Shown one piece after another: positions 1-64,000 of a stretch of DNA of 64,000 nt. Position 1 is the first letter of the stretch. The number at the start of each line of letters is the position of its first letter. Both the position numbers and the translations under genes were made by a program. A model generated the notes under the pieces. That model saw only the letters and a list, made by a program, of their open reading frames with translations. It ran no database searches and was not told where the DNA came from. Source of the stretch: a virus (taxonomy: Duplodnaviria; Caudoviricetes); the IMG/VR virus record IMGVR_UViG_3300037400_003961, positions 32,001-96,000 of that record. One strand, written 5' to 3'.

Positions 1-549
1 ACTATTCCAACTAAAACAAGTGATCTTACAAATGATTCTGATTTTATGTCAGGAATGACAATTTTAGCTTACGGTAAGAGTACATGGGCGGACTTCCTTA
101 CAGCATACACTGCAAAGCATGTTGTGTATTGCCGCGCCTCTTCTGCAGCTAACCCCGCAAGTGGTTCACAGACCAGAATGGCATTTATGGCTTATGTCAA
201 CAATGAGACAAATCCCACTAATGTTGAATTCCAATATTACCGTTCTGTTAATGCTCACAGTGCAACACAGCAGGGCGATCAGGTGTATGTTTATAAATTA
301 GATAAAAATGCGGGATGGACTGTTACGGTTCGTGAGAGCTATACGAAAATTGTTGCTGGAACAAATATGTCCTCATCGTATAGTAATGGGGCGCTGACGC
401 TTAATTTCAACGGCACTATTCCTTCAGATGCAGAAGATGTTGGGGCAATTGCTGCTCCATCATCTGCAAATTCTGGAGATTTTCTTGTTTATAATGGCAC
501 GGCTTGGGTGGCACAGTCTATGAGTACATGGCAAGGAGGAAATTACTGA
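1..549 (+). CDS. Tail fibre/structural protein, C-terminal part (5'-truncated by window)
   Basis: Frame 1 is open from base 1 (TIPTKTSDLTNDSDF...) to TGA at 547-549. KTSDLTNDS repeats are typical of phage tail fibre proteins. Confidence 0.55.
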   Translation, partial: TIPTKTSDLTNDSDFMSGMTILAYGKSTWADFLTAYTAKHVVYCRASSAANPASGSQTRMAFMAYVNNETNPTNVEFQYYRSVNAHSATQQGDQVYVYKLDKNAGWTVTVRESYTKIVAGTNMSSSYSNGALTLNFNGTIPSDAEDVGAIAAPSSANSGDFLVYNGTAWVAQSMSTWQGGNY

Positions 550-1853
550 TGGCGGTTGATAAATTAGTAGATAGCGCTCAACTTGATGCAGATTTAACAT
601 CTGTTGCTAATGCGATAAGGACTAAGGGCGGTACATCCGCCCAGTTGTCCTTTCCTTCTGGATTTGTTTCTGCAGTTAATGCGATTCCAACTGGAGGGAG
701 TATTACTATAGATAATATTGCACAAAAAAATATTAGTGGATCTATTAGTGGTAATATAAGTTCTATTTTAAGTTATGCATTTCAAAGCTATACTCAAATT
801 ACAGAAGTAAATTTTCCAAATGTTACATCTATAGGTCAAGGGGCTTTTATAGGATGTACATCTTTATCTTAGGTAAGTTTTCCGGAAACAACAAGTATAG
901 GTTCTAATGCATTTAAAAATTGTACTTCTTTATTTTCTATAAGTTTTCCAAAAGTTGTTTCAATTAATACAAGTACATTTGAAGACTGTACTTCTTTATT
1001 TTCGGTAAATTTTTCAGAAGCTACTTTTATTGATTGGTATGCATTTAGAAGATGCAATCATTTGGTTAGAGCAGATTTTCCAAAAGCTGTATCTATTTCT
1101 AGTAATGCATTTAGTAGTTGTGCCTCTTTATCTTAGATAAATTTTCCAAATGTTACATCTATAGGTCAAGGGGCTTTTGCAGGATGTACATCTTTATCTT
1201 AGGTAAGTTTTCCGGAAGCAATAAGTATAGATCATGGAGCTTTCTCAGGATGTACTTCTTTATTTTCTATAAATTTTCCAAAGGTGGAAACTCTTGGAAT
1301 GTATGCATTTCGTGATTGTAAAAATTTATTTGAAGTAAATTTTTCACTTGTTTCAAATATTGCCTATGCTTTTATGGGATGCACTTCTTTAACAAATGCA
1401 TATTTTTCTAATGTAACTGTAATTGGACAACAGACTTTTTCTAATTGTAGATATTTAAAAAATATTAGTTTCCCTAATGTTACCACAGTTAGTTTAGGTG
1501 CATTTTATAATTGTTCAAATCTTGAATCAATAAATTTACCAAAAGTAAAAAATATTTATTCTAATGCTTTTTAGTTATGTACAAATTTATCAATAGCAAG
1601 TTTTTCATAGCTTGCATCATTTTGGTATTCTAATGCATTTGCTCGTTGTTATCGTTTATTATCTTTGTATTTATTGGGATCTTCAGTTGCAAAAATAAAT
1701 GCTTCAACTGTATTTACCTCTACTCCAATAGCGGGATATACGGATTATACCGAAGGAGTATTTGGAAGTATATATGTTCCCGCAAGTTTATATAATTCAT
1801 ATAAAACTTCAACTACATGGTCATGGTTTTCTCAACGTTTTGTATCTGTTTAA
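549..1853 (+). CDS. BspA/LRR_5-type leucine-rich repeat protein, 434 aa, read through TAG
   Basis: ATG at 549 overlaps the upstream TGA. Track ORFs 504, 1284 and 1665 share a frame and are separated only by TAG. Repeats of the form xxFPxVTSIGxxAFxGCTSL. Confidence 0.85.
808..1230 (+). repeat. About 90-bp near-identical direct repeat inside the LRR gene (808-900 and 1138-1230)
   Basis: taaattttccaaatgttacatctataggtcaaggggctttt..aggatgtacatctttatcttaggtaagttttccggaa occurs twice, 330 nt apart. Confidence 0.9.
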
Positions 1854-1868
1854 AAAAGGAGTTTAAAA

Positions 1869-1913
1869 ATGAAATTACAAATATTAATTCCACAATATAA
1901 AGAAACGGTATAA
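1869..1913 (+). pseudogene. 14-codon ORF resembling a glycosyltransferase family 2 N-terminus (remnant)
   Basis: Strong RBS (AAGGAG), then MKLQILIPQYKETV-TAA, similar to the GT2 opening strand 'SIIIPxYN'. Confidence 0.35.
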
Positions 1914-2003
1914 AGGGGCAAATATTGGAATTTATTTTTATAAAGAATTATTTGTAAGTCTTGAATTAACTTTATAATTTATATTTTCTGGAAGGTATAA
2001 AGT

Positions 2004-2324
2004 ATGATTTTAAAATATAATATAAATATACTTGATAAAGATATTTCTTATAGACTTCAAAATTTAATTAATCAAGTATATAAGCTTTTACCAATCAGAG
2101 AAGAAAAAGAAGATTGGGAAAAGCCTTTATAGACAATATTAGAGGAATTAGCAGGAATGCAAAGATTAATGAATAATAATTATTCAGAAATCTTTTTCCC
2201 ATTATTAAGTAAATTAGAGGGACTTTATTCATTAATTGATGAAGAAGATTTTTCTTGTTATAGAAGAACAATTTTTGAATGTTTAGGATTAATGAATTAG
2301 TTACAAAAAAATATATTGTTATAA
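2004..2324 (+). CDS. Hypothetical protein, 106 aa (2 in-frame TAG)
   Basis: MILKYNIN... open to TAA at 2322 when TAG is read as sense. Confidence 0.7.
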
Positions 2325-2345
2325 TAATTTGTAAAGGAGATTAAA

Positions 2346-3332
2346 ATGTCCTTAGAATTATTAAATAAAAGACTGTGGTATCAAGGCGGCAACCAAGAAC
2401 AAAGATTTATCAATGATAAATTAAGAAGCTTAAAGAGAGCTTTATTATATTCTTATCAAGCCGCCACCGCAATCCTATCAGATGGAAAAGAATTTAGATG
2501 TTTAATTAATCCAGATAAAAATAAACCTGCTTATGATAATAAAATTATTTCCATTCCATATAAGGACATTTGTTTAAATGCTCCAAGAGTTGGAAAAACT
2601 TCATAGGGCGAAATTGATATAAATATAAAAACAGGTGATGTTTTTACTTGGAAATAGACAAATACACATTGGTTAGTATATTTATAGTATATAGAAGAAG
2701 ATGCTTATTTTAGGTCAGAAATTCGTAGATGTGACCAGGAAATAAAAATTGGAGATAATTCTTATTGGGTTTACATTCGCGGTCCTGTCGAAACATCTAT
2801 TGAATGGACTCAAAAATCTGGCATTGAATGGAATACTTTAAATTATTCATTAATTATGTATATTACTGCTGATGAAAATACTAATAATTATTTTGAAAGA
2901 TTTAAAACAGTAAAAGTTTTAGACCCAAGATATAATACAGAAAAAACTTGGCAAGTTGTTGGCGTAGATCCATATTATGGTGATGGAATTATTCAAGTAT
3001 TTTTAGATGAATATTTTGAAAATTCAATAGCTGATGCGGTTTAGGTTGAAAATTCTACAAATACTAGTGAACAAGATCCTATAGATGCGACAGCCGCCTA
3101 CATTGATGGACCTACTACTGTTTAGAGATACAGTAAAGCATATTATGAAATTCATAATGCTGAAAATGGACATTGGTATTTAAAATGGGACAATAAAGAA
3201 CAGGATTTAAAGAGTTCTTTAAAAATTATTCCATTGAGTATTACTATTGATAAGGTGGGAACTTTTACTTTAATATATAGAGTTGATGGATAGGATGATA
3301 TTACATTAGATGTAAAAGTCATTGCTATATAA
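2346..3332 (+). CDS. Putative head completion/neck protein, 328 aa (multiple in-frame TAG)
   Basis: RBS AAGGAG. Track ORFs 2346 and 2856 are in one frame joined across TAG, ending at TAA 3330. Located upstream of the major tail gene. Confidence 0.6.
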
Positions 3333-3357
3333 GAGATAAAAGGAGTAGACAAAACAT

Positions 3358-3960
3358 ATGAAAAAAGATTTAGCTTTAAGACCAGTTGATTTTACTTCAT
3401 CATTTTTATCTTGTGAAAAAGATTTAGAAGAAATTTTACGAAGACTTTTTATAGAGAGTCAACCATATAGTGATGAGTTGAAAAAATTATTGGTAATTAA
3501 TACAAAAGATTGTTTAGATAATAAAACAAGTGAAGTATATAAAAATGCAATAAAAAATATGAGTTTAGCAAAATTGCGGGATTAGGGTTATATTAAATTT
3601 GAACCTAAAGTAAAAATGCCTGAACATGAAGAAATTAAAAGTTATTTGATTTTTTCTTTTGATAATTTTATTACTAATCAAAATAATCCAGAATTTCGAG
3701 ATTGCAATGTTTATATTGATATATTGTGTCATACAGATTGTTGGGATCTTGGTAATTTTAGAATTAGACCTTTAAAAATTGCAGGTTATATTGATGGTAT
3801 TTTGAATAAAGCTAGACTATCTGGAATAGGAACTTTTCAATTTGTGGGGTGTAATGAATTAGTACTTGATGAAACATTGTCTGGGTATACATTATCATAT
3901 TCCGCAATTCATGGAACAGATGATGTGTTACCAAGTTCTCATGACTGGATAGAAAGATGA
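3358..3960 (+). CDS. Putative tail terminator/neck protein, 200 aa (1 TAG)
   Basis: Track ORFs 3358 and 3616 are in frame across TAG 3583-3585. Function inferred from synteny. Confidence 0.6.
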
Positions 3961-4697
3961 AAAATATTGATGATTTGCTTTTGTTATCTGGTAACGATCT
4001 TCCTTTTTTAGAAGCAAGATTAACAATTCATCAACCGCGTATAAAAGAAATAGCTTATATTACTGAAGGGCATTTTTGGTCTGCATGCGAATTATTAAAA
4101 TTTGATAAAGAAATTTTACCAGATTAGGACAAAATTGAATTATTAAATAAGTCAAATTTTAATATAATAATGATGATGATACAAGAAAAAAGTTTGGAAT
4201 CTCAACAGGCTCAATTAAACCTTGTATCTCTTCTTGCATTATTATTTCCAACAGATAAAATTTTGTTGAATAATAAGACAATTCAATTACAAAATTATTA
4301 GACTAATGAAATTAAAGAAATTAATGAAAAAAATTTTGAAAGTTTTAAAGAAATTGTAATTAATATGTTTTGTCTTACTAGCAAGGAAAATAAATAGTAT
4401 AATCCAGATGGTGCTTTAGCTAAGAAGATTGCAAATCAGCTTAAAAGAGGGAGATAGAAAAAGGCGAAGCTGGCGCCGCAAGCTAAAATTTCTATTTTAA
4501 GTAGGTATGTATCTATTCTTGCTGTTGGAGAACAAAAAGATATAAATATTTTAATGAATTATACTGTTTATCAATTAATGGATGAATTTAACCGATATAT
4601 GTTAAAAATGCATTATGATGCTTGGGAAAGATATAGAATTGCAGGAGCGACTGGTATGGAAGATCCTGAAGATTGGTTAAAAGACATCCATGAGTAA
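3957..4697 (+). CDS. Hypothetical virion-associated protein, 246 aa (several TAG)
   Basis: ATG overlaps the upstream TGA (ATGA). Open to TAA 4695 with TAG read-through; missed entirely by the track. Confidence 0.7.
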
Positions 4698-4751
4698 AAA
4701 ATTAAATTGAAACAATAAATATTTTGTACAAAATATAAGGAGGAAATCCAA

Positions 4752-5762
4752 ATGAAATTTGGTGTACGTGAAATTGCTAATGTAGTGTTCAGAGCCAAAA
4801 ATGAACAAAGAATTGGTAACCAGACTTTCGCAAAAGGTCAGCCAGTTTTTTATCTGGATACCGCAAAAACATCTTCTATGGAAGGTGCTGCAACCACTGT
4901 CTATGCTACTGGTGGTCGTGGTAATACTCGTTTAATTGCTTGGGAAGGTGAGAAAACTTTAACTTTCACAGTTGAAGATGCTCTTCTTTCTCCTATTAGT
5001 TTTGCTATGTTATCTGGTGCTGGAGTTATTAAAGGTGCTGCTGATTCCACTAAAGAAGTTCACTTCCATCAGACAACTAATGCTGTTATTGGTGCAGCTT
5101 TAAATGGTGGACTTGAAATTGATTTAACAGACGCCTTAGAGTCTACTGAAAAAATTTGTCCAACTGCTCCAATTTATATCATGAAGCTTGATTCTTATGG
5201 TGACTTAACTGGAGAAGTTCTTACAGGATGGAGTGTTGACAATAGTGGTAAGAAATTAACTCATGGTAATGTTGCTGGTCTTTCTGGCGCAGTTATGGTT
5301 GACTATTATGTACTTAAGAAAGAAGGAACTGTTTCCGAACTTCAAATCGATGCAGAACACTTTGGTGGATACTACTATGTAGAAGCAGATACTCTATTTA
5401 GACGTCAGCAAGATGGTAAAGATTTACCTGCTAACCTTACATTCCCGAATGTTAAGATTCAGTCTAACTTTACTTTCTCTATGGCTTCCACTGGTGATCC
5501 AAGTACCTTTACATTTACCATGGACGTATTCCCTGGATATACATACTTCAATAAGACCAATAAAGTTCTTTGTGCTATCCAGGTTGTTGACGATGCAACA
5601 GAAGCTAAGTATGAAGCTAAACCTCTGTTCCCACATCCATCTGGCTTTATGATTGAAGAATCTATTCCAAAGACTGAAGTTGATGGTACTGTAACTAGAT
5701 ATGGTGATTCTGTTGATGGTGCTGGCGACGAGTATGAAAGCGATACCCCAACTGAGGGTTGA
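4752..5762 (+). CDS. Major tail (tube) protein
   Basis: 336 aa, strong RBS AAGGAGG, beta-rich tail-tube-like sequence (LTFTVEDALLS, FTFSMASTGDPSTFTFTMD), followed by a terminator. No TAG. Confidence 0.75.
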   Translation: MKFGVREIANVVFRAKNEQRIGNQTFAKGQPVFYLDTAKTSSMEGAATTVYATGGRGNTRLIAWEGEKTLTFTVEDALLSPISFAMLSGAGVIKGAADSTKEVHFHQTTNAVIGAALNGGLEIDLTDALESTEKICPTAPIYIMKLDSYGDLTGEVLTGWSVDNSGKKLTHGNVAGLSGAVMVDYYVLKKEGTVSELQIDAEHFGGYYYVEADTLFRRQQDGKDLPANLTFPNVKIQSNFTFSMASTGDPSTFTFTMDVFPGYTYFNKTNKVLCAIQVVDDATEAKYEAKPLFPHPSGFMIEESIPKTEVDGTVTRYGDSVDGAGDEYESDTPTEG

Positions 5763-5781
5763 TGATTAATTAAAATAAAAT

Positions 5782-5817
5782 AGGGAGGGTTATTATATAA
5801 TCCTCCCATTTTTTTAT
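5782..5817 (+). terminator. Rho-independent terminator
   Basis: gggagggttatt/aatcctccc stem followed by a T-run. Confidence 0.7.
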
Positions 5818-5834
5818 TAAGGAGATTTTTATAT

Positions 5835-6911
5835 ATGCCAATGAGTATGACAATTACTACTGATACAGTTGAAACAGATCCTTCTACTCTTGAGGAAGCC
5901 AATAAGACATTGTTTAATAATATTGATAGACCTGTTTCTGATGAAATAAAAGGTAATCTAATTGCTCTTAAAATGGCGGCTACTCATTATATTTCTGTTG
6001 TGGAAAATTTAAATAAAAATGTTTTAGAATTTGAAACTTTATTACGTCATCAACAGGGATTACGAAGAACAAATAAAAGTAATTTTGATACTATGGATGA
6101 ATATATTAGAGGAAAAGAGCAAGTTAAAGCATTTTTAAATAGTAATATTCCCAAAAAATTATATGAAGAAAGTATGAATTTTCAACAAATACTTAATAAT
6201 TTTTTAGGACAAAAAGTTGTTATGGTATTTGTATTTGAAAATGCATAGGGTGAACCTGAATTATATGAAATTACATCTGAAGATGTTTTGAAATATGATT
6301 ATTCAAGTTCTAATACGTTAGTTGCTCGTTATCGTGGAGATTCTGATACGCTTAATCATGCGATGAAACGTTTGCAATTAACAGCAGATTGGAATTTTAA
6401 TTTATCTAATTTAAAAGCAACTTACATAGAAACTTTATATAGATATAGATGTAGTAGACAAATTAATCAAAGAATTGTTTTATGGCAAAATCCATATGAT
6501 GAATGGCATGCTATGAAAATATCTGCTGAAGGTGATATTAATGAAGCTTATGCTTCTATCGTTATCTTAAATAGAAAAGAACCTAGTTTTAATAATGATA
6601 TGGAAATTAATATTGAACAATTTTTAAATGAAGTTGCTCAAGTTGATAATATTTCTGGATTATTACAAGGTGATGTTACTAATGGAAATATTGAATATGG
6701 AATTAAGTCCGCGGGAGCATCTACTTTAAGTTTAAAGCAAATTATAAAAATTGCTTATCAAATTATACATGATGAAAATTTTAATCAAGAGAAATTAGAA
6801 AAAATTAAATCTAATTTTGCGATGAAGGGTCATACAAGAAACAAAATAGATAAAACTTTAACTGAAACAGTTAAAAATGCTATTATAGAAACAATGAGTG
6901 CTAATCGTTAA
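5835..6911 (+). CDS. Hypothetical protein, 358 aa (1 TAG)
   Basis: Track ORFs 5835 and 6288 are in frame across TAG 6246-6248. Confidence 0.75.
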
Positions 6912-6974
6912 AACCTGTGATTAATGAAAATTTTATTGTATTATATATAATAAGAGTTAAAAGGAGAATTAAAT

Positions 6975-7550
6975 ATGAAAGTATCTTATGCAAATATGAA
7001 GTTAAAAGTTAATACTTCTGTGAAAACTTTCGATTTTTGCGGGCAGAAGGTAGAAGTCCTTCAGTACCTTCCCGCGCAGGATAAGTATGATTTGTTAATG
7101 GTAACATTACAGAAATCAATGGAGAATGGTGCTTATAATGAATTTAAACTAAATTTATATTTTGAATTAAATTTAGTTTATATGTATACGAATATTTCAT
7201 TTACTGAAAAACAAAGAGAAGATGAATTTAAATTATATGATACGTTAAAAAGCAATGGATTTTATGAACCATTTTTCCAAGCAATAAATGAAGATGAATA
7301 TAATGAACTTTTTGCACAACTTAATGCTATTAAGGAAGCAAGTTCTGCACATAGAATGAGTGCGGGAGCGTCAATTAGTCAATTGAGGGCATTAATTAGT
7401 CAATTAATTGATGACCTACCTGCAAATGCGGAAGCTGCTGCTAAGATTGTTGAAAATTTTGATCCAAAGCAATTTAAGGCAGTTGTTGATTTTGCCACAT
7501 ATGCAAATGGTGGTAGAAATATTAAAACAAATTTACCAATGAGTGAATAA
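6975..7550 (+). CDS. Hypothetical protein, possible tail assembly chaperone
   Basis: 191 aa, RBS AAGGAG, downstream of the major tail gene. Confidence 0.55.
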   Translation: MKVSYANMKLKVNTSVKTFDFCGQKVEVLQYLPAQDKYDLLMVTLQKSMENGAYNEFKLNLYFELNLVYMYTNISFTEKQREDEFKLYDTLKSNGFYEPFFQAINEDEYNELFAQLNAIKEASSAHRMSAGASISQLRALISQLIDDLPANAEAAAKIVENFDPKQFKAVVDFATYANGGRNIKTNLPMSE

Positions 7551-7592
7551 AAAAGAGGGCAGATGATTTAATCATTTGCCCTTTATTTTTTT
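7551..7592. terminator. Bidirectional terminator at a convergent junction
   Basis: agggcagatgat/atcatttgccct stem flanked by A- and T-runs. Confidence 0.7.
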
Positions 7593-7751
7593 ATATTTCT
7601 AATCCATACCATTATAAATTTTATTAAAACATTTTAAACATAATGGTTGCCATTTATTATTTTTAGTTAATCCAAACCATAACTATTCTTTTATAATTTC
7701 TTTTTTACAAATATCACATTGTATTATTTTATTTTGCTCCAGTTGAACCAA
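7572..7751 (-). CDS. Small CxxC...CxxC zinc-ribbon protein, 59 aa (2 TAG)
   Basis: GAGGAG RBS and TTG start inside the 3' end of dut. MVQLEQNKIIQCDICKKEIIKE*LWFG...PLCLKCFNK... Confidence 0.5.
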
Positions 7752-8169
7752 AACCAGAATCTCCTCGATTGGTATTAGAAAGTTCATCTACTTCATTAAA
7801 TTTCATTTCAATATATGGAAGAAGAATCATTTGAGCAATTCTTTCACCAGGTTCAATGCTTTGCATTTCATCAGTATCATTATGAAGTGCTACAATATAC
7901 TCTCCTCGATAATCTGAATCACAGATACCAGTACAATTTGCTGGGCGGAGACCGCGTTTAGTGGCAATACCTGACCGCGCATAGATTGCTGCAAAAGTTC
8001 CTTCCGGCAATTCAAAAGAAAGACCTGTTCCAACTTTTATAGTAGAATGAGGTGCAATATCAAGAATCTAATCAGTCGCCGCATATAGATCATAACCCGC
8101 CGCATATTCACTTCCTCTTGTAGGAAGTTTTGCAAATTCATTTAATTTTTTAACTTTAATATCCGCCAT
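7729..8169 (-). CDS. dut: dUTPase (trimeric), 146 aa, TAG at codon 34
   Basis: Motif I (AAGYDL) lies upstream of the TAG. RSG, GICDSDYRG, RIAQ and RGDSGFGSTG follow in the same frame. Confidence 0.93.
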
Positions 8170-8414
8170 TAGTCTACCTCATAATTAATGGTTACTGTAG
8201 AATCTGGTTCTTTAATATTATTAAAAATTTTGGTTAAAGAAAGTTTCCAATATTCATCAATAACTTCGCCTTTTGATTTTTGCTCTTTATGTTCACTTGT
8301 ATACTTGCCAAGAACATAAGACTTATCTGTTTTGGCTTCTTCAATGGCTCTTGTTGCTTCTGCTTCTGTATCAACTCTATAGGTTTCTACTGTACTAACT
8401 AAATATTTTGACAT
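8169..8414 (-). CDS. Hypothetical protein
   Basis: 81-aa ORF with RBS; its stop overlaps the dut start. Confidence 0.7.
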   Translation of the reverse strand: MSKYLVSTVETYRVDTEAEATRAIEEAKTDKSYVLGKYTSEHKEQKSKGEVIDEYWKLSLTKIFNNIKEPDSTVTINYEVD

Positions 8415-8433
8415 CCTTTTATCTCCTTTATTT

Positions 8434-8694
8434 TTAAATACACTTAATAATTAATTTATTTTCATTATATTTAGTAATTTCTTTTTCTTGAATCTGTCTA
8501 ATTAATCCTTTTGTAAAATGCTGCGCTCCAGATAAATCAACTTGATAAACATCATAAGTTTGAGATAATTCAAAAATAGTATCTGGTATATCATTTACTT
8601 TTGTTTGAACTATTTCAAGTTTATTTCCATCCTAATAAACATAAAAAGTTTGATATATATCAAAAGGATGAATAATTCCAATAATTTTTTTCAT
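8434..8694 (-). CDS. Hypothetical protein, 86 aa (1 TAG)
   Basis: RBS AAGGAG. MKKIIGIIHPFDIYQTFYVY*DGNK... ends at TAA. Confidence 0.65.
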
Positions 8695-8711
8695 AAAATA
8701 TTAACTCCTTT

Positions 8712-9098
8712 TTAACATTGGATTACCCAATCATCACAATTAAATAAATAATAAGCAAAAGCCTCTCCATCAATATTTAGCCAAATTTCCCAAGCATTAT
8801 TAATAGTGTTGGAGTCTTTTTCAATAGAAAGAATATTTCCTCTATTTTTAAGTAAATTAATAAGTTCTGTTACTGCAATTTCGCAAGGATTAGAATTTTG
8901 TTTTTCATATAAATGAAATACTGTAAAATCATGCCTTTCGCGGCAAAGTAACATCGCATAACCGTCTATTTGCCAATTAAACCATTCTTCGAGTTCTGGT
9001 TTAATTGAATTAATTTTAGATTTACTAAGTTTATTTTCTTTTGACATTATTTGTTTATTAAAATCATAAAGGGTTCCAAGTGAAACATTATTATCCAT
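8712..9098 (-). CDS. Hypothetical protein
   Basis: 128-aa ORF in the operon. Confidence 0.7.
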   Translation of the reverse strand: MDNNVSLGTLYDFNKQIMSKENKLSKSKINSIKPELEEWFNWQIDGYAMLLCRERHDFTVFHLYEKQNSNPCEIAVTELINLLKNRGNILSIEKDSNTINNAWEIWLNIDGEAFAYYLFNCDDWVIQC

Positions 9099-9110
9099 TA
9101 TATAATTCCT

Positions 9111-9590
9111 TTAACTAATTTTTTCTGCATATTGATTATCTGATGATAATTTTACACCTAATATTGAATCAAGATGTGGTTCTTGATTTGGAATGTATCT
9201 TCCATATTTAATAATAATATTTTCATATTGTTCAATATATTTTATAAGCCAATTAATTTCTTCTTTTGTATATCCTGTATAAATTACTATATCATCTAAA
9301 CATTTATATATTATACGAAGCCAACATATTAAATTCATAACGTCAGTAGGGGAATCAAAAGGTTCTAATCCTTGCATAATTATTGCTTTTGTAATAGGAT
9401 TATTAATATATCTAGTTAATAATTTATCATAATCTATTTCAATATTAGGTTCATTAACTAATGTACTATTTTGACATACTGATTGCCCACATTCCTTATC
9501 ACACTTAAAAGTGCAATAAGGAAATTCAATTATCATAGCTGGTTTTTTATAGTTTATAAAATCTTCATCAATTAATCCTTTAATTATCAT
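9111..9590 (-). CDS. nrdG: Anaerobic ribonucleotide reductase activating protein (radical SAM)
   Basis: CTFKC...C cluster, GLEPF, IVIYTGY, GRY and SSDNQ motifs; adjacent to nrdD. Confidence 0.85.
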   Translation of the reverse strand: MIIKGLIDEDFINYKKPAMIIEFPYCTFKCDKECGQSVCQNSTLVNEPNIEIDYDKLLTRYINNPITKAIIMQGLEPFDSPTDVMNLICWLRIIYKCLDDIVIYTGYTKEEINWLIKYIEQYENIIIKYGRYIPNQEPHLDSILGVKLSSDNQYAEKIS

Positions 9591-11508
9591 TTACTTTTTC
9601 CCATCTTCTCATATTATACTCTAGTTTTCTTTGAGTAGACCATGTTCTTACTGGAGTATAAAAACCAACAATTCTTGTATATTCAGTTGCTATTGCTTTT
9701 CCACAAACTGGACAAGTAGTTCCATAGAAAGCATGATTATCTTCACAACTTTGAATTTTTGTATTAAATGCAAAATATGTAACGCCTTGGTCTGCGATAT
9801 ATTTTACCATATTCCAAGCTTTATCAAAACTATCGAATGGAGCATCTATATTTGCATGTAAAATAGAACCTCCATTACAATAATGGTCAAATAAAGCTTG
9901 AATCTTAATTCTTTCTTGTAAAGTTGTTTTTATACCAAGAGGAATAAATTGATTTCCATAAAGTGGTAAATCATATATATTAGCATTTGGATAAAAGAAT
10001 TTATCTTTTTTCATCAACTTATCTGCGGCAGTCTCTCCTGGAATTTGTTCAGTATTAATTTTATAATCAGCACCAATTTTTTCAATAAACTCATCTGCTG
10101 TTGAATGAATTACATCAAAAATTTTTTCACCAAATTTAGAAGCTTCTTCTGTATAAAAAACATTACCAAATTCATCTTGTTTTGTATATCCAAAAGCTTT
10201 CATAGTTTCATAAATACCTAAAAAGCCAATTGTATTATATAAATGTTCAAAATCAATTAACTTATAACTATAGTTAGGAAGCAATCCTTTTTCAACATTT
10301 CTTTTAATAATATGTCTAACACAATCAAGAGCTTGTAAGCAAACAATTATTCTTCTTTCAAGTTCTTTAAGATATTCCTCTTCTGAACTGGTATCTAATG
10401 CTAATCTTGCTAAATTAATTGTATTTACTTTAACAGAACCAACCTTTAGTGCAGTTCCGCCAATAGAGTTAAAGTAGCCGAGATCTCTAACATTACTTTT
10501 TAATCTACAACAATTAGAAAGACTATTAACACTATCATCAACGAATAAATTACTATCAGACCATTTCATATTATGTTTAATTGCCCATTCTGCAAAATTT
10601 TTATCTACAAAATCATTATTTTGATATAATAAAGATATTGTGCTAACTGGGAATGTCATCATATTTTCAGAACGAATATCTGACATGGTTTTCATATATA
10701 ATTTTTGAAACTCAATGATTTCATCTTCATAATCAATCATAAAAGTCCCATCAGGAAAAGTACTACCGCCAAATAATGCTTCAAAATATGGTTTATCAAA
10801 TACAGATGTATTAGTAAATGCAGATTGAGATCCATCTCTTACATAAGGTTGATTTACCGCATAAATAAATCTTTGGAAATTTTGAATTGCATATTTTTCT
10901 GGATCGCCTTCCCAATATTTATTATCAATATCTTTCTTCCAAAAATAATACATATATGGAATTAAATTAGGTAAGCCAACCGCACCGGAAGTTCTATTAC
11001 TATTGTATGAGATAAATTCTTTTACAAAATCAACAAAAGTACCTAAATGCTGCGGCGGTTTTGCATTGAAATTCTTTCCTAAGAAGAATAATCCTCTTTC
11101 TGCAACTTCTTTTAAATCATATGCAAAACAATAACTTTTAAATGTAGATGTATCAGAATCATGCATATATAATGCACCAATCCATTCTAATTTTAACCAT
11201 TCATTTGCCGCCTTAAATCCATATTTCTTTTGCATTTCATAATGAATTTTATTAAATGCTAAAAGTTTTCTATGAGATTTTGGCATTTCATTTAATAGTG
11301 TTACAATATCCTTATGTGAAACATTTGAATTGCCATCAATACTAGCATCTGCGACTGTTGTTTCATTAATAAAATTACTAATAAAATCATTATATGATAA
11401 CTGTTCATCTGCAAAACCATTAATTTTTGCAATCTCAGTTCCATATTCAGCTTGCAATCTGTTGTATGCTGTTGTAAAATTTTTATTTAATCTAATTGTA
11501 ATATTCAA
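9580..11508 (-). CDS. nrdD: Anaerobic (class III) ribonucleoside-triphosphate reductase
   Basis: LYMHD, YCFAY, NCCRL, zinc ribbon and the TRIVGF glycyl-radical motif. Confidence 0.93.
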   Translation of the reverse strand: MNITIRLNKNFTTAYNRLQAEYGTEIAKINGFADEQLSYNDFISNFINETTVADASIDGNSNVSHKDIVTLLNEMPKSHRKLLAFNKIHYEMQKKYGFKAANEWLKLEWIGALYMHDSDTSTFKSYCFAYDLKEVAERGLFFLGKNFNAKPPQHLGTFVDFVKEFISYNSNRTSGAVGLPNLIPYMYYFWKKDIDNKYWEGDPEKYAIQNFQRFIYAVNQPYVRDGSQSAFTNTSVFDKPYFEALFGGSTFPDGTFMIDYEDEIIEFQKLYMKTMSDIRSENMMTFPVSTISLLYQNNDFVDKNFAEWAIKHNMKWSDSNLFVDDSVNSLSNCCRLKSNVRDLGYFNSIGGTALKVGSVKVNTINLARLALDTSSEEEYLKELERRIIVCLQALDCVRHIIKRNVEKGLLPNYSYKLIDFEHLYNTIGFLGIYETMKAFGYTKQDEFGNVFYTEEASKFGEKIFDVIHSTADEFIEKIGADYKINTEQIPGETAADKLMKKDKFFYPNANIYDLPLYGNQFIPLGIKTTLQERIKIQALFDHYCNGGSILHANIDAPFDSFDKAWNMVKYIADQGVTYFAFNTKIQSCEDNHAFYGTTCPVCGKAIATEYTRIVGFYTPVRTWSTQRKLEYNMRRWEKVNDN

Positions 11509-11509
11509 T

Positions 11510-11710
11510 TTATTTTTGCTCCTTTATCCAATTTACAGCTTTAGAAAAATTTAAATATTGGTCATTAACTTTTAAAATAGGAGCTTCCATAAATCCTAAT
11601 TCAATAAGTTCATCTATATTATTTGATATTTCAAAATCTATGTTAAGACTTTGAAGTTTTTGTTTTAGAACATTACATTTTGGACAATTTGTTGAATATA
11701 ATGTAATCAT
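11510..11710 (-). CDS. Glutaredoxin-like (NrdH-like) redoxin
   Basis: LYSTNCPKC and APIL motifs; next to nrdD. Confidence 0.8.
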   Translation of the reverse strand: MITLYSTNCPKCNVLKQKLQSLNIDFEISNNIDELIELGFMEAPILKVNDQYLNFSKAVNWIKEQK

Positions 11711-11755
11711 AAAAAAACCTCCTGTTTTAGCAAGAATGATCTAAAGTTGTCTATA

Positions 11756-11795
11756 TTATTTAAAATTATTTTAATAAGATTTATTATCTTTGACC
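11756..11795 (-). promoter_or_regulatory. Phage-specific motif copy (GGNCAA-N7-TAAT-N13-TTTT)
   Basis: GGTCAA agataat AAAT cttattaaaataa TTTT aaataa, upstream of the redoxin-nrdDG operon. Confidence 0.6.
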
Positions 11796-12215
11796 AATTT
11801 CCTCTCTAAAGGTAATTGTTGGTTTAATATCAGTTGTATTTGAAATAGCATTTTCATTTCTTGGATAATGAAATTCTTTTTTTCCTTTTCGCCATTCTAA
11901 ATCACACATTTCTGGACATTCTTCTTCCATCTGTAAAGCTCCTAAAATATTAAATGCAGCGGCTGCTAGGTGATCTTCATCATCCCATCCCGCAATATAT
12001 TTAGCTAAATGTCTTTCTGCTGAGTCGAGGAAAGATGATAATGGAATGCCCTTTAAATAATTAAATCGTCCATATTTTTTTGCTCCCTCTTCATAGTGAC
12101 GAGAAAGTCTAAGCAATGCCATCATAGGGAGAGAGAGCATATCTCCCTTCCCCTCATGCATATCTCTAACCGCCCCAGTATTAAAAGAAGTTCTTTCACC
12201 AGAATCTTTAATCAT
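11784..12215 (-). CDS. dATP/dGTP diphosphohydrolase N-terminal domain (DUF5664-like) protein
   Basis: TGAVRD..GKG, GAKKYGRFNYLKG, SAERHL, EDHLAAAAFN. Confidence 0.75.
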   Translation of the reverse strand: MIKDSGERTSFNTGAVRDMHEGKGDMLSLPMMALLRLSRHYEEGAKKYGRFNYLKGIPLSSFLDSAERHLAKYIAGWDDEDHLAAAAFNILGALQMEEECPEMCDLEWRKGKKEFHYPRNENAISNTTDIKPTITFREEIGQR

Positions 12216-12229
12216 AATTAATTACTCCT

Positions 12230-13692
12230 TTATGCTGAAATTCTTTCATGTTCCAATGTCATGTTTGAATTATTAACATTTACAATTTTATATAGTTGAT
12301 GTGTTGCTGTTGCTTTATATGTTTTTGCTACAAATGTATCTTCTCTTCTATATCCTGTTACTAAAATCTTAGTGCCACGAGAAAACCATCCTTTTTCTAA
12401 TACCTTTTTAGTTCCATCTGATTGAACTTCAGAGATTTGACGATTATACATTGCATAATATTCTTTAGTAAATTTAACATTTACAACTCCATCTGTTGTT
12501 AAAACTGTAACAGAGGCTTTTGTATTATCTTTACTAATAATTGTTCCTGCAATTTTATACAATTTAAAGATTGGAATATCTCTTCCAGTTCTTTTGATAA
12601 AATAATCTACTTCTGGTTCATAAGATAAATCAAAGAAATTAACAATTCCATATTGATGTTTATTAATATTGGTTAATTCATGTTCATGATAATAAAAACA
12701 TAAACTTTCCATTTCCCATGCGGAAATATTACCAATTGCATATTTATGCCATATTTCATTAAACAATAAATTATTATATTGATTTAATATTTCTTCTTGA
12801 TTTTCTTTTAACCAGTTTCTAGCCTCATCCATTTCCTTTTGATAAATTTTATCCCATTTTGTTTGAAGAATACAAGTAATACCATTTATTACATCTAATT
12901 CATTTAAATCAAAATATTGAGAATAAAAATTTAAAGAGCCTTCATCAAAAACATAATATTTACCGACTTTTTTATTATCTTTAAGAAACTTATTAAATAC
13001 AAATACTTGTTTTTGTTTATTTAACATTTCTGGAATTAATCCAGATTTTAATAAACCATTAAAGTTTTGTAGCGTTAATCGTTTCTTTGGATCACATATT
13101 AAAGATACATAATATGCCATAATAGCATATCTTGGATTATTTTTACAAATTTTTGAAGCCCATTTATTATCAACTTTATCAAATGCTCCAGATTTAATTA
13201 ATGAAATCATTTGAGTTTTATTTAATGGACACCTATTCATAAAATCAACAATTCCTGTATAAGGACGACCGCTAATAATTTGATCAATAACTGGTCCACC
13301 AATTTTATTGACTCCTTTTAATCCAAATAAGATTTCATTATTTTCTTCATCTGGTTCAAAACTAAATCCAGACTTATTAATATCAATTAATGATACTTTA
13401 ATACCTTTTGATGTTATATCACCAATAGCTTTTGCTAATTTAGAATAATCAGTAGTTTTTTCTATTTTCTTTTTTCCGCTTCTATCGGGTAAATCTTCAT
13501 ATTCATATTGCTCATAGTCTTCTTTTTCATATAAACTAACTATTTCAACAGTTTCTTTTTCTTCTTCTAATGAACCACTATTTACAATTAAACAAGCGGT
13601 ATTCCAATATATTGGATTCCAATGAGTTGCAATATAAAGAGTTTGAAATCCAATAAATGAATATGCAAGAGCATGAATAATTGAAAAACTAT
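12230..13692 (-). CDS. dnaE: DNA polymerase III alpha subunit, exon 2
   Basis: Splicing gives GGG T|AT AGT TTT TCA (G-Y-S-F-S-I-I-H-A-L-A-Y). HhH motif GLKGVNKIG and OB fold follow. Exons total 3975 nt. Confidence 0.9.
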
Positions 13693-13811
13693 CATGTTGT
13701 TCCATTGTTTCCAATGGCATAGACTATATTTTACTTTCTTATTAATAAGAAAGAACACCTTTTCCATCTTCGTATCAATAGAAGATGTACTCCCCTTCCG
13801 AGGGATAGTCG

Positions 13812-14639
13812 TTACAGGTTCGATAAAGGATATGATAAAGAATTATCTTTAAAAGTTTCACCAATTTTTATTCTTCTAACAGTTTCTTCAGAAGAATTAA
13901 CTATTTTTGCAATTTCTTTATTACTTTTATTTGTTGTTAATAATAATTCTTTTATTTTATCTGCTCTAAATTCATTTGCAGATTTTTTTCTTATAGGATA
14001 TGTTGGATATAAACCTTTTCTAAGTGTTCCTGCATTTATTTTTTTTACTGTTGAATATCCTATTCCTAATATCTATGATATTCTTTTTAATGATAAATCA
14101 GAATTTAATAATAAATCAATTAAATCATCATAATCATCATTACTTTTATAATATTTATATAATGGATAAGTTTCATTTTCATCATAAAAATAAATTCCAT
14201 TATTTATTGAAGAAATAAAAGATGATGAAATACAAAAATATTTTTCAATTTCATAATAAGAGATACCTTGTTTTATCCAATTTTTTAACATTTTCAATTC
14301 ATCATCACTTAATATTGAACTATATCCGCGGCGACCGCCACCTAAATCCATATTGTAACCGATTCCATTACCACAATAAGTATTTAATTCTTTAATCCAA
14401 TATTGTTCTCTTTTATTTACTTCATTTATATTATCTGTATATAAAATTTCTAATAAAGAAATTTCAAAATTTTCTTCTCCATATTCTCTAATTTTTTTAT
14501 GAATTAGATCATTATATGAAGTGGCTTTTGGATTAAAAGCGCAGGAACGATGCTATCTAATCCTTCTTTTATAATTATTCGTTTGTCCAACATATTTATG
14601 TTGATTAATTTTATTTGTATAACAGTAAATATAATACAT
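13812..14639 (-). CDS. Intron-encoded GIY-YIG homing endonuclease, 275 aa (at least 2 TAG)
   Basis: MYYIYCYTNKINQHKYVGQTNNYKRRIR*H...REQYWI...GYN; own RBS AAGGAG. Confidence 0.85.
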
Positions 14640-14742
14640 AATTAAATCTCCTTTATATTTATTTTACTGTTATCATATCCTTTAAAGTTTCCCACGGGAT
14701 TTTCATGACAACAGTAAGGCTACAAAATGTATCCCTCACTAT

Positions 14743-14782
14743 TATTTTAAAATTCCCCGTTAGCACTTAATTAATTTTGTCC
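14743..14782 (-). promoter_or_regulatory. Phage-specific motif copy inside the dnaE intron
   Basis: GGACAA aattaat TAAG tgctaacggggaa TTTT aaaata, upstream of the endonuclease ORF. Confidence 0.6.
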
Positions 14783-14843
14783 AAAAATTTTTAAGTACCC
14801 CGCTGATAAACGGAAAAGTGTTTAGGGGCAAGTTTCTTCGTTC

Positions 14844-17355
14844 ACCCCATCTGAGGACCAACACCGCATTCCCAAATATATTTACCAAGTGCTGGGCTTG
14901 ATGCTTTATTTAATACTTGTTGATGTAATTCAGGAATTTTTGCCATTTGTTTTTTACCAACAATTTTTCTTGCGGCATTTGCTTCTTTAAGCGTAAAACC
15001 ACAAATCTTTTCATCCATCAACATTCGCATTAACTGCTCCTGAGAAGGTGGCACTCCATAAGATTGCTTAAAATATGGTTCAACAGCTTTTTGTTCTTCT
15101 TTTGTTAAACCAGCTTTATCCATTTCTTGATACCATAAAGATAAATTATTCTTATAACGAATATATTTTTCCATTGGAGTTTCTGCACCTTTTTCCGCAG
15201 TCATAAGACGCATTAATCCATTGGCATCAGACATCTCAAGAATATTAGTTGGTTTAATTTTTTTAGCAGCTTGAGAACCAACTTCTGAATCAAACTGAAA
15301 AACATTTAATACACTATTTTCTTGCAACGCTTTCCATATATTCTTATCATCAAGTGGAAGAACTTCTGGATGAAAATATTTATTATAAACTTCTCTTAAA
15401 GTTAAATTACTATCAATTTTATTATATTTTTGAAGAAGCCTTATTCCTTCAACAAACTTATCTTGGACTTCTGTTACCAAGAAATCATACTTTGTCATGC
15501 CGCAAGCTTCACATTTATGAAGATCCCATTGTGTTATAATTTCACCTTTTGGAGTTTTCATAAAACATCCAAATTCATATGGATCTTCATCAAAAAGGAT
15601 AACTCCACTTGCATGACTAGAACGTTTATTTATAATTCCTTCTATTGCCATTGCAATATCTAAAAGACCAGGATATTGATTTATTTCTGTAATAAAAGGA
15701 GTAATAGGTTTTCTATCTTTATCCACATTCCCATATACAACATCTTTAAGCGGCCAGAGAAATCCTCTTTCACTTGGGATTAATGAAGATAAAAATTGAG
15801 CTGTATCTACGTCTATTCCGTCTGGAAAATCTTCTGAACGATAACCGCGGCAAGCGGTTAATACAGCAGATTTAGTTCCTTCCGTACCAAAGGTCGCAAT
15901 TAATGTACAACCAAGATTTTTTCTACTTAAATCATCAATGTCTACATTAAAATTTTGACCTCTTTCTTCTTTTATTTTTTGAAGAATTAAAGGACGTTTT
16001 GATGGACAGAGATCTAAATCTATATCGCCCAATTCAACACGTTCTTTGTTTAAATATCTCCAGAATGGAAGATCCCATTTAATTGGATCCAACTGGGTTA
16101 TACCTAAAAGATAATGATTTAAACCTGAACAAGATGAGCCTCTACCCGCACCAACTGTACTTCCACATTCCCAAAAGAGATCGACATAATGCTGAAGAGT
16201 AATTGGATAACTAAACATATTAGTTTCAAGTTTTTCACTAATAGTTTTTTTAATATCCGCTTCCTCTTCTAATCGAGAAAGATATTGATGATTATCTTTA
16301 TTAAGTTGTTTAAGTTTAATTAAACATTCATTTACCCAATATCGTTCATATTTATCTTTAGATATTTTCATATTATATAAATTTGGATATTGAGATAAGC
16401 TTTTATCTTCATATGGAATATAATCTTTAACTTCTACTTTTGGGATAGTTTGTTTATGTGCAATACTATAATTTTCAATTTTATTATAAATTTCATATGA
16501 ATTATTTACTAATTCATCATAATCTAATTCAGATGGAACAATATTTTCTTTTATATCATTTTCATCTTGAAGATATGTATATTCATAGAATGCATCAACT
16601 TCACGCTCTCCACCCTTTGAATTAAGATATGCTTTATGAACAAATCTATCTTCTTTTTTAAGATAATGAGCATCTGAACCAAGAACCATTTTACATCCAA
16701 ATGCGGCAGCTACAGATTTAAGACGTTTATTAACCGCAATCTGTTCGTTTGATTGACCCGGCGCACATTCAATATAAAAATCTTCACCAAAAAGTTTTTT
16801 ACACCATAAAATAAATCTTACAATATCATTATGAATTTCAGTAATGCTATTTGTATCATTGTGTTTTTCAGCTTTAATAAGATTTAAAACTTGTGAAGAT
16901 AGTTCTCCGCCAAGACAAGCAGTTGTTACAATCAAACTATTTGGATACTTATTAACAATTTCTTCAAGTTCATCATAAATTGTTGGAACTCTTTCAAGAC
17001 CTCTGTCCCAATAACTATTCATCCATGCTCTTGAAGATAATTCTCTTAATGCTCTAAAACCAGTTTTATTTTTTGCAATCAAAATAAAATGATAATATTT
17101 TTGCCCCATTTCTCTATTAGGCGTTAAGTATATTTCATTACCTAATGCAACTTTAAAATCTGGATATTCTTTTAAAATATCTTGAGCATAAAAATTTGCT
17201 TGTGGTGCTCCAGAAAGACATTCATGATCTGTTAAAGCAATTCCACTAAGTCCAATTTCAATTGCTCTATCAATGAGTGCTGGAATCTTATTAATACAAT
17301 CTAATAATCTTATATTTGAGAACTCTGAATGAGAGTGAGGTTCGAATCTTTTCAT
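14844..17355 (-). CDS. dnaE: DNA polymerase III alpha subunit, exon 1
   Basis: PHP domain (HSHSEFS, LTDH, SDAHY), GAGRGS, DIDLD, SSHASG, KYDFL. No in-frame TAG. Confidence 0.93.
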
Positions 17356-17374
17356 ATATTATCCTTTATATTAA

Positions 17375-17584
17375 TTAATAATTATAATAATCTACATATA
17401 CTGTATAAAGAAAATGAAACCCTCGAATTTCTGTATCAACTCTTTTTATTTCATAAGTTGTATTTGAAAAAGTTAATGTTTCAAGTCTATTTGGAACTCT
17501 TTCAAAATCTAGATATTCTCCATTAAAAGGTGGCTTTCTCCCTTTAGGTAAACTAAGTGGACTCCATAATATTCTTACCTTCAT
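17375..17584 (-). CDS. Hypothetical protein
   Basis: MKVRILWSP... with RBS AAGGA, downstream of a sigmaA promoter at 17618-17646. The track start at 17674 is probably too far upstream. Confidence 0.55.
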   Translation of the reverse strand: MKVRILWSPLSLPKGRKPPFNGEYLDFERVPNRLETLTFSNTTYEIKRVDTEIRGFHFLYTVYVDYYNY

Positions 17585-17635
17585 AATATTTTTTTCCTTA
17601 TAAATTATTATACTTATATTATAATATAAATTAAT

Positions 17636-17812
17636 AAAAAAGTCAAGCGAGTTGCCCCGCTTGACTCGAATCAAAATAAATATTAGTTTACGTTGTCCAT
17701 TGGAGTATACCTCCTGTAATTATTTCAGGGTATCGAGTTACAAATACTATATTATTGCAAAACTTACTTGCCCATTGGACTATACCTCTCTTTCATAATA
17801 TTTATTTTCTAT
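17636..17812 (-). ncRNA. Candidate small RNA / minigene transcript
   Basis: Lies between a consensus sigmaA promoter (17819-17847) and a terminator hairpin (17641-17666 plus U-run). No long ORF; contains two 21-nt repeats. Confidence 0.4.
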
Positions 17813-17818
17813 AATTAT

Positions 17819-17847
17819 ATTATACCAAAAATTTTTTATTTTGTCAA
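17819..17847 (-). promoter_or_regulatory. sigmaA/sigma70-type promoter
   Basis: TTGACA-17 nt-TATAAT with TG extension. Confidence 0.85.
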
Positions 17848-17854
17848 ATTTTAT

Positions 17855-18298
17855 TTAAATTGGATAATTTAATTCCTTGCAATTTATACCATGTGAACAA
17901 AAATATTCTTGTAAATATTTTCTTTCACTACATGGATTATTTGGAGCCTCGTATACCATTAAAACTATAGTATCTTTATTAAATTTATTTAAACAAAATT
18001 CAAATGCTTTTATCATTTTATTAAAATCAACAGTTTCAAGTAATTGTTTATATTCTTGCATTGTAGGACAATTACCTATTAATATTTCTTTTTCTTCGCA
18101 GGGACAATAATGCGTACCTTGGGACTGGACTATAAGAGGTTCATAACGAAGCCCGCATATTATTCCTCTTTTATCTATATAATATTCTTTTCCTATTGGT
18201 GGACGGTACCAGTTTGGATCAGATAAACATGTGGAAACTGGTATCATCCATGATTTAAAATTACGAATTTGATAAAAATAAGAAGTCGCTATTTTCAT
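17855..18298 (-). CDS. Hypothetical protein (DUF488-like)
   Basis: MKIATSYFY...IVLMVYE.P...CSER pattern. Confidence 0.5.
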   Translation of the reverse strand: MKIATSYFYQIRNFKSWMIPVSTCLSDPNWYRPPIGKEYYIDKRGIICGLRYEPLIVQSQGTHYCPCEEKEILIGNCPTMQEYKQLLETVDFNKMIKAFEFCLNKFNKDTIVLMVYEAPNNPCSERKYLQEYFCSHGINCKELNYPI

Positions 18299-18299
18299 T

Positions 18300-18518
18300 T
18301 TACTACTGTTCTACTAGTTTAAATTTGGTTGTATAATATGTATTACAATATAAGCACTTTCCACTACCATATTTTAATTCAACGTTACCACTACATTTTG
18401 GACAAGTAATGGGATAAATTTCAGCTATTTCACATCGTAATTTATAAGTTTTTCCATTTATACAAATTTTACTAATATATCCATCACAGTCTTTTTTATT
18501 CATCTTTACCTTACCCAA
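18300..18518 (-). CDS. Small zinc-finger protein
   Basis: CPKC and CLYC; ends CAG-TAG-TAA. Start codon uncertain. Confidence 0.55.
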
Positions 18519-19687
18519 ACAAGACGCTTAGAGGCACGCGTTGCAGCTGTATACATTGCTCGTCTATGAGTTTCTTTATCATAAGGAAAATTTTCCTCTA
18601 ATACAAGCACTTTATTCCATTCACTACCTTGAGCTTTCCAAATTGTAATCGCATATGCATAAGTAAATTCCTTCGGCACTATTTCACCATATCCAAGCTT
18701 CAGTTTTCCAAGCTTATAAGACAACTTCCAATCACAACATTTAACTCCAGACATAATCATTTGTCTATCCATTTCTGTCATTAAATACACATCATCCATA
18801 TCTGGAATAACTAAATCTCCCATTAATACATCAAATTTTTTAATGTTACTTTTTACAAACCGCGGAAGTTGTCTCCAGGTTTGAAAACTATTTTGAAGAA
18901 TACCAATAGTACCATTAATTAGCGGGTCTCCATTATTACTAAGGTCATCCCAATAATTACGTAGACAAATCATTTTATCTCCATCTACTGGATAGTCTGG
19001 ATGGTTTAATAACTGTCTCATTTGATTATTAATAGCTTCACGTTTTGCATTTGTTGCAGTTAGCACCTGATCTGCCCACTGTAATGCTCCAGTATTAAGT
19101 TGAGAATATGGAATAATTTTTACTTCTTTTCCATCATAGTAATCAATAGGTTCATTATTTCTAATTTTCATTGTAAGTCGAATAATCTCTGATTCTTGTG
19201 CTTGCCGCATAATTTCATCAAGAAAAATATGAGGATGATCTAATAGATGATTATCTTCATTTTTATCTATTGGTGGTAATTGACCTGGGTCGCCTAAACA
19301 AATTACATAAACATTATGAGAAAATAATAAATCTATTAATGTTTTAGGAGCCATACTTACTTCATCGACTACAATAATACTGTAATCTAAACAGGGTTTA
19401 GGCTTTCTATAAAAACTGCCGTCAGGTTTTGGAATAGACTCGTATAAAAGCTTATGTAAAGTGCAAGCATTTTTATTGCCTTTTTTGCGAAGAACCTCTG
19501 CAGCTTTGCCAGTGAAAGCACAATAACAAACATCATCTTCATCAACATCAAGAGCTTCAATAATAAAACGTACTAGAGTGCTTTTCCCACTACCCGCATA
19601 ACCACTAATTACTGTATACTTTTTACCTGCGTTATATCTATCTATTGAAATTAATAATCCTTCTGCTTGTTTTTTTGTTAAAATCAT
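18506..19687 (-). CDS. RecD/Dda-like SF1 helicase
   Basis: GYAGSGKS Walker A, VDEVSM, GDPGQLPP, MRQ, AITIWKAQGSE, YTAATRA. Confidence 0.9.
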   Translation of the reverse strand: MILTKKQAEGLLISIDRYNAGKKYTVISGYAGSGKSTLVRFIIEALDVDEDDVCYCAFTGKAAEVLRKKGNKNACTLHKLLYESIPKPDGSFYRKPKPCLDYSIIVVDEVSMAPKTLIDLLFSHNVYVICLGDPGQLPPIDKNEDNHLLDHPHIFLDEIMRQAQESEIIRLTMKIRNNEPIDYYDGKEVKIIPYSQLNTGALQWADQVLTATNAKREAINNQMRQLLNHPDYPVDGDKMICLRNYWDDLSNNGDPLINGTIGILQNSFQTWRQLPRFVKSNIKKFDVLMGDLVIPDMDDVYLMTEMDRQMIMSGVKCCDWKLSYKLGKLKLGYGEIVPKEFTYAYAITIWKAQGSEWNKVLVLEENFPYDKETHRRAMYTAATRASKRLVWVR

Positions 19688-19720
19688 TTAATTTACTCCC
19701 TATAATTTTCTCTTATATAT

Positions 19721-19749
19721 ATTATATCAAAAAATAAGAAAAAAATCAA
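19721..19749 (-). promoter_or_regulatory. sigmaA-type promoter
   Basis: TTGATT-17-TATAAT with TG extension. Confidence 0.65.
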
Positions 19750-19824
19750 ATTAAGAAAATGCGTTTGAAAAAATCCAAACGCATTTTTTGTTTCCATGTT
19801 AGTGGTCATATACGCGCCGAGCCA

Positions 19825-21603
19825 TTAAAAGAAATATTTAGAAGAATCTATAATTTCAAAATTCTACATAATAAGTTGTGGATAGACTTGTCCATTCCAT
19901 TCATTTTTATTACATTTACAAATTGCATTTACTTCAAGATAGCCTGTAGTAGTAAATTGATTAATTTCTTCTTCAGTTCCATTAAACTTAATAATAGATA
20001 ATCCATTTTTAAGATTAAACTTTAAAGTATTGCTTTTCATTATTTGAAAATTAGAATTTGTAATTTTAAAATTAATATTTACATAAGCTCTATCAATATC
20101 TTGTCCCCAATAGTCATTCATGTTTGCAATATCTAATATTGTTTGATTATTATTTTCGTTTTCTTTAAAATCATAATCAATTCTGTAAATAGGCTCAATA
20201 GATACATCTTCTAATAGTTGATCAATATGATAAAGAAAATTATTAACTTGATTTCCTTTTATTCCAATACCATGTGCATTATCATGCCCTTCTACATAAA
20301 TTACTTCGGGACATTGTTCAAGAATTTCTTTAAAACTATTAATTCCAGTTTTTGTATATCCGCGTCCAGAACCTTCATATGCCTATTCTCCATTTCTGTT
20401 AGTTCGTGTTAATAAGCAACATGGTCTTTGATATTTTGCCATAAATTTATTTGCAATCAAACCGCGAATTTCAGAATCAATCTGACCAGGTTCCAATAAA
20501 AATAAAAGAATTTTATGGTCAAGCATATGATTGGTTTCAATCATTTTCTCTAACATAGCCAAACCTGCATCTTCTGCTCTTGTCTGTCTATTTTTAACAT
20601 TTGTAACTGTTCTAATTGCTTGTAAAATTAATTTTTCTGTCTCTCCTAATTTATGTCCACGTTTATTTGAAATAACTTCTTCAAATGCTTTATGATTTAG
20701 CATAGCATTAAATAATAAATTTTTCTATTCTATAGTGCCACTTCTGGTAATAGCATTAACAAAAGGAACAATAAAAAAGGCGGCGCCGATAGAAGTACAA
20801 CTCATATCAGAATTAGAGGGAATATAGTCTGGTTTAGTTAATGGAAAAGAGTTTTTATCAAGCATGTAATCAATAAAAGGATTTTTTATATTCTATTTTT
20901 TAAATCCTTTTGTAATTAAATAGCGAGTTTCAAATGAACGTAAACTCATCATATCCGCGTCTAGTCCAAGAGCAACTAAATCAATAAAATTATCAGCATA
21001 ATTTACATTTAATATACTATCTATATATCGACAAAATTGCCAGACTACACCAACACCAGATAATTCTTTATTAGGATAATCAGATAATTGATTATTAATA
21101 ATTACTGCATATTCACTAATATGATCTGCTAAATGGTGGTCTAATACTAATACCCCTATTCCTTTTTTAAATAGTTGATAATGATAATCATAATCATTAC
21201 TACTCGAATCTGGACAAATTACTAATGAATAATTATTAGATATTTTATTTATGCAATCAGATAAGCCATGCTGTTTACTATCATGCATTATCCATGTTAA
21301 ATGATTATTAACCCAAGTTGGGAATATTGAATATAAATAATTAATTAAAAGGGCGGCTGATGTATATCCATCGCAATCACAATCTACAACAATTAAAGCA
21401 TTTTGATTTTTTGATATTGTATTAAGTAATAATTTTAATCCATCTTTTAAATTTTTCTATCCTAATAACAAAGGTGAATTAATATCTTTATCTGATAAAT
21501 TTATATAGTGTAATATATCATTTTCCGCAACCCCTCTATTATATAAAACCTGTTGAATTGCTGAAAATTTTTTATTTGGTTTATTTATTAATTCATATTT
21601 CAT
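19825..21603 (-). CDS. recJ: RecJ-like ssDNA exonuclease (DHH family), 592 aa, at least 5 in-frame TAG
   Basis: DCDCDG, CPD, LDHH, LSGVGV, VALGLDADMM, GSGRG and GH motifs in one frame. Four track fragments join across TAG. Confidence 0.9.
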
Positions 21604-21637
21604 TTGATTACTTCCTTTTATTTTAATATTTATATTT

Positions 21638-21666
21638 ATTATATCAAAAAAAGAAAGAATTGTCAA
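21638..21666 (-). promoter_or_regulatory. sigmaA-type promoter
   Basis: TTGACA-17-TATAAT with TG extension, upstream of recJ. Confidence 0.85.
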
Positions 21667-21679
21667 GTCAATTCTTTCT

Positions 21680-22777
21680 TCATTCTATGGTTATTCTATT
21701 TTTAAATAGTTGAATAAATTTATCTTTACCTTCATCTATTGGACTTGACTTATACTCTAATAAGTTATCTTTATCAAACATATATGAAATATTTACATAA
21801 TTACCATATTTATTATATAAAGTTTTTAATTTAGTAGTCCATTTTTCCCATTCTTTATCTCCAATTTTTTGAAATTGTTTATCTAAAGCAATAATAATTT
21901 CTTTAACACCAAGAGATAAAAGTAATTTAACTTGATAATTAATTAAATTACTACCGCAACATGCAACGCTAATATCATTATCTTGTCCAAAATAAGAAGC
22001 ATACTTAAGACAACTTTTTTCACCTTCAAAAACAATGGCTTTTTGAAATGTAGAAATTGCTTTTTTACTATTGTTGAGATTATAGAGTGAAAAACCGAGC
22101 GGATGATTGTACATTTTACCATTGATTACTGCTGGACGATATTTACCTTTTGTTTGTTCGTTTTCTTTTATAAGAGTTCTTTCTCTAATTCCAATAAGAT
22201 TTCCATCTATATCATAATGTGGAATTACAATGCCCTCATTAATAGGATCATAACATATTCCTCTTGATTCCATAACATTAAAAGTTATATCTTCCTTTTC
22301 CCAGGGAATGATGCGGGGATGAGGTAAATATCTTAATATTTTATTATCATAAACTTTTAATTCTATAATTTGTGGTTGAGTTTTTTCTTTGTTCCTTTTA
22401 AAATTATTAATGATTTTCCAATCTTCATTTGCTTCTTGATTATCTTCAAAATTAAAAGTTTCTGCTGTGTATCCAAAATATTTAGCAACAAAAATAATCG
22501 CACGAGATAAGGAAAAATTTTGAATACCAGCAGTTTTATTTACTCTTAATACTAAATCATATATATCAAATGAAGCATCTCCACATCCTGTATAACAATG
22601 AAATAGATGTGTATTAGGGTAATAATAAAGTTTATGACTGTCACCACCATGACAGATAGTTCTGGCGGTGAATATTCCATTTCCCATAATAGGTTCACCG
22701 CCCAATTCACTAACAAGATCAAATACTTCTTCTATTGTTAAGTTTTCTTTAAGAGTATTTTTATCATATTTATACAT
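21680..22777 (-). CDS. dnaG: DNA primase (zinc finger + TOPRIM)
   Basis: ICH...HCYTGC zinc finger, VFEGEKS and IIALD TOPRIM motifs. Confidence 0.85.
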   Translation of the reverse strand: MYKYDKNTLKENLTIEEVFDLVSELGGEPIMGNGIFTARTICHGGDSHKLYYYPNTHLFHCYTGCGDASFDIYDLVLRVNKTAGIQNFSLSRAIIFVAKYFGYTAETFNFEDNQEANEDWKIINNFKRNKEKTQPQIIELKVYDNKILRYLPHPRIIPWEKEDITFNVMESRGICYDPINEGIVIPHYDIDGNLIGIRERTLIKENEQTKGKYRPAVINGKMYNHPLGFSLYNLNNSKKAISTFQKAIVFEGEKSCLKYASYFGQDNDISVACCGSNLINYQVKLLLSLGVKEIIIALDKQFQKIGDKEWEKWTTKLKTLYNKYGNYVNISYMFDKDNLLEYKSSPIDEGKDKFIQLFKNRITIE

Positions 22778-22778
22778 T

Positions 22779-22871
22779 TTACTATCCTTTTGCCCATTTA
22801 TATAAATTTTCTGCTAATAATACTGTAAAAATTATAAATAAACAAATTAGAATAAAAAGAATTATAATCAT
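22779..22871 (-). CDS. Small membrane peptide, 30 aa
   Basis: ATG overlaps the upstream TGA. MIIILFILICLFIIFTVLLAENLYKWAKG-TAG-TAA. Confidence 0.45.
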
Positions 22872-23299
22872 ATGTTTTTATACCTTTCAATATAGGCTTG
22901 TAAACAACCACCTTCTGGAAGGATGACTATAGTTTTATTTCTTGATGTAAAAGTAATAATATCTCTTAACCAATTTTCCCATTCTTTTTCTAATAATGCA
23001 ATAAAAGATTCATCATTTTCTCTTCTTTTGTATCTATTTAAATAAATTTTTAAATCATCAATAGGAGGAATTACAACAGTATATCTTACTTCCATTTGTT
23101 CAAATTGTTCTAATAATTGAGGATGAGTAGATACCATAACATTATATCCGTTATCACTCATATGTTTTGCTACTTTTGCATAACGAACCCAATCTTTCTC
23201 AAATGGGGTGCTTTCTAAATCTACCCAATTAGAAAATTTTGCTAAGGTAGTTTTTCCAACTCCAGGGAAACCACAAATAATCATTATTTTTCCTCTCAC
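22868..23299 (-). CDS. P-loop NTPase/kinase-like protein
   Basis: IICGFPGVGKTT Walker A. Confidence 0.65.
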   Translation of the reverse strand: MRGKIMIICGFPGVGKTTLAKFSNWVDLESTPFEKDWVRYAKVAKHMSDNGYNVMVSTHPQLLEQFEQMEVRYTVVIPPIDDLKIYLNRYKRRENDESFIALLEKEWENWLRDIITFTSRNKTIVILPEGGCLQAYIERYKNI

Positions 23300-23314
23300 T
23301 TTTTATATTTAAAA

Positions 23315-23611
23315 TTATTCATAATAATCTTTTAATTCAATTTTTAAACCTGCGGTTAATGTTTGAATCATTTGTAAAATGTCATTATTATCAAAAATTA
23401 TAAATAATTCTTTTTCTTGATATTCTCTAATATTCCAATCAAAATCAAAAACTTCTCCATGATAAGGCACAAGACAAGTTGCTCCAAAATCACCATCTGT
23501 AACCATAATTTCGCTTTTTATTATATCTGGAGTGTATTCTGCAAATACAATGCCACCATCTGGATATTCTTCCATTAATTTTTTAAATTCATTTGTATTT
23601 ATAATTTTCAT
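23315..23611 (-). CDS. Hypothetical protein
   Basis: 98-aa ORF with RBS AAGGAG. Confidence 0.65.
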   Translation of the reverse strand: MKIINTNEFKKLMEEYPDGGIVFAEYTPDIIKSEIMVTDGDFGATCLVPYHGEVFDFDWNIREYQEKELFIIFDNNDILQMIQTLTAGLKIELKDYYE

Positions 23612-23624
23612 TTATTTCTTCTCC

Positions 23625-23903
23625 TTAAAAAGCACTCACTTCTATTTTAGGTGTCACATGAATTTTTAAATCTTCAATATCCATTAATTCATAATTATAA
23701 TTAGTAACAAATATTGGATCAATTCTACAAATACCTCTATTAGATTTACACCAAAGCAAAATGTCTTTATAACGGCCGCGTCTATTTTTATAAACAGAAA
23801 TTTTTATATCAGGCATTTCAATTCCCATTGAATTAACAATATTTTTTAAAGACTCTCTGTCATCTTGACTAGTTTGAAGCATAATCATGCCACAATCAAT
23901 TTT
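23625..23903 (-). CDS. dnaB: Replicative DNA helicase, exon 2
   Basis: Splicing gives LRGAKAIAD|KIDCGMIM...KNRRG, the DnaB C-terminal motifs. Confidence 0.88.
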   Translation of the reverse strand, partial: KIDCGMIMLQTSQDDRESLKNIVNSMGIEMPDIKISVYKNRRGRYKDILLWCKSNRGICRIDPIFVTNYNYELMDIEDLKIHVTPKIEVSAF

Positions 23904-24162
23904 CCTTGCTACCCTTACTTTCATAAGGGAGTAGACTATATCTTTACCATATATTTTTTATAAAATACTTAGGTATCCCACACTTCCATCTTTTAGATGT
24001 ACTCCGCGCCACCGGATAGTCGTTGAACTTTGTTCTATTCGAACCTTAGTTGCTGATTGCCCAATCTTTCTAATTTTTAAACATTCACACTTGATTTTAT
24101 TTCATATCTATGTTGTAGTTTAGAAAGCTCTAAGGGTTTTCCAGCAATTCACGGGATAATAA

Positions 24163-24984
24163 TCACTTAATGTTTCCATTAAGGACGACTGTTTCCAAAG
24201 TTTTAAAAATGTTATATTTTCTATCTAAATGAATATTTACACTATTATAAAGCTATTTCATAATTAAGTAGGGTTTGTTAATTCCACCACATCGAATAAA
24301 ATAATTATTAGAATTATCTTGCTTTCTTTTTTCTAAATGTGATGATATATTTAATATCGAATTTATCCATTCTAATATTTCTTTTGTACCTTCTATTGAT
24401 ATTCCGAAAGATTTTTGATTAGTTTTAAAAATAGAACCATCTCCATCAAAATATCCTAAAATAAAAGGTAAATAAAATTTTGAATCAATTTTTGGAGGCT
24501 AAAGAATTAAACTTTTTTTAGGAACTATTCCTACATTGCTTAAATCCTTAGATAGCTTTTTACTATTTAATATAATTTTACACATAGGTGTATTATTTGA
24601 AAAACCTTGATTTTGTATAAATGTTTTTACCTATGCATTTGTATTCATAAAATTTTGAAATTTATATAAATGCTATATATCTTTTTGGTGTATATTTATT
24701 ATAACTGAAGCATTTTCAGCTCTTGAATAATTACATCCATCTGCCGCCAAAAACCCTAACCAATATGCTTTTTCAGCAGAATCTATTTTCTAAAATTTAT
24801 CGTAATCTCCAAAATATTTTCTATTAGTATGATTTAATTCAATATTATTTTCTTTTAAAACTCTACTTATTACTGTTTTAGAAACATTATATTTAGTTCC
24901 TAACTATCTTGTTGAAATATTATTAATTACATAATCATTAATAATATTATTTATTTGCTATTGTGTAAAAATAATTTTTTTCAT
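24163..24984 (-). CDS. Intron-encoded LAGLIDADG homing endonuclease, 273 aa (7 TAG)
   Basis: AYWLGFLAADG and FILGYFDGDG motifs, N-terminal HTH, RBS AAGGAG. Invisible in the code-11 track. Confidence 0.88.
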
Positions 24985-25028
24985 AATTGAACTCCTTTAA
25001 ATTAGATTTTGGAATTATTCCACTATCT

Positions 25029-25068
25029 ATAATAAAAAAATTCAATATAACATTAATCAACTTTGTCC
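25029..25068 (-). promoter_or_regulatory. Phage-specific motif copy at the 5' end of the dnaB intron
   Basis: GGACAA agttgat TAAT gttatattgaatt TTTT tattat. Confidence 0.65.
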
Positions 25069-25069
25069 A

Positions 25070-26335
25070 ATCAGCAATAGCTTTTGCGCCTCTCAATAAA
25101 TTCTGATCATACTGTTGAGCTGATACATAATCTGCATTTAACTGCGTAGCTGACATTACAAAAACGCCATATTGATTACATAAATCTTTAATTCTTACAC
25201 TAATCATGAAAAGAATATTATCTTCTCTTAATCCTTTAACTCCAGCTTTTGAACTAATTTCACTAAGAATTTTCATACTTGAATGAATGTAATCCATGAA
25301 TACATATCTTACATCGTATTGACGAATACCAAATTTAATTGTATTTTCAATATCTTGTAATGAAAAGTCTGGAAGTTTTTTAATATATAAAGGACTTTTT
25401 GAAAGAATTGCGGCAGCTTCGCTTACTCGCTCCCACTCACCTTCAGTATATGTATTTTCAAGAATATGATCTTCATTTACTCCAGATAGGAAAGCAATCA
25501 TCATAGTTTGAATCTCATCTTCTTCCTGTTCTGTTGTAATAAATTGAGTAGGTTCACGGGTTCCATTATCTTCCCACTGTCTAGTTTCAAGATTATAAAT
25601 TTTATTACAAGCAACAGCACAGGCATCTGCAATCATAGAACGAGTTTTTCCAACTCCTGTGGCGGCAGACCGCAAATAAAACTTTTTTAATCTTGCTCCA
25701 CGATGAATTGTATTAACTAATCTTCCATATAATGGATAACCAATTTCTGGATTATTTTTTAATCTTTCAAGAAGTGCTAAAGCACCGTCTCCCGCCTGAA
25801 TAACTCCATCTTCTGAATTATCAATATACTTTGCTTTTATTTCATCAATTTTATCATTAATGGTGTTTGCAATTTCATTAATAGGAGTATTATCAAACCA
25901 TGTTTCTTGTGCTTCTTTTTTCTTAGCATCTAAAATGTTATCTGGATCATATAGCCAAGATAAATCCATACCAACATTTTTATTATACATTCTTAATAGT
26001 GTCATTTTTTTCATTCGATTATAATAATAATCAAATGCCGCCAATTGACACATATCTTTAATATTTTCTAAATATTCAGAACCTTTATTTACTTTGTAAG
26101 TAGCATATTTTTTAGGACGTTGTTCTAAATATTTTTCTATATCTTCTATTGATATTTGTTTTGCTCCAAGTTGATGAAGATTATAAATTGAACCAAATAA
26201 GATTCTATGAAATTCTTGAACAAAATCTTCTTCATGAAATTTATATTTTTCTTCTAAATCCAAAAGAGAAGGATTTATGAATACATCACCAATAACTTGC
26301 ATACAAGCTGATACATCATAATATTTTGAATTCAT
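25070..26335 (-). CDS. dnaB: Replicative DNA helicase, exon 1
   Basis: SAATGVGKT Walker A, ITTEQ, FMDYIH, ATQLN. Confidence 0.9.
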
Positions 26336-26847
26336 TCATCTTCTCCTTCTAACCACATTCGCGGCGGTCGTACATATACTCGTGGAGATTCAATATTTAT
26401 TATTCTTTCTTTTGGTAATATAAAATTTGAAACATCCTTTTCTTGATTTATTAATTGCGCTTGATAAAGAGCATAATAATATTCTAAAGCTTGTTTATAT
26501 ATATAGGGGATAATACCAATACTTCCATTACTTTTGTCAACTGAATGTCCTTCTTTTTCATAATACCATTTAAGAGTTTTTAACATTCCACTATATGTAT
26601 AATTATTTTCTTTTACATATTTTTCTGCTAATTTTTTAGTTAATAAATAATTATAATCTTCTCCAAATAAAATTTTTACATAATTATAAAAAGCTTCTAT
26701 ATCTTTTTCTTCTTCAGTCATGTTGGATAGATGATCTTCCCAACATTTAATATGAGCATATCTACGAGCGGAGACCTGTTTTGTTGGTTCATTATCTCTA
26801 TCAAACTGTTCACCGCAATATAAACATTTTACATAATGATGAGCCAT
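26332..26847 (-). CDS. Hypothetical zinc-binding protein (possible helicase loader)
   Basis: CLYC...HIKC; translationally coupled to dnaB. Confidence 0.55.
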   Translation of the reverse strand: MAHHYVKCLYCGEQFDRDNEPTKQVSARRYAHIKCWEDHLSNMTEEEKDIEAFYNYVKILFGEDYNYLLTKKLAEKYVKENNYTYSGMLKTLKWYYEKEGHSVDKSNGSIGIIPYIYKQALEYYYALYQAQLINQEKDVSNFILPKERIINIESPRVYVRPPRMWLEGEDE

Positions 26848-26876
26848 ATAATCTCCTTAAAAATTTTTCTATTTAT

Positions 26877-26905
26877 ATTATAACAAAAAAAAGAAAACTT
26901 GTCAA
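26877..26905 (-). promoter_or_regulatory. sigmaA-type promoter
   Basis: TTGACA-17-TATAAT with TG extension. Confidence 0.85.
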
Positions 26906-26945
26906 AGTAATAAAACCTTTGACAAGTTTCTTTAAAAATATATAA

Positions 26946-27986
26946 TCATTCTGAAGGAGATTCTTTGGAAAGTAAGAGGAGATCATCATAAATCAAAGAT
27001 AAAGCCTCAACCTGTTCTCTTGAACACTGACTCATTTTTTGACCTTTACCAAGATACCGATCAGTAATCTGAACGATACGAGGCTGATAAAATTCTCTAA
27101 AGACTTCTTCAGAATTATTATCAATCATTCCCTTAATTAGATTATTACAATTTTTCATTAACTCATCAAAATTAAGGTCTTTAGTAGTATCTGTATAAAG
27201 ATTATTTTTCTTATCTGTGAAGTATTCTTGCCCATCTTCTTGTGCCTGCTTATCAATTGCATCAGAAATTGCTTTAACAAGATTATCATAAGAAAAATCA
27301 ATATAATCTGGTGTATATTTAAATCTAGAACCAGCTTCATATCTTGGAGTTCCACGCATAAAAAGCTTAGTTATATTATTGCCATCTTTATCTGTAACAA
27401 TTCTGGAATATCCAATAATATCTGCCATTCTAGCTACAATATTATTTGCTCTTTTATCAAGAGTTGGAACAATCTTATTATATTCTGCACCAGCTTCATC
27501 TTTAAAAACTTTATCTGTTGCATGAGAAATAAGAATAAGACCATAATCCATCATAACAATAGATCTAAGACATTCATCAAATTCTTTTGATACAAGTCCA
27601 TATCCCTTACCAAAAGGAATATCACTAATACTATCAACACCATAACCACCATCTGAACGAAGTGCATTGTCACAAATATATTTAGTGCAATAATCATAAG
27701 CAATATCACAAGTATCAATAGTAATAGTATAGAATTTTTCTTTTGCTTTGGGGTCTTTAAGCTGGCGGAGAACTTTTCTAAATTCTGCCCAGTTATTAAT
27801 AGGCTGTGCCATTACACCAGGAATAGCATTATAACCTTTTTCAAAAGCTAAAAGAAGATTGTTTTCAAATTTTGATGCTGTTGTTGTTTTACCAGACTTT
27901 GGTTCTCCATAAAAGAAAATTGAATATCCGCGGAGATTTCTGCTTACCTGATGCGGCTAAATGTTAAAAATATTAATATCTGCCAT
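26946..27986 (-). CDS. AAA_24/Sak4-like ATPase (single-strand annealing recombinase), TAG at codon 10
   Basis: Walker A YGEPKSGKTT lies upstream of the track start, followed by ITIDT, LISH and AGSR. Adjacent to a putative SSB. Confidence 0.8.
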
Positions 27987-28038
27987 AATGATAATATCCT
28001 TTCTTTATAAGAAAGGGAGAAAATTAATTCTCCCTTTA

Positions 28039-29028
28039 TTAAAATTTAAACTCCCCTACGGAAACGGTATTCTGGGCAGCCTTAGTTGCAGCTGCAACAT
28101 CAAAATTTACTCCATTTGTTGCTTTAGTTGTCTGACGCTCATTAAATCTCTTTTCAACTTCAGCAAGCTTAATCTGACGATCCTGAACCATCTTACTTAC
28201 ATCTGCCGCAGTAAGAACTTCTTCATCACCAAAATCATAAGGAACTTTTGCTGTACCAGTAATTACATATTCACGACTCTTTCTTTCATAAGTCTGAACT
28301 GCTGCCTCACCAAATGCAGATTCTTCCTTCTTTTCTGTCTTAATTGTCATGCAATTAATACGTCCCCAAACTTTTGTAAAAGTGGGATTGGAAGGAGATG
28401 CATCAAGTCCTTCGAAATAGCTCATTCCCATTGCATTACGAACAACGAAAGATATAGGAAGAAGAACTGGACCATAACCAAAAATTGCACCACTAACTGT
28501 TGCAAAATCTTCTGTAATATTCTTATCAGGATCCGCATCAACATGAGTTACTTTTGTAATAAGCATGTCAGTGGAGAAAGTACTTCTTTCTGCTTCCGGA
28601 CCAAGTTCAGCAACAATAGTGCAAAAACCATTTTCATTTCTTGGTGCAGCTACCTTAGAACCATCTGCCGCAATAAAATCATTAATACCGATAGATGTTC
28701 CAGTACACTGAACCTTAAAAGCATTTTCCTTACCGCCATTAATCCAAGTCTTATCTGGATTATCAATAATCTTCTTTAATGCAACATATGTATTATTGGT
28801 CTGACCGCTCTTTGCATATGTAGGTGTTACATAAGAATAATGAACTGTAACAACATTCAGACCATTTTCATCTGTTGCAATATCAAGGTCACCTGCAATA
28901 TATTTCGTACCAGGGTTTTTTGAATTTTCTCCAGTTACTCTTTCAGAAAGCTGATTAAAATTACTACCTGTGCTATAAACATATCCTTCAATTTTCTCTG
29001 TGTTAATAAATTTTGCGTTTGTTTTCAT
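28039..29028 (-). CDS. Putative single-stranded DNA-binding protein
   Basis: OB-fold-like beta-rich protein ending in F; position next to the Sak4-like gene. Confidence 0.55.
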   Translation of the reverse strand: MKTNAKFINTEKIEGYVYSTGSNFNQLSERVTGENSKNPGTKYIAGDLDIATDENGLNVVTVHYSYVTPTYAKSGQTNNTYVALKKIIDNPDKTWINGGKENAFKVQCTGTSIGINDFIAADGSKVAAPRNENGFCTIVAELGPEAERSTFSTDMLITKVTHVDADPDKNITEDFATVSGAIFGYGPVLLPISFVVRNAMGMSYFEGLDASPSNPTFTKVWGRINCMTIKTEKKEESAFGEAAVQTYERKSREYVITGTAKVPYDFGDEEVLTAADVSKMVQDRQIKLAEVEKRFNERQTTKATNGVNFDVAAATKAAQNTVSVGEFKF

Positions 29029-29073
29029 TAAATTATTTTCTCCTTATTAAATCAACTTTATTTCTGTATTTAT

Positions 29074-29102
29074 ATTATATCAAAAAATTTTTTAATTTTC
29101 AA
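29074..29102 (-). promoter_or_regulatory. sigmaA-type promoter
   Basis: TTGAAA-17-TATAAT; the -35 box lies in the last codons of the upstream gene. Confidence 0.7.
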
Positions 29103-29499
29103 GTTGATAACTCTTACCAGCTTCAGTAAGAGAATATTTAACAGGATCCTTTCCTGTTTTTTCAACATAACCATCTGCAATTAGTTTTCGCATAGAACCA
29201 GCAATAGAACGACCAGATGTAAAAAGAGCTTCTGCTGCTTCCTTAGATGTAAAAATATTAGACATTTTTTCTACATTTTCTTGCATCCAAGAAAGTAGCT
29301 TCTTGCCATTCTCTGTCATAGCTGCTCCTGAATCTTTTACTTTTCCGTCTTTAAAATCTTTCCAAAACTCCATCGCAATATCATAATCATTTGTTGTAAT
29401 ATTATATTTTTCACTTATATCATTCATATAAGTTATCTCATCTTCAGCAATTTTAATTGCAACCTCAATAAATTTAATAAAAGTTTCTTTCTTAGTCAT
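29092..29499 (-). CDS. Winged-helix DNA-binding protein
   Basis: TSKEAAEALFTSGRSIAGSMRKLIADGYVEK. Confidence 0.65.
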   Translation of the reverse strand: MTKKETFIKFIEVAIKIAEDEITYMNDISEKYNITTNDYDIAMEFWKDFKDGKVKDSGAAMTENGKKLLSWMQENVEKMSNIFTSKEAAEALFTSGRSIAGSMRKLIADGYVEKTGKDPVKYSLTEAGKSYQLEN

Positions 29500-29567
29500 T
29501 TGCGATTTTTTCCTTTTTATTTATAATATAATTTTTATCTTATAATTATATTATAACATTTTATTTT

Positions 29568-30467
29568 TTATTTTTCAATTTGAAAAGGAATATTTTCATC
29601 ATCAAAAATTAAATATTGAGCATATGGGAGCTCACGCGCCCAAGCAATAAAATTAATTTTTGATGGATTATCTTTACCGCTCCACTCATTTAATTTATGA
29701 TTGCGTCTTTGTCCAGGAGAACAAATTGCGCGGATAGTTTCATAATTAGCTGTCCAAGTTCTCGTTTGAAGCCAACTTTCAGGTAACCACCGTACAAGTT
29801 CTTTCCAATATCTTTTATCTTTTGTTTCAAGATATTTTTGACGAAGAAATTCAAGTTGTTCAATTAAAAGTTCGGAGAACATATTAATATCATTTTCAGC
29901 AGGTCCACCCGTATATTCTGGGATACTATAATATATCAAATCAGGATTCATATCATCTATTTCAAAACAATCAAGAGTGATAGATTTGCTGGTGAGTCTA
30001 TGCATTGTTGATGTACTATTGGCGACTGTTGCTACTTTATAAGTATCCATTTCTTTCCACCAGTAAAGTGGGGCGGTAATATCAACAGAAACAAAAATCT
30101 GACGTAAAAATTTGCGGTGTTCAGGACCAGCTTTAATTAATGTTTGAGCAAGCTTCATATCGTTCGGTCCAATAAAAGCTACTTCGGCAACACTATCATG
30201 TTCATTAATTTTTAATATACCATTATTAATTAATTTTTCAGAATATTGCTCACAAAGGTTATCACCTTCTTCGGTGTATTCATTAGGCCAGTTAAGATTT
30301 GAATGTGATAAATTAATCCAATTATCTGCAATCTCGTTTTCACGGGGGTATTCATCAATATTAACAACTCCAAAAAAACTATCACTATTATTCCAACTAT
30401 TTTTAGGGTTTCTCATTCCTCTGAAAGCGCCTTCAAAATTAGATACATATGTATTTTCAAATTTCAT
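29568..30467 (-). CDS. ThyX/Thy1-like (FAD-dependent thymidylate synthase-related) protein
   Basis: EHRKFLRQIFVSVDITAPLYWWKEMDTYK, STSTMH, LPES..Q.R, QRRNHKL.EW pattern. Confidence 0.55.
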   Translation of the reverse strand: MKFENTYVSNFEGAFRGMRNPKNSWNNSDSFFGVVNIDEYPRENEIADNWINLSHSNLNWPNEYTEEGDNLCEQYSEKLINNGILKINEHDSVAEVAFIGPNDMKLAQTLIKAGPEHRKFLRQIFVSVDITAPLYWWKEMDTYKVATVANSTSTMHRLTSKSITLDCFEIDDMNPDLIYYSIPEYTGGPAENDINMFSELLIEQLEFLRQKYLETKDKRYWKELVRWLPESWLQTRTWTANYETIRAICSPGQRRNHKLNEWSGKDNPSKINFIAWARELPYAQYLIFDDENIPFQIEK

Positions 30468-30468
30468 A

Positions 30469-30693
30469 TTATTCTCCTAAATTTGATTTTATAGTAATTG
30501 AATCAGATGATGAACATGTAGAAATAGTATATGGAGTGTTTAAACACCATTTATAAGGGGTAGGAGAAGTATAAGTCCAATAATTATTATTATTTCTATA
30601 ACCTTCCCAATAACTTTCATTTAAAAGCTATTCTAATTCTTTTTTTGTTAATTCAATTTTTCCATTTTTATTTAATGTGAATACTTTTATCAT
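30469..30693 (-). CDS. Hypothetical protein, 74 aa (1 TAG)
   Basis: MIKVFTLNKNGKIELTKKELE*LLNE... ends at TAA. Confidence 0.6.
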
Positions 30694-30694
30694 A

Positions 30695-31612
30695 TTAACT
30701 ATTACCTTTCACTGTATTTAATCCAAATTTATTGCTTTGATACATCTATATCCAAAATTTTTCTTTTTCATTCAACATATCTTTTGAACACTATTCTAAT
30801 AATTCAAAACTAAAATTCCATACTCCATCTTTTTGCATAGAATTATATAGTTTATTAGTTGCGGAGGCTTCAATGCCCAAACCGCATTTACAATGTTGTT
30901 TCCATCTATCACTAATATTAACACTTTGTCCAATATAACATTGTTCAGTTAATAAATTAGTAATTTTATAAATTCCGCAAACTGTTTTTTTACCTAAAAC
31001 TCTATCACATAATTCTGTCATTTGTTTTTGAAAATATTGAGTCCATATAAGTTTACTTAAAACAACAGGTTTATGAAAAGAAGCTTTTAAATTTTCTAAC
31101 ATTTTTACATCAGATAAATCAGCATCATTGATAGATAATTTATAAAATCCTATTTTATCTTTCTTCTATTGTTCGCGGAGACGTGCCTATACACCCGCAC
31201 TTAATGAAGCTTTTAATTTATTAATTTCATTTTGAATATTTTGTTTTTCAACTTCAGCATTATTTTGAAAACATTGTACATTATATTTTATATTTTCAAT
31301 TTGCTCTTGAGCAGATTGATTTGTTTTATTAATAGCTTGTTTTGCAAGCTATTCTTGACTTTCTAAATATGTTTCAATTTCTTTTTTACGAGACTCTTGA
31401 AACTATAATAATTCTTTATTTAGTTCTTTTTTCTTTTCATTTTCTGAATGAATTAAATTATTTATATTAATTTGTAAAATATTTAATTCTTTTTGTAATT
31501 GTTCTCTATACTATTCTTGTTGTTCATTTTTATTAATTTTAATTTGATTAGCTTTATAAAAAAGAATTATTCCACATATTAGAAAAATAAAAGCTAATAT
31601 TAATGATGTCAT
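30695..31612 (-). CDS. Membrane-anchored coiled-coil protein with C-terminal GIY-YIG domain, 305 aa (multiple TAG)
   Basis: N-terminal TM helix (LILAFIFLICGIILFY), E/K/Q-rich coil, then CGIYKITN...YIGQS..ISDRWKQH...FELLE*C...EKFWI. Confidence 0.75.
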
Positions 31613-31676
31613 TATTTTTCTCCCATATACAAAACAGGGATTAGATATTTTATCTAACCCCTGTTATATAGCTAAA

Positions 31677-31964
31677 TTAGTCCTCTGCGTTAGGATCAAA
31701 CGCACGACCAGCATCGGTGAGCTGAATGAACTTAATTGCTTTATGGAGACCTGTTGCTGGATCCTCAATCTCTGCAGGGACACGAACCATAAGAGGAACT
31801 TCATTCTTATCCTTATCCTTATGACGCTGGAAAGCAGAAGTCACAATACCATTAACTGTTCTTACACCAAGTCCAGTTGCATCTGAAATATCCTGAGCGG
31901 TAAAATCTTCTCCATCATGTGCCTTTACAAAATCATAAACAATCTTACTATTTTCTTTCAACAT
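31677..31964 (-). CDS. Winged-helix DNA-binding protein
   Basis: FTAQDISDATGLGVRTVNGIVT...IQLTDAG. Confidence 0.65.
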   Translation of the reverse strand: MLKENSKIVYDFVKAHDGEDFTAQDISDATGLGVRTVNGIVTSAFQRHKDKDKNEVPLMVRVPAEIEDPATGLHKAIKFIQLTDAGRAFDPNAED

Positions 31965-32051
31965 AAATTTTTTCTCCTTATATTTAAAATATTATATTCT
32001 TCAGATGAATTATTTTTTATCATCTACAATTATATTATATAAAAAATTTTT

Positions 32052-34022
32052 TTAATTTTCAACATAATTCTTTATAAAATCTAGTTCTGACATAATCGGT
32101 ATATTGCGTTCTTTTGCTGCCTTATTTTTAGATGATGTGCTATTTACATCATTGTTAATAAGTATATCAGTTTTTGCAGAAATAGAATCAACAACCTTGC
32201 CCCCATGATTTTCAATGACTGCTTTTAATTCAGCTCTATTTTTAAAATTTGTAAGTTTTCCCGTAATAACTATAGTTTTTCCTGCAAGACTATTATTTAT
32301 TTGATTTTTGTTTACAACTGGGGCTTCAATAAATAAAAGTTTAGAAATTCTATCAGCTTCTGCATAATTAAAATTTTTAATACTTCTATCCATTTCTTCG
32401 CCGAAATTATCTAAATCATAAAAATGATAATTCTTATCATCTACAGCATTACGAAAATCCTCATAGGTTTCAAAATAATTAGTTAAATCTTTTGCGGCGG
32501 TCCGCCCTATAAGGGAGATACCAATCGCAGATATAAAAGCATCAAGGGTTGTATGTCTCGCATCTTCAATGGCTTGAAGCATTTTATCTACTGATTTTAT
32601 TCCAAAGCCAGGTTTCTTAATCCATTCATCTCTAAAATTAGAAAGTGAAAATACCTCCTCTATATTTCCAAGCCATCCCCAATCAATAAGTTTTTCAAAT
32701 GTAGCTTTAGAAATGCCCTTTATATCTAGTCCTTTTTTACCACAAAAATGCTCAAGTCTATTTATCAATTTACCTTCACAAAGAGGATTATCACAATATG
32801 CGTTAATTACTCCATCATCACTGGTTATATATGCGACATCACCGCCGCATATAGGACATCTTTCAATAACATCGTTAGCAGATGCTCCACCATGAGCAAT
32901 CACATAACCATAATCATATTTTGGTCCAGCTTCCGCAATTTGAGGAATAATTTGATTTGCTTTATAAACCTGAAGAGGTTCACCTACATAAGCACAATCA
33001 CCAAAAGTTTCTCTCATAACACTTACATTATGAAGAGATGCTCTTTCTACTGTTGAACCATCAATATCAATAGGATCAAATACTGCTACTGGAGTAAGAA
33101 CGCCAGTTCTTCCCATTGTCCACTGGATATATTTTAAATAAGTTCCATAAGTCTCATCATAAAATTTATATGCTATTGCATTATTAAAATGATGTGCGGT
33201 ATATCCTAATTCATTAGATATTTCTCGACTTTCAATTTTAAAGACTACTCCATCAATTGGATAAGATTCTTTATCCGATAATTCTTTTATTTCTGCAATA
33301 TCAGCTTCTGCTGTAGGATTATCTCCAGTCCATGGAACAATAGTAAAACCAAGTTTTTCTGCTTCGAGTAATCTATTATGAAGATAATCATTTTTAAAAC
33401 CTTTAATAACATCCCAAACTACAAAAGTTAATTTTCTTGAAAAACATTCTTTTGAATCTAATAACCTAATACTACCAGAGGCAAAGTTTCTTGGATTTTT
33501 ATATTTATCTTTAAATTTTTCAAAATTGGAATAAGTACAAATAATTTCTCCATCTATAATTAATTCTTCAAAATAATTAATTTTTTTAGGAATTGAAGGA
33601 ATAACCAAAGCATTATGAAGAATATCTTCACCAGTTTTTCCATCTCCACGGGTTTCCGCAGACACTAATTCTCCATCTAAATATCTTAAAGAACAAGTTA
33701 ATCCATCTAGTTTTGCCATTGCAATAAAATCATAGTTTTGTAAAAATTTATCAATATCTTCTATATTTTTAGTTTTATCAAGAGATAACATTAAATGGTT
33801 ATGATTAACTTTTTTTAATTCAGAAACTTTTGTAAAATGAATGTTTTGAGTTGGTGAGTTTGAAAAAATAATACCAGTTTCTTCTTCTCTTGTTTTTAAT
33901 TTAAAATATAAATCATCCCATTCTTTATCAGACATAATAGGATGACCCGCATCATATTGTTCAGTAGCTTCATTTAATTTACGAATCATGGCGGCGATTT
34001 CAAGTTTATAACTATAACTCAT
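32052..34022 (-). CDS. ligA: NAD-dependent DNA ligase
   Basis: KLDG adenylation motif, TRGDG, RNFASGS, DGVVFK, zinc finger, BRCT (ITGK). Start set at the RBS-preceded ATG at 34022. Confidence 0.93.
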   Translation of the reverse strand: MSYSYKLEIAAMIRKLNEATEQYDAGHPIMSDKEWDDLYFKLKTREEETGIIFSNSPTQNIHFTKVSELKKVNHNHLMLSLDKTKNIEDIDKFLQNYDFIAMAKLDGLTCSLRYLDGELVSAETRGDGKTGEDILHNALVIPSIPKKINYFEELIIDGEIICTYSNFEKFKDKYKNPRNFASGSIRLLDSKECFSRKLTFVVWDVIKGFKNDYLHNRLLEAEKLGFTIVPWTGDNPTAEADIAEIKELSDKESYPIDGVVFKIESREISNELGYTAHHFNNAIAYKFYDETYGTYLKYIQWTMGRTGVLTPVAVFDPIDIDGSTVERASLHNVSVMRETFGDCAYVGEPLQVYKANQIIPQIAEAGPKYDYGYVIAHGGASANDVIERCPICGGDVAYITSDDGVINAYCDNPLCEGKLINRLEHFCGKKGLDIKGISKATFEKLIDWGWLGNIEEVFSLSNFRDEWIKKPGFGIKSVDKMLQAIEDARHTTLDAFISAIGISLIGRTAAKDLTNYFETYEDFRNAVDDKNYHFYDLDNFGEEMDRSIKNFNYAEADRISKLLFIEAPVVNKNQINNSLAGKTIVITGKLTNFKNRAELKAVIENHGGKVVDSISAKTDILINNDVNSTSSKNKAAKERNIPIMSELDFIKNYVEN

Positions 34023-34106
34023 AAAATCATCTCCTATATATTTTTCTATATATATTATAATATATTTTTTTATAAAAAACAAGTGAAGGATATAAATATC
34101 CTTCAC

Positions 34107-36446
34107 TTAAAATTTTACAATAGAAGAAATATTAGATTTAACCATAATATTACCAAAACTTGTTCTTGTTAATAAAGGTAAATCTGTCGCAGCGATGCAT
34201 ATGGAACTAGGTTGACCAGTTAATAAAATTGTGTCATTATCTGAAATTACTGTTGCTCCTGCAATATTTCCATATATTGCACTTGGTCGATAAATTACTA
34301 ATCCTTTCCCACCTCTACCTTGTACATTAAATTCTTTAATAGAAGTTTTTTTACCATATCCTTTTGTTGAAAATATAGCAATATTATCATTATCTGAATG
34401 AATTGGAAGTCCTACAACGACTTCATCGTTTTCATCTAATTTAATAGTTTTTACACCAGCTGCAATTCTACCAATAGGATTAACATTTTTACTTTCAAAA
34501 TGAATTGACATTCCATTTTTAGTAATAACAAGAATATTTTCTTCATTAATAAATTCAACATTGGCAATAGAATCGCCTTCATTAATTTTAATTGCCGCAA
34601 TTCCTGTACTACGTTTTATTTTTGTATATTCTTCAAGAAATGTCTTTTTCATTAATCCTTGCTTTGTAAAGAATACTACATATTTCGCAGTATTACTTCT
34701 AGCAAGAGAAGTAATTGCTATTACTTCATCATCATGTTCCATATTAATTAAAGTTCCAACATGGACGCCTTTTGATGCATTAGTCCCAACTGGTACTTCA
34801 TCTACAATAATCTTAAACATTTTACCTTTTTTAGTAAATAAAAGTAAATTATCAATAGTATTAGTAGAAATTGTAGACATAATTACATCATCTTTTGTTT
34901 TTACACCTTTACCATTTTTTCGCTGTACTTTAAAACTATTTTTAGGAATACGTTTAATATCTTCATTTTGAGAAAGAATTACAACGCAGTCTTCTGGAAC
35001 AACTTCCTCAATGATTTTTTCTTCTGGCTTAATTTCAATATGAGCTAATTCTGTGCGGCGGGCATCTCCATATTTTTTAACTAAATCTGCTAAACGAGAT
35101 TTAAGAATATCTTTTTGACGATTTTCATTTGCAAGAATATCTTTTAAATCTTTAATTTTATTTTCAAGTTCTTTTGCCTCTTGTTCTAATTCAATTTTCT
35201 CAAGTTTAGCAAGAGAAGAAAGTCTCATAGCTAAAATTGCTTTAGCTTGATTTTCTGTAAAATTATATCTTTTTATTAACTTTTCTTTTGCTTCAATAGC
35301 GTTAGCGGATATTTTAATTAAATGAATAATATCATCAATAACATTTAATGCCCGCAGCAAACCATTTACAATTTCAAGTCTATCAGTAGCTTTATCCAAA
35401 TCAAATTTAGTTTCTCTTATTATACAATCAATATTATGGTCAACATAAATTTTAATACAATCTTTAAGATTTAATTCAGTTGGCACTTTATCAACAAGAG
35501 CAACTTGATTATAATTAAATGAACTTTGTAAATTTGTTTTAGCAAATAATTTATTTACAATACTTGCAGGATTAATTCCCTTATCACATTCAATAACAAT
35601 TCTAACACCTTTTTTATTAGATTCATCACGAATGTTATCAATTCCTTCAATTTCTTTTTTATCAGAAATTTCGCCAATTTCTGTCATTAGCCCTTCAATA
35701 GTAGTTCCATAAGGAATTTCAGTAAATATAATTTTCTGTTTATCAATCTCATATTTACTACGAATTTTTACACTACCATGTCCTGTTTTCATAATTGCGG
35801 GGATGTCTTTAGAGTTAATGATAATCCCGCCTGTCGGAAAATCTGGACCAATTAAAGTAGGTTCTTCACCAGCTAAATATTGATTAATAGCTGCCGCAAC
35901 TTCTCCAAGATTATGGGGCGCCCATGAACAAGCCATAGCTACACCAATTCCGCTATTAGGATTACAAAGAAGATTTGGAAAGATACTTGGTAGTTCTATA
36001 GGTTCTTCTGTTGTTTCATCATAGTTAGGGATAAAATCAACATTATTTTTCTTTAATCCTTGTAACATTCCATCTTCTGTTAATTTAGACAATCTTGCTT
36101 CTGTATAACGCGGCGCTGCAGGTCCATCTCCCGCCTGGTTTCCTACATTACCATGAAAATCAATAAGAGGATAACGCATTACCCAATCTTGTGCAAGACG
36201 AACCAATGCACCATATATAGATGAGTCACCATGAGGATGATAAGACCCCATTACATCTCCGACAATCTTTGCACATTTTACGTGAGGTTTATTACTAGTT
36301 CTTCCTCCTGTAAAGGCTCCATATAAGATTCTTTTTGCTACTGGTTTAAGGCCGTCAGTGGCATTGGGTATTGCTCTATCTGAATTACAGGAGGCTGCAT
36401 ATTCAATGAAATTTGTACTTAATTCTTTTATTAAATCACTCTGCAT
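34107..36446 (-). CDS. gyrA: DNA gyrase/topoisomerase IV subunit A
   Basis: DGLKPV, YHPHGD, AAPRYTE catalytic Tyr, C-terminal beta-pinwheel repeats. Confidence 0.93.
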   Translation of the reverse strand: MQSDLIKELSTNFIEYAASCNSDRAIPNATDGLKPVAKRILYGAFTGGRTSNKPHVKCAKIVGDVMGSYHPHGDSSIYGALVRLAQDWVMRYPLIDFHGNVGNQAGDGPAAPRYTEARLSKLTEDGMLQGLKKNNVDFIPNYDETTEEPIELPSIFPNLLCNPNSGIGVAMACSWAPHNLGEVAAAINQYLAGEEPTLIGPDFPTGGIIINSKDIPAIMKTGHGSVKIRSKYEIDKQKIIFTEIPYGTTIEGLMTEIGEISDKKEIEGIDNIRDESNKKGVRIVIECDKGINPASIVNKLFAKTNLQSSFNYNQVALVDKVPTELNLKDCIKIYVDHNIDCIIRETKFDLDKATDRLEIVNGLLRALNVIDDIIHLIKISANAIEAKEKLIKRYNFTENQAKAILAMRLSSLAKLEKIELEQEAKELENKIKDLKDILANENRQKDILKSRLADLVKKYGDARRTELAHIEIKPEEKIIEEVVPEDCVVILSQNEDIKRIPKNSFKVQRKNGKGVKTKDDVIMSTISTNTIDNLLLFTKKGKMFKIIVDEVPVGTNASKGVHVGTLINMEHDDEVIAITSLARSNTAKYVVFFTKQGLMKKTFLEEYTKIKRSTGIAAIKINEGDSIANVEFINEENILVITKNGMSIHFESKNVNPIGRIAAGVKTIKLDENDEVVVGLPIHSDNDNIAIFSTKGYGKKTSIKEFNVQGRGGKGLVIYRPSAIYGNIAGATVISDNDTILLTGQPSSICIAATDLPLLTRTSFGNIMVKSNISSIVKF

Positions 36447-36663
36447 TTTTTAATTTTTCCTTCCAATATAATATTTTTGTTTCCCAAATATTATGTGCTT
36501 CCATCATTTTTTTACTATATTCTTTACATTTATTTTTTGAATTTTCATCAAATTTATATCCAAATTCACACTGTTCACAAATACATTTGGGTTCATGTAT
36601 TTTTAAATATTCTAAAGTTTTTAAAATTGCATTTTTTATTATTTTAGATTCATCAATTTTCAT
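36436..36663 (-). CDS. Hypothetical protein inserted between gyrB and gyrA
   Basis: 75 aa, RBS GGAGG, ends in NAE overlapping the gyrA start. Confidence 0.6.
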   Translation of the reverse strand: MKIDESKIIKNAILKTLEYLKIHEPKCICEQCEFGYKFDENSKNKCKEYSKKMMEAHNIWETKILYWKEKLKNAE

Positions 36664-36794
36664 AAGTTGCCTCCGTGCTGTCTACAAATTCCCATTTTAA
36701 TGACTCTCCTGTTATGGGATCCAGTATCTGATTTTTTTTGTTCATACTTCTTCTCTTTCATATTACTCAGGTAAATTCACGCCATACTATCAAA

Positions 36795-36995
36795 TCATTC
36801 TGCATTATTTGGCCTCCAATTGCTGTCTATTTTTTGAAGTAATGATTCAAAATATTTTAAATCTTCTTTATCTTCCATATCTCTATGTTCTGCTTCTTTT
36901 TTACTACAACAATATTCACTTTTCCACATTGAGGATGCATCTTCTATCGCTCCTTTATATGCATCATATATTTCATTCAATACATTAATTTCCAT
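36795..36995 (-). CDS. Hypothetical protein inserted between gyrB and gyrA
   Basis: 66 aa, RBS AGGAGG, ends in NAE. Confidence 0.6.
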   Translation of the reverse strand: MEINVLNEIYDAYKGAIEDASSMWKSEYCCSKKEAEHRDMEDKEDLKYFESLLQKIDSNWRPNNAE

Positions 36996-37384
36996 AAGTA
37001 GCCTCCTGTGAGTGTTGTTGAATAAATCTTTTTCTTGGAAGAATTTGAGTTCCCATTAAATCATCAAATAATTTATCTGCTGCTGTAATGTCTTCTACAG
37101 TTACCTGTTTAATAATTCTTTTATCTGGATCTACAAGAATTGAAGTTTCGTCTGGTGACATTTCTCCGAGTCCCTTAAGTCGATTAACAAGATACTTCTT
37201 TCCCTTATGACTAGTTCTATATTTTTCAAGTTCTGCATCATCTTTTAAATAAATATAAGTATCTTTACCTTCTGTAATTTTATAAAGGGGCGGAACTCCT
37301 GCATATACATATCCATCTAAAATTAATTGTGGACAGAATGTCCATATAAAGGTATAGAATAAATTCTTAATATGACTTCCATCG
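36985..37384 (-). CDS. gyrB: DNA gyrase/topoisomerase IV subunit B, exon 2
   Basis: Splicing gives GAC GT|C GAT GGA (DADVDGSHI). PPLYK, RLKGLGEM and LMG..PRK follow. Exons total 1923 nt. Confidence 0.9.
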
Positions 37385-37521
37385 CGTGTTATTCTTATGT
37401 TTCCATAAGCACTGACTATCTTTTACTTATCATTAACATGATAAGGAGACCATTTCGAACTGCGTATCAATAGCAGCCCTACTTCCCCGCCCAGAAGGCA
37501 ATGGGAATAGTCGATACAGGT

Positions 37522-38235
37522 TCAAATATTAATCCATTTCTTTTCTTTCTTTTTATAAATAGGAAGTGTTGAATAACTTCTTCCCCAAAGCATAGCTTGA
37601 AATGTTTGATAGGATACTCGATTTTTATAATCTTCATAAATTTGTTTGGCGGTTTCATTTACATATCTATGTCGAAGTTGAATAACCTCTTCATTGGTAA
37701 ATTGAGCTGAAGCTCCATTTCCGCCTTGTGAATTTTGATAAATATAATATTGTTTATTTGCTTCTGTAAAAACTTCTGGCATAATATACGACCAAGACCT
37801 GCCTTGCCAAAGATTTTGAAAATAACCAAAAGAAATTTTATTTTCAAATTCTTTGTACACATCTTTTTGGCGCTAATGATTGGCATATGCTTGTCTAATT
37901 CTAATAACATCCTTTTCTGTTAATTTAACATTAGGATTATGACTTCCAATCAAATCTGTTAATCCGCCTTCATTTTTATTACCAGATTTTGTAGCATTTA
38001 ATTTATTTATCCAATATTTTTCTTTATCATTTAATTCATCTATAGAACATACTTCTAATACTTCAAATAAAAAAGCATCTTTTCCTTTATTAGTTATCTA
38101 ATCATCAAAAGGAATACGTGATTGTTTTGATGTTTTATATATATGTTCTTTAAATCTTCTATCTATATCATTTGATTGTCCAACATAAAAATTTGTTGGA
38201 TCGTTTTTTTCTGTAATTTTATAAATTCCTATCAT
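37522..38235 (-). CDS. Intron-encoded GIY-YIG homing endonuclease, 237 aa (2 TAG)
   Basis: MIGIYKITEK...FYVGQSNDIDRRFKEH...EKYWI; own RBS GAGGAG. Confidence 0.88.
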
Positions 38236-38353
38236 TTTTTATTCTCCTCAATTATTATTGAAAGAGAATGAATTAATATTTGTTTCCCACGGGATTTCCA
38301 TGCCATTTTGGTTTAGGATTCCCCGTTAGCAAAAATTCTTTTCTCCTTCATAT

Positions 38354-38393
38354 TATATGAAAAATGTACATATCACATAATATAAAGTTGACC
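38354..38393 (-). promoter_or_regulatory. Phage-specific motif copy inside the gyrB intron
   Basis: GGTCAA ctttata TTAT gtgatatgtacat TTTT catata. Confidence 0.6.
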
Positions 38394-38447
38394 AAAAATT
38401 TTTACCCGCTTGATTAAGCGAAAAGTCTTTCATACGCCGTGTTACTG

Positions 38448-39970
38448 ACGTCAGCATCGGACTCAATTATAATTTTCCCATAACGAAGGTCTTCTTTATT
38501 ATATGTCAACTTCATTGTTTTCATATCAACAGTAAGACCAAAAGCGTCAATCATTGTCATAATTTCAGCATTTTTCTGAATTTTATCAAGTGTTGCTTTT
38601 CTAACATTAAGAATTTTTCCGCGGACAGGCATAACCGCAACAAATTCATTATTGCGAGCTAGTTTTAAGTTTCCTGAAGCTGAATCTCCCTCTGTTACAT
38701 ATATCTCACATTTCATGCGGTCTTTAGACCAGCAATCCGCTAATTTACTATCAAACTTTAAAGCTTTTTGCTTCTTTTTATTCTGCTCTCTTGCTTTATC
38801 TCTTGCCTTTTTAGCTGCATCTCTTGCCTTACGAGCAGCTGTTGCTTTTTCAAAAATATTTTTTACTTCTTTTTCATTATTATTGAACCAAATATTAAGA
38901 TTAGTTGTTAATGCAGAAGTAAAAGGTGACATATCAATTTTTGTAATTCTACTTTTAACCTGTGCATCATATCCAACATTAGGCGCTGTAATATTAAATA
39001 CTACATACATTCCCTCTTGAATATCATCACCAGTTAAATTAGCATCTTTATCTTTTAACCATTTTTTTTCTTTAAAAAATTTATTAAATTCTCTTGTGAT
39101 AACTGTTTTAATTTGTGTAATATGCGGACCAGAATCAGTAAGACCAGTGTTTACATATGGAACAATAGTTGAAGAATAATTACTTGTATATGTAAAAACC
39201 ATATCAAGTTTATTTTTACCTTCTAAAAAATTCATAGAAAAACGATTTGTGATAAGTTCTGTATCTTTAACAGCTTCATCCACTAAATCATTAATACCTT
39301 TTTCAGAATAATATCGAGTATAATTTTCTATTTTCATTCCATCTTTATTTAAAGTTGTAAAATAAAGATTAATTTCTAATCCTGGGCAAAGACAAACAAT
39401 AGTTTTAAATAAATCTTTAATTTTGTTAATTTCAACTTCAGTATGTGTAAAAAATTCTTCTGAAGGCTGCCACTCGACCAATGTTCCTGCAATCCCACCA
39501 GCACCAGAAGTACGGGTTTTAAAAACACCTTCTTTAAATAGGATTTCTTCCCATTCACTATTTCTTATTGTTTTTACTCTAAGCCAATGGGACAAAAAAG
39601 TTGTAATTTTTGAACCAATACCAAAAGAACCAAGAGAGGTTCCTTCATATGTTCCATCTTCTCTATATTTACCAGATGTATTTAATACACTAAATGCAGC
39701 TTCAAGAATGGTTTTACCATCTTCTCTATATGAATTAGGAATAAAACCTTGACCATAATCCCTAACAGAAACTGTATCATCAACAATATTTACATCAATT
39801 TTATTTCCATGTCCAAGTCTATATTCATCAACAGCATTAGAAATAATTTCTATCAATAATTGAGTTGAATATGTACAATCTCCTGCATACACTTGCGGAC
39901 GAAGTCTGGTAAATTCAAGGGGCGAGAGACTTTCGATACTATCTTCTGTGTATAAATGTTTATCATTCAT
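38448..39970 (-). CDS. gyrB: DNA gyrase/topoisomerase IV subunit B, exon 1
   Basis: GHKL ATPase (EIISNAVDE, DYGQG), EGDSA, PVRGKILN, IIIESDAD. Confidence 0.92.
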
Positions 39971-40084
39971 ATGTTTTTCCTCTTTTTATTTTTTATATAC
40001 ATATATTATATCATAAATTATTAAAAAAATCAAAAAGATTAAGAAGAAAATCTCTTCTTAATCTTTTCAAAATTTTAATAATTT

Positions 40085-41368
40085 TTAAATTTTAAATTCA
40101 TAATCTTTTTCTGGTAGAACTGCATTAAGCACAACACCAAGAATTGCCGCAATAGCTAAACCAGTTAATGTAATTGTTGCAGGGCCAATATTAAATGTAA
40201 CTCCGCCAACAGAACTAAATCCCAATCCACTTACAAACATTGTTGCAATAACAATTAAATTGCGGGATTTGGTTAAATCAACATTGTTCTCAACCATATT
40301 TCTAACGCCAACAGCAGAAATCATACCATAAAGAATAAAACTAATTCCTCCTATAATTGCAGTTGGGATAGAATTAATCAATGCCGCAAATTTTGGAGAG
40401 AAAGATAAAATAATTGCAAAATATGCTGCTAATCTTACTACTCTTGGGTCATATACTTTTGATAATGCTAATACGCCAGTATTTTCTCCATATGTCGTAT
40501 TTGCGGGTCCTCCAAATAATCCAGCGAATGAAGTTGCAAGACCGTCACCAATTAATGTTCTATGAAGTCCGGGGTCTGAAATGAAATTTCTTTTTGTTGT
40601 AGAAGAAATTGCTGAAATATCACCAATATGTTCCATCATTGATGCGATTGCTATTGGAGCCATAATAATAATTGAAGTAAAATCAAATTTTGCAATTGTA
40701 AATTTTTGTAATCCAATAATACTTGTATTTTGTACTGCACTAAAATCAACTAATCCTAAACATAAAGCTGCAAGATAACTTATAGCTATACCAAGTAAGA
40801 TAGGAACAATTTTAATCATTCCTTTGCCCCAAATGTTAGCTATAACAATTACTACAATAGCAAGAGTTGCTAATCCCCAGTTAGTTGACGCATTTGAAAC
40901 AGCACTTCCTGCGAGATTTAATCCAATCATGATAATCATTGGACCAGTAACAGTAGGTGGAAAATATTTCATTACTTTTTTAGTTCCAAGTGTTTTAAAC
41001 AATAGAGCTAAAACTAAGTAGAGTAAACCAGCAATTACAATACCACCAAGTGCATATGCAAGTTTATCGTCTGGAGTCATTGTTGCATATTTACCTGTAT
41101 TTAATGCGGAAACCGCCTGAAAACCGCCAAGATATGCAAATGAAGAGCCTAGAAATGCGGGTATCTAAAATTTAGTACATACATGAAAAAGTAAAGTACC
41201 CAAGCCCGCAAATAATAAAGTTGTTTGAATACTTAGCGGTAATCCATAACTTTGCACTAAGATAGGAACTAATACTGTTGCTCCAAACATTGCAAATAAA
41301 TGTTGAAAACCCAAGGTTAACATTTTTGGAGTACCAAGCTATCTAGCATCATAAATTTCTTTTTCCAA
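40085..41368 (-). CDS. Uracil/xanthine permease (NCS2, UraA/PyrP family), 427 aa, 2 TAG
   Basis: [31 protein letters not shown] and NTTYGEN signatures. TTG start at 41368; TAG at 41339 and 41165. Confidence 0.9.
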
Positions 41369-41392
41369 TTTTAATTTCTCCTTTTTCTTTTT

Positions 41393-41421
41393 ATTATACC
41401 AAAAAATTTTAAATTTAGCAA
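41393..41421 (-). promoter_or_regulatory. sigmaA-type promoter
   Basis: TTGCTA-17-TATAAT with TG extension. Confidence 0.65.
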
Positions 41422-41915
41422 GTTATGACAACATGATTCTTTAGTATGATGTCAGAAAATTTAGACTTGTTCATAGTTGCAAGTGCATCTGCAAGTTCAT
41501 TACCTATCATACCTTTATGACCATCGACTTTAATTATATATATTTGATTTATGAAAAAATTTATATTATAATATTCATATAAAGATAAAATTATATCTAA
41601 ATTTTTTATTGTTTCATTTTTACTATTTTTCCAATTATTTTTACTCCAAGAATAAATCCAAGAATTGAGGATATTAACGCAATATGCAGAATCAGAATAA
41701 ATAGTTGCTTGTTGATTTTTATATTTGGTATTTAATAATTCAAATGCTTTTAGAAATGCTTTTAATTCCATTTGATTATTTGTTACATTGTGAAAATTTT
41801 CACAATAAGCATCAATTAAATGATTATTATTATCAAAAATTACAATACCAAAACCGCCCTATGAATTCTATTTACCATTACCGCGACAAGAACCATCTAT
41901 ATAAATATATAACAT
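41415..41915 (-). CDS. rnhA: Ribonuclease HI, 166 aa (TAG at codons 16 and 19)
   Basis: YIDGSCRGNG, TNNQMEL, YSDSAY, KVDGH, GNELADALA. Confidence 0.9.
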
Positions 41916-41983
41916 ATAATAAACTCCTATTTCATTTTATTATAAATTATATCATAAATATTTTTATTTTGCAAATAGAGACA

Positions 41984-42035
41984 AAAAAAATAGGTAATTT
42001 AATAGCTTTAGCTATTAAATTACCTATACAAAAAA
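41984..42035. terminator. Terminator hairpin downstream of the endolysin
   Basis: ataggtaatttaatagc/gctattaaattacctat perfect stem flanked by A-runs. Confidence 0.75.
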
Positions 42036-43472
42036 TTATCTTAAATATTTTTTAGAGCAGAACCCAGTATATTTACCATATACAACATAATACCAATCTC
42101 CAGTATAATAGCCATAACAGGTAACTTTACTACCATCTGGCATAACTGTAATAATTGGTTTAGATAAACTTGCCCCTGACCGCAATCTTAAATTTGCTGT
42201 TGTAGTATATGTTTTAGCAATATTTTTATTAAAAGATTGAGCATAATCAACTTTTATTGTAGATGGAACAGCAGGTGGATTTATTGTTGTAGGAATATTT
42301 CCAATAGTAGATGTTTCTTTTTGCTATTGTTTTGTTCCATATTTAGGTTTTGCATAACCGCGAATATATCCATATCCAATTGGAATAGTTCTACGACCAA
42401 CCTTTCCACCATTCATGTTACCTTCAATAACAGTTATATTATTGCCGGATACAGATTCAACCATTCCAATATGATCTGCATATCCATTATTTGGTTGAGT
42501 TGTATCATCCCAGTTATAAGTAATTAAATATCCTTTTTCTGGAACTATTGTACCATCTTCTTCCCAGATACCAGCTTTTTTAAATAATGCGATATGATTT
42601 TCAACACCACATTCAGTTCCACCAATTAAATTTACTGCATTTAATTTAATAAAAATCGCACTAATAGTGGTATCGCAATAAGCATCTTTATAAGTTACTT
42701 TATAACCTCTTGCTCTTGGTGTATAATTATTATAAGTATCAATAATTACTTTATGAGTACCTTCAGAACGAGATAAACCAATCCATGATCTAAAAATATT
42801 TAAAGCGTCATCTGCGGTAACAGTATTATCATTTTTATTATCTACGATTACAGCTGGCTATGGTTTAGCTATTGTATTATTTAACATTGTTTCGTCAAAT
42901 AAATAATTCATATCAACATATCCATTAATGCCATTAATTCTTCCTGTTGAAGTATATTGTTGCATGGCACATGGATAATCGGGGGCACCCGCATAATCTG
43001 CTAACCAAATTGGATATTCTGAAAGTTGATTCCAATCATAATAGTTTTTATAATAATCAGTATTAGTATAAATAAAAAGTTTTTTACATCCAAGAGATTT
43101 TAATACATCTAAATACTATTTTGTATATGCTGTACATTTTTCTCTTGTACAAACTTCTTTATTTTTCTTCCAAGTATCATATTCAAGGTCTACAGCAATC
43201 CATGTATCTATTGGATTCAAACCAGCTTTTTTAATATTATCAAATGTTGCTTCTGCATTTTCTTTAATAGTTGCTCCATTAGTATAAACAAAATGATATA
43301 CCATAATAGGAATATTATTATTTTTACATTCTTTCACATATTCAATAAATTTTGAATCTATTGCTTTTCTATAACCCTATCTTAGAACAATAAAATCTAC
43401 TTCTTTACTATTTTTTACTTTTTTAAAATCTATATTTCCTTGATGATAGGAAATATCAATACCTTTTAACAT
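42036..43472 (-). CDS. Endolysin: GH25 muramidase + CHAP + SH3b, 478 aa (at least 4 TAG)
   Basis: GIDISYHQG, AVDLEYD, QQYTSTG..GINGYVD; CHAP residues YCDTT and HIGMVE..IEGN; C-terminal SH3 (LRLRSG..WLYV..TGFCS). Confidence 0.9.
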
Positions 43473-43483
43473 ATAAACCTCCT

Positions 43484-43759
43484 TTATTTACTTTTAGGTT
43501 TAGGTTTATCATATGTCATTGCTAATTTACTATCAGTTAAGCCTTCTGTTGTTGGGTCATTAAGTGCATTCCATACTGAAACGGTAATTAAACCTAAAAC
43601 GTAAGGATTTTGAATTGCTTCAACAAAGACTTTTCCTAATATTGCCCAAGATGTTAAATCTTGAAATGTTAGTCCGGCATATGTTAAAATTGGAACTAAA
43701 ACTGAAAGAAAAATTTGAACAATAAAAACAGGATTTTTAAATCTTACTTTAAAATTCAT
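43484..43759 (-). CDS. Holin (phi LC3 family)
   Basis: MNFKVRFKN...two TM helices...DPTTEGLTDS; immediately upstream of the endolysin. Confidence 0.85.
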   Translation of the reverse strand: MNFKVRFKNPVFIVQIFLSVLVPILTYAGLTFQDLTSWAILGKVFVEAIQNPYVLGLITVSVWNALNDPTTEGLTDSKLAMTYDKPKPKSK

Positions 43760-43850
43760 TTAGCTACCTCCATATTATTAAATAATAAAAAATAAGGAAC
43801 CAACATAATTGTTAGTTCCTTAAAACAAAAAGTTTTTGATTTATGTATAT

Positions 43851-43890
43851 TATATTAAAATTATACTTTGAAAATTATTTGATTTTGTCC
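43851..43890 (-). promoter_or_regulatory. Phage-specific motif copy upstream of the lysis cassette
   Basis: GGACAA aatcaaa TAAT tttcaaagtataa TTTT aatata. Confidence 0.7.
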
Positions 43891-43901
43891 AATTATTAAA
43901 A

Positions 43902-44204
43902 TTAAGTAATAATTCCATTCTTTTTAAGATTACCCCTAAAGATTCTATAAGGTTCTTTTCTTTCTCCATTCTCATCAAAATTATGATATTCCATTTCTAA
44001 TTTAAAATCTTCATAATTATAATCAGTATACATAGGACGGATTTCCACATGATTCCAATCTTTTCCGCAATAAATGCAATATAATTTTTTTAAATGACCA
44101 GCTTCGCGATAACGTCCAGATTTTCGACTAATGGGGACACCTTCACGCCCACAGTTACAACAAAACATTCTTGAAACTGAAAAATCATCATTTTTTCTTC
44201 TCAT
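43902..44204 (-). CDS. Zinc-finger hypothetical protein
   Basis: CCNCG...GHLKKLYCIYC. Confidence 0.65.
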   Translation of the reverse strand: MRRKNDDFSVSRMFCCNCGREGVPISRKSGRYREAGHLKKLYCIYCGKDWNHVEIRPMYTDYNYEDFKLEMEYHNFDENGERKEPYRIFRGNLKKNGIIT

Positions 44205-44312
44205 AATAATACACTTCCTTTCTTTTTATTTAATTTTTCTATATATATTATAACAAAAAATAAATAAAAAAACAAGGTAGCAAAAAATTACTACCTTGTA
44301 TAAAATATAATA

Positions 44313-44516
44313 TTAATTATTTGTAAAATTATCTACAAACTCTTCAATAGCTAAAAGCATTTCAGTATCTTCAATATAGAAAATATCTGTATAATATTTA
44401 GTATAATACCAAGAAATAAAATTTAAAATAAACTGACCGAATCTCCAATCATAAAGTTTTTTATGGTTTTCTCTGAGTCCATCATAAAATTTATAAAGTC
44501 TATTAATATCTCTCAT
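44313..44516 (-). CDS. Hypothetical protein
   Basis: MRDINR..DWRFGQ, a small phage protein pattern. Confidence 0.65.
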   Translation of the reverse strand: MRDINRLYKFYDGLRENHKKLYDWRFGQFILNFISWYYTKYYTDIFYIEDTEMLLAIEEFVDNFTNN

Positions 44517-44528
44517 TATTTTTCCTTT

Positions 44529-44768
44529 TTATTTTAAAAATTCTTTAGCTTCATCATAGGTTAGTTGCAATCCACATGTATAATCATTAAGATATAAAAA
44601 TACTCCATCATCATCTTGTACATAAAAATACCATTCTCCTTTTTTATAAAGATGTGTTGGGGTTTTTATATCTTCTTTAATGCAAACCATATGGTTTTTC
44701 AACATATTACGAAGTAATTCTATATCAGTAATTTTATCTAAATCCATTAGGTATACCTCTTTTTTCAC
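44529..44768 (-). CDS. Hypothetical protein
   Basis: ORF in the early operon; start probably at MDLDK. Confidence 0.55.
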   Translation of the reverse strand: MKKEVYLMDLDKITDIELLRNMLKNHMVCIKEDIKTPTHLYKKGEWYFYVQDDDGVFLYLNDYTCGLQLTYDEAKEFLK

Positions 44769-45165
44769 AATATGTTTTTATGATATTACTAGAATCTGAT
44801 TCTTTAATTCCACTACATAAAATTTTTTCATAAAGATTATAAAAACAAATATCTAAATATGTATTATCCATTTTTTCTTTATAAATTTCATCATATGATA
44901 GATAGTCCCAATCTGGTTTAAGACTGGTAATTTTTTCCCATACTGAATTCATTGTGCGGTAGCCACGAAAATTCATTTCAGTTCGTACCACTCCCGCATA
45001 ATTAATAAAATGATCATAATCATAATTTAGAACAAAATTAACTAAAATATTATTTGGTGTTCCATTTTTTTGAATAGCTCCTGCAATAGCTGATAATTCT
45101 CTCCATTGAGCAACAAGCTGTTCTCGTGGAAGCACTGAAATAAAATCTTTATGCCATAATCTCAT
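44734..45165 (-). CDS. Pyrimidine-dimer DNA glycosylase/endonuclease V-like protein
   Basis: MRLWH...LPREQLVAQWRE...EMNFRGY signature. Confidence 0.75.
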   Translation of the reverse strand: MRLWHKDFISVLPREQLVAQWRELSAIAGAIQKNGTPNNILVNFVLNYDYDHFINYAGVVRTEMNFRGYRTMNSVWEKITSLKPDWDYLSYDEIYKEKMDNTYLDICFYNLYEKILCSGIKESDSSNIIKTYCEKRGIPNGFR

Positions 45166-45168
45166 TAT

Positions 45169-45351
45169 TTATACCTCTTTAAAAATTTTAATAAAAATAA
45201 TAATAAATATGATTAATACAATGATACCAATCCAAAGAGGCCACAAGACAACCCACCAACTCCAATTAATAACTCCAGTTAATTTTAAAACAATATTTAC
45301 AATCAAAAGCAAATCAAAAAAACTAATTCCTCCATATGTAATATGTTTCAT
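45169..45351 (-). CDS. Small membrane protein
   Basis: LKLTGVINWSWWVVLWPLW; two TM helices. Confidence 0.7.
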   Translation of the reverse strand: MKHITYGGISFFDLLLIVNIVLKLTGVINWSWWVVLWPLWIGIIVLIIFIIIFIKIFKEV

Positions 45352-45366
45352 AATAACCCTCCTTTT

Positions 45367-45792
45367 TTAAAATAAGTAAGCAATTGCCGCAACATATTTT
45401 TCTTTTAGTTTTTCTGTAAGAGTTTCAGTTTGTGCAAAATGGTCGTATATATCAGCAAGTTTTACAATATATGCGGGCATATAGTCAGGATTATTCTTTG
45501 CCATTGAATGAATTTTTTCAATATATTTATTATAGTCTTCATCTTCTTCTCTTGTTAAAAGAGAAAGATTTTTTTCAAATTTTTCATCAAACCATGTGTT
45601 TCTTTTTATATCTGTATCTTCATATAAATCATGTGCTAAACCAAGCTGATAAACAAAATAATAAGTTTCATAAGGTAAATTAAAAAAATTAGTAATTTTT
45701 CTGGCTTTATCAGCGACTCTTTTTGTATGTTCAAAAGTTTCTTTATCATAATATAAATTACATAATTCTAATATAGCATTATTTGTCATCAT
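45367..45792 (-). CDS. HD-domain hydrolase (RelA/SpoT hydrolase-like)
   Basis: H..RVA, LAHDLYEDT, LLT, VKLAD motifs. Confidence 0.7.
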   Translation of the reverse strand: MMTNNAILELCNLYYDKETFEHTKRVADKARKITNFFNLPYETYYFVYQLGLAHDLYEDTDIKRNTWFDEKFEKNLSLLTREEDEDYNKYIEKIHSMAKNNPDYMPAYIVKLADIYDHFAQTETLTEKLKEKYVAAIAYLF

Positions 45793-45853
45793 AAAAATCT
45801 TCTCCTTATTATTTTTAAGGTTCTAAATATTCTTTCCATATCTTTCTATAAAT

Positions 45854-45882
45854 ATTATAACAAATTTTTAATAAATAATCAA
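45854..45882 (-). promoter_or_regulatory. sigmaA-type promoter heading the leftward block
   Basis: TTGATT-17-TATAAT with TG extension. Confidence 0.7.
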
Positions 45883-45895
45883 GAAATTTTCAGAT

Positions 45896-45935
45896 GGTCG
45901 AGAAGAAATAATTAAAATAAGGAATTTTTTATTAT
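45896..45935 (+). promoter_or_regulatory. Phage-specific motif copy heading the tape-measure block
   Basis: GGTCGA gaagaaa TAAT taaaataaggaat TTTT tattat; divergent from the sigmaA promoter. Confidence 0.6.
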
Positions 45936-46075
45936 AAGTGTATAAATAAGAATTTTGATATAATGAAAAATATTTTTATTATATCAGCTATAAGATAATG
46001 TTAATTTAATTACGTTATTACAACAACATTTGCTAAAATTATTAGCATATCTATAACATAAAAGGAGACTAAATT

Positions 46076-46324
46076 ATGTATAATTATTTTGTTGTCAGAT
46101 TTACTAATAGGACTGATGGAAGCTTTGGTAGTTCTGTAAAAGGATATGAAACTGAAACTGAAGCTTTAAAAGAATTTTTTAGAGAGGCAGGTCAGGCTGT
46201 AGATACATCTCATTTAACTGACTCTGTAGCTTTAATGACCAAAGAAGGATTTGAACTTCGTCATGAAGGTTTTGTCCATGATGCTCCTGAATCCGTAGAG
46301 TCAGAAGAAGATCCAACAGAATGA
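46076..46324 (+). CDS. Hypothetical protein
   Basis: 82 aa, RBS AAGGAG. Confidence 0.7.
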   Translation: MYNYFVVRFTNRTDGSFGSSVKGYETETEALKEFFREAGQAVDTSHLTDSVALMTKEGFELRHEGFVHDAPESVESEEDPTE

Positions 46325-46466
46325 TAATTATTTTAATTTTAACAATTATCATTATGTGGATATTATGGACGATGTAAAATAAATTAATATAAATGTCCAG
46401 ATAGAAAGAAAAATTATCTATCTGGACATTTTTTATCATATCAAAAAATCAAGGAGATAAAAGGAT

Positions 46467-49400
46467 ATGGCAAATGAGATTAGGTATCAAGTTGGCTTTG
46501 ATGTAAAGCAAGGCGACTTGAGTAAATTAAAATCTTCATTACAATAGCTTCAAAAGTTAAAATTTAGTGATATAATGAAGATTAATAATACAGATATATC
46601 TTCTGCTAGAGATGCATTAAGATCTATCCAACAAGATGCAGATAAAGTTGAAAATGCATTAAATAAAGCATTTAATACTAAATTAAATACAGTTAATATT
46701 TCAACTTTTAATTCATAGTTATCAAAGTCTGGATTATCTTTACAGTCAATTTATCAATCTTTTAGTAGAGCAGGAGCCACAGGTGAAGCAGCTTTTAGAA
46801 ATTTATCTACTCAATTATTAAGTACAAATATTCAATTAAGATAGAGTCATGCTTTACTTGATAAGATGGCAACAACTCTTGCTAATACTATTAAATGGAA
46901 TATTGCTTCTGGTGCGGTTAATAGCATGTCTCGTGCAGTTGAACAAGCTTGGGGATATACTAAATCATTAGATACTTCATTAAATAATATTCGTATAGTT
47001 ACTGGTAAATCTGCTGAAGAAATGGATAAATTTGCGTTAAAAGCAAATGAAGCTGCTCAAAGTTTAGGCAAAACTACAACAGATTATACTAATGCTGCAT
47101 TAATTTATGCTCAACAGGGTCTTTCTGACCAAGAGATAGAAGAAAGAGCAAGAATTACTTTAATGACAGCTAATGTTACTGGGCAATCTACATCAGATGT
47201 TTCTGAGGAATTAACTGCTGTTTGGAATGGTTATAAAGTAAATGCGGAAGAAGCAGAGCTTTATATTGATAGACTTGCTGCGGTTGCTGCTACAACAGCA
47301 TCAGACCTTGAGGAATTAAGTACTGGTATGAGTAAGGTTGCAAGTGCGGCCGCCGCAATGGGGGTTGGTGAAGACCAATTAGCTGCACAATTATCAACTA
47401 TTATATCCGTTACCCGCCAAGCGCCAGAATCAGTTGGTACTGCATTAAGAACTGTATATGCACGTATTTCTGATATTAAAGCTGGTATTGATGAAGATGG
47501 TGTTACTCTTGGTAATTATTCTGGTAAAATGGCAGAATTAGGATTTAATGTTCTTGATGCTGCAGGTAATCTTCGTGATATGGGCGAAGTTATGGAGGAG
47601 ATTGGTGGTCGTTGGCAAGATTTAACCAGAGAACAGCAGATTTCTCTTGCACAAACAATGGCTGGTCAAAGACAGTATTCTAATTTAATTGCTTTATTTG
47701 ATAATTTTGAAAAATATAATCAAGCATTAAATACTGCCCAAAATGCGGCAGGTACTTTACAAGAACAGCAAGATATATATATGGAATCAACTGCTGCCCA
47801 TTTACAAACTTTAAAGGCTGCTATTGAAAATATATATGATAGTTTAGCTGATACAGATGGTATTAATAGTATAGTAGATGGTCTTACCGTTGCTGCTAAT
47901 TTAGTGGCTAATTTTGTTGATGGAATTGGCGGTGGTGCTAATGTATTAAAATCATTGGGTGCTATTGGTTTAACTGTATTTAGTCAACAAATTGCATCAG
48001 GGTTAACTACTACAATAAATAATCTTGAAAGAGCAAGAAATCAAGCTGAATATTTTAAAAATGCAATAAAAGAAGCTGAAGATATTCAAAAACAAGGACG
48101 GGGAAATGATTATACTCAATTTTTAGTTGAATAGCAATAGTCTTTATTAAATCTTGGTGGTAAATTATCTGTTAATGATTTTAACGCTTTTCAATAGAAG
48201 TTAAAACAATTAAGTGATAATTCTGGTAATATAGAAATCTTAGAAGAAAAAATATTATCATTAGGAAATGATTTTGATTCTTTAGGTGGTTATATTTATA
48301 GATTTTCTGAATAGTATGGTACTCTTGATGAAATGTTGAGCAGTGCAACTGGGGTTGAAATTATAAATGATGCTTTACAAAATTTAAGTAAAAGTTTTGA
48401 ACCAGTTGTTGAAAAACAAAAATAGGTTAGACAAGCTTTCAGAAAATTTTATACTGATATTTAGACAGGATCTAAAGATGCTCCACAGAGTTTTGATAAT
48501 TTAAAGAATAAATTACAAGATTTAATTGTAACTTTAAAAGATGTAAAAGTTGAAGAGGATGGCACAACATTATTTAGCATTTTACCTAAAGAAGCTCAAA
48601 AAGCTGTTGAAGAAACATCAAAAAAATTAAAAACTTTAGATTTTTCTAAAATTGGTAATCCAAAAGAAGCTTATAACCAAATTCATGCTATTTTTTCAGA
48701 ATTAAATAATACCATTTCTCAAGAAATTGAAAAAGTAAAAAGGTTAATTAGTACCACTACAGATGGAGGATAGATTTAGAAATATAAGCAACAATTAGAA
48801 AGCTTACATGCTCTTCAAAAACAATTTGAAGCTGATTATAATGCAATGAAAGAAAGAGCGGAAAGAAATGTTGCTATACAAAATATGGTTGAATTAGCTG
48901 GTGGAATTACTAGATTAGGTTCAGCTATACAACAAGTTCAAAATCTTGGAAGTATTTGGAAAAATTAGGATTTATCTGGTGGTTAGAAGTTTATTAAAAT
49001 AATTACTGGGGCAACTTTCGCTCTTCCTATGTTGGGATCTGGTTTAAAAACAGTTACAACTAGTTTAGGATTAGTTACTATAGCTACAACAAAAGAGGAA
49101 GTTGCACAAGTTGGTGCCACTATTGCAAGTAGTGCCCATGCAGTATCTTTGGGTGGATTAAGCATGGCTGCAACAAAAGCTGGTATTCAAATTCAATTTC
49201 TTAATACCGCATTAACTATTAGTCCAGTTGCAATCGCGGCTGCTGCAATAATAGGTTTAGCAGTTGCATATGATAAATTTACAATGTCAGCCAAATAGGC
49301 TGAACAAGCTTTATCTAATTTTAATAATAAACAAGCTGAATTAACAAAAAATATTTCTTCTACTCAAAATGAAATTAAAGATTTACAAGCATTAAAAGAA

Positions 49401-52400
49401 GAATATGATTCTTTATCTAATATAGTTGGAAAGTATGATCAAAATATTGATGCTCTTTCTAATAAAGAAAAAGAAAGATGGGAATAGATTAAACAGAAAA
49501 TTGTTGATATTAATCCAGATATTCTTACTGCTTATGACGATCAGCATCAAAGAATTATAATAAAAAATGATGCACTTGATGAAACCATTGGAAAATTATA
49601 GAAAATAAATGAATTAGAATTAAAAGAGTTTGTTAATAGTGATGATTTTGATAAAGCTATTGAAGCAGTAAAAGTAAAATCTAAAAATGCTGATAAAAAT
49701 TTAGCAATAGAAAATGCAAATTATATTTCTTTAGGTCAAGACTCAATAAAAAATCTAAAGAGTGATACAATAAATTCTATTATTGATATAGGTTTATCAA
49801 GTAATGATAAAGAATTACATAAACAAATTTAGCAATTTAGAGATATTAGTGAAAAAAATATTAAAGATTTAACAGATATAGATGTACAAACATTTAATAA
49901 ACTTTTAAATATTTTTACTAATTCAAATAACAAAAATTTACAAAGATTAGCTAAAAGTCATGCAGATGAATTATCTGCTTCTATTGATTCATATATAAAT
50001 GAATTTGAAAAAGCTGGAGGAAGGTTAAAAGCTGCAGAAGAAGCTGCAGAAGAAGCCGCCAATGGAAATCCAGCCATGTTGGTTCAAGCATTAACTCAAG
50101 ACTATGAATATAAACAATCTTATGAAGATTTAAAAAAAGCTGGTTTTGAAAATGCTGAAGCTATTTTAGCTGCTTGGGCAGAAGGCAATAAAGAAGGAAA
50201 AGCTAAAGATTGGAATAAGTATCTTGATTAGGGTAAAACATTTACAAAAGATTTAACAACTATTATAAAAGCTTCTCCTGAATTAATGTCTGAAATTAAA
50301 GCTGAGAGTGAAAAATTCAAACAAATGACTTTTGAAACAGAGCAGTAGAGAGTTAATTATGCTGTAGATGTTTTCAATAAAATAATAAAAGATAATAAAA
50401 TACAAAATGCCCAAAAAGATGTTGTAAGTGCATTATTAAATTTTGATTTTGGAACTAATTTAAGTTAGCAAAATTTTGATAAAACTGGGTTTGTAAAATC
50501 TCTTAGTGATTCTGCTATTACGACTATTGATGATGTTAGTAAATATATTAGTCATGTAACTAAAGAAAATCAAAAAGGAATATTTGATCAACTTCTTCAT
50601 ATGGATACTCAAGGAGTTAGTTGGGATAATATTCTTAAAGGAATTGATGAAGCTGCTTTAAAAACTGGTAAATGGGATGAATATATTAAACAAGTAATTG
50701 CTGACCAGCAAGTTGTTCAATAGCAACAAAATAATATAGCTTCTTTATCTGTTATTTCTCAAAGCGGTGAAAAACTTCAATCTGGTAAAAATTTAACTAA
50801 AAAAGAAAATTAGGCATATCAAAATAATCTTAATAGTGTTATTGAATCTGCTCAAAAAATTAATGACCAAGATTTATTAAAATCTGCTTAGTTATTACAA
50901 AAAACTTGGTTAGCTGGTTCTGAAGAATATCAACAGGCATTAGATAAAGTTCTTCAAAAAACAATTGAATTAAAAGCAGAACAAGCAAAACAAGAAAATA
51001 GAGCTTTTACCGATGAATAGATTGAGGATATTGAAAAATATGCTAATACAGTAGAAAGAGTAAATGAACTTTATCAAAAAGGAACAATAAAAGATGAAGT
51101 TCATTATCATGCTTTATTAGATAAAGTAATAAGAGATCAATTAAAAACTTTAAAAGTATCTGGTTCTGCTTATCAAAATTATGTAAAACAATTAAATAAA
51201 ATTAGTAAAGAAACAGAACAAGTAATTGATGGAGTGGATTAGTTTAATTAGTCTATTAATTTATCTGAAGAGTCTCTTTAGGAAATGGCATTAAATGATT
51301 TAAAATTAATAGATTCTCTACAAAAATTACAAAAAGCTTTTAAAAATTATAAAGATGATTTAAATAGTGAAGATCAAAGTTCACCTGACTTTATTAAAGC
51401 ATATTCTTAGGTTTTAGAAATAATTAATAATATACCTGGTATTTATATTGATCCAACAAAAGAAAATGCAACTGAATATTTAACAAATATTAAATAGTTA
51501 GCAGAAGGTGTTTAGGGCGCATTAGGAAGATTAAGACAAAAAATTGCTTTAGATGAAATGAAAGTAATGATTGATGTTGGTCTTGAAGATGCTTGGGAGC
51601 AACAATTGCTTCAAGAAATTAATGATAAAATTGCTCAAATGACACCTAAAGATATTGAAACTCATGCTTATTTATATGATCCAGAATTTATTAATAAATT
51701 AAATGGTCTCATGAGAGGCTCTTAGAAAGCTAGAGATTATTGTAATAAAATTTTAGGATCAATTGGAGCAAAAGCAAAAGTTCAATATGAAACCATTACT
51801 TTTAAAACAAGATCTGGTTCAGCTGGAGATTTTCATAGACTTGATAATGGAACTATTACATCTTCTAATGATTCAGTTACAACTGTGCAATATCCCCATA
51901 TTATTACATATTAGCCTTTTAGTAGTAATGAAAAGGCTGATGAAATAGTAAGTTCTTCTGGCGGAAAAGGCGGCGGAGGTGGTGGAGGCGGAGGTGGAAA
52001 AGAATCCAAACCTGATACCTCCCAAAAAGAAACTAAAGAACCTTTAAAAGAATAGATAGACCTTTATCATGATATTAATATTGAACTTGGTGATTTAAAT
52101 AGGCAATTAGAAAATACCAAAAAGAAACAAGATAAATTATATGGTAAAGATTTAATTAATAATCTTAATTAGCAAAATGGTATTCTTGATAAACAAATTG
52201 GTAAGTTAGAAGAAAAATATCAATTACAAAAACAAGACCAAACACAAAAACAAGAATAGTTAAAAAATTTAGGTGTTGTTTTTGATGAATATGGTAAAAT
52301 TGCTAATTATATGGATTTACTTAAAATAAAGTAGACTGAAATTAATGAATTAATTAAACAATATAATGAATTAATTAAACAATATAATTAGACTACAGAT

Positions 52401-55052
52401 GAAACTCGTAAGAAAGAACTTAATCAACAACTTTCTGAATTAGATAAAAAAATTAAGCATGAATAGGAAAAACTGAAAAATCTTCATAAGGGCATGGATG
52501 ACTATGATAAACTCATGGATGACATGTAGGAAAATGAAGATGAAAGAGAAGCTAAAAGACAAGAACAATTTGAAAATAATATTAAAAAATTTAGAACTGA
52601 TATTGAAATACATCTTGAAATGGGTGAAGCTGAAAGAGAATGGAATAATTTTAGAAGAAACGTTCTTAATCATTCAGACGTCTTAAAAGAATCTGATTTT
52701 GATAAATTATTAAAGGACGCCGCCCAAAATTATCAAGATGTTCTTTCTTATTTTGATATTAATGGTCAAATGGGAACTTTAGAAGCTTTGACTAATCAAC
52801 TTCTTGCAACCCAAGATGAATTAGATGAGATTAATGGTGGCGGAGAATCATCTATTTATGGGGACAATAAAAAACAAGCCATGTAGGATCTTAAAACAGA
52901 TCTTAATGAATTAATGCAACAAATGCAAGATGTTGAAAGTTTAATTGATAGTATTGATGAAGCTTATCTTAATACTATTGATGATATTATGGATCAATTT
53001 GATAAACAGATTAATGATTATAAATTAATTGGCGAACTTATTGAACATGATATGGATCTTTTATCTTTACTTTATGGAGATAAAAATTATGATGCAATGG
53101 ATAAATATTATTCAACATTGCGTGATAATAATTTACAACAGCTTGACTCATTAAAACAACAGAGAGATTTCTGGAAACAAGAATGGGATGAAGCGGTTGC
53201 CCGCGGAGATTCTGAAGCTGCTAAGAAATTTGAAGAACATTATAAAGATACTATTGGTAATTTGAATTCATTAATTGAGGAATCCGCATAGAACTTACTA
53301 AATAAATATGTTAATGCTATTGATGGAATATTTGATGCATTAGATAAAAAGATTAGTAATGGATTAGGAACTGATTATTTATCTGCTGAATGGTAGTTAA
53401 TGAGAAAAAATGCAGATGAATATTTAGACACTATTAATTCTGCTTTTGCTTTACAAGATTTAGAGAATAAATTTAATGATGCTCTTAATGATACTAAAAA
53501 TTTAAAAGCACAGCAAGCTATTAAAACTTTAATGGATGCACAACTTGAGAATTTAAGAACTAAAGAAAAATTAACTCAATATGATGTTGAAAGAGCTGAA
53601 AAGTTATTACAAATTGAACAGGCTAGAATAGCATTGGAAGATGCACAAGCTAGTAAAACATCTATGCGGTTAAAGAGAGACTCTCAAGGTAATTATTCAT
53701 ATGAATACGTTGCTGACCAAGGAGATATTGCTGAAGCTGAGCAAGGGCTTGCCACAGCACAAAATGACCTTTATAATTTTGATAAAGATAGATACCAGTC
53801 TAATTTAGATGATATGCTTTCTGCATGGCAAGAATTCCAAGAGCGATATAAGGAAATAGTTACAGATGTTTCTTTATCAGAAGAAGAACGAGTTGCTAAT
53901 CTTGCTTTATTAAGAGAACAATATGGTCAATATATTAATGATAAAACTGCGGAGAATCTTGTTGTCAGAACAAATCTGATGGAATCTGCTTTTGCAGATA
54001 TTGCCGCCATATATGATACAGATGTTGAGAATTATAATCAGATGGCGGATAATGAGAAAAATATCTTAATGGGTGATTTAGTCCCTGCTTGGTAGAGCGG
54101 AATTCAGCAAATGGCAGATAAAATTGCTGGATAGGGCGGCTTTATTCCAACCTGTGAAGAGGCTTTTGAAAATATCACTGAGGCAACAGAAGATTACAAA
54201 GACGAGCTTGATGATATGGCACGTGTCGCAGGAATGAGTTTAGATGATGTTAAATAGGGTGTTGATGTTTTAACTGATTCTTTTGGTAATTTAGTTGAGA
54301 AAAATGATGATTTACTTGATAGAATGAGTCAAGAATTAACTTCTATTGAAAGTTTAAAAGATGCTGCTCGTGGCTTAAAAGAACAATATGATGATGTTTA
54401 TAAAGCTGCAAAGAGGGCGGCTTCCGCAATTCATGAAACTCTTCAAGATACAAGAGCAGATGCTATTGAAAATGATTTAGATGAAGATGATGACAATTGG
54501 TATGATGATTTTTCTAATCGCGGTCCAGGAGTGAGTTCTGAAAAAACTATTTCATTTATTAATGATAAGCCAACTTTTCTTTTTGATGATACATCAGGTC
54601 AGATTAGCGATGATGATGTTTTTAAAAATACTACTCTTACTAATGCACCTGGTTTAAAAAATGACAATATTAATCCAGATTTAATGGATTGGCTTAAAAA
54701 GCAGGGGGTAAAAGGATTAGCTACAGGAGGATATACTGGTTCTTGGTCCGATGTAGATGGAAGAATTGGTATTTTACATCAAAAAGAATTAGTATTAAAT
54801 CCAGGTGATACTACAAATCTTTTAAATTCAGTTGAAATTTTAAGGTCTATGATGAGTTCTCTTGATGGTAGTTTATTTGCAAGAGCAGATAATATTAAAT
54901 CTGGATTCTACAATACTTCTACTGATGAAGATGGTTTGGAACAAAATGTTCATATTGATGCTTCATTCCCAAATGTTAATAGCAAGAGAGAAATAGAAGA
55001 AGCACTCAGTGATTTAGTTAATTTAGCAGCTCAAAGAGCAATGCGTAGATAA
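46467..55052 (+). CDS. Tail tape measure protein (TP901-type core), 2861 aa, dozens of in-frame TAG
   Basis: Track fragments at 46866, 49029, 52620, 52914, 53400 and 54324 share one frame, separated by TAG. TMP core (GTALRTVYARI), TM segments, C-terminal ATGGYTG...LHQKELVLN. Confidence 0.9.
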
Positions 55053-55083
55053 GAAGAGGGGGTAACCCCTCTTCTTTATTTTT
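55051..55083 (+). terminator. Rho-independent terminator
   Basis: aagaagaggg/ccctcttctt stem followed by a T-run. Confidence 0.75.
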
Positions 55084-55100
55084 AAAAAAGGAGAGATAAT

Positions 55101-55259
55101 ATGGAAAGTGTAAGTGTAATTTAGTATAAATGGAAAGTTGGAGTTTATGATTTAAAAGATATGATAAAGATGGTTAAAAATGGAATAATTAATAAAGATG
55201 AATTTTTTGATATTACAAGATATAATTTTGATGGAGTAACAGAAGATCAATAGTATTAA
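55101..55259 (+). CDS. XkdX-like small protein (2 TAG)
   Basis: RBS AAGGAG; ...KMVKNGIINKDEFFDIT. Confidence 0.55.
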
Positions 55260-55299
55260 ACTTGAAGACTCTAAAAATTTATGTTATAATTTAATTAAT

Positions 55300-55339
55300 G
55301 GGCAAAAATAAATAATTTATCATATCAAATTTTTATATT
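55300..55339 (+). promoter_or_regulatory. Phage-specific motif copy upstream of the large tail gene
   Basis: GGGCAA aaataaa TAAT ttatcatatcaaa TTTT tatatt. Confidence 0.65.
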
Positions 55340-55376
55340 TTATATAAAAAGGAGACACAAGGAGGGTATATGTCCA

Positions 55377-58300
55377 ATGAGCGTACAAGATAAGATTTTA
55401 GACGCTATTGAATTATTAGCAGATAGTTCTGTTAAAAAAGCAGGATATGATAGAACTATTCAAGCTCAAATCCTTTCATGCGAAGATGCTACAATAGGCA
55501 AATATAGATGTCGTTATCAAGATGCAACTATATATGCGTATGCGGGCACCGCAGATATAACATATACCAAAGGTGCATATGTTTATGTGCTAGTTCCAAG
55601 CGGAGATATGAATAAAGAAAAAACAATTCTTGGAACTACTAAAAAACTTGGTATTAATTATATTTCACAAGCTGAGGGGGATTAGGCATATGATGTTATT
55701 GGTAATAATTGTATAACTTCTAATAATACTTTTTATTTAGATACTAAAAATAAAAATTATAAGTATACAATATATAGATATAATACTGGTGATATTACTT
55801 TAGATAATACCGCATTAAATGAATATATTAAGCAATCCTCTTCTTTGATTGTTGGCGGAATATTTAAAACAAATATTGTTCCATAGAAACAATTTAGAGG
55901 ACATTATGGAATTACATTCAATCTTCGTTTTTTAGATAATACATCTAATCAACAAGTTATTAGGTCGTATACTATTGATGAAGATAATATGATTGATAAT
56001 CCATATAGATTAATATATGGCACAAGACAGTATTAGATTTTTGATATTGATGGTGCAAATTTTGTTAGAGTTGAATCAATTTAGATTTTTAATCAAGATT
56101 TTCCTGGAGCAACTCAAACAACTACTGGTACAAAATTATCAAGTGGTGATATAGAAATTTCTGCCATATAGTTAAATGGTGCAGTTAGGATGACAGAAAG
56201 TGAGATAAATGGTGTAGCAATATCATTTTATACACCTCAAGGAACTTTTTTCACAGACCAATCAAGTGCAAATAGTTATAAAACAATAACCGCCCAAGTT
56301 AAAATAAAAGGTAAATTAGCATCTGCCGCACAAAATATTTCTTTCTATTGGGGAAATGAAAATGTTGGAATTACTCCAAAAAATCAATATTATAATAAAT
56401 ATCTTGGTAGAGGTTGGAAATGTTTAAATGAAAGTAATTTGACAGTTGAGGGAAATGCAGATAATGATCCAGTTTATACTTGGATACCAGGTAAAGATAC
56501 TTATATTGTAAAAATTTCTGAAGCTACAGCAAGAGATAATCGTTTTAAAGTTTCAATTTTATATGATGGAACTGTTGTTAGTAAAATAATAGATATTAAG
56601 AATTTGGCAGCAAGTGCGCCTTAGATAACAATAAATTCCAGTGATGGTATAAAATTTTATTATGATATAGGACATCCAACTTTAACTTGTAAAGTTAATG
56701 GTGGTGAGCCTAGTAATTATCATTATTATTGGGGGGTATAGTCTGATACTGGTATTTTTGAAAATTTATCAGAGACAACAGAACAAAATGCTGCATATAA
56801 TACTGCTTATAATAATTATAATAATTTAAAAAATGCAATTGCCGCGGGGACTAAATTTGCTAATGCTGAAGCTAATAATTTAAATAATTATGAAGAAGCA
56901 TTAAAAGCATTTAATTTTATTCAAAGAGTTAAAGGTAATAAAATTTATGACGTACAAATAAGTAATATTACTAATTTAGCTATTTTTAAATGTTCTGTTT
57001 ATAATAATCAAAATATTTATTTAGGAACTGCCGCAATTACATTAACTAATTCCTTAAATGGAGAAGACCTCTATTCTCTTGTTATAAATAATGGGTCTGC
57101 AGTATTTCAATATAATGAATATGGTGTTGCGCCTAATAATAGAAGTCTTGATATACAACAACAAATTCAAGCATTAAGTTTTACTATATATGATAATTTA
57201 GGTAATGCTATTGATAATAATATAATAAGAAATTCAAGAGATTGTAAAATTCGTTGGCAATTTCCTATAAAAGACACTTTATTAGTTGATGATGCGGATA
57301 ATGGACAAAGTGCTGGTACTGATCCTACACAAAGTTATAAATATTATGATAATCTTGTTAATTTAATTTATAATATTGCTCAAAGATATGATATAAAGAA
57401 ACAAGTTAATCAAATTAAATTAACAGTTGATTATAAAGGAATGAATTTAACTGCGGAAACTTAGTTTACTTTTGCTAAACAAGGCGAACCTGGTACTAAT
57501 GGTACTGAATATTTAGTTAAATTAATTCCTAATACTAGAATGAGTGATCCACCAACTTTTCCAATGGTTACAAAAGCTGGAACTGATTATATTTTAAATT
57601 ATGGTTTAAATTCAACAGCAAAAGAAACTACAATTGGATTATCTACTGGCTACCAATTATTTAAAGCTCAGTTATGGCATAGCGGAGAACTGGTTTGGGA
57701 AGGTTTTAATGCATCAACTGCCGCGATAGACGGTATTACTAAACCTAATGTTGTTTATTGGGAGATTCTTGCTAATAAATATAATAGTTCTATATCTGAT
57801 AACTCTGCTTTTGAAATAACAAATGCTTCAAATGGAAATATTAAATATTTAGGTGATCATTTAGCAACAGCCCTAAACACTCCTTTAGCTAATATTATTA
57901 AATGTAGTATTACATATGAAGGAAAAACGTATTATGGAACTATTCCTATTACAACAGCATGGACATATAATAGCAATTTTAGAGTTTCTTTGGCTGATTA
58001 TACTGGCTTTAGATATGTTATATATTCACCAGATGGTACTTCTCCTCAATATGATAATTCTCATCCTTTTGAATTTATATGTTAGGAAAAAATTAATAAT
58101 GTATGGGAAGATGTTTCATTAGTTGCGGGTAGTCATGCAATTAGTTATACACCTAGTTATTGTGGGAATGTAAAAAGAAATAGAAATGGAGATTTAGTTA
58201 ATTCATAGTTATTAATGTTATTAAATAATAATATTTATCGAAATGGATTAAATAAAAATCAATGGAGATATAAACCGGATTCTAAATATGATGGTGAATG

Positions 58301-59357
58301 TGTTAATAATGCAATTACTTGTATATATACACAAAATGGAACTATAGTTGGAAGGTTAAGTATTCCTATTCATTTTTTATTAAATCGTTATGGTTTAGCA
58401 AGCATTAATGCTTGGGATGGAAATAGTATTCAAATAAATGAATAGGGTGGATATATTTTAGCTCCTCAGATGGGAGCTGGTGTAAAAGATAATAATAATA
58501 GATTTACTGGCGTTATTATGGGGGCTGTTAAACAAAATAATGCTAATACTGTTACTTATAATGGATTATTAGGGTTTTCACAAGGTATTATTAGTATTTA
58601 TTTAGATGCAGATACTGGTTCTGCGACTTTTGGTAGACCAGGATAGGGACAAATAAAATTGATTCCAGGTGGAACTTCAACTATAGCTGGATGGAAAATT
58701 AATTCAGACTCATTATCAAGTAATGATAACAAAAGTATTTTATATGCTGATGAAAGTCATATATAGGATAATAAATCATTAAGATTTAATATTAATAATT
58801 TATTTAAAGTATATTCTAATGGTCATATAAAAGCTACTGCTGGTACAATAGGTGGATGGACAATTGAAACAGATTCATTACATACTACTGGAAAAAATAC
58901 TTATGGAAATTCTAGCGCGGGGGCTTTTTTAGGTTCAAATGGATATTTTGATTTTACATCTTCTTCTAATAATTATTTAAGATATAATGGAGATAGTTTT
59001 TCTATAAATATTGGAAGGAATAATTTTTTTAATATTACAAAAAATGATATTAAATTAGGTAATTTTATTATTAATGATAATTATGGTAGAAATATTTTAG
59101 GTAATAGTGATAGTGATCCCTCTATGGCAATTTCTTCAGATTTAACAGATTCAGATGAATGGTGGATGTGGTTTAGTAGTGATGGAGAAGGCGAAAGTGA
59201 TAGTCCAGATGATTATGATTTTGTTTTAAATGGTAATGGGCAAGTATTTGCAAAAGATTTTTTATTACCAGGTTCAAAGTCAATAAGACAATGGTTGGAA
59301 TCTCTTTAGAGAAAAATTGATAGTATTGATGATGGTGAAGATTAGGACGACAATTAA
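55377..59357 (+). CDS. Large tail tip/baseplate protein, 1326 aa (many TAG)
   Basis: Track fragments at 55377, 56190, 57540, 58215 and 59124 share a frame. C-terminal G(T/S)I(A/G)GW(K/T)I beta-repeats typical of tail spikes. Confidence 0.8.
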
Positions 59358-59402
59358 TTTCTTGAAAATTAATAATATTATACTATGATGGGAGAAAACT
59401 AA

Positions 59403-59603
59403 ATGGAAAATATTTCATTAACAACAGAAAAAATAAAACAAGAAATTATTAATTTATTAAATTCAAATAAGTTGCCACCAGTTATTATATATTATATGAT
59501 AAAAGATATAAGTAATCAAATTGAAATTGATTATATGAATTATATTAATGAATAGTTAAAAAAAGAACAAGAACAGAAAAAGAAAGAAACAGGGATAGAG
59601 TAA
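59403..59603 (+). CDS. Hypothetical protein, 66 aa (1 TAG)
   Basis: RBS GGAG; ...INLLNSNKLPPVIIYYMIKD... Confidence 0.6.
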
Positions 59604-59622
59604 AATCTATCCCTGTTTTTTT
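59587..59622. terminator. Bidirectional terminator
   Basis: aaacagggatag/ctatccctgttt stem between convergent genes. Confidence 0.75.
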
Positions 59623-60109
59623 ATTCCCAATTTATCTCATTATTAAATTTTTCATTGTAAGCATCAAATATACATATGGCATCCGCTTCATCATCATTTA
59701 CTGTAATATTATATTTATTTTTTACATACTAAATATCTTGCGATTTAAGGTCATTTCTTTTTATACCTGGTCCTTGTTTAATTTTAAGGGCTGCTCGCCA
59801 CGTAGAAGGACCAATAAAATCCCATTCTATCTTTGGATTGATTTCATATGTTGCCATTGTTATAATTCCTTGTAACCACATTAATATTTTACTAGTATGT
59901 GAACTAAGCTATAGCCGCACCTACTACATGATAATTTTCTATATTTTATTATCTTTAATTATTTTAGATAATTCATCTCTCATTTTTATAATACGTTTCA
60001 TTACATCTTTTGAACTAGCGGTTATATATCCATGTGATATAATAAATTCATTCTAGCCTATACACCAACCAGTACTTTTAGTTGATAAATCTAATGATAA
60101 AATTTTCAT
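59621..60109 (-). CDS. ruvC: RuvC-like Holliday junction resolvase, 162 aa (6 TAG, including the catalytic position)
   Basis: ILSLDLSTKSTGW (D7), KIIM**VR (codons 62-63), PSTWR, NDDEADAICI (D140/D143). Confidence 0.88.
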
Positions 60110-60134
60110 AATTCTCATCTCCTTTTCTACGCCA

Positions 60135-60163
60135 ATTGTAACAAAAATTTTTATAGTTGTCAA
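60135..60163 (-). promoter_or_regulatory. sigmaA-type promoter for ruvC
   Basis: TTGACA-17-TACAAT with TG extension. Confidence 0.75.
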
Positions 60164-60177
60164 GATGAAAACTTTTA

Positions 60178-60217
60178 GGTCAAGATTAATTAATTCATTT
60201 TTAGTATTTTTAATATA
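60178..60217 (+). promoter_or_regulatory. Phage-specific motif copy upstream of the 60314 operon
   Basis: GGTCAA gattaat TAAT tcatttttagtat TTTT aatata. Confidence 0.7.
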
Positions 60218-60313
60218 TAGATGTAGGGATAAAATTATTATCTCTACAATACGCGTATATTAGTTGTAATTTATTAAAATATTTTTTGGTATACCAACCA
60301 GGAGGAAAACGTA

Positions 60314-60787
60314 ATGGCAAATTACAATAATCCTAATCTGAATTTGCAGCAGCCTCAATGGCAACAGCCGCAAATGCAATCCCCTTATGGGAACAATAAC
60401 ATGTTATTGGGTAATAATGTTCCATATGATAATTATATGGGAAATCAAAGAATTAATTCTCAAGAATTGTTATCTCGTCAATATATCAAATGCAGACCTG
60501 TTTCATCAAAAGATGAAGCTAGGGCATGTCAAATTGATTTAGATGGTTCCCTTTGGGTGTTTACTGATATAGGTAATGGCAAGATTTATACTAAACAAAT
60601 TAATAATGATGGAACAGCAGCCTTTAAGACCTATGCTTTTGTGAAAGATGAAAATCCTTATGATTCTTCTACTGAATATGTAACAAAAGAAGAATTTAAT
60701 AAAGTGATTCAAACATTGGCGGCAGCGATACATCCCGCACAATAGCAAGTTCAAAATAATACTGAAACAAAAGCACCAATATTTTAA
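60314..60787 (+). CDS. Q/N-rich hypothetical protein (1 TAG near the C-terminus)
   Basis: RBS GGAGG; IYTKQINNDG...YVTKEEF; extends across TAG 60743 to TAA 60785. Confidence 0.75.
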
Positions 60788-60803
60788 TTAAAGGAGATTT
60801 ATT

Positions 60804-61040
60804 ATGAATGTAAATCCAATGCAATTAATTCAAATGATTAAAGGCGGAAAAAATCCACAACAACTTTTAATGAATATTTTACAACAACAAGGTCAGAATA
60901 ATCCTATTATCAATAATGCAATAAATATGGCTCAAAATGGTAACGTGTCTGGATTAGAAGTACTAGCACGTAACCTTGCTGCTCAGAGGGGATTAGATTT
61001 TGATAAGGAATTGGTAAATCTTAAGAATCAATTTATGTAA
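60804..61040 (+). CDS. Q/N/M-rich hypothetical protein
   Basis: MNVNPMQLIQM...NPQQ..; RBS AAGGAG. Confidence 0.75.
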   Translation: MNVNPMQLIQMIKGGKNPQQLLMNILQQQGQNNPIINNAINMAQNGNVSGLEVLARNLAAQRGLDFDKELVNLKNQFM

Positions 61041-61084
61041 CTTGTAATATCACTATCTTTTGGAAAGTAAGAGGAGATTTTATA

Positions 61085-61969
61085 ATGTTTAATAATAATA
61101 ATGGTTATTCTTTAGCAGATATTGCAGCAGCTACTGGTAATGGAAACAATGGTGGTTTTGGTAGTTTTGGCGGAGACGGCGCTTGGGTTCTTCTTTTGTT
61201 CATTATAATTTTAATGGGTGGTTGGAACAATGGCGGCTGGGCTAATGGTGGTAATGGCGGCGGTGCCGTTCCATATGCACTTAATACTAATGGAATTCAA
61301 CATGGTTTCGATCAGCAAGCTATTATGAGTGACCTTGGCGATATAAGTGGCGCAATTGCAGGTGGTTTTGCTGGTGTTAATAGCGCACTTTGCTCGGGTT
61401 TTGCGGGCGTTGCAAACGGCTTTGCTCAAGCAGAAATCGCTGAGAATGGACGTCAGTTTGCTAATATGAATCAGTTATTTGGCTTACAAACAAATCTTTC
61501 TAATCAACTGAATAATATTGCTATGAATCAGCAGAATTGTTGCTGCGAAAATCGTGCAGCAGTCTCTGATTTAAAGTATACTGTAGCTACTGAAGCATGT
61601 GCTGATAGAGCTGCGGTTGAAGGTGCTCTTAGAGACGTAACCGCACAGGGTGTTGCTAATACTCAGGCATTACTTAACACTATTAATGGCGGTATTCAGT
61701 CTATTAAAGATCAGCTTTGCCAGGATAAGATAGATGCTAAGAATGAACTTATTGCAAATCTTCGTCAGGAGATAGCTATGAAAGACCTTGCAGCTTCTCA
61801 GGTTGCACAGAATGCTTTCATTCAACAAGGATTTACTAATGAAGTTGATCAACTCTACAATCGTTTAAATACTTGCCCAGTTCCTACTACCCCTGTTTAT
61901 GGTAGAACTCCAATCTTTACTTGCAATAATGGCGGTTGTGGATGCGGAAATAACGCATTTTATAACTGA
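61085..61969 (+). CDS. Hypothetical protein with Gly/Asn-rich N-terminus, TM helix, coiled coil and Cys-rich motifs
   Basis: AWVLLLFIIILMGG, QNCCCENR, C-terminal GCGCG. Confidence 0.75.
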   Translation: MFNNNNGYSLADIAAATGNGNNGGFGSFGGDGAWVLLLFIIILMGGWNNGGWANGGNGGGAVPYALNTNGIQHGFDQQAIMSDLGDISGAIAGGFAGVNSALCSGFAGVANGFAQAEIAENGRQFANMNQLFGLQTNLSNQLNNIAMNQQNCCCENRAAVSDLKYTVATEACADRAAVEGALRDVTAQGVANTQALLNTINGGIQSIKDQLCQDKIDAKNELIANLRQEIAMKDLAASQVAQNAFIQQGFTNEVDQLYNRLNTCPVPTTPVYGRTPIFTCNNGGCGCGNNAFYN

Positions 61970-61983
61970 TAAGGAGGGCGCTT

Positions 61984-62439
61984 ATGGCTAGTTATGTAAC
62001 AACGACAGATACATTAGTAGCATTAAATGGAACTATTCCATTTAACAGCGTTTCTATTCCATGCAATAAGGGGAATGTTATTCCCCTTGTTCCTGGGATT
62101 CTTAACTTAAATGGCAATACCTCCAATCGTTTTGCAAGATATGAAGTTACTCTTCAGGGAAATATTCAAATTCCTACAGGCGGGGCTGTGACTCCAATTG
62201 CAGTTGGTATTACTCTTAATGGAGCAGTGATTCCAGAGAGTGTTGCTATAGTAACACCTGCGGCTGTGGGAGAATATTGGCATGTTAATACTACAGCTTT
62301 TGTTACGGTTCCTTGCGGATGCTGTGTAACTGTATCAGCTACATATGTAGATGGAACTGAAGATGATGCAGCTACCACGCCTACTCCGTCTATTCAAGTT
62401 AGACGTAATGCTGAATTATCAGTTAATAGAATAGCATAA
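61984..62439 (+). CDS. Beta-sandwich protein (BclA C-terminal/C1q-like)
   Basis: Beta-rich: YEVTLQGNI, VGITLNG, VPCGCC, NAELSVNRIA. Confidence 0.5.
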   Translation: MASYVTTTDTLVALNGTIPFNSVSIPCNKGNVIPLVPGILNLNGNTSNRFARYEVTLQGNIQIPTGGAVTPIAVGITLNGAVIPESVAIVTPAAVGEYWHVNTTAFVTVPCGCCVTVSATYVDGTEDDAATTPTPSIQVRRNAELSVNRIA

Positions 62440-62454
62440 GGAGGATAAAGGATT

Positions 62455-63042
62455 ATGGCAACAGAAGCTTTAAAAATGATGAAAGAGCAACTGATGAGCT
62501 GTGTTCAGGGGCAATTAGGTGATATATCTAAAGTTGATGCTCATGAACTTGGTGAAGCAGTTGATATGATTAAAGATTTAGCAGAAGCTATTTATTATTG
62601 CACTATTACTGAGTCAATGGAAAAAAGTAGCGAAGATAAAGGCGAAACTAATATAAATTATTATACTACTCCAACGACTTATAATAGAATGATGTATACT
62701 GATCCATATAGAGATATGGAGAGGAATAATGGATATATGTATTATACTACTGGCGGTAGAGGCCAGAGTTCTGGAGGCGGAAACCGCGGTGGTATGAATT
62801 ATTATACCGAGATGCCTGGCGACATGTGGCGCGATCCCCGCGAAGGTAGGAGTCCTATGAGACGCCGCATGTATATGGAAGGAAAAGAAATGCATAATGA
62901 TCCTAATTCACAACTTCGTGAGTTAGAAGCATATTTACAAGAACTCTCTACAGACATAACAGAAATGATTAAGGATGCATCTCCTGAAGAAAGAGCTACT
63001 CTTCGTCAGAAGATGACGACACTTGCTAGTAAAATAGCCTAA
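62455..63042 (+). CDS. Hypothetical protein
   Basis: 195 aa, RBS AAGGAGG, Y/M/R/G-rich central region. Confidence 0.75.
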   Translation: MATEALKMMKEQLMSCVQGQLGDISKVDAHELGEAVDMIKDLAEAIYYCTITESMEKSSEDKGETNINYYTTPTTYNRMMYTDPYRDMERNNGYMYYTTGGRGQSSGGGNRGGMNYYTEMPGDMWRDPREGRSPMRRRMYMEGKEMHNDPNSQLRELEAYLQELSTDITEMIKDASPEERATLRQKMTTLASKIA

Positions 63043-63356
63043 TGTTTTTAATTAATAACGTGTATTGGAAATTAGCCTTTGTAGCACCAGATTTCCCTTT
63101 GCTACAAAGGCTAAATGGAGAATATTCAATAGGAGCATGTGATAATTTAACAAGAACAATTTATATTAATTAGAATCTTCAAGGAAAATTATTGAAGAAA
63201 GTTTTATGTCATGAAATTACACATGCCGCAATGTTCTCTTATAATGTTAATCTTTCTCTTGAACAGGAAGAATTAGTTGCTGATTTAATTTCTACTTATG
63301 GAGAAGAAATTGTTTATATAACAAATAAAATTTTTACAAAATTAGGCAATATTTAA
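63042..63356 (+). CDS. HEXXH metallopeptidase (ImmA/IrrE-like), 104 aa (1 TAG)
   Basis: TIYIN*NL...VLCHEITHA...EQEE; start overlaps the upstream TAA. Confidence 0.7.
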
Positions 63357-63358
63357 TT

Positions 63359-63403
63359 AATAAAGAAGGGACTGTTTTATTTATCAGTCCCTTCTTTATT
63401 TTA
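63359..63403 (+). terminator. Rho-independent terminator
   Basis: aataaagaagggactg/cagtcccttctttatt stem. Confidence 0.75.
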
Positions 63404-63445
63404 TATAAATATGAAAAATAAAAAAGAAAGGAGATTTCTTTTTTT

Positions 63446-64000
63446 ATGAATAAATTATATGCAATAAAGATAAAACAAGCAGATGGCAATTATGGAGCTG
63501 CTATTCCTATTTGCGCTTTGGCTTAGAATATAGATTGGAATAATACATTAACTTTAACAGATATTTTAGGTTAGGTTGATACTTCAGTTTCCATACAGGA
63601 TCAAATTAATAATTTAAAAAATACAAAAGCAAATCAAACAACAATAAATGCTTTAGAAACTAAAATTAATAATGCTATTGAATTTAGTACTCATGATAAT
63701 GAAATTCGAAATGCTAGGATTGGAATAGATGGTTCTTCTTATAATAGTATAAAATAGAGATTAGATGCAGAATATACTATTCATAATAATGCAATTATAA
63801 ATATACAAAATACAGTAACAGAAGAAATAGAAGAGAAAATACAAGAAGTTGAAGAAAATGTACAGAATATTATTTAGCAGGAATCAGAGTCCCAAAAAAC
63901 AAAAAATATTCCTTAGAATATTACAATTGCAGTTGCAGATTGGGCATTAAGTGGTTCTTTGTTTGTTGTTCAAAAAACATGTAATAAAGCAACAACTGAT
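63446..64000 (+). CDS. Tail fibre/baseplate-type protein, N-terminal part (3'-truncated, several TAG)
   Basis: RBS AAGGAG; NEIRNARIG..YNSIK*RLDAE motif; open to the window end with TAG read-through. Confidence 0.6.

Follow-up and report, generated by a model that had tools for sequence, protein, structure and literature searches.

Gene content of the replication block

The window, i.e., the whole stretch of 64,000 nucleotides that was analysed, belongs to the 133-kb genome of a rumen phage with an uncultured host, in which in-frame TAG is a sense codon: conserved genes such as RecJ, the endolysin, the portal, the tape measure with its 45 TAG codons, and others are full-length when TAG is read through. 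Structural and lysis genes are enriched for the codon and replication genes are poor in it, and the following genes are TAG-free:

4752-5762: 336-aa virion protein (TAG-free in this genome)
9111-9590, minus strand: NrdG-like protein (weak Fer4_12)
9580-11508, minus strand: NrdD anaerobic ribonucleotide reductase (Pfam NRDD, 6.6e-92)
12230-13720, minus strand: DnaE exon 2, C-terminal part (Pfam HHH_6)
14842-17355, minus strand: DnaE exon 1 (PHP, pol III alpha, fingers), 837 aa
18506-19687, minus strand: SF1 (RecD-like) helicase
21680-22777, minus strand: DNA primase (PHROG 47, 2.3e-34)
24947-26335, minus strand: DnaB helicase exon 1
32052-34106, minus strand: NAD-dependent DNA ligase (TAG-free in all genomes)
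34107-36446, minus strand: GyrA (TAG-free in all genomes)
38414-39970, minus strand: GyrB exon 1
43484-43759, minus strand: holin

The two DnaE exons are contiguous in relatives, and the spliced protein of ~1324 aa matches in length the ~1320-aa product of the unbroken gene found there. TAG is absent from the orthologs of DnaE (0/16), DnaB (0/22), and the SF1 helicase (0/24) and occurs as a single codon in one of 28 primase orthologs; the TAG-free status extends to dozens of small early genes with consensus promoters. The TAG-free set proposed in the first-pass annotation holds for DnaE, DnaB, primase, ligase, GyrA/B, the helicase, NrdD/G, holin, and the virion gene, with the exception of SSB, for which a domain search (PF00436) found none. 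The genes that the same annotation had described as TAG-bearing are confirmed one by one in both family and TAG content:

7729-8169, minus strand: dUTPase, TAG at codon 34 (Pfam dUTPase, 6.8e-30)
13812-14639, minus strand: homing endonuclease of the dnaE insertion with two TAG, codons 29 and 189 (Pfam GIY-YIG), TTGGACAAA motif at 14784
19825-21603, minus strand: RecJ-like exonuclease, 592 aa (Pfam DHH 1.3e-12, RecJ_OB 2.4e-6; PHROG 2484, 4.8e-134)
24163-24984, minus strand: LAGLIDADG homing endonuclease in the dnaB insertion, seven TAG (Pfam LAGLIDADG_3), TTGGACAAA motif at 25070
26946-27986, minus strand: Sak4-like annealing ATPase, TAG at codon 10 (Pfam AAA_24; PHROG 124)
30695-31612, minus strand: membrane-anchored coiled-coil protein with a C-terminal GIY-YIG domain, seven TAG
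37522-38235, minus strand: GIY-YIG homing endonuclease of the gyrB insertion with two TAG, codons 46 and 121
40085-41368, minus strand: xanthine/uracil-type permease, TAG at codons 10 and 68
41415-41915, minus strand: RNase H, with both TAGs (codons 16 and 19) after the catalytic Asp7
42036-43759, minus strand: TAG-free holin and GH25-CHAP-SH3 endolysin (endolysin TAG codons 32, 119, 205, and 383), TTGGACAAA motif at 43892 and hairpin upstream
59621-60109, minus strand: RuvC-like resolvase (PHROG 827, 1.9e-22), outside the replication block

RecJ, whose codons are numbered from the true ATG at 21603, contains five TAG codons (49, 237, 293, 407, and 580), combines a DHH and a RecJ OB domain, resembles RecJ-like proteins over its full length, and has 806 homologs at E <= 1e-30. 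RuvC contains six, i.e., codon 19 and five others that include the catalytic Glu pair, which is TAG in four genomes; it scores below the cut-off of Pfam RuvC and RuvX, its motifs LSLD, EEV, and NDDxADA are conserved, and it presents the N-terminal Asp, central Glu, and C-terminal Asp pair of the RNase H-like fold. The N-terminal TAGs lie within the coding sequences, since catalytic or conserved residues are found upstream of them and no alternative start is found downstream.

The dnaE, dnaB, and gyrB genes are uninterrupted in most relatives, as expected for introns with an endonuclease ORF, and the dnaE insertion occupies a different dnaE site in the genomes G001 and G007. Core-like strings flanking the endonuclease ORFs are common to the insertions; a group I ribozyme core gives no Rfam match at the gathering score or at E <= 0.5, although the model may be disrupted by the ORFs within the insertions.

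Suppressor tRNA and the meaning of TAG

The genome encodes a tRNA able to pair with the reassigned codon:

124239-124314 (genome coordinates), minus strand: suppressor tRNA with CUA anticodon

One such tRNA is also present in each of five near-complete relatives, and the Glu-Met-Sup tRNA cluster is preceded, 20 nt upstream, by an 11/12 sigmaA-like promoter. A release factor and a Glu/Gln-tRNA synthetase were searched for in the phage and none was found.

TAG is decoded as Glu, not Gln, as indicated by ortholog columns, RecJ homologs, the RuvC motif, and the derivation of the suppressor from tRNA-Glu. In particular, 33 RecJ TAG columns compared with 115 distant homologs give log-odds of +36.8 for E and +5.3 for Q. 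In the standard-code relative G006, the residue opposite TAG is E in 35% of 557 genome-wide columns, a 4.4-fold enrichment, and the partners of the reference TAG codons are E in 36% and Q in 6% of cases; the partner profile of TAG matches that of E, and where the reference has TAG-TAG in the RuvC catalytic motif, G006 has EE. The acceptor and D arm pattern of the suppressor belongs to tRNA-Glu in 115 of the 117 overlapping bacterial tRNAs matched, and to tRNA-Gln in none. Glu codons, not Gln codons, are the null for TAG frequency.

Genetic code 15, in which TAG is read as Gln, has been validated for crAss-like phages (PMC9523058), and phage phAss-1 is assumed to use it (PMC10607447). It shares with the present genome the reassignment of TAG from stop via a tRNA with a CUA anticodon. 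However, every test applied here favours Glu over Gln, and code 15 is rejected because TAG aligns with Glu and the suppressor carries the signature of tRNA-Glu. phAss-1 is a distant relative (TerL 28% identical, genome of similar size at 136 kb, predicted host in Clostridia), but its suppressor tRNA shows no sequence relationship to the present one and does not carry the tRNA-Glu signature. The identical codon with the identical new meaning is found in ciliate nuclear codes (peritrich code 30 and a ciliate with UAA=Lys/UAG=Glu, PMC10553269); these are eukaryotic nuclear codes used genome-wide with no temporal switch. The literature searched contains no case of TAG read as Glu in a phage or bacterium.

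Conservation of the TAG partition and promoters

When the 35 TAG codons of 45 block genes are re-dealt among 834 Glu-type codons, the heterogeneity among genes (chi2 148) has a permutation p <= 2e-5, and 33 genes are TAG-free versus 23.6 expected, so that the gene-to-gene difference first noticed from the sequence alone is real against the Glu codon expectation. The partition recurs in 34 related loci and in eight relatives, seven recoded and one with the standard code. In eight recoded genomes pooled, ten replisome genes show no TAG among 2656 Glu-type codons, and the TAG/Glu-type ratio is 46/315 for RecJ, 41/100 for RuvC, 77/262 for the membrane GIY-YIG protein, 23/99 for the endolysin, and 9/168 for Sak4. 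The share of RuvC (0.41) is the highest of the genome, and those of RecJ (0.15) and Sak4 (0.05) are lower than the late-gene level of ~0.22, late genes lying at ~0.2-0.3. Major virion proteins are late yet nearly TAG-free (355-aa capsid-region protein, 3/187; 193-aa protein, 0/74; 336-aa protein, 2/151), which shows that TAG use depends on expression level or abundance as well. G006, the relative with the standard code, is syntenic and shows zero in-frame TAG in any ortholog; the TAGs therefore arose in place after recoding.

Conservation of TAG is found in RecJ, which carries 1-10 TAG in 30 of 31 related loci and has TAG at alignment column 60 in 23 of 32 sequences, and in RuvC, where codon 19 is retained in 7/8 recoded genomes; it does not extend to RNase H, with TAG in only 3/8, whose gating is not family-wide. 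Among the other genes, the membrane GIY-YIG protein has 2-17 TAG across 12 orthologs, Sak4 0-2, and dUTPase 0-3 in relatives, and the permease has no ortholog in the eight relatives. For RNase H, Sak4, and dUTPase, this variation is as compatible with tolerance of TAG as with selection for it. As for the tendency of TAG to lie near the N-terminus, the 5' shift is present, but it is not particular to nucleases: the median relative position of TAG versus Glu-only columns is 0.34 versus 0.54 in block genes (p 7e-4) and 0.45 versus 0.53 in late structural genes (p 1e-4), so the tendency is genome-wide.

All four sigmaA-type promoters that the first-pass annotation had placed before recJ, ruvC, rnhA, and the permease are found, each scoring 10-12/12 or reading TTGACA-17-TACAAT:

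21638-21681, minus strand: primase terminator hairpin overlapping the recJ promoter, conserved in relatives
21666-21638: recJ promoter, just past the primase terminator, TTGACA-17-TATAAT (12/12) with TG extended -10
41421-41393: permease promoter, 10/12, extended -10
41975-41946: rnhA promoter, 10/12, extended -10
60163-60135, minus strand: ruvC promoter, TTGACA-17-TACAAT with TG

The recJ promoter is found at 10-12/12 in five of seven relatives and the ruvC promoter in 6/6 recoded relatives, and both are absent from G006. Across six genomes, a TAG-free gene follows the sigmaA-type intergenic promoter in 79 of 98 cases, with recJ as a repeated exception, while the motif TTGGWCAAA lies upstream of TAG-bearing genes in 17/20 (Fisher 4e-8). 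The homing endonucleases and the holin-endolysin pair have TTGGWCAAA upstream in place of a sigmaA promoter; the genes for Sak4 and the membrane GIY-YIG protein have a terminator upstream and no promoter of their own. A perfect sigmaA promoter also drives a TAG-rich late operon, and such a promoter is thus not proof of early-only transcription; in G006 the gene behind it also follows a perfect sigmaA promoter but has no TAG.

Recoding as a possible delay of DNA cutting and recombination

The presence of TAG in nucleases, recombination proteins, and lysis genes probably means that these proteins are completed only once the suppressor tRNA is active. At infection the host would read TAG as stop, and full-length products would come from TAG-free genes only; since the suppressor is phage-borne and no other decoding aid is present, TAG-containing mRNAs at time zero would give truncated peptides only. 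Purifying selection would keep TAG out of an early set made of small early genes, the replisome, and nucleotide-supply enzymes, and the remaining genes would be free, or selected, to acquire it. The suppressor derives from a Bacillota-type tRNA-Glu. The partition of TAG among genes and its conservation, the promoters, and Glu as the meaning of TAG are shown by the sequences, while charging of the suppressor by the host GluRS, the time course, and the adaptive value of the delay are what we infer. The full-length yield would scale roughly as a power of the per-codon suppression efficiency, with the TAG count as exponent, and would grow as the suppressor accumulates. Within the replication module, the delayed proteins would be RecJ, RuvC, the membrane GIY-YIG protein, Sak4, and the three intron endonucleases, with RNase H and dUTPase joining them in some genomes. 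The conserved, near-consensus host-type promoters of recJ and ruvC make a translational delay plausible, TAG being the sole visible brake on their early production, and the sigmaA-like promoter of the suppressor cluster implies that the delay may be short, perhaps only minutes. We hold this account of the codon partition with moderate confidence.

The same distribution could reflect relaxed constraint, in which TAG is barred before the suppressor works and neutral elsewhere, with RecJ, RuvC, and the others having drifted without any regulatory delay. The differences in TAG presence and position among relatives, the majority of TAG columns being variable columns, the low TAG density of RecJ and Sak4 compared with late genes, and the 5' bias common to late genes all agree with it; the RuvC share that includes the catalytic Glu pair, the retention of RuvC codon 19 and RecJ column 60, and the dedicated consensus promoters that recJ and ruvC have in recoded genomes and lack in G006 argue in the opposite direction, and make relaxed constraint unlikely, though a serious contender. 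Inefficient decoding, by which abundant proteins would avoid TAG and the replisome would be TAG-free owing to high expression and not to earliness, would explain the nearly TAG-free late virion proteins; however, avoidance is absolute in the replisome and abundant virion proteins have occasional TAG, and the TAG-free set holds low-copy enzymes (DnaE, ligase, gyrase, primase) besides the dozens of small early genes, which renders expression level quite improbable as the cause. Least probable of all is that the TAG-bearing block genes were imported, TAGs included, the source being either the late region or other recoded phages: the three endonuclease insertions are mobile and missing in most relatives, and the permease is without orthologs, but RecJ, RuvC, Sak4, the membrane GIY-YIG protein, dUTPase, and RNase H form a syntenic core that is TAG-free in G006.

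A delay of intron-borne endonucleases is known from the td, nrdB, and sunY introns of phage T4, whose endonuclease genes are delayed though the intron RNA is early, reportedly through RNA structure and late promoters. In both phages the endonucleases are encoded within introns that interrupt early genes for nucleotide supply or replication, and their translation is, or here would be, held back; the candidate brakes in the present genome are instead TAG codons and the upstream TTGGWCAAA motif, and the ribozyme cores are unmatched in Rfam.

A bias of stop-codon recoding towards late and lysis genes has been described for phages of the gut and rumen (Ivanova 2014; Yutin 2021, PMC7886860; Borges et al., bioRxiv 10.1101/2021.08.26.457843). 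There the partition is described module by module, recoding in replication genes is called 'variable', and a translational gate on late functions is proposed. The present phage shares with them the suppressor tRNA(CUA), TAG-dense structural and lysis genes, and a standard-code replication machinery. In contrast, its split is gene by gene inside one replication block, with TAG in nucleases and recombination proteins, two TAG-bearing genes have their own consensus host-type promoters, and TAG appears to be Glu; a gating role here would extend late-gene recoding to DNA cutting and recombination.

A broader and more tentative reading, which we consider possible but somewhat doubtful, makes the code switch a master timer, in which recJ, ruvC, and a sigma-like late regulator would be transcribed by host RNA polymerase from consensus promoters at the outset and their completion would await the suppressor. 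Were this true, the late programme, together with DNA cutting and recombination, would be timed by translation, not transcription. The switch would be steepened by the large number of TAGs, one or two of which fall on the RuvC catalytic Glu pair, and it would use a reassignment unreported for phages, TAG to Glu via a tRNA-Glu-derived suppressor. The candidate regulator is encoded outside the window:

L037:86-1198: 371-aa TAG-bearing, sigma-like protein (PHROG 5767 'sigma factor', 4.7e-44)

This protein has no Pfam or PDB sequence match. In fold, its model (pLDDT 62) comes closest to sigma-H (3mzy_A, Z 7.5, rmsd 3.3, 76 aligned); several sigma region-4 chains rank next, and every one of these hits has Z < 8.

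Genome, relatives and the meaning of TAG

The window covers bases 32001-96000 of a virus record that is 132,737 bp long, is rated 99% complete and has a G+C content of about 28%; the genome carries 23 tRNA genes, one with a CUA anticodon, and with TAG read as sense, long ORFs are recovered all along it, such as that of the tape measure protein (2861 aa, 45 TAG). A Bacillota host is indicated by the endolysin (GH25 + CHAP + SH3), by choline-binding repeats and by the closest cultured relatives, large siphoviruses of Enterococcus and Geobacillus whose TerL is about 39% identical. Related loci found in IMG/VR number 34, and the eight fetched relatives (G001-G008) include five complete or nearly complete genomes (88-100%) and three fragments. 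Seven of them are recoded and form, with this phage as reference, the eight recoded genomes; the other, G006 (protein identity 44-53%), uses the standard code, since in-frame TAG occurs in none of its orthologs and TAG ends 9 of its 80 long ORFs.

TAG was taken as Gln in the null of the first statistics, which was replaced since ortholog columns showed Glu. Within-family ortholog columns that contain TAG hold mostly GAA and GAG otherwise, and the column-weighted partner profile of TAG (E 0.42, K 0.14, Q 0.125) is closer to the Glu profile than to the Gln profile by 24 log units. When the 33 TAG columns of RecJ are compared with 115 full-length standard-code homologs (32-50% identity), the log-odds are +36.8 for E, +5.3 for Q, +1.0 for D and -1.1 for K; codon 314 of the ORF is TAG in 15 family members and E in 106/115 homologs. 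G006 has E in 196 of the 557 columns with TAG in a recoded genome, a 4.4-fold enrichment (Q 1.8-fold), and the catalytic motif of RuvC is EE in G006, G001, G002 and G007 and TAG-TAG in the reference, G003 and G005. The suppressor that reads TAG lies outside the window:

genome 124239-124314 (10640-10715 of sequence L039), minus strand: suppressor tRNA(CUA)

This tRNA has a tRNA-Glu architecture (three-pair D stem, four-base variable loop, G1-C72 pair), is located in the reference two genes away from the phage tRNA-Glu and carries the Bacillota tRNA-Glu acceptor and D-arm signature. Its raw similarity to the phages' own tRNAs gave an inconsistent isotype, and a scan of bacterial genomes with the acceptor and D-arm pattern was decisive instead: 117 of the 125 matches overlap a tRNA gene, which is tRNA-Glu in 115/117 and tRNA-Gln in 0/117. 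The protein evidence and the suppressor signature together indicate that TAG is read as Glu, not as Gln as in code 15. The literature search gave no report of TAG = Glu in a phage; for phAss-1, a distant relative, the published reading is TAG = Gln (PMC10607447), and the phAss-1 suppressor is unrelated in sequence to that of this phage. Glu decoding matters in practice, as code-15 annotation pipelines place Gln at catalytic Glu positions, e.g., in RuvC. No release factor or Glu/Gln-tRNA synthetase was found in the phage genome.

As for TAA, G005 carries a tRNA with a TTA anticodon, of the ochre suppressor type (sequence L072, record 90222-90296), and no widespread use of in-frame TAA was seen. 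In the RecJ gene of G006 (sequences L081-L082, record 59389-61194, minus strand), a single in-frame TAA stands at a position that is Lys (AAA) in the family; a sequencing error, disruption of the gene or an isolated read-through site may account for it.

Distribution of TAG in the replication block

Phage recoding elsewhere is read as a coarse early/late or lysis gate, whereas in this phage TAG draws a sharp, conserved line through one replication module. The genes listed with and without TAG in the first-pass annotation belong to the families named, according to Pfam and PHROGs, with the exception of SSB, placed among the TAG-free genes, of which no family member was found in the genome. In the block, which is on the minus strand, the genes of the NrdG-like protein, NrdD, DnaE, SF1 helicase, primase, DnaB, NAD ligase, GyrA, GyrB and holin are TAG-free; those of dUTPase, RecJ, Sak4, a membrane-anchored GIY-YIG protein, three homing endonucleases, a permease, RNase H and endolysin are TAG-bearing, as is the RuvC gene outside the block (59621-60109).

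The per-gene comparison with codon counts that had been suggested, made against Glu-type codons, gives an uneven distribution: when the 35 block TAGs are permuted over all 834 Glu-type codons in the 45 genes of the block, chi2 is 148 (p <= 2e-5) and the TAG-free genes are 33 vs 23.6 expected. Replication across genomes is stronger evidence for the split than these block statistics.

Pooled TAG / Glu-type codons over the eight recoded genomes
DnaE exon 1: 0/420
Helicase: 0/199
Primase: 0/215
DnaB: 0/271
Ligase: 0/399
GyrA: 0/421
GyrB: 0/274
Three neighbouring genes of unknown function: 0/457
All ten TAG-free genes above together: 0/2656
RecJ: 46/315
RuvC: 41/100 (highest in the genome)
Membrane GIY-YIG: 77/262
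Endolysin: 23/99
Sak4: 9/168
dUTPase: 7/74
RNase H: 7/60

Over the 34 loci, TAG is present in 0/16 DnaE, 0/24 helicase and 0/22 DnaB orthologs; conservation of TAG holds for RecJ, with 1-10 TAG in 30/31 orthologs, and does not extend to RNase H, whose TAGs are only in the reference, G008 and G002. Start checks place the early TAGs within coding sequences: in RNase H the catalytic Asp precedes TAG codons 16 and 19, in Sak4 there is no start codon between codon 10 and the Walker A motif, and the true start of RecJ is the ATG at 21603, where homologs begin. The position near the N-terminus, previously noted for these genes, is a real tendency; it is also a general one, because the shift of TAG columns towards the 5' end, relative to Glu-only columns, is shared by block genes and late genes. 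In the last codons of genes there is no TAG excess (8 seen vs 7.9 expected).

The length of 1324 aa first given for DnaE is correct as the spliced length, since the protein is a single ORF of 1318-1376 aa in six relatives; the gene here stands in two pieces (837 + 496 aa), separated by a 1.1-kb insertion with a GIY-YIG gene, and dnaB and gyrB are interrupted likewise:

window 13721-14841: endonuclease-bearing insertion in dnaE
window ~23925-25069: endonuclease-bearing insertion in dnaB
window ~37162-38413: endonuclease-bearing insertion in gyrB

The three insertions are missing from most relatives; in G001 and G007 dnaE has an insertion at another site, after codon 433. A search for a group I intron or ribozyme core gave no Rfam match at either of two thresholds.

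An apparent TAG-TAG at codons 19-20 of a 171-aa ORF (17855-18370) was discarded, being noncoding there, upstream of the real start (ATG, codon 25) from which the gene is TAG-free, likewise in relatives; these bases are the last ones of a short zinc-ribbon ORF that lies upstream in a different frame. This unannotated ORF (~66 aa, window ~18300-18503, minus strand, after the helicase gene) ends in TAG and then directly TAA; here, in a TAG-free unit, TAG acts as a stop and the next codon is its back-up. The permease gene (window 40085-41368), of the xanthine/uracil type (Pfam 4.6e-89), is accessory, with an ortholog in 0/8 relatives; it has two TAGs and an extended -10 promoter of its own.

Promoters and the proposed translational gate

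A generic sigma-70 scan gave a number of sites no higher than in shuffled sequence, and only correctly placed intergenic sites with 10-12 of 12 matches to the sigmaA boxes were used. The earlier proposal that recJ, rnhA, ruvC and the permease lie behind host-type sigmaA promoters is borne out by near-consensus or extended -10 sites for all four. In particular, recJ has a 12/12 TTGACA-17-TATAAT site with TG extension (21666-21638), fused to the primase terminator hairpin, and ruvC has TTGACA-17-TACAAT with TG; extended -10 promoters precede rnhA and the permease as well as TAG-free units such as gyrB and the helicase. Among the relatives, the recJ promoter scores 12/12 in G003, G004 and G008, 11/12 in G005 and 10/12 in G007, and that of ruvC 10-12/12 in 6/6 recoded relatives; in G006 both genes are without promoter, each directly behind its upstream gene.

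Of the 98 intergenic extended -10 sites with a gene downstream in six genomes, 79 precede a TAG-free gene; the TAG-bearing exceptions that recur are recJ and the gene that opens a late operon. A second, non-sigmaA motif, TTGGWCAAA, a candidate promoter specific to the phage, occurs at 20 intergenic sites in the six genomes with a TAG-bearing downstream gene in 17/20 (Fisher 4e-8); in the window it stands before the genes of the three homing endonucleases and before the holin-endolysin pair. The TAG-bearing genes thus fall into those with sigmaA-type promoters (recJ, ruvC, rnhA, permease), those with the TTGGWCAAA motif (endonucleases, lysis pair) and those without a promoter of their own, namely Sak4 and the membrane GIY-YIG gene, directly behind terminators, and dUTPase, within an operon. 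The first pattern used for the motif was too narrow and matched 2 sites. The window sites of TTGGWCAAA are on the minus strand at 14784, 25070, 38395, 43892 and 11797, with further sites at genome 22140, 25827 and 113620 (113612-113620); it is often followed by ATTAA and is also found upstream of late operons.

The simplest account would be that the TAG-free genes are those that a naive host must translate, all others depending on the suppressor. As read from the sequence, the naive host would be able to read the genes of the DNA-copying enzymes and unable to read those of the enzymes for DNA resection, resolution, homing or degradation, even where these have host-type promoters. For recJ and ruvC, given their consensus promoters, TAG would be the only visible brake, and truncated products would end at codons 49 and 19, respectively. 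The suppressor itself can probably be made by the host polymerase from the start, since the Glu-Met-Sup tRNA cluster has an 11/12 sigmaA-like site 20 nt upstream, and the gate would then depend on suppressor accumulation.

The main rival is tolerance without function, in which TAG is merely permitted in these genes; the variable presence of TAG in RNase H, Sak4 and dUTPase is in its favor, whereas the TAG load of RuvC, which is very high and conserved, and the dedicated promoters of recJ and ruvC speak against it. Expression level does affect TAG use in the major virion proteins, whose genes carry almost no TAG; however, expression level alone, which the first-pass annotation had named as a possible source of the TAG counts, leaves the absolute zero in low-copy enzymes unexplained. 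Foreign origin of the TAG-bearing genes explains a part, accounting for the endonucleases and the permease, but not for the syntenic core genes that are present in G006 without TAG.

Late-biased recoding with a standard-code replication module is already established (PMC7886860; bioRxiv 10.1101/2021.08.26.457843); the late-recoding papers do not contain the gene-by-gene split inside this module, its association with nuclease and recombination genes that have host-type promoters, or the reading of TAG as Glu. The dependence on the suppressor, if confirmed, would provide a simple rule for when the phage allows nuclease activity and a natural multi-codon translational timer, and temporal classes in uncultured recoded phages would be predictable from sequence alone.

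A sigma-like protein and regions outside the window

The first gene of a late operon, outside the window, encodes a sigma-like protein:

genome 18686-19801 (86-1198 of sequence L037): sigma-like protein, 371 aa

The gene has a perfect sigmaA promoter and 7 TAG (5-9 in relatives); in G006 it has the same promoter and 0 TAG. The protein matches PHROG 5767 'sigma factor' (4.7e-44); Pfam and PDB sequence searches and a Foldseek search of PDB were all empty. Its modest model (pLDDT 62) has sigma-H as best fold match (Z 7.5, rmsd 3.3, 76 residues), followed by several sigma region-4 chains, every Z being < 8. The protein may be a TAG-gated late regulator, as a lead and not a finding; should it prove to be a late sigma factor, late transcription would likewise lie downstream of the code switch.

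The region at genome 3000-16500 (sequence L036), also outside the window, contains about two dozen strong consensus promoters (CTTGACAAA, 14 bases, TGnTATAAT) before small, mostly TAG-free genes and is likely the immediate-early region. Adjoining the tRNA array, a TAG-free 508-aa protein with DUF2828 and DUF7788 domains (197-1720 of sequence L039, genome 113793-115319) is conserved in relatives.

Follow-up and report, generated by a model that had tools for sequence, protein, structure and literature searches.

Which amino acid is inserted at TAG when a phage no longer uses this codon as a stop? The question is raised by a small gene in the window, by which we mean the whole stretch of 64,000 nucleotides analysed here, corresponding to bases 32001-96000 of a 132,737-bp virus record with a G+C content of 31% and a genome completeness of 99% (CheckV). 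The gene product resembles the Holliday junction resolvase RuvC, and at the position of the catalytic glutamate the DNA reads TAG. An initial annotation proposed that TAG encodes glutamate in this phage and not glutamine. Codon alignments with relatives and a tRNA with a CUA anticodon on a glutamate-type body support that proposal. By computation TAG = Glu is strongly supported, and we put the probability that the phage translates TAG as glutamate at about 0.88.

In phages whose code differs from that of the host, only TAG to Gln and TGA to Trp have been observed, a pattern attributed to GlnRS and TrpRS being unusually easy to hijack, while phage recoding to Gly has been described where the host has the same code (Borges et al., 10.1101/2021.08.26.457843). 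For crAss-like phages TAG = Gln has been confirmed by proteomics (Peters et al., PMC9523058). Full-text literature searches gave no case of TAG = Glu in phages or bacteria, the matches meaning glutamine or eukaryotes.

The genome lies near the SPbeta-like and Enterococcus EF1-like phages of Firmicutes, with 31-43% protein identity in the DnaE-type polymerase, the anaerobic ribonucleotide reductase and RuvC. Its DnaE-type polymerase is 42.8% identical to that of Enterococcus phage H1 and 37.7% identical to that of phage phAss-1. No close relative of the genome was found among GenBank phages, the nearest cultured ones being Enterococcus phages with a RuvC that is 31% identical. Almost all close relatives come from metagenome accessions that we take to be from rumen and gut; contigs of the clade from the rumen include Ga0256404/5, Ga0247608-11, Ga0326511-14, AUXO01 and OCVV01.

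TAG as a sense codon

TAG is clearly a sense codon in this genome. With a crude gene call there are about 269 in-frame TAG over the whole genome, and all 167 complete genes called end in TAA (132) or TGA (35), none in TAG. Two late open reading frames run through many TAG without meeting TAA or TGA, and relatives keep both of them. These and the other genes of the window that bear on the distribution of TAG are the following:

46467-55052, plus strand: late open reading frame of 2861 aa with 45 in-frame TAG and no TAA or TGA (open reading frame list with TAG read through)
55377-59357, plus strand: late open reading frame of 1326 aa with 15 in-frame TAG and no TAA or TGA (open reading frame list)
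528-1853, plus strand: BspA-type LRR protein with 5 TAG (Pfam LRR_5, E 2e-60)
14842-17355, minus strand: DnaE-type polymerase, TAG-free, an example from the replication block (open reading frame list)
13812-14639, 24163-24984, 30695-31612 and 37522-38235, all minus strand: four homing-endonuclease-like genes

The codon is concentrated in virion, lysis and late DNA-processing genes (about 250 occurrences), and the replication genes are without it. Altogether 248 TAG are spread over 59 genes, and 48 genes of at least 100 aa are TAG-free, including DnaE, RNR and helicase-size open reading frames. We infer a split in timing, TAG-free genes being early and TAG-bearing genes late. The TAG-free genes contain 7.08 Glu per 100 aa; for the TAG-bearing genes the figure is 5.81 from GAR codons only, rising to 6.97 once TAG is added as Glu. 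Over the whole genome TAG (269) is nearly as common as GAG (347), with GAA at 2104, though the path from GAA to TAG takes two changes via GAG. This suggests that the abundance of TAG in late genes was selected and did not come about by drift.

The four homing-type genes, three of them GIY-YIG and one LAGLIDADG, sit amid the TAG-free replication genes and carry two to seven TAG each. These mobile genes use the phage's own code.

Codon alignments in the resolvase and other genes

By sequence and modelled fold, the gene that raised the question encodes a putative RuvC-like Holliday junction resolvase. Its six TAG codons are listed here with the composition of their columns in the codon alignment described below:

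59621-60109, minus strand: putative RuvC-like Holliday junction resolvase, 162 codons plus stop, six in-frame TAG (translation, PHROG 827, fold)
60053-60055, minus strand: TAG codon 19, variable column (TAG 40, Glu 14, Gln 3, others)
59939-59941, minus strand: TAG codon 57, Asp/Asn/Glu column (Asp 39, Asn 11, TAG 10, Glu 7)
59924-59926, minus strand: TAG codon 62, catalytic Glu position (GAA 51, TAG 24, nothing else; 75 genes)
59921-59923, minus strand: TAG codon 63 (GAA 40, GAG 4, TAG 30, AAT 1)
59909-59911, minus strand: TAG codon 67 (Glu 41, TAG 23, Asp 10, Thr 1)
59729-59731, minus strand: TAG codon 127, variable Gln/Lys/Glu column (Gln 26, TAG 23, Lys 14, Glu 6)

A match of the protein to PHROG 827 (Holliday junction resolvase) has an E value of 1e-20. 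An AlphaFold model, built with TAG as Glu, reached a pLDDT of 89.9, and the 13 best listed PDB matches of this model are all RuvC (TM 0.71-0.76, E down to 6.5e-9), with 7W8D, 4LD0, 6LW3, 4KTW and 1HJR among them. Translation bears out the initial annotation in that D7, D140 and D143 are encoded, and in that the minus strand at 59914-59931 reads ATC ATG TAG TAG GTG CGG, the TAG pair (59921-59926) being codons 62 and 63. In the model the strand formed by residues 58-62 terminates at codon 62. The family profile aligns this column with E66 of E. coli RuvC (1HJR), through a weak sequence match (E 0.55), and E62 is invariant in an alignment of the resolvase family (A2). The protein is predicted to have the RNase H-like fold in common with RuvC of E. 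coli (1HJR), T. thermophilus (4LD0) and Lactococcus phage bIL67 (4KTW), together with acidic positions equivalent to D7, codon 62, D140 and D143. Unlike in those enzymes, the codon for the catalytic Glu is TAG, here and in about a third of the relatives, and the fourth member of the catalytic set would be Glu only if TAG = Glu.

A search of a collection of 5.8 billion proteins gave 120 full-length homologues of the resolvase, of the same length and up to 95% identical. At positions 62/63 these database proteins read EE in 43 cases, QQ in 27, EQ in 26 and QE in 17. Taken on its own this protein alignment is misleading and was set aside, since the mixture of E and Q arises from TAG having been translated as Q: in the DNA the Q is TAG, and one such protein (P0005) is simply the gene of a related locus (L006) with TAG written as Q. 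About a third of these public-collection proteins (P0002-P0121) show Gln at the catalytic Glu position.

We therefore read codons and not residues, using 88 related loci taken with their DNA, from which a codon alignment of 79 RuvC genes was built. Gln at codon 62 in close RuvC homologues, which the initial annotation had named as evidence that would count against it, is not seen; the 75 genes have GAA (51) or TAG (24). Columns 89, 141 and 158 consist of nearly all Glu codons plus 14-28 TAG, and CAA/CAG are absent from columns 62, 63, 89, 141 and 158 throughout the 79-gene alignment. In the same alignment the invariant Gln columns Q80 and Q112 hold no TAG, and column Q124 has CAA 55 times and TAG three times. 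Codon 127 is the sole TAG site of this gene's resolvase that looks more Gln-like. These counts indicate that TAG swaps with GAA/GAG and not with CAA/CAG, even at a catalytic residue.

The same behaviour is found in other genes. All proteins of the genome, with TAG as X, were compared by tblastn with the 88 related loci, and the aligned codons were then read. The genome's TAG faces GAA in 26% of cases, TAG in 17%, GAT in 8%, AAT in 8%, CAA in 7% and GAG in 5%, a profile that matches those of GAA and GAG; CAA instead faces CAA (46%) and CAG (10%). We then considered 11 gene families of the clade, calling a column conserved when at least 90% of its sense codons specify one residue. Tabulation against homologues had been suggested by the initial annotation, and the outcome favours its reading: in conserved columns TAG occurs 224 times opposite Glu (39 of 55 columns) as against 8 times opposite Gln (6 of 48 columns), with 6 for Asp and at most 3 for each of the others. 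TAG is thus about 25 times more often found in conserved Glu than in conserved Gln columns. Fisher's test on the column counts gives p = 1e-9. Because the relatives are akin to one another, counts of codons exaggerate how many independent events there were.

A Codetta-like log-likelihood was computed over the 75 TAG sites of the genome with at least five aligned sense codons. It gave +89.3 nats for Glu, -41.5 for Asp and -51.1 for Gln, with Lys below Asp, and Glu stays at +78 when RuvC is left out. Seven of eight genes individually favour Glu, the remaining one being a small gene (g129) with four columns, which favours Gln. The two long late open reading frames both favour Glu, by +17.7 nats over 21 alignable TAG columns for the one of 2861 aa and by +18.8 nats over 13 such columns for the one of 1326 aa.

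Such proof of TAG = Glu as sequence can give comes from the relatives and not from family consensus. The initial annotation had drawn on TAG in motifs of several protein families, and most of these examples proved uninformative or weak. The TAG sites checked in the GH25 lysin (compared with 30 bacterial loci), and in RecJ and RNase H (compared through PDB alignments), lie in variable columns (Ala/Cys, loops) of distant homologues. Distant standard-code homologues were accordingly given up as a residue test, as TAG sites in variable columns separate nothing. A Pfam search of virion genes outside the window left 9 of 10 proteins without a match, and none was usable for a profile-based Codetta-style test. 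The comparison of repeats within the LRR protein, where TAG had been aligned with GAA of sister repeats, is literally true but weak as evidence: the column holds TAG three times, GAA twice, Ser four times and Asn once, and was dropped as too variable.

The tRNA with the CUA anticodon

None of the 23 tRNAs that ARAGORN identified in the genome lies in the window, and a single one has the anticodon CUA. It sits about 28 kb past the right end of the window:

124239-124314 of the whole genome, minus strand: tRNA(CUA) (ARAGORN; RF00005, 60 bits)

The order of genes is tRNA-Glu(UUC), 4 nt, tRNA-Met, 6 nt, tRNA(CUA). The acceptor stem GGCCCGG/UCGGGUC is formed by G1-C72, G2-U71, C3-G70, C4-G69, C5-G68, G6-C67 and G7-U66; the discriminator is C73, and the gene does not encode the CCA end. 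When prokaryote genomes, one for each species, were scanned for tRNAs whose T loop and six acceptor pairs agree with those of tRNA(CUA), at least 120 were obtained, and the 120 matches listed comprise 90 Glu (77 UUC, 13 CUC), 15 Ala, 7 Asp and no Gln. Among some 500 bacterial tRNAs covering every isotype, tRNA-Glu was the best match to tRNA(CUA), both at full length and with the acceptor trimmed, and Asp came second; Gln is absent from the ten best matches and stands near the bottom (best Gln 15 vs Glu 34). The first 29 nt of tRNA(CUA) agree with those of a bacterial tRNA-Glu at 26 positions, and a two-base insertion in the D loop is common to tRNA(CUA) and the neighbouring tRNA-Glu(UUC).

Like tRNA-Glu (UUC/CUC) of Bacillota, tRNA(CUA) has the acceptor GGCCCG/CGGGUC including G2-U71, a three-pair D stem and the D loop GAGCGGUUUAA. 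It is unlike them in its CUA anticodon, its discriminator C and the absence of an encoded CCA. The discriminator is A in 93 of 120 bacterial tRNA-Glu cases among the matches listed, and the variable loop has 5 nt in tRNA(CUA) as against 4 in tRNA-Glu. Work on E. coli and B. subtilis has established U1-A72, G2-C71, G3-C70 and G73 as identity elements of tRNA-Gln. All four occur in the tRNA-Gln(UUG) of the phage itself and none in tRNA(CUA). The latter is 99-100% identical in two relatives, as against 83% and 94% for their RuvC. Judged from these sequence features, the tRNA has a Glu-type body and is the descendant of a Firmicute-type tRNA-Glu.

The initial annotation had pointed to a CUA tRNA, an aminoacyl-tRNA synthetase and a release factor as things to look for. 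The tRNA was found, with its Glu-type body and without Gln identity elements; neither a GluRS/GlnRS catalytic domain nor a class-1 release factor (RF-1) domain was found in the genome, which is 99% complete. In the 88 related loci, there is no suppressor tRNA within 10 kb of RuvC.

Another Glu-type CUA tRNA, distinct from this one, is present in a separate IMG/VR record (IMGVR_UViG_3300021426_000107; positions 2101-2174 of locus L218). Its discriminator is A and its variable loop has 4 nt; the tRNAs closest to it, with few differences, are tRNA-Glu(CUC) of Clostridia. This suggests repeated origin or diversification of Glu-type amber suppressors. In three relatives (L214, 1252-1326; L215, 543-617; L219, 3445-3519) a tRNA-Glu-like gene that is absent from this genome adjoins the CUA tRNA. 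Its anticodon loop is CUAUCAC, which ARAGORN reports as '(atca)', and it has either the anticodon AUC or an irregular loop.

Decoding, alternatives and significance

We propose that the host glutamyl-tRNA synthetase charges tRNA(CUA) with Glu. As no GluRS/GlnRS domain is present in the genome, charging must fall to an enzyme of the host, GluRS being the simplest candidate. Since the tRNA is without the acceptor-end features used by GlnRS and GatCAB, Glu should stay Glu. Accumulation of tRNA(CUA) would then allow the TAG codons of virion, lysis and late DNA-processing genes to be read through, and the TAG-free replication genes would be translatable before that. In the resolvase, TAG TAG would become Glu62-Glu63, restoring the catalytic set D7/E62/D140/D143. 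It is in this way that we infer the charging enzyme, the purity of decoding and its timing. The route envisaged in the initial annotation, a non-discriminating GluRS combined with escape from GatCAB, is possible and may not be needed.

A mixed decoding, in which tRNA(CUA) would carry mainly Glu but at least 20% Gln through mischarging by GlnRS or partial amidation, is the alternative that survives best, and we consider it unlikely; a minor share of Gln is conceivable, though nothing in the data calls for it. TAG is slightly more frequent than expected from GAR codons at conserved Gln, Lys and Asp positions; for Gln columns there are 8 TAG where about 2.6 are expected at the 90% threshold, and 26 where about 5.7 are expected at 80%, which amounts to a three- to four-fold excess. 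Columns with a Gln plurality make up 8 of 75 under TAG and 14 of 312 under GAA (p = 0.05). Whole-genome pairwise comparisons with the closest relatives count TAG exchanges with CAA/CAG and with GAR at 29 vs 68 (G001) and 12 vs 23 (G002), about one for every two. GlnRS of E. coli tends to mischarge tRNAs with a CUA anticodon, and genes with a GlnRS-type C-terminal domain occur in 6 of 10 sampled Firmicute genomes; in the control search such a domain was found in E. coli and not in laboratory B. subtilis. Against this, a like excess of TAG over GAR is found for Asp when the threshold is 90% and for Lys when it is 80%, and because of this we ascribe the Gln-column excess to mutation feeding TAG into tolerant sites. 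A single mutation separates TAG from CAG and AAG, and mutation from them accounts for the excess in Gln, Lys and Asp columns equally well. Moreover, TAG is tolerated at the catalytic Glu in 24 of 75 RuvC genes, and tRNA(CUA) is without the U1-A72, G2-C71, G3-C70 and G73 of tRNA-Gln.

The standard phage code 15, under which TAG = Gln and the RuvC-like protein either tolerates Gln62 or is inactive, appears very improbable, as the codon alignments contradict it. It has been assigned in print to all TAG-recoded phages, the related phAss-1 (PMC10607447) among them, and database translations of the homologues do show Q at TAG sites. As set out above, that Q is TAG in the DNA (P0005 against L006). 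Conserved Glu columns with TAG never contain CAA/CAG, conserved Gln columns are nearly free of TAG, the log-likelihood stands at -51 nats for Gln and +89 for Glu, and tRNA(CUA) is not Gln-like. That TAG should stand for some other residue such as Asp or Lys, in favour of which the acceptor-trimmed core of tRNA(CUA) is nearly as close to tRNA-Asp as to tRNA-Glu, or be a true stop amid gene fragments or pseudogenes, is scarcely credible, given the negative log-likelihood for Asp with Lys lower still, an acceptor stem that is of Glu type in 90 and of Asp type in 7 of the 120 bacterial tRNAs among the matches listed, and two long reading frames with 45 and 15 TAG that are conserved in relatives.

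With TAG = Glu as the preferred reading, the phage can be set beside known systems. Like the code-15 gut phages (crAss-like, Lak, Garnet/Topaz), it has sense TAG mainly in late, virion and lysis genes with early genes free of it, and it has its own tRNA(CUA), no dedicated synthetase and a host presumed to use the standard code. It differs in that their TAG aligns with Gln, whereas here TAG falls in Glu columns and the tRNA derives from tRNA-Glu. The nuclear code of peritrich ciliates (NCBI table 30, TAA/TAG = Glu) gives TAG the same meaning; that code is, however, eukaryotic and genome-wide, with TAA also reassigned, and involves no conflict between virus and host codes and no temporal split between gene classes.

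A further comparison is with phAss-1 (OQ749652), a 136-kb human-gut phage that NCBI places in a 'Caudoviricetes code 15 clade' and for which its authors assign Gln (PMC10607447). The two share a similar genome size, TAG in virion genes, a large tRNA set including CUA, and kinship to Enterococcus phage EF1. None of the three CUA tRNAs of phAss-1 has the Glu-type GGCCCG/CGGGUC acceptor of this phage, and one of them starts with UGGGG and has discriminator G, as in tRNA-Gln. When TAG of phAss-1 is scored against this clade no residue stands out, the best score being negative, with conserved columns numbering 4-6 for Gln and 1-2 for Glu. We lean towards the view that one broad lineage, comprising relatives of SPbeta, EF1 and phAss-1, has reassigned TAG more than once, to different residues, by mutation of tRNA anticodons, and that, as part of the same scenario, it was a tRNA-Glu that mutated here and Gln-type tRNAs that did so in phAss-1. 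If this is true, the meaning of a recoded stop is set by the phage's own tRNA, and relatives may differ. In that case the reading TAG = Gln would be mistaken for a whole group of Firmicute phages from gut and rumen, whose proteins in the databases would be mistranslated.

A clade with TAG = Glu would break the rule of TAG to Gln and TGA to Trp with a code unreported for any virus or bacterium, and would mean that GluRS too can be recruited for phage recoding. Gene callers and databases apply code 15 and put Gln where the DNA has TAG, even at the active site of the resolvase; as a consequence of TAG = Glu, the translations available for this clade in public databases are in systematic error. 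Since Glu and Gln differ in mass by 0.98 Da, annotation, structure prediction and metaproteomic searches would all be distorted. A natural amber suppressor tRNA that inserts Glu may also be of help in genetic-code engineering.

Two unusual tRNA structures were seen in the course of these comparisons. In phAss-1, a suppressor tRNA of 88-91 nt (Sup-CTA; L267, 12445-12532, corresponding to OQ749652 62442-62532) has an insertion after the anticodon stem, which is either a long variable arm or an intron, and the three suppressors of that phage have three unrelated bodies. In the present genome, outside the window, a tRNA of 86 nt with anticodon UUU (Lys; 116855-116940, minus strand; L004) has a long, stem-forming variable arm. 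Such an arm is unusual for tRNA-Lys and could be an intron, a misprediction or the mark of another odd decoder.
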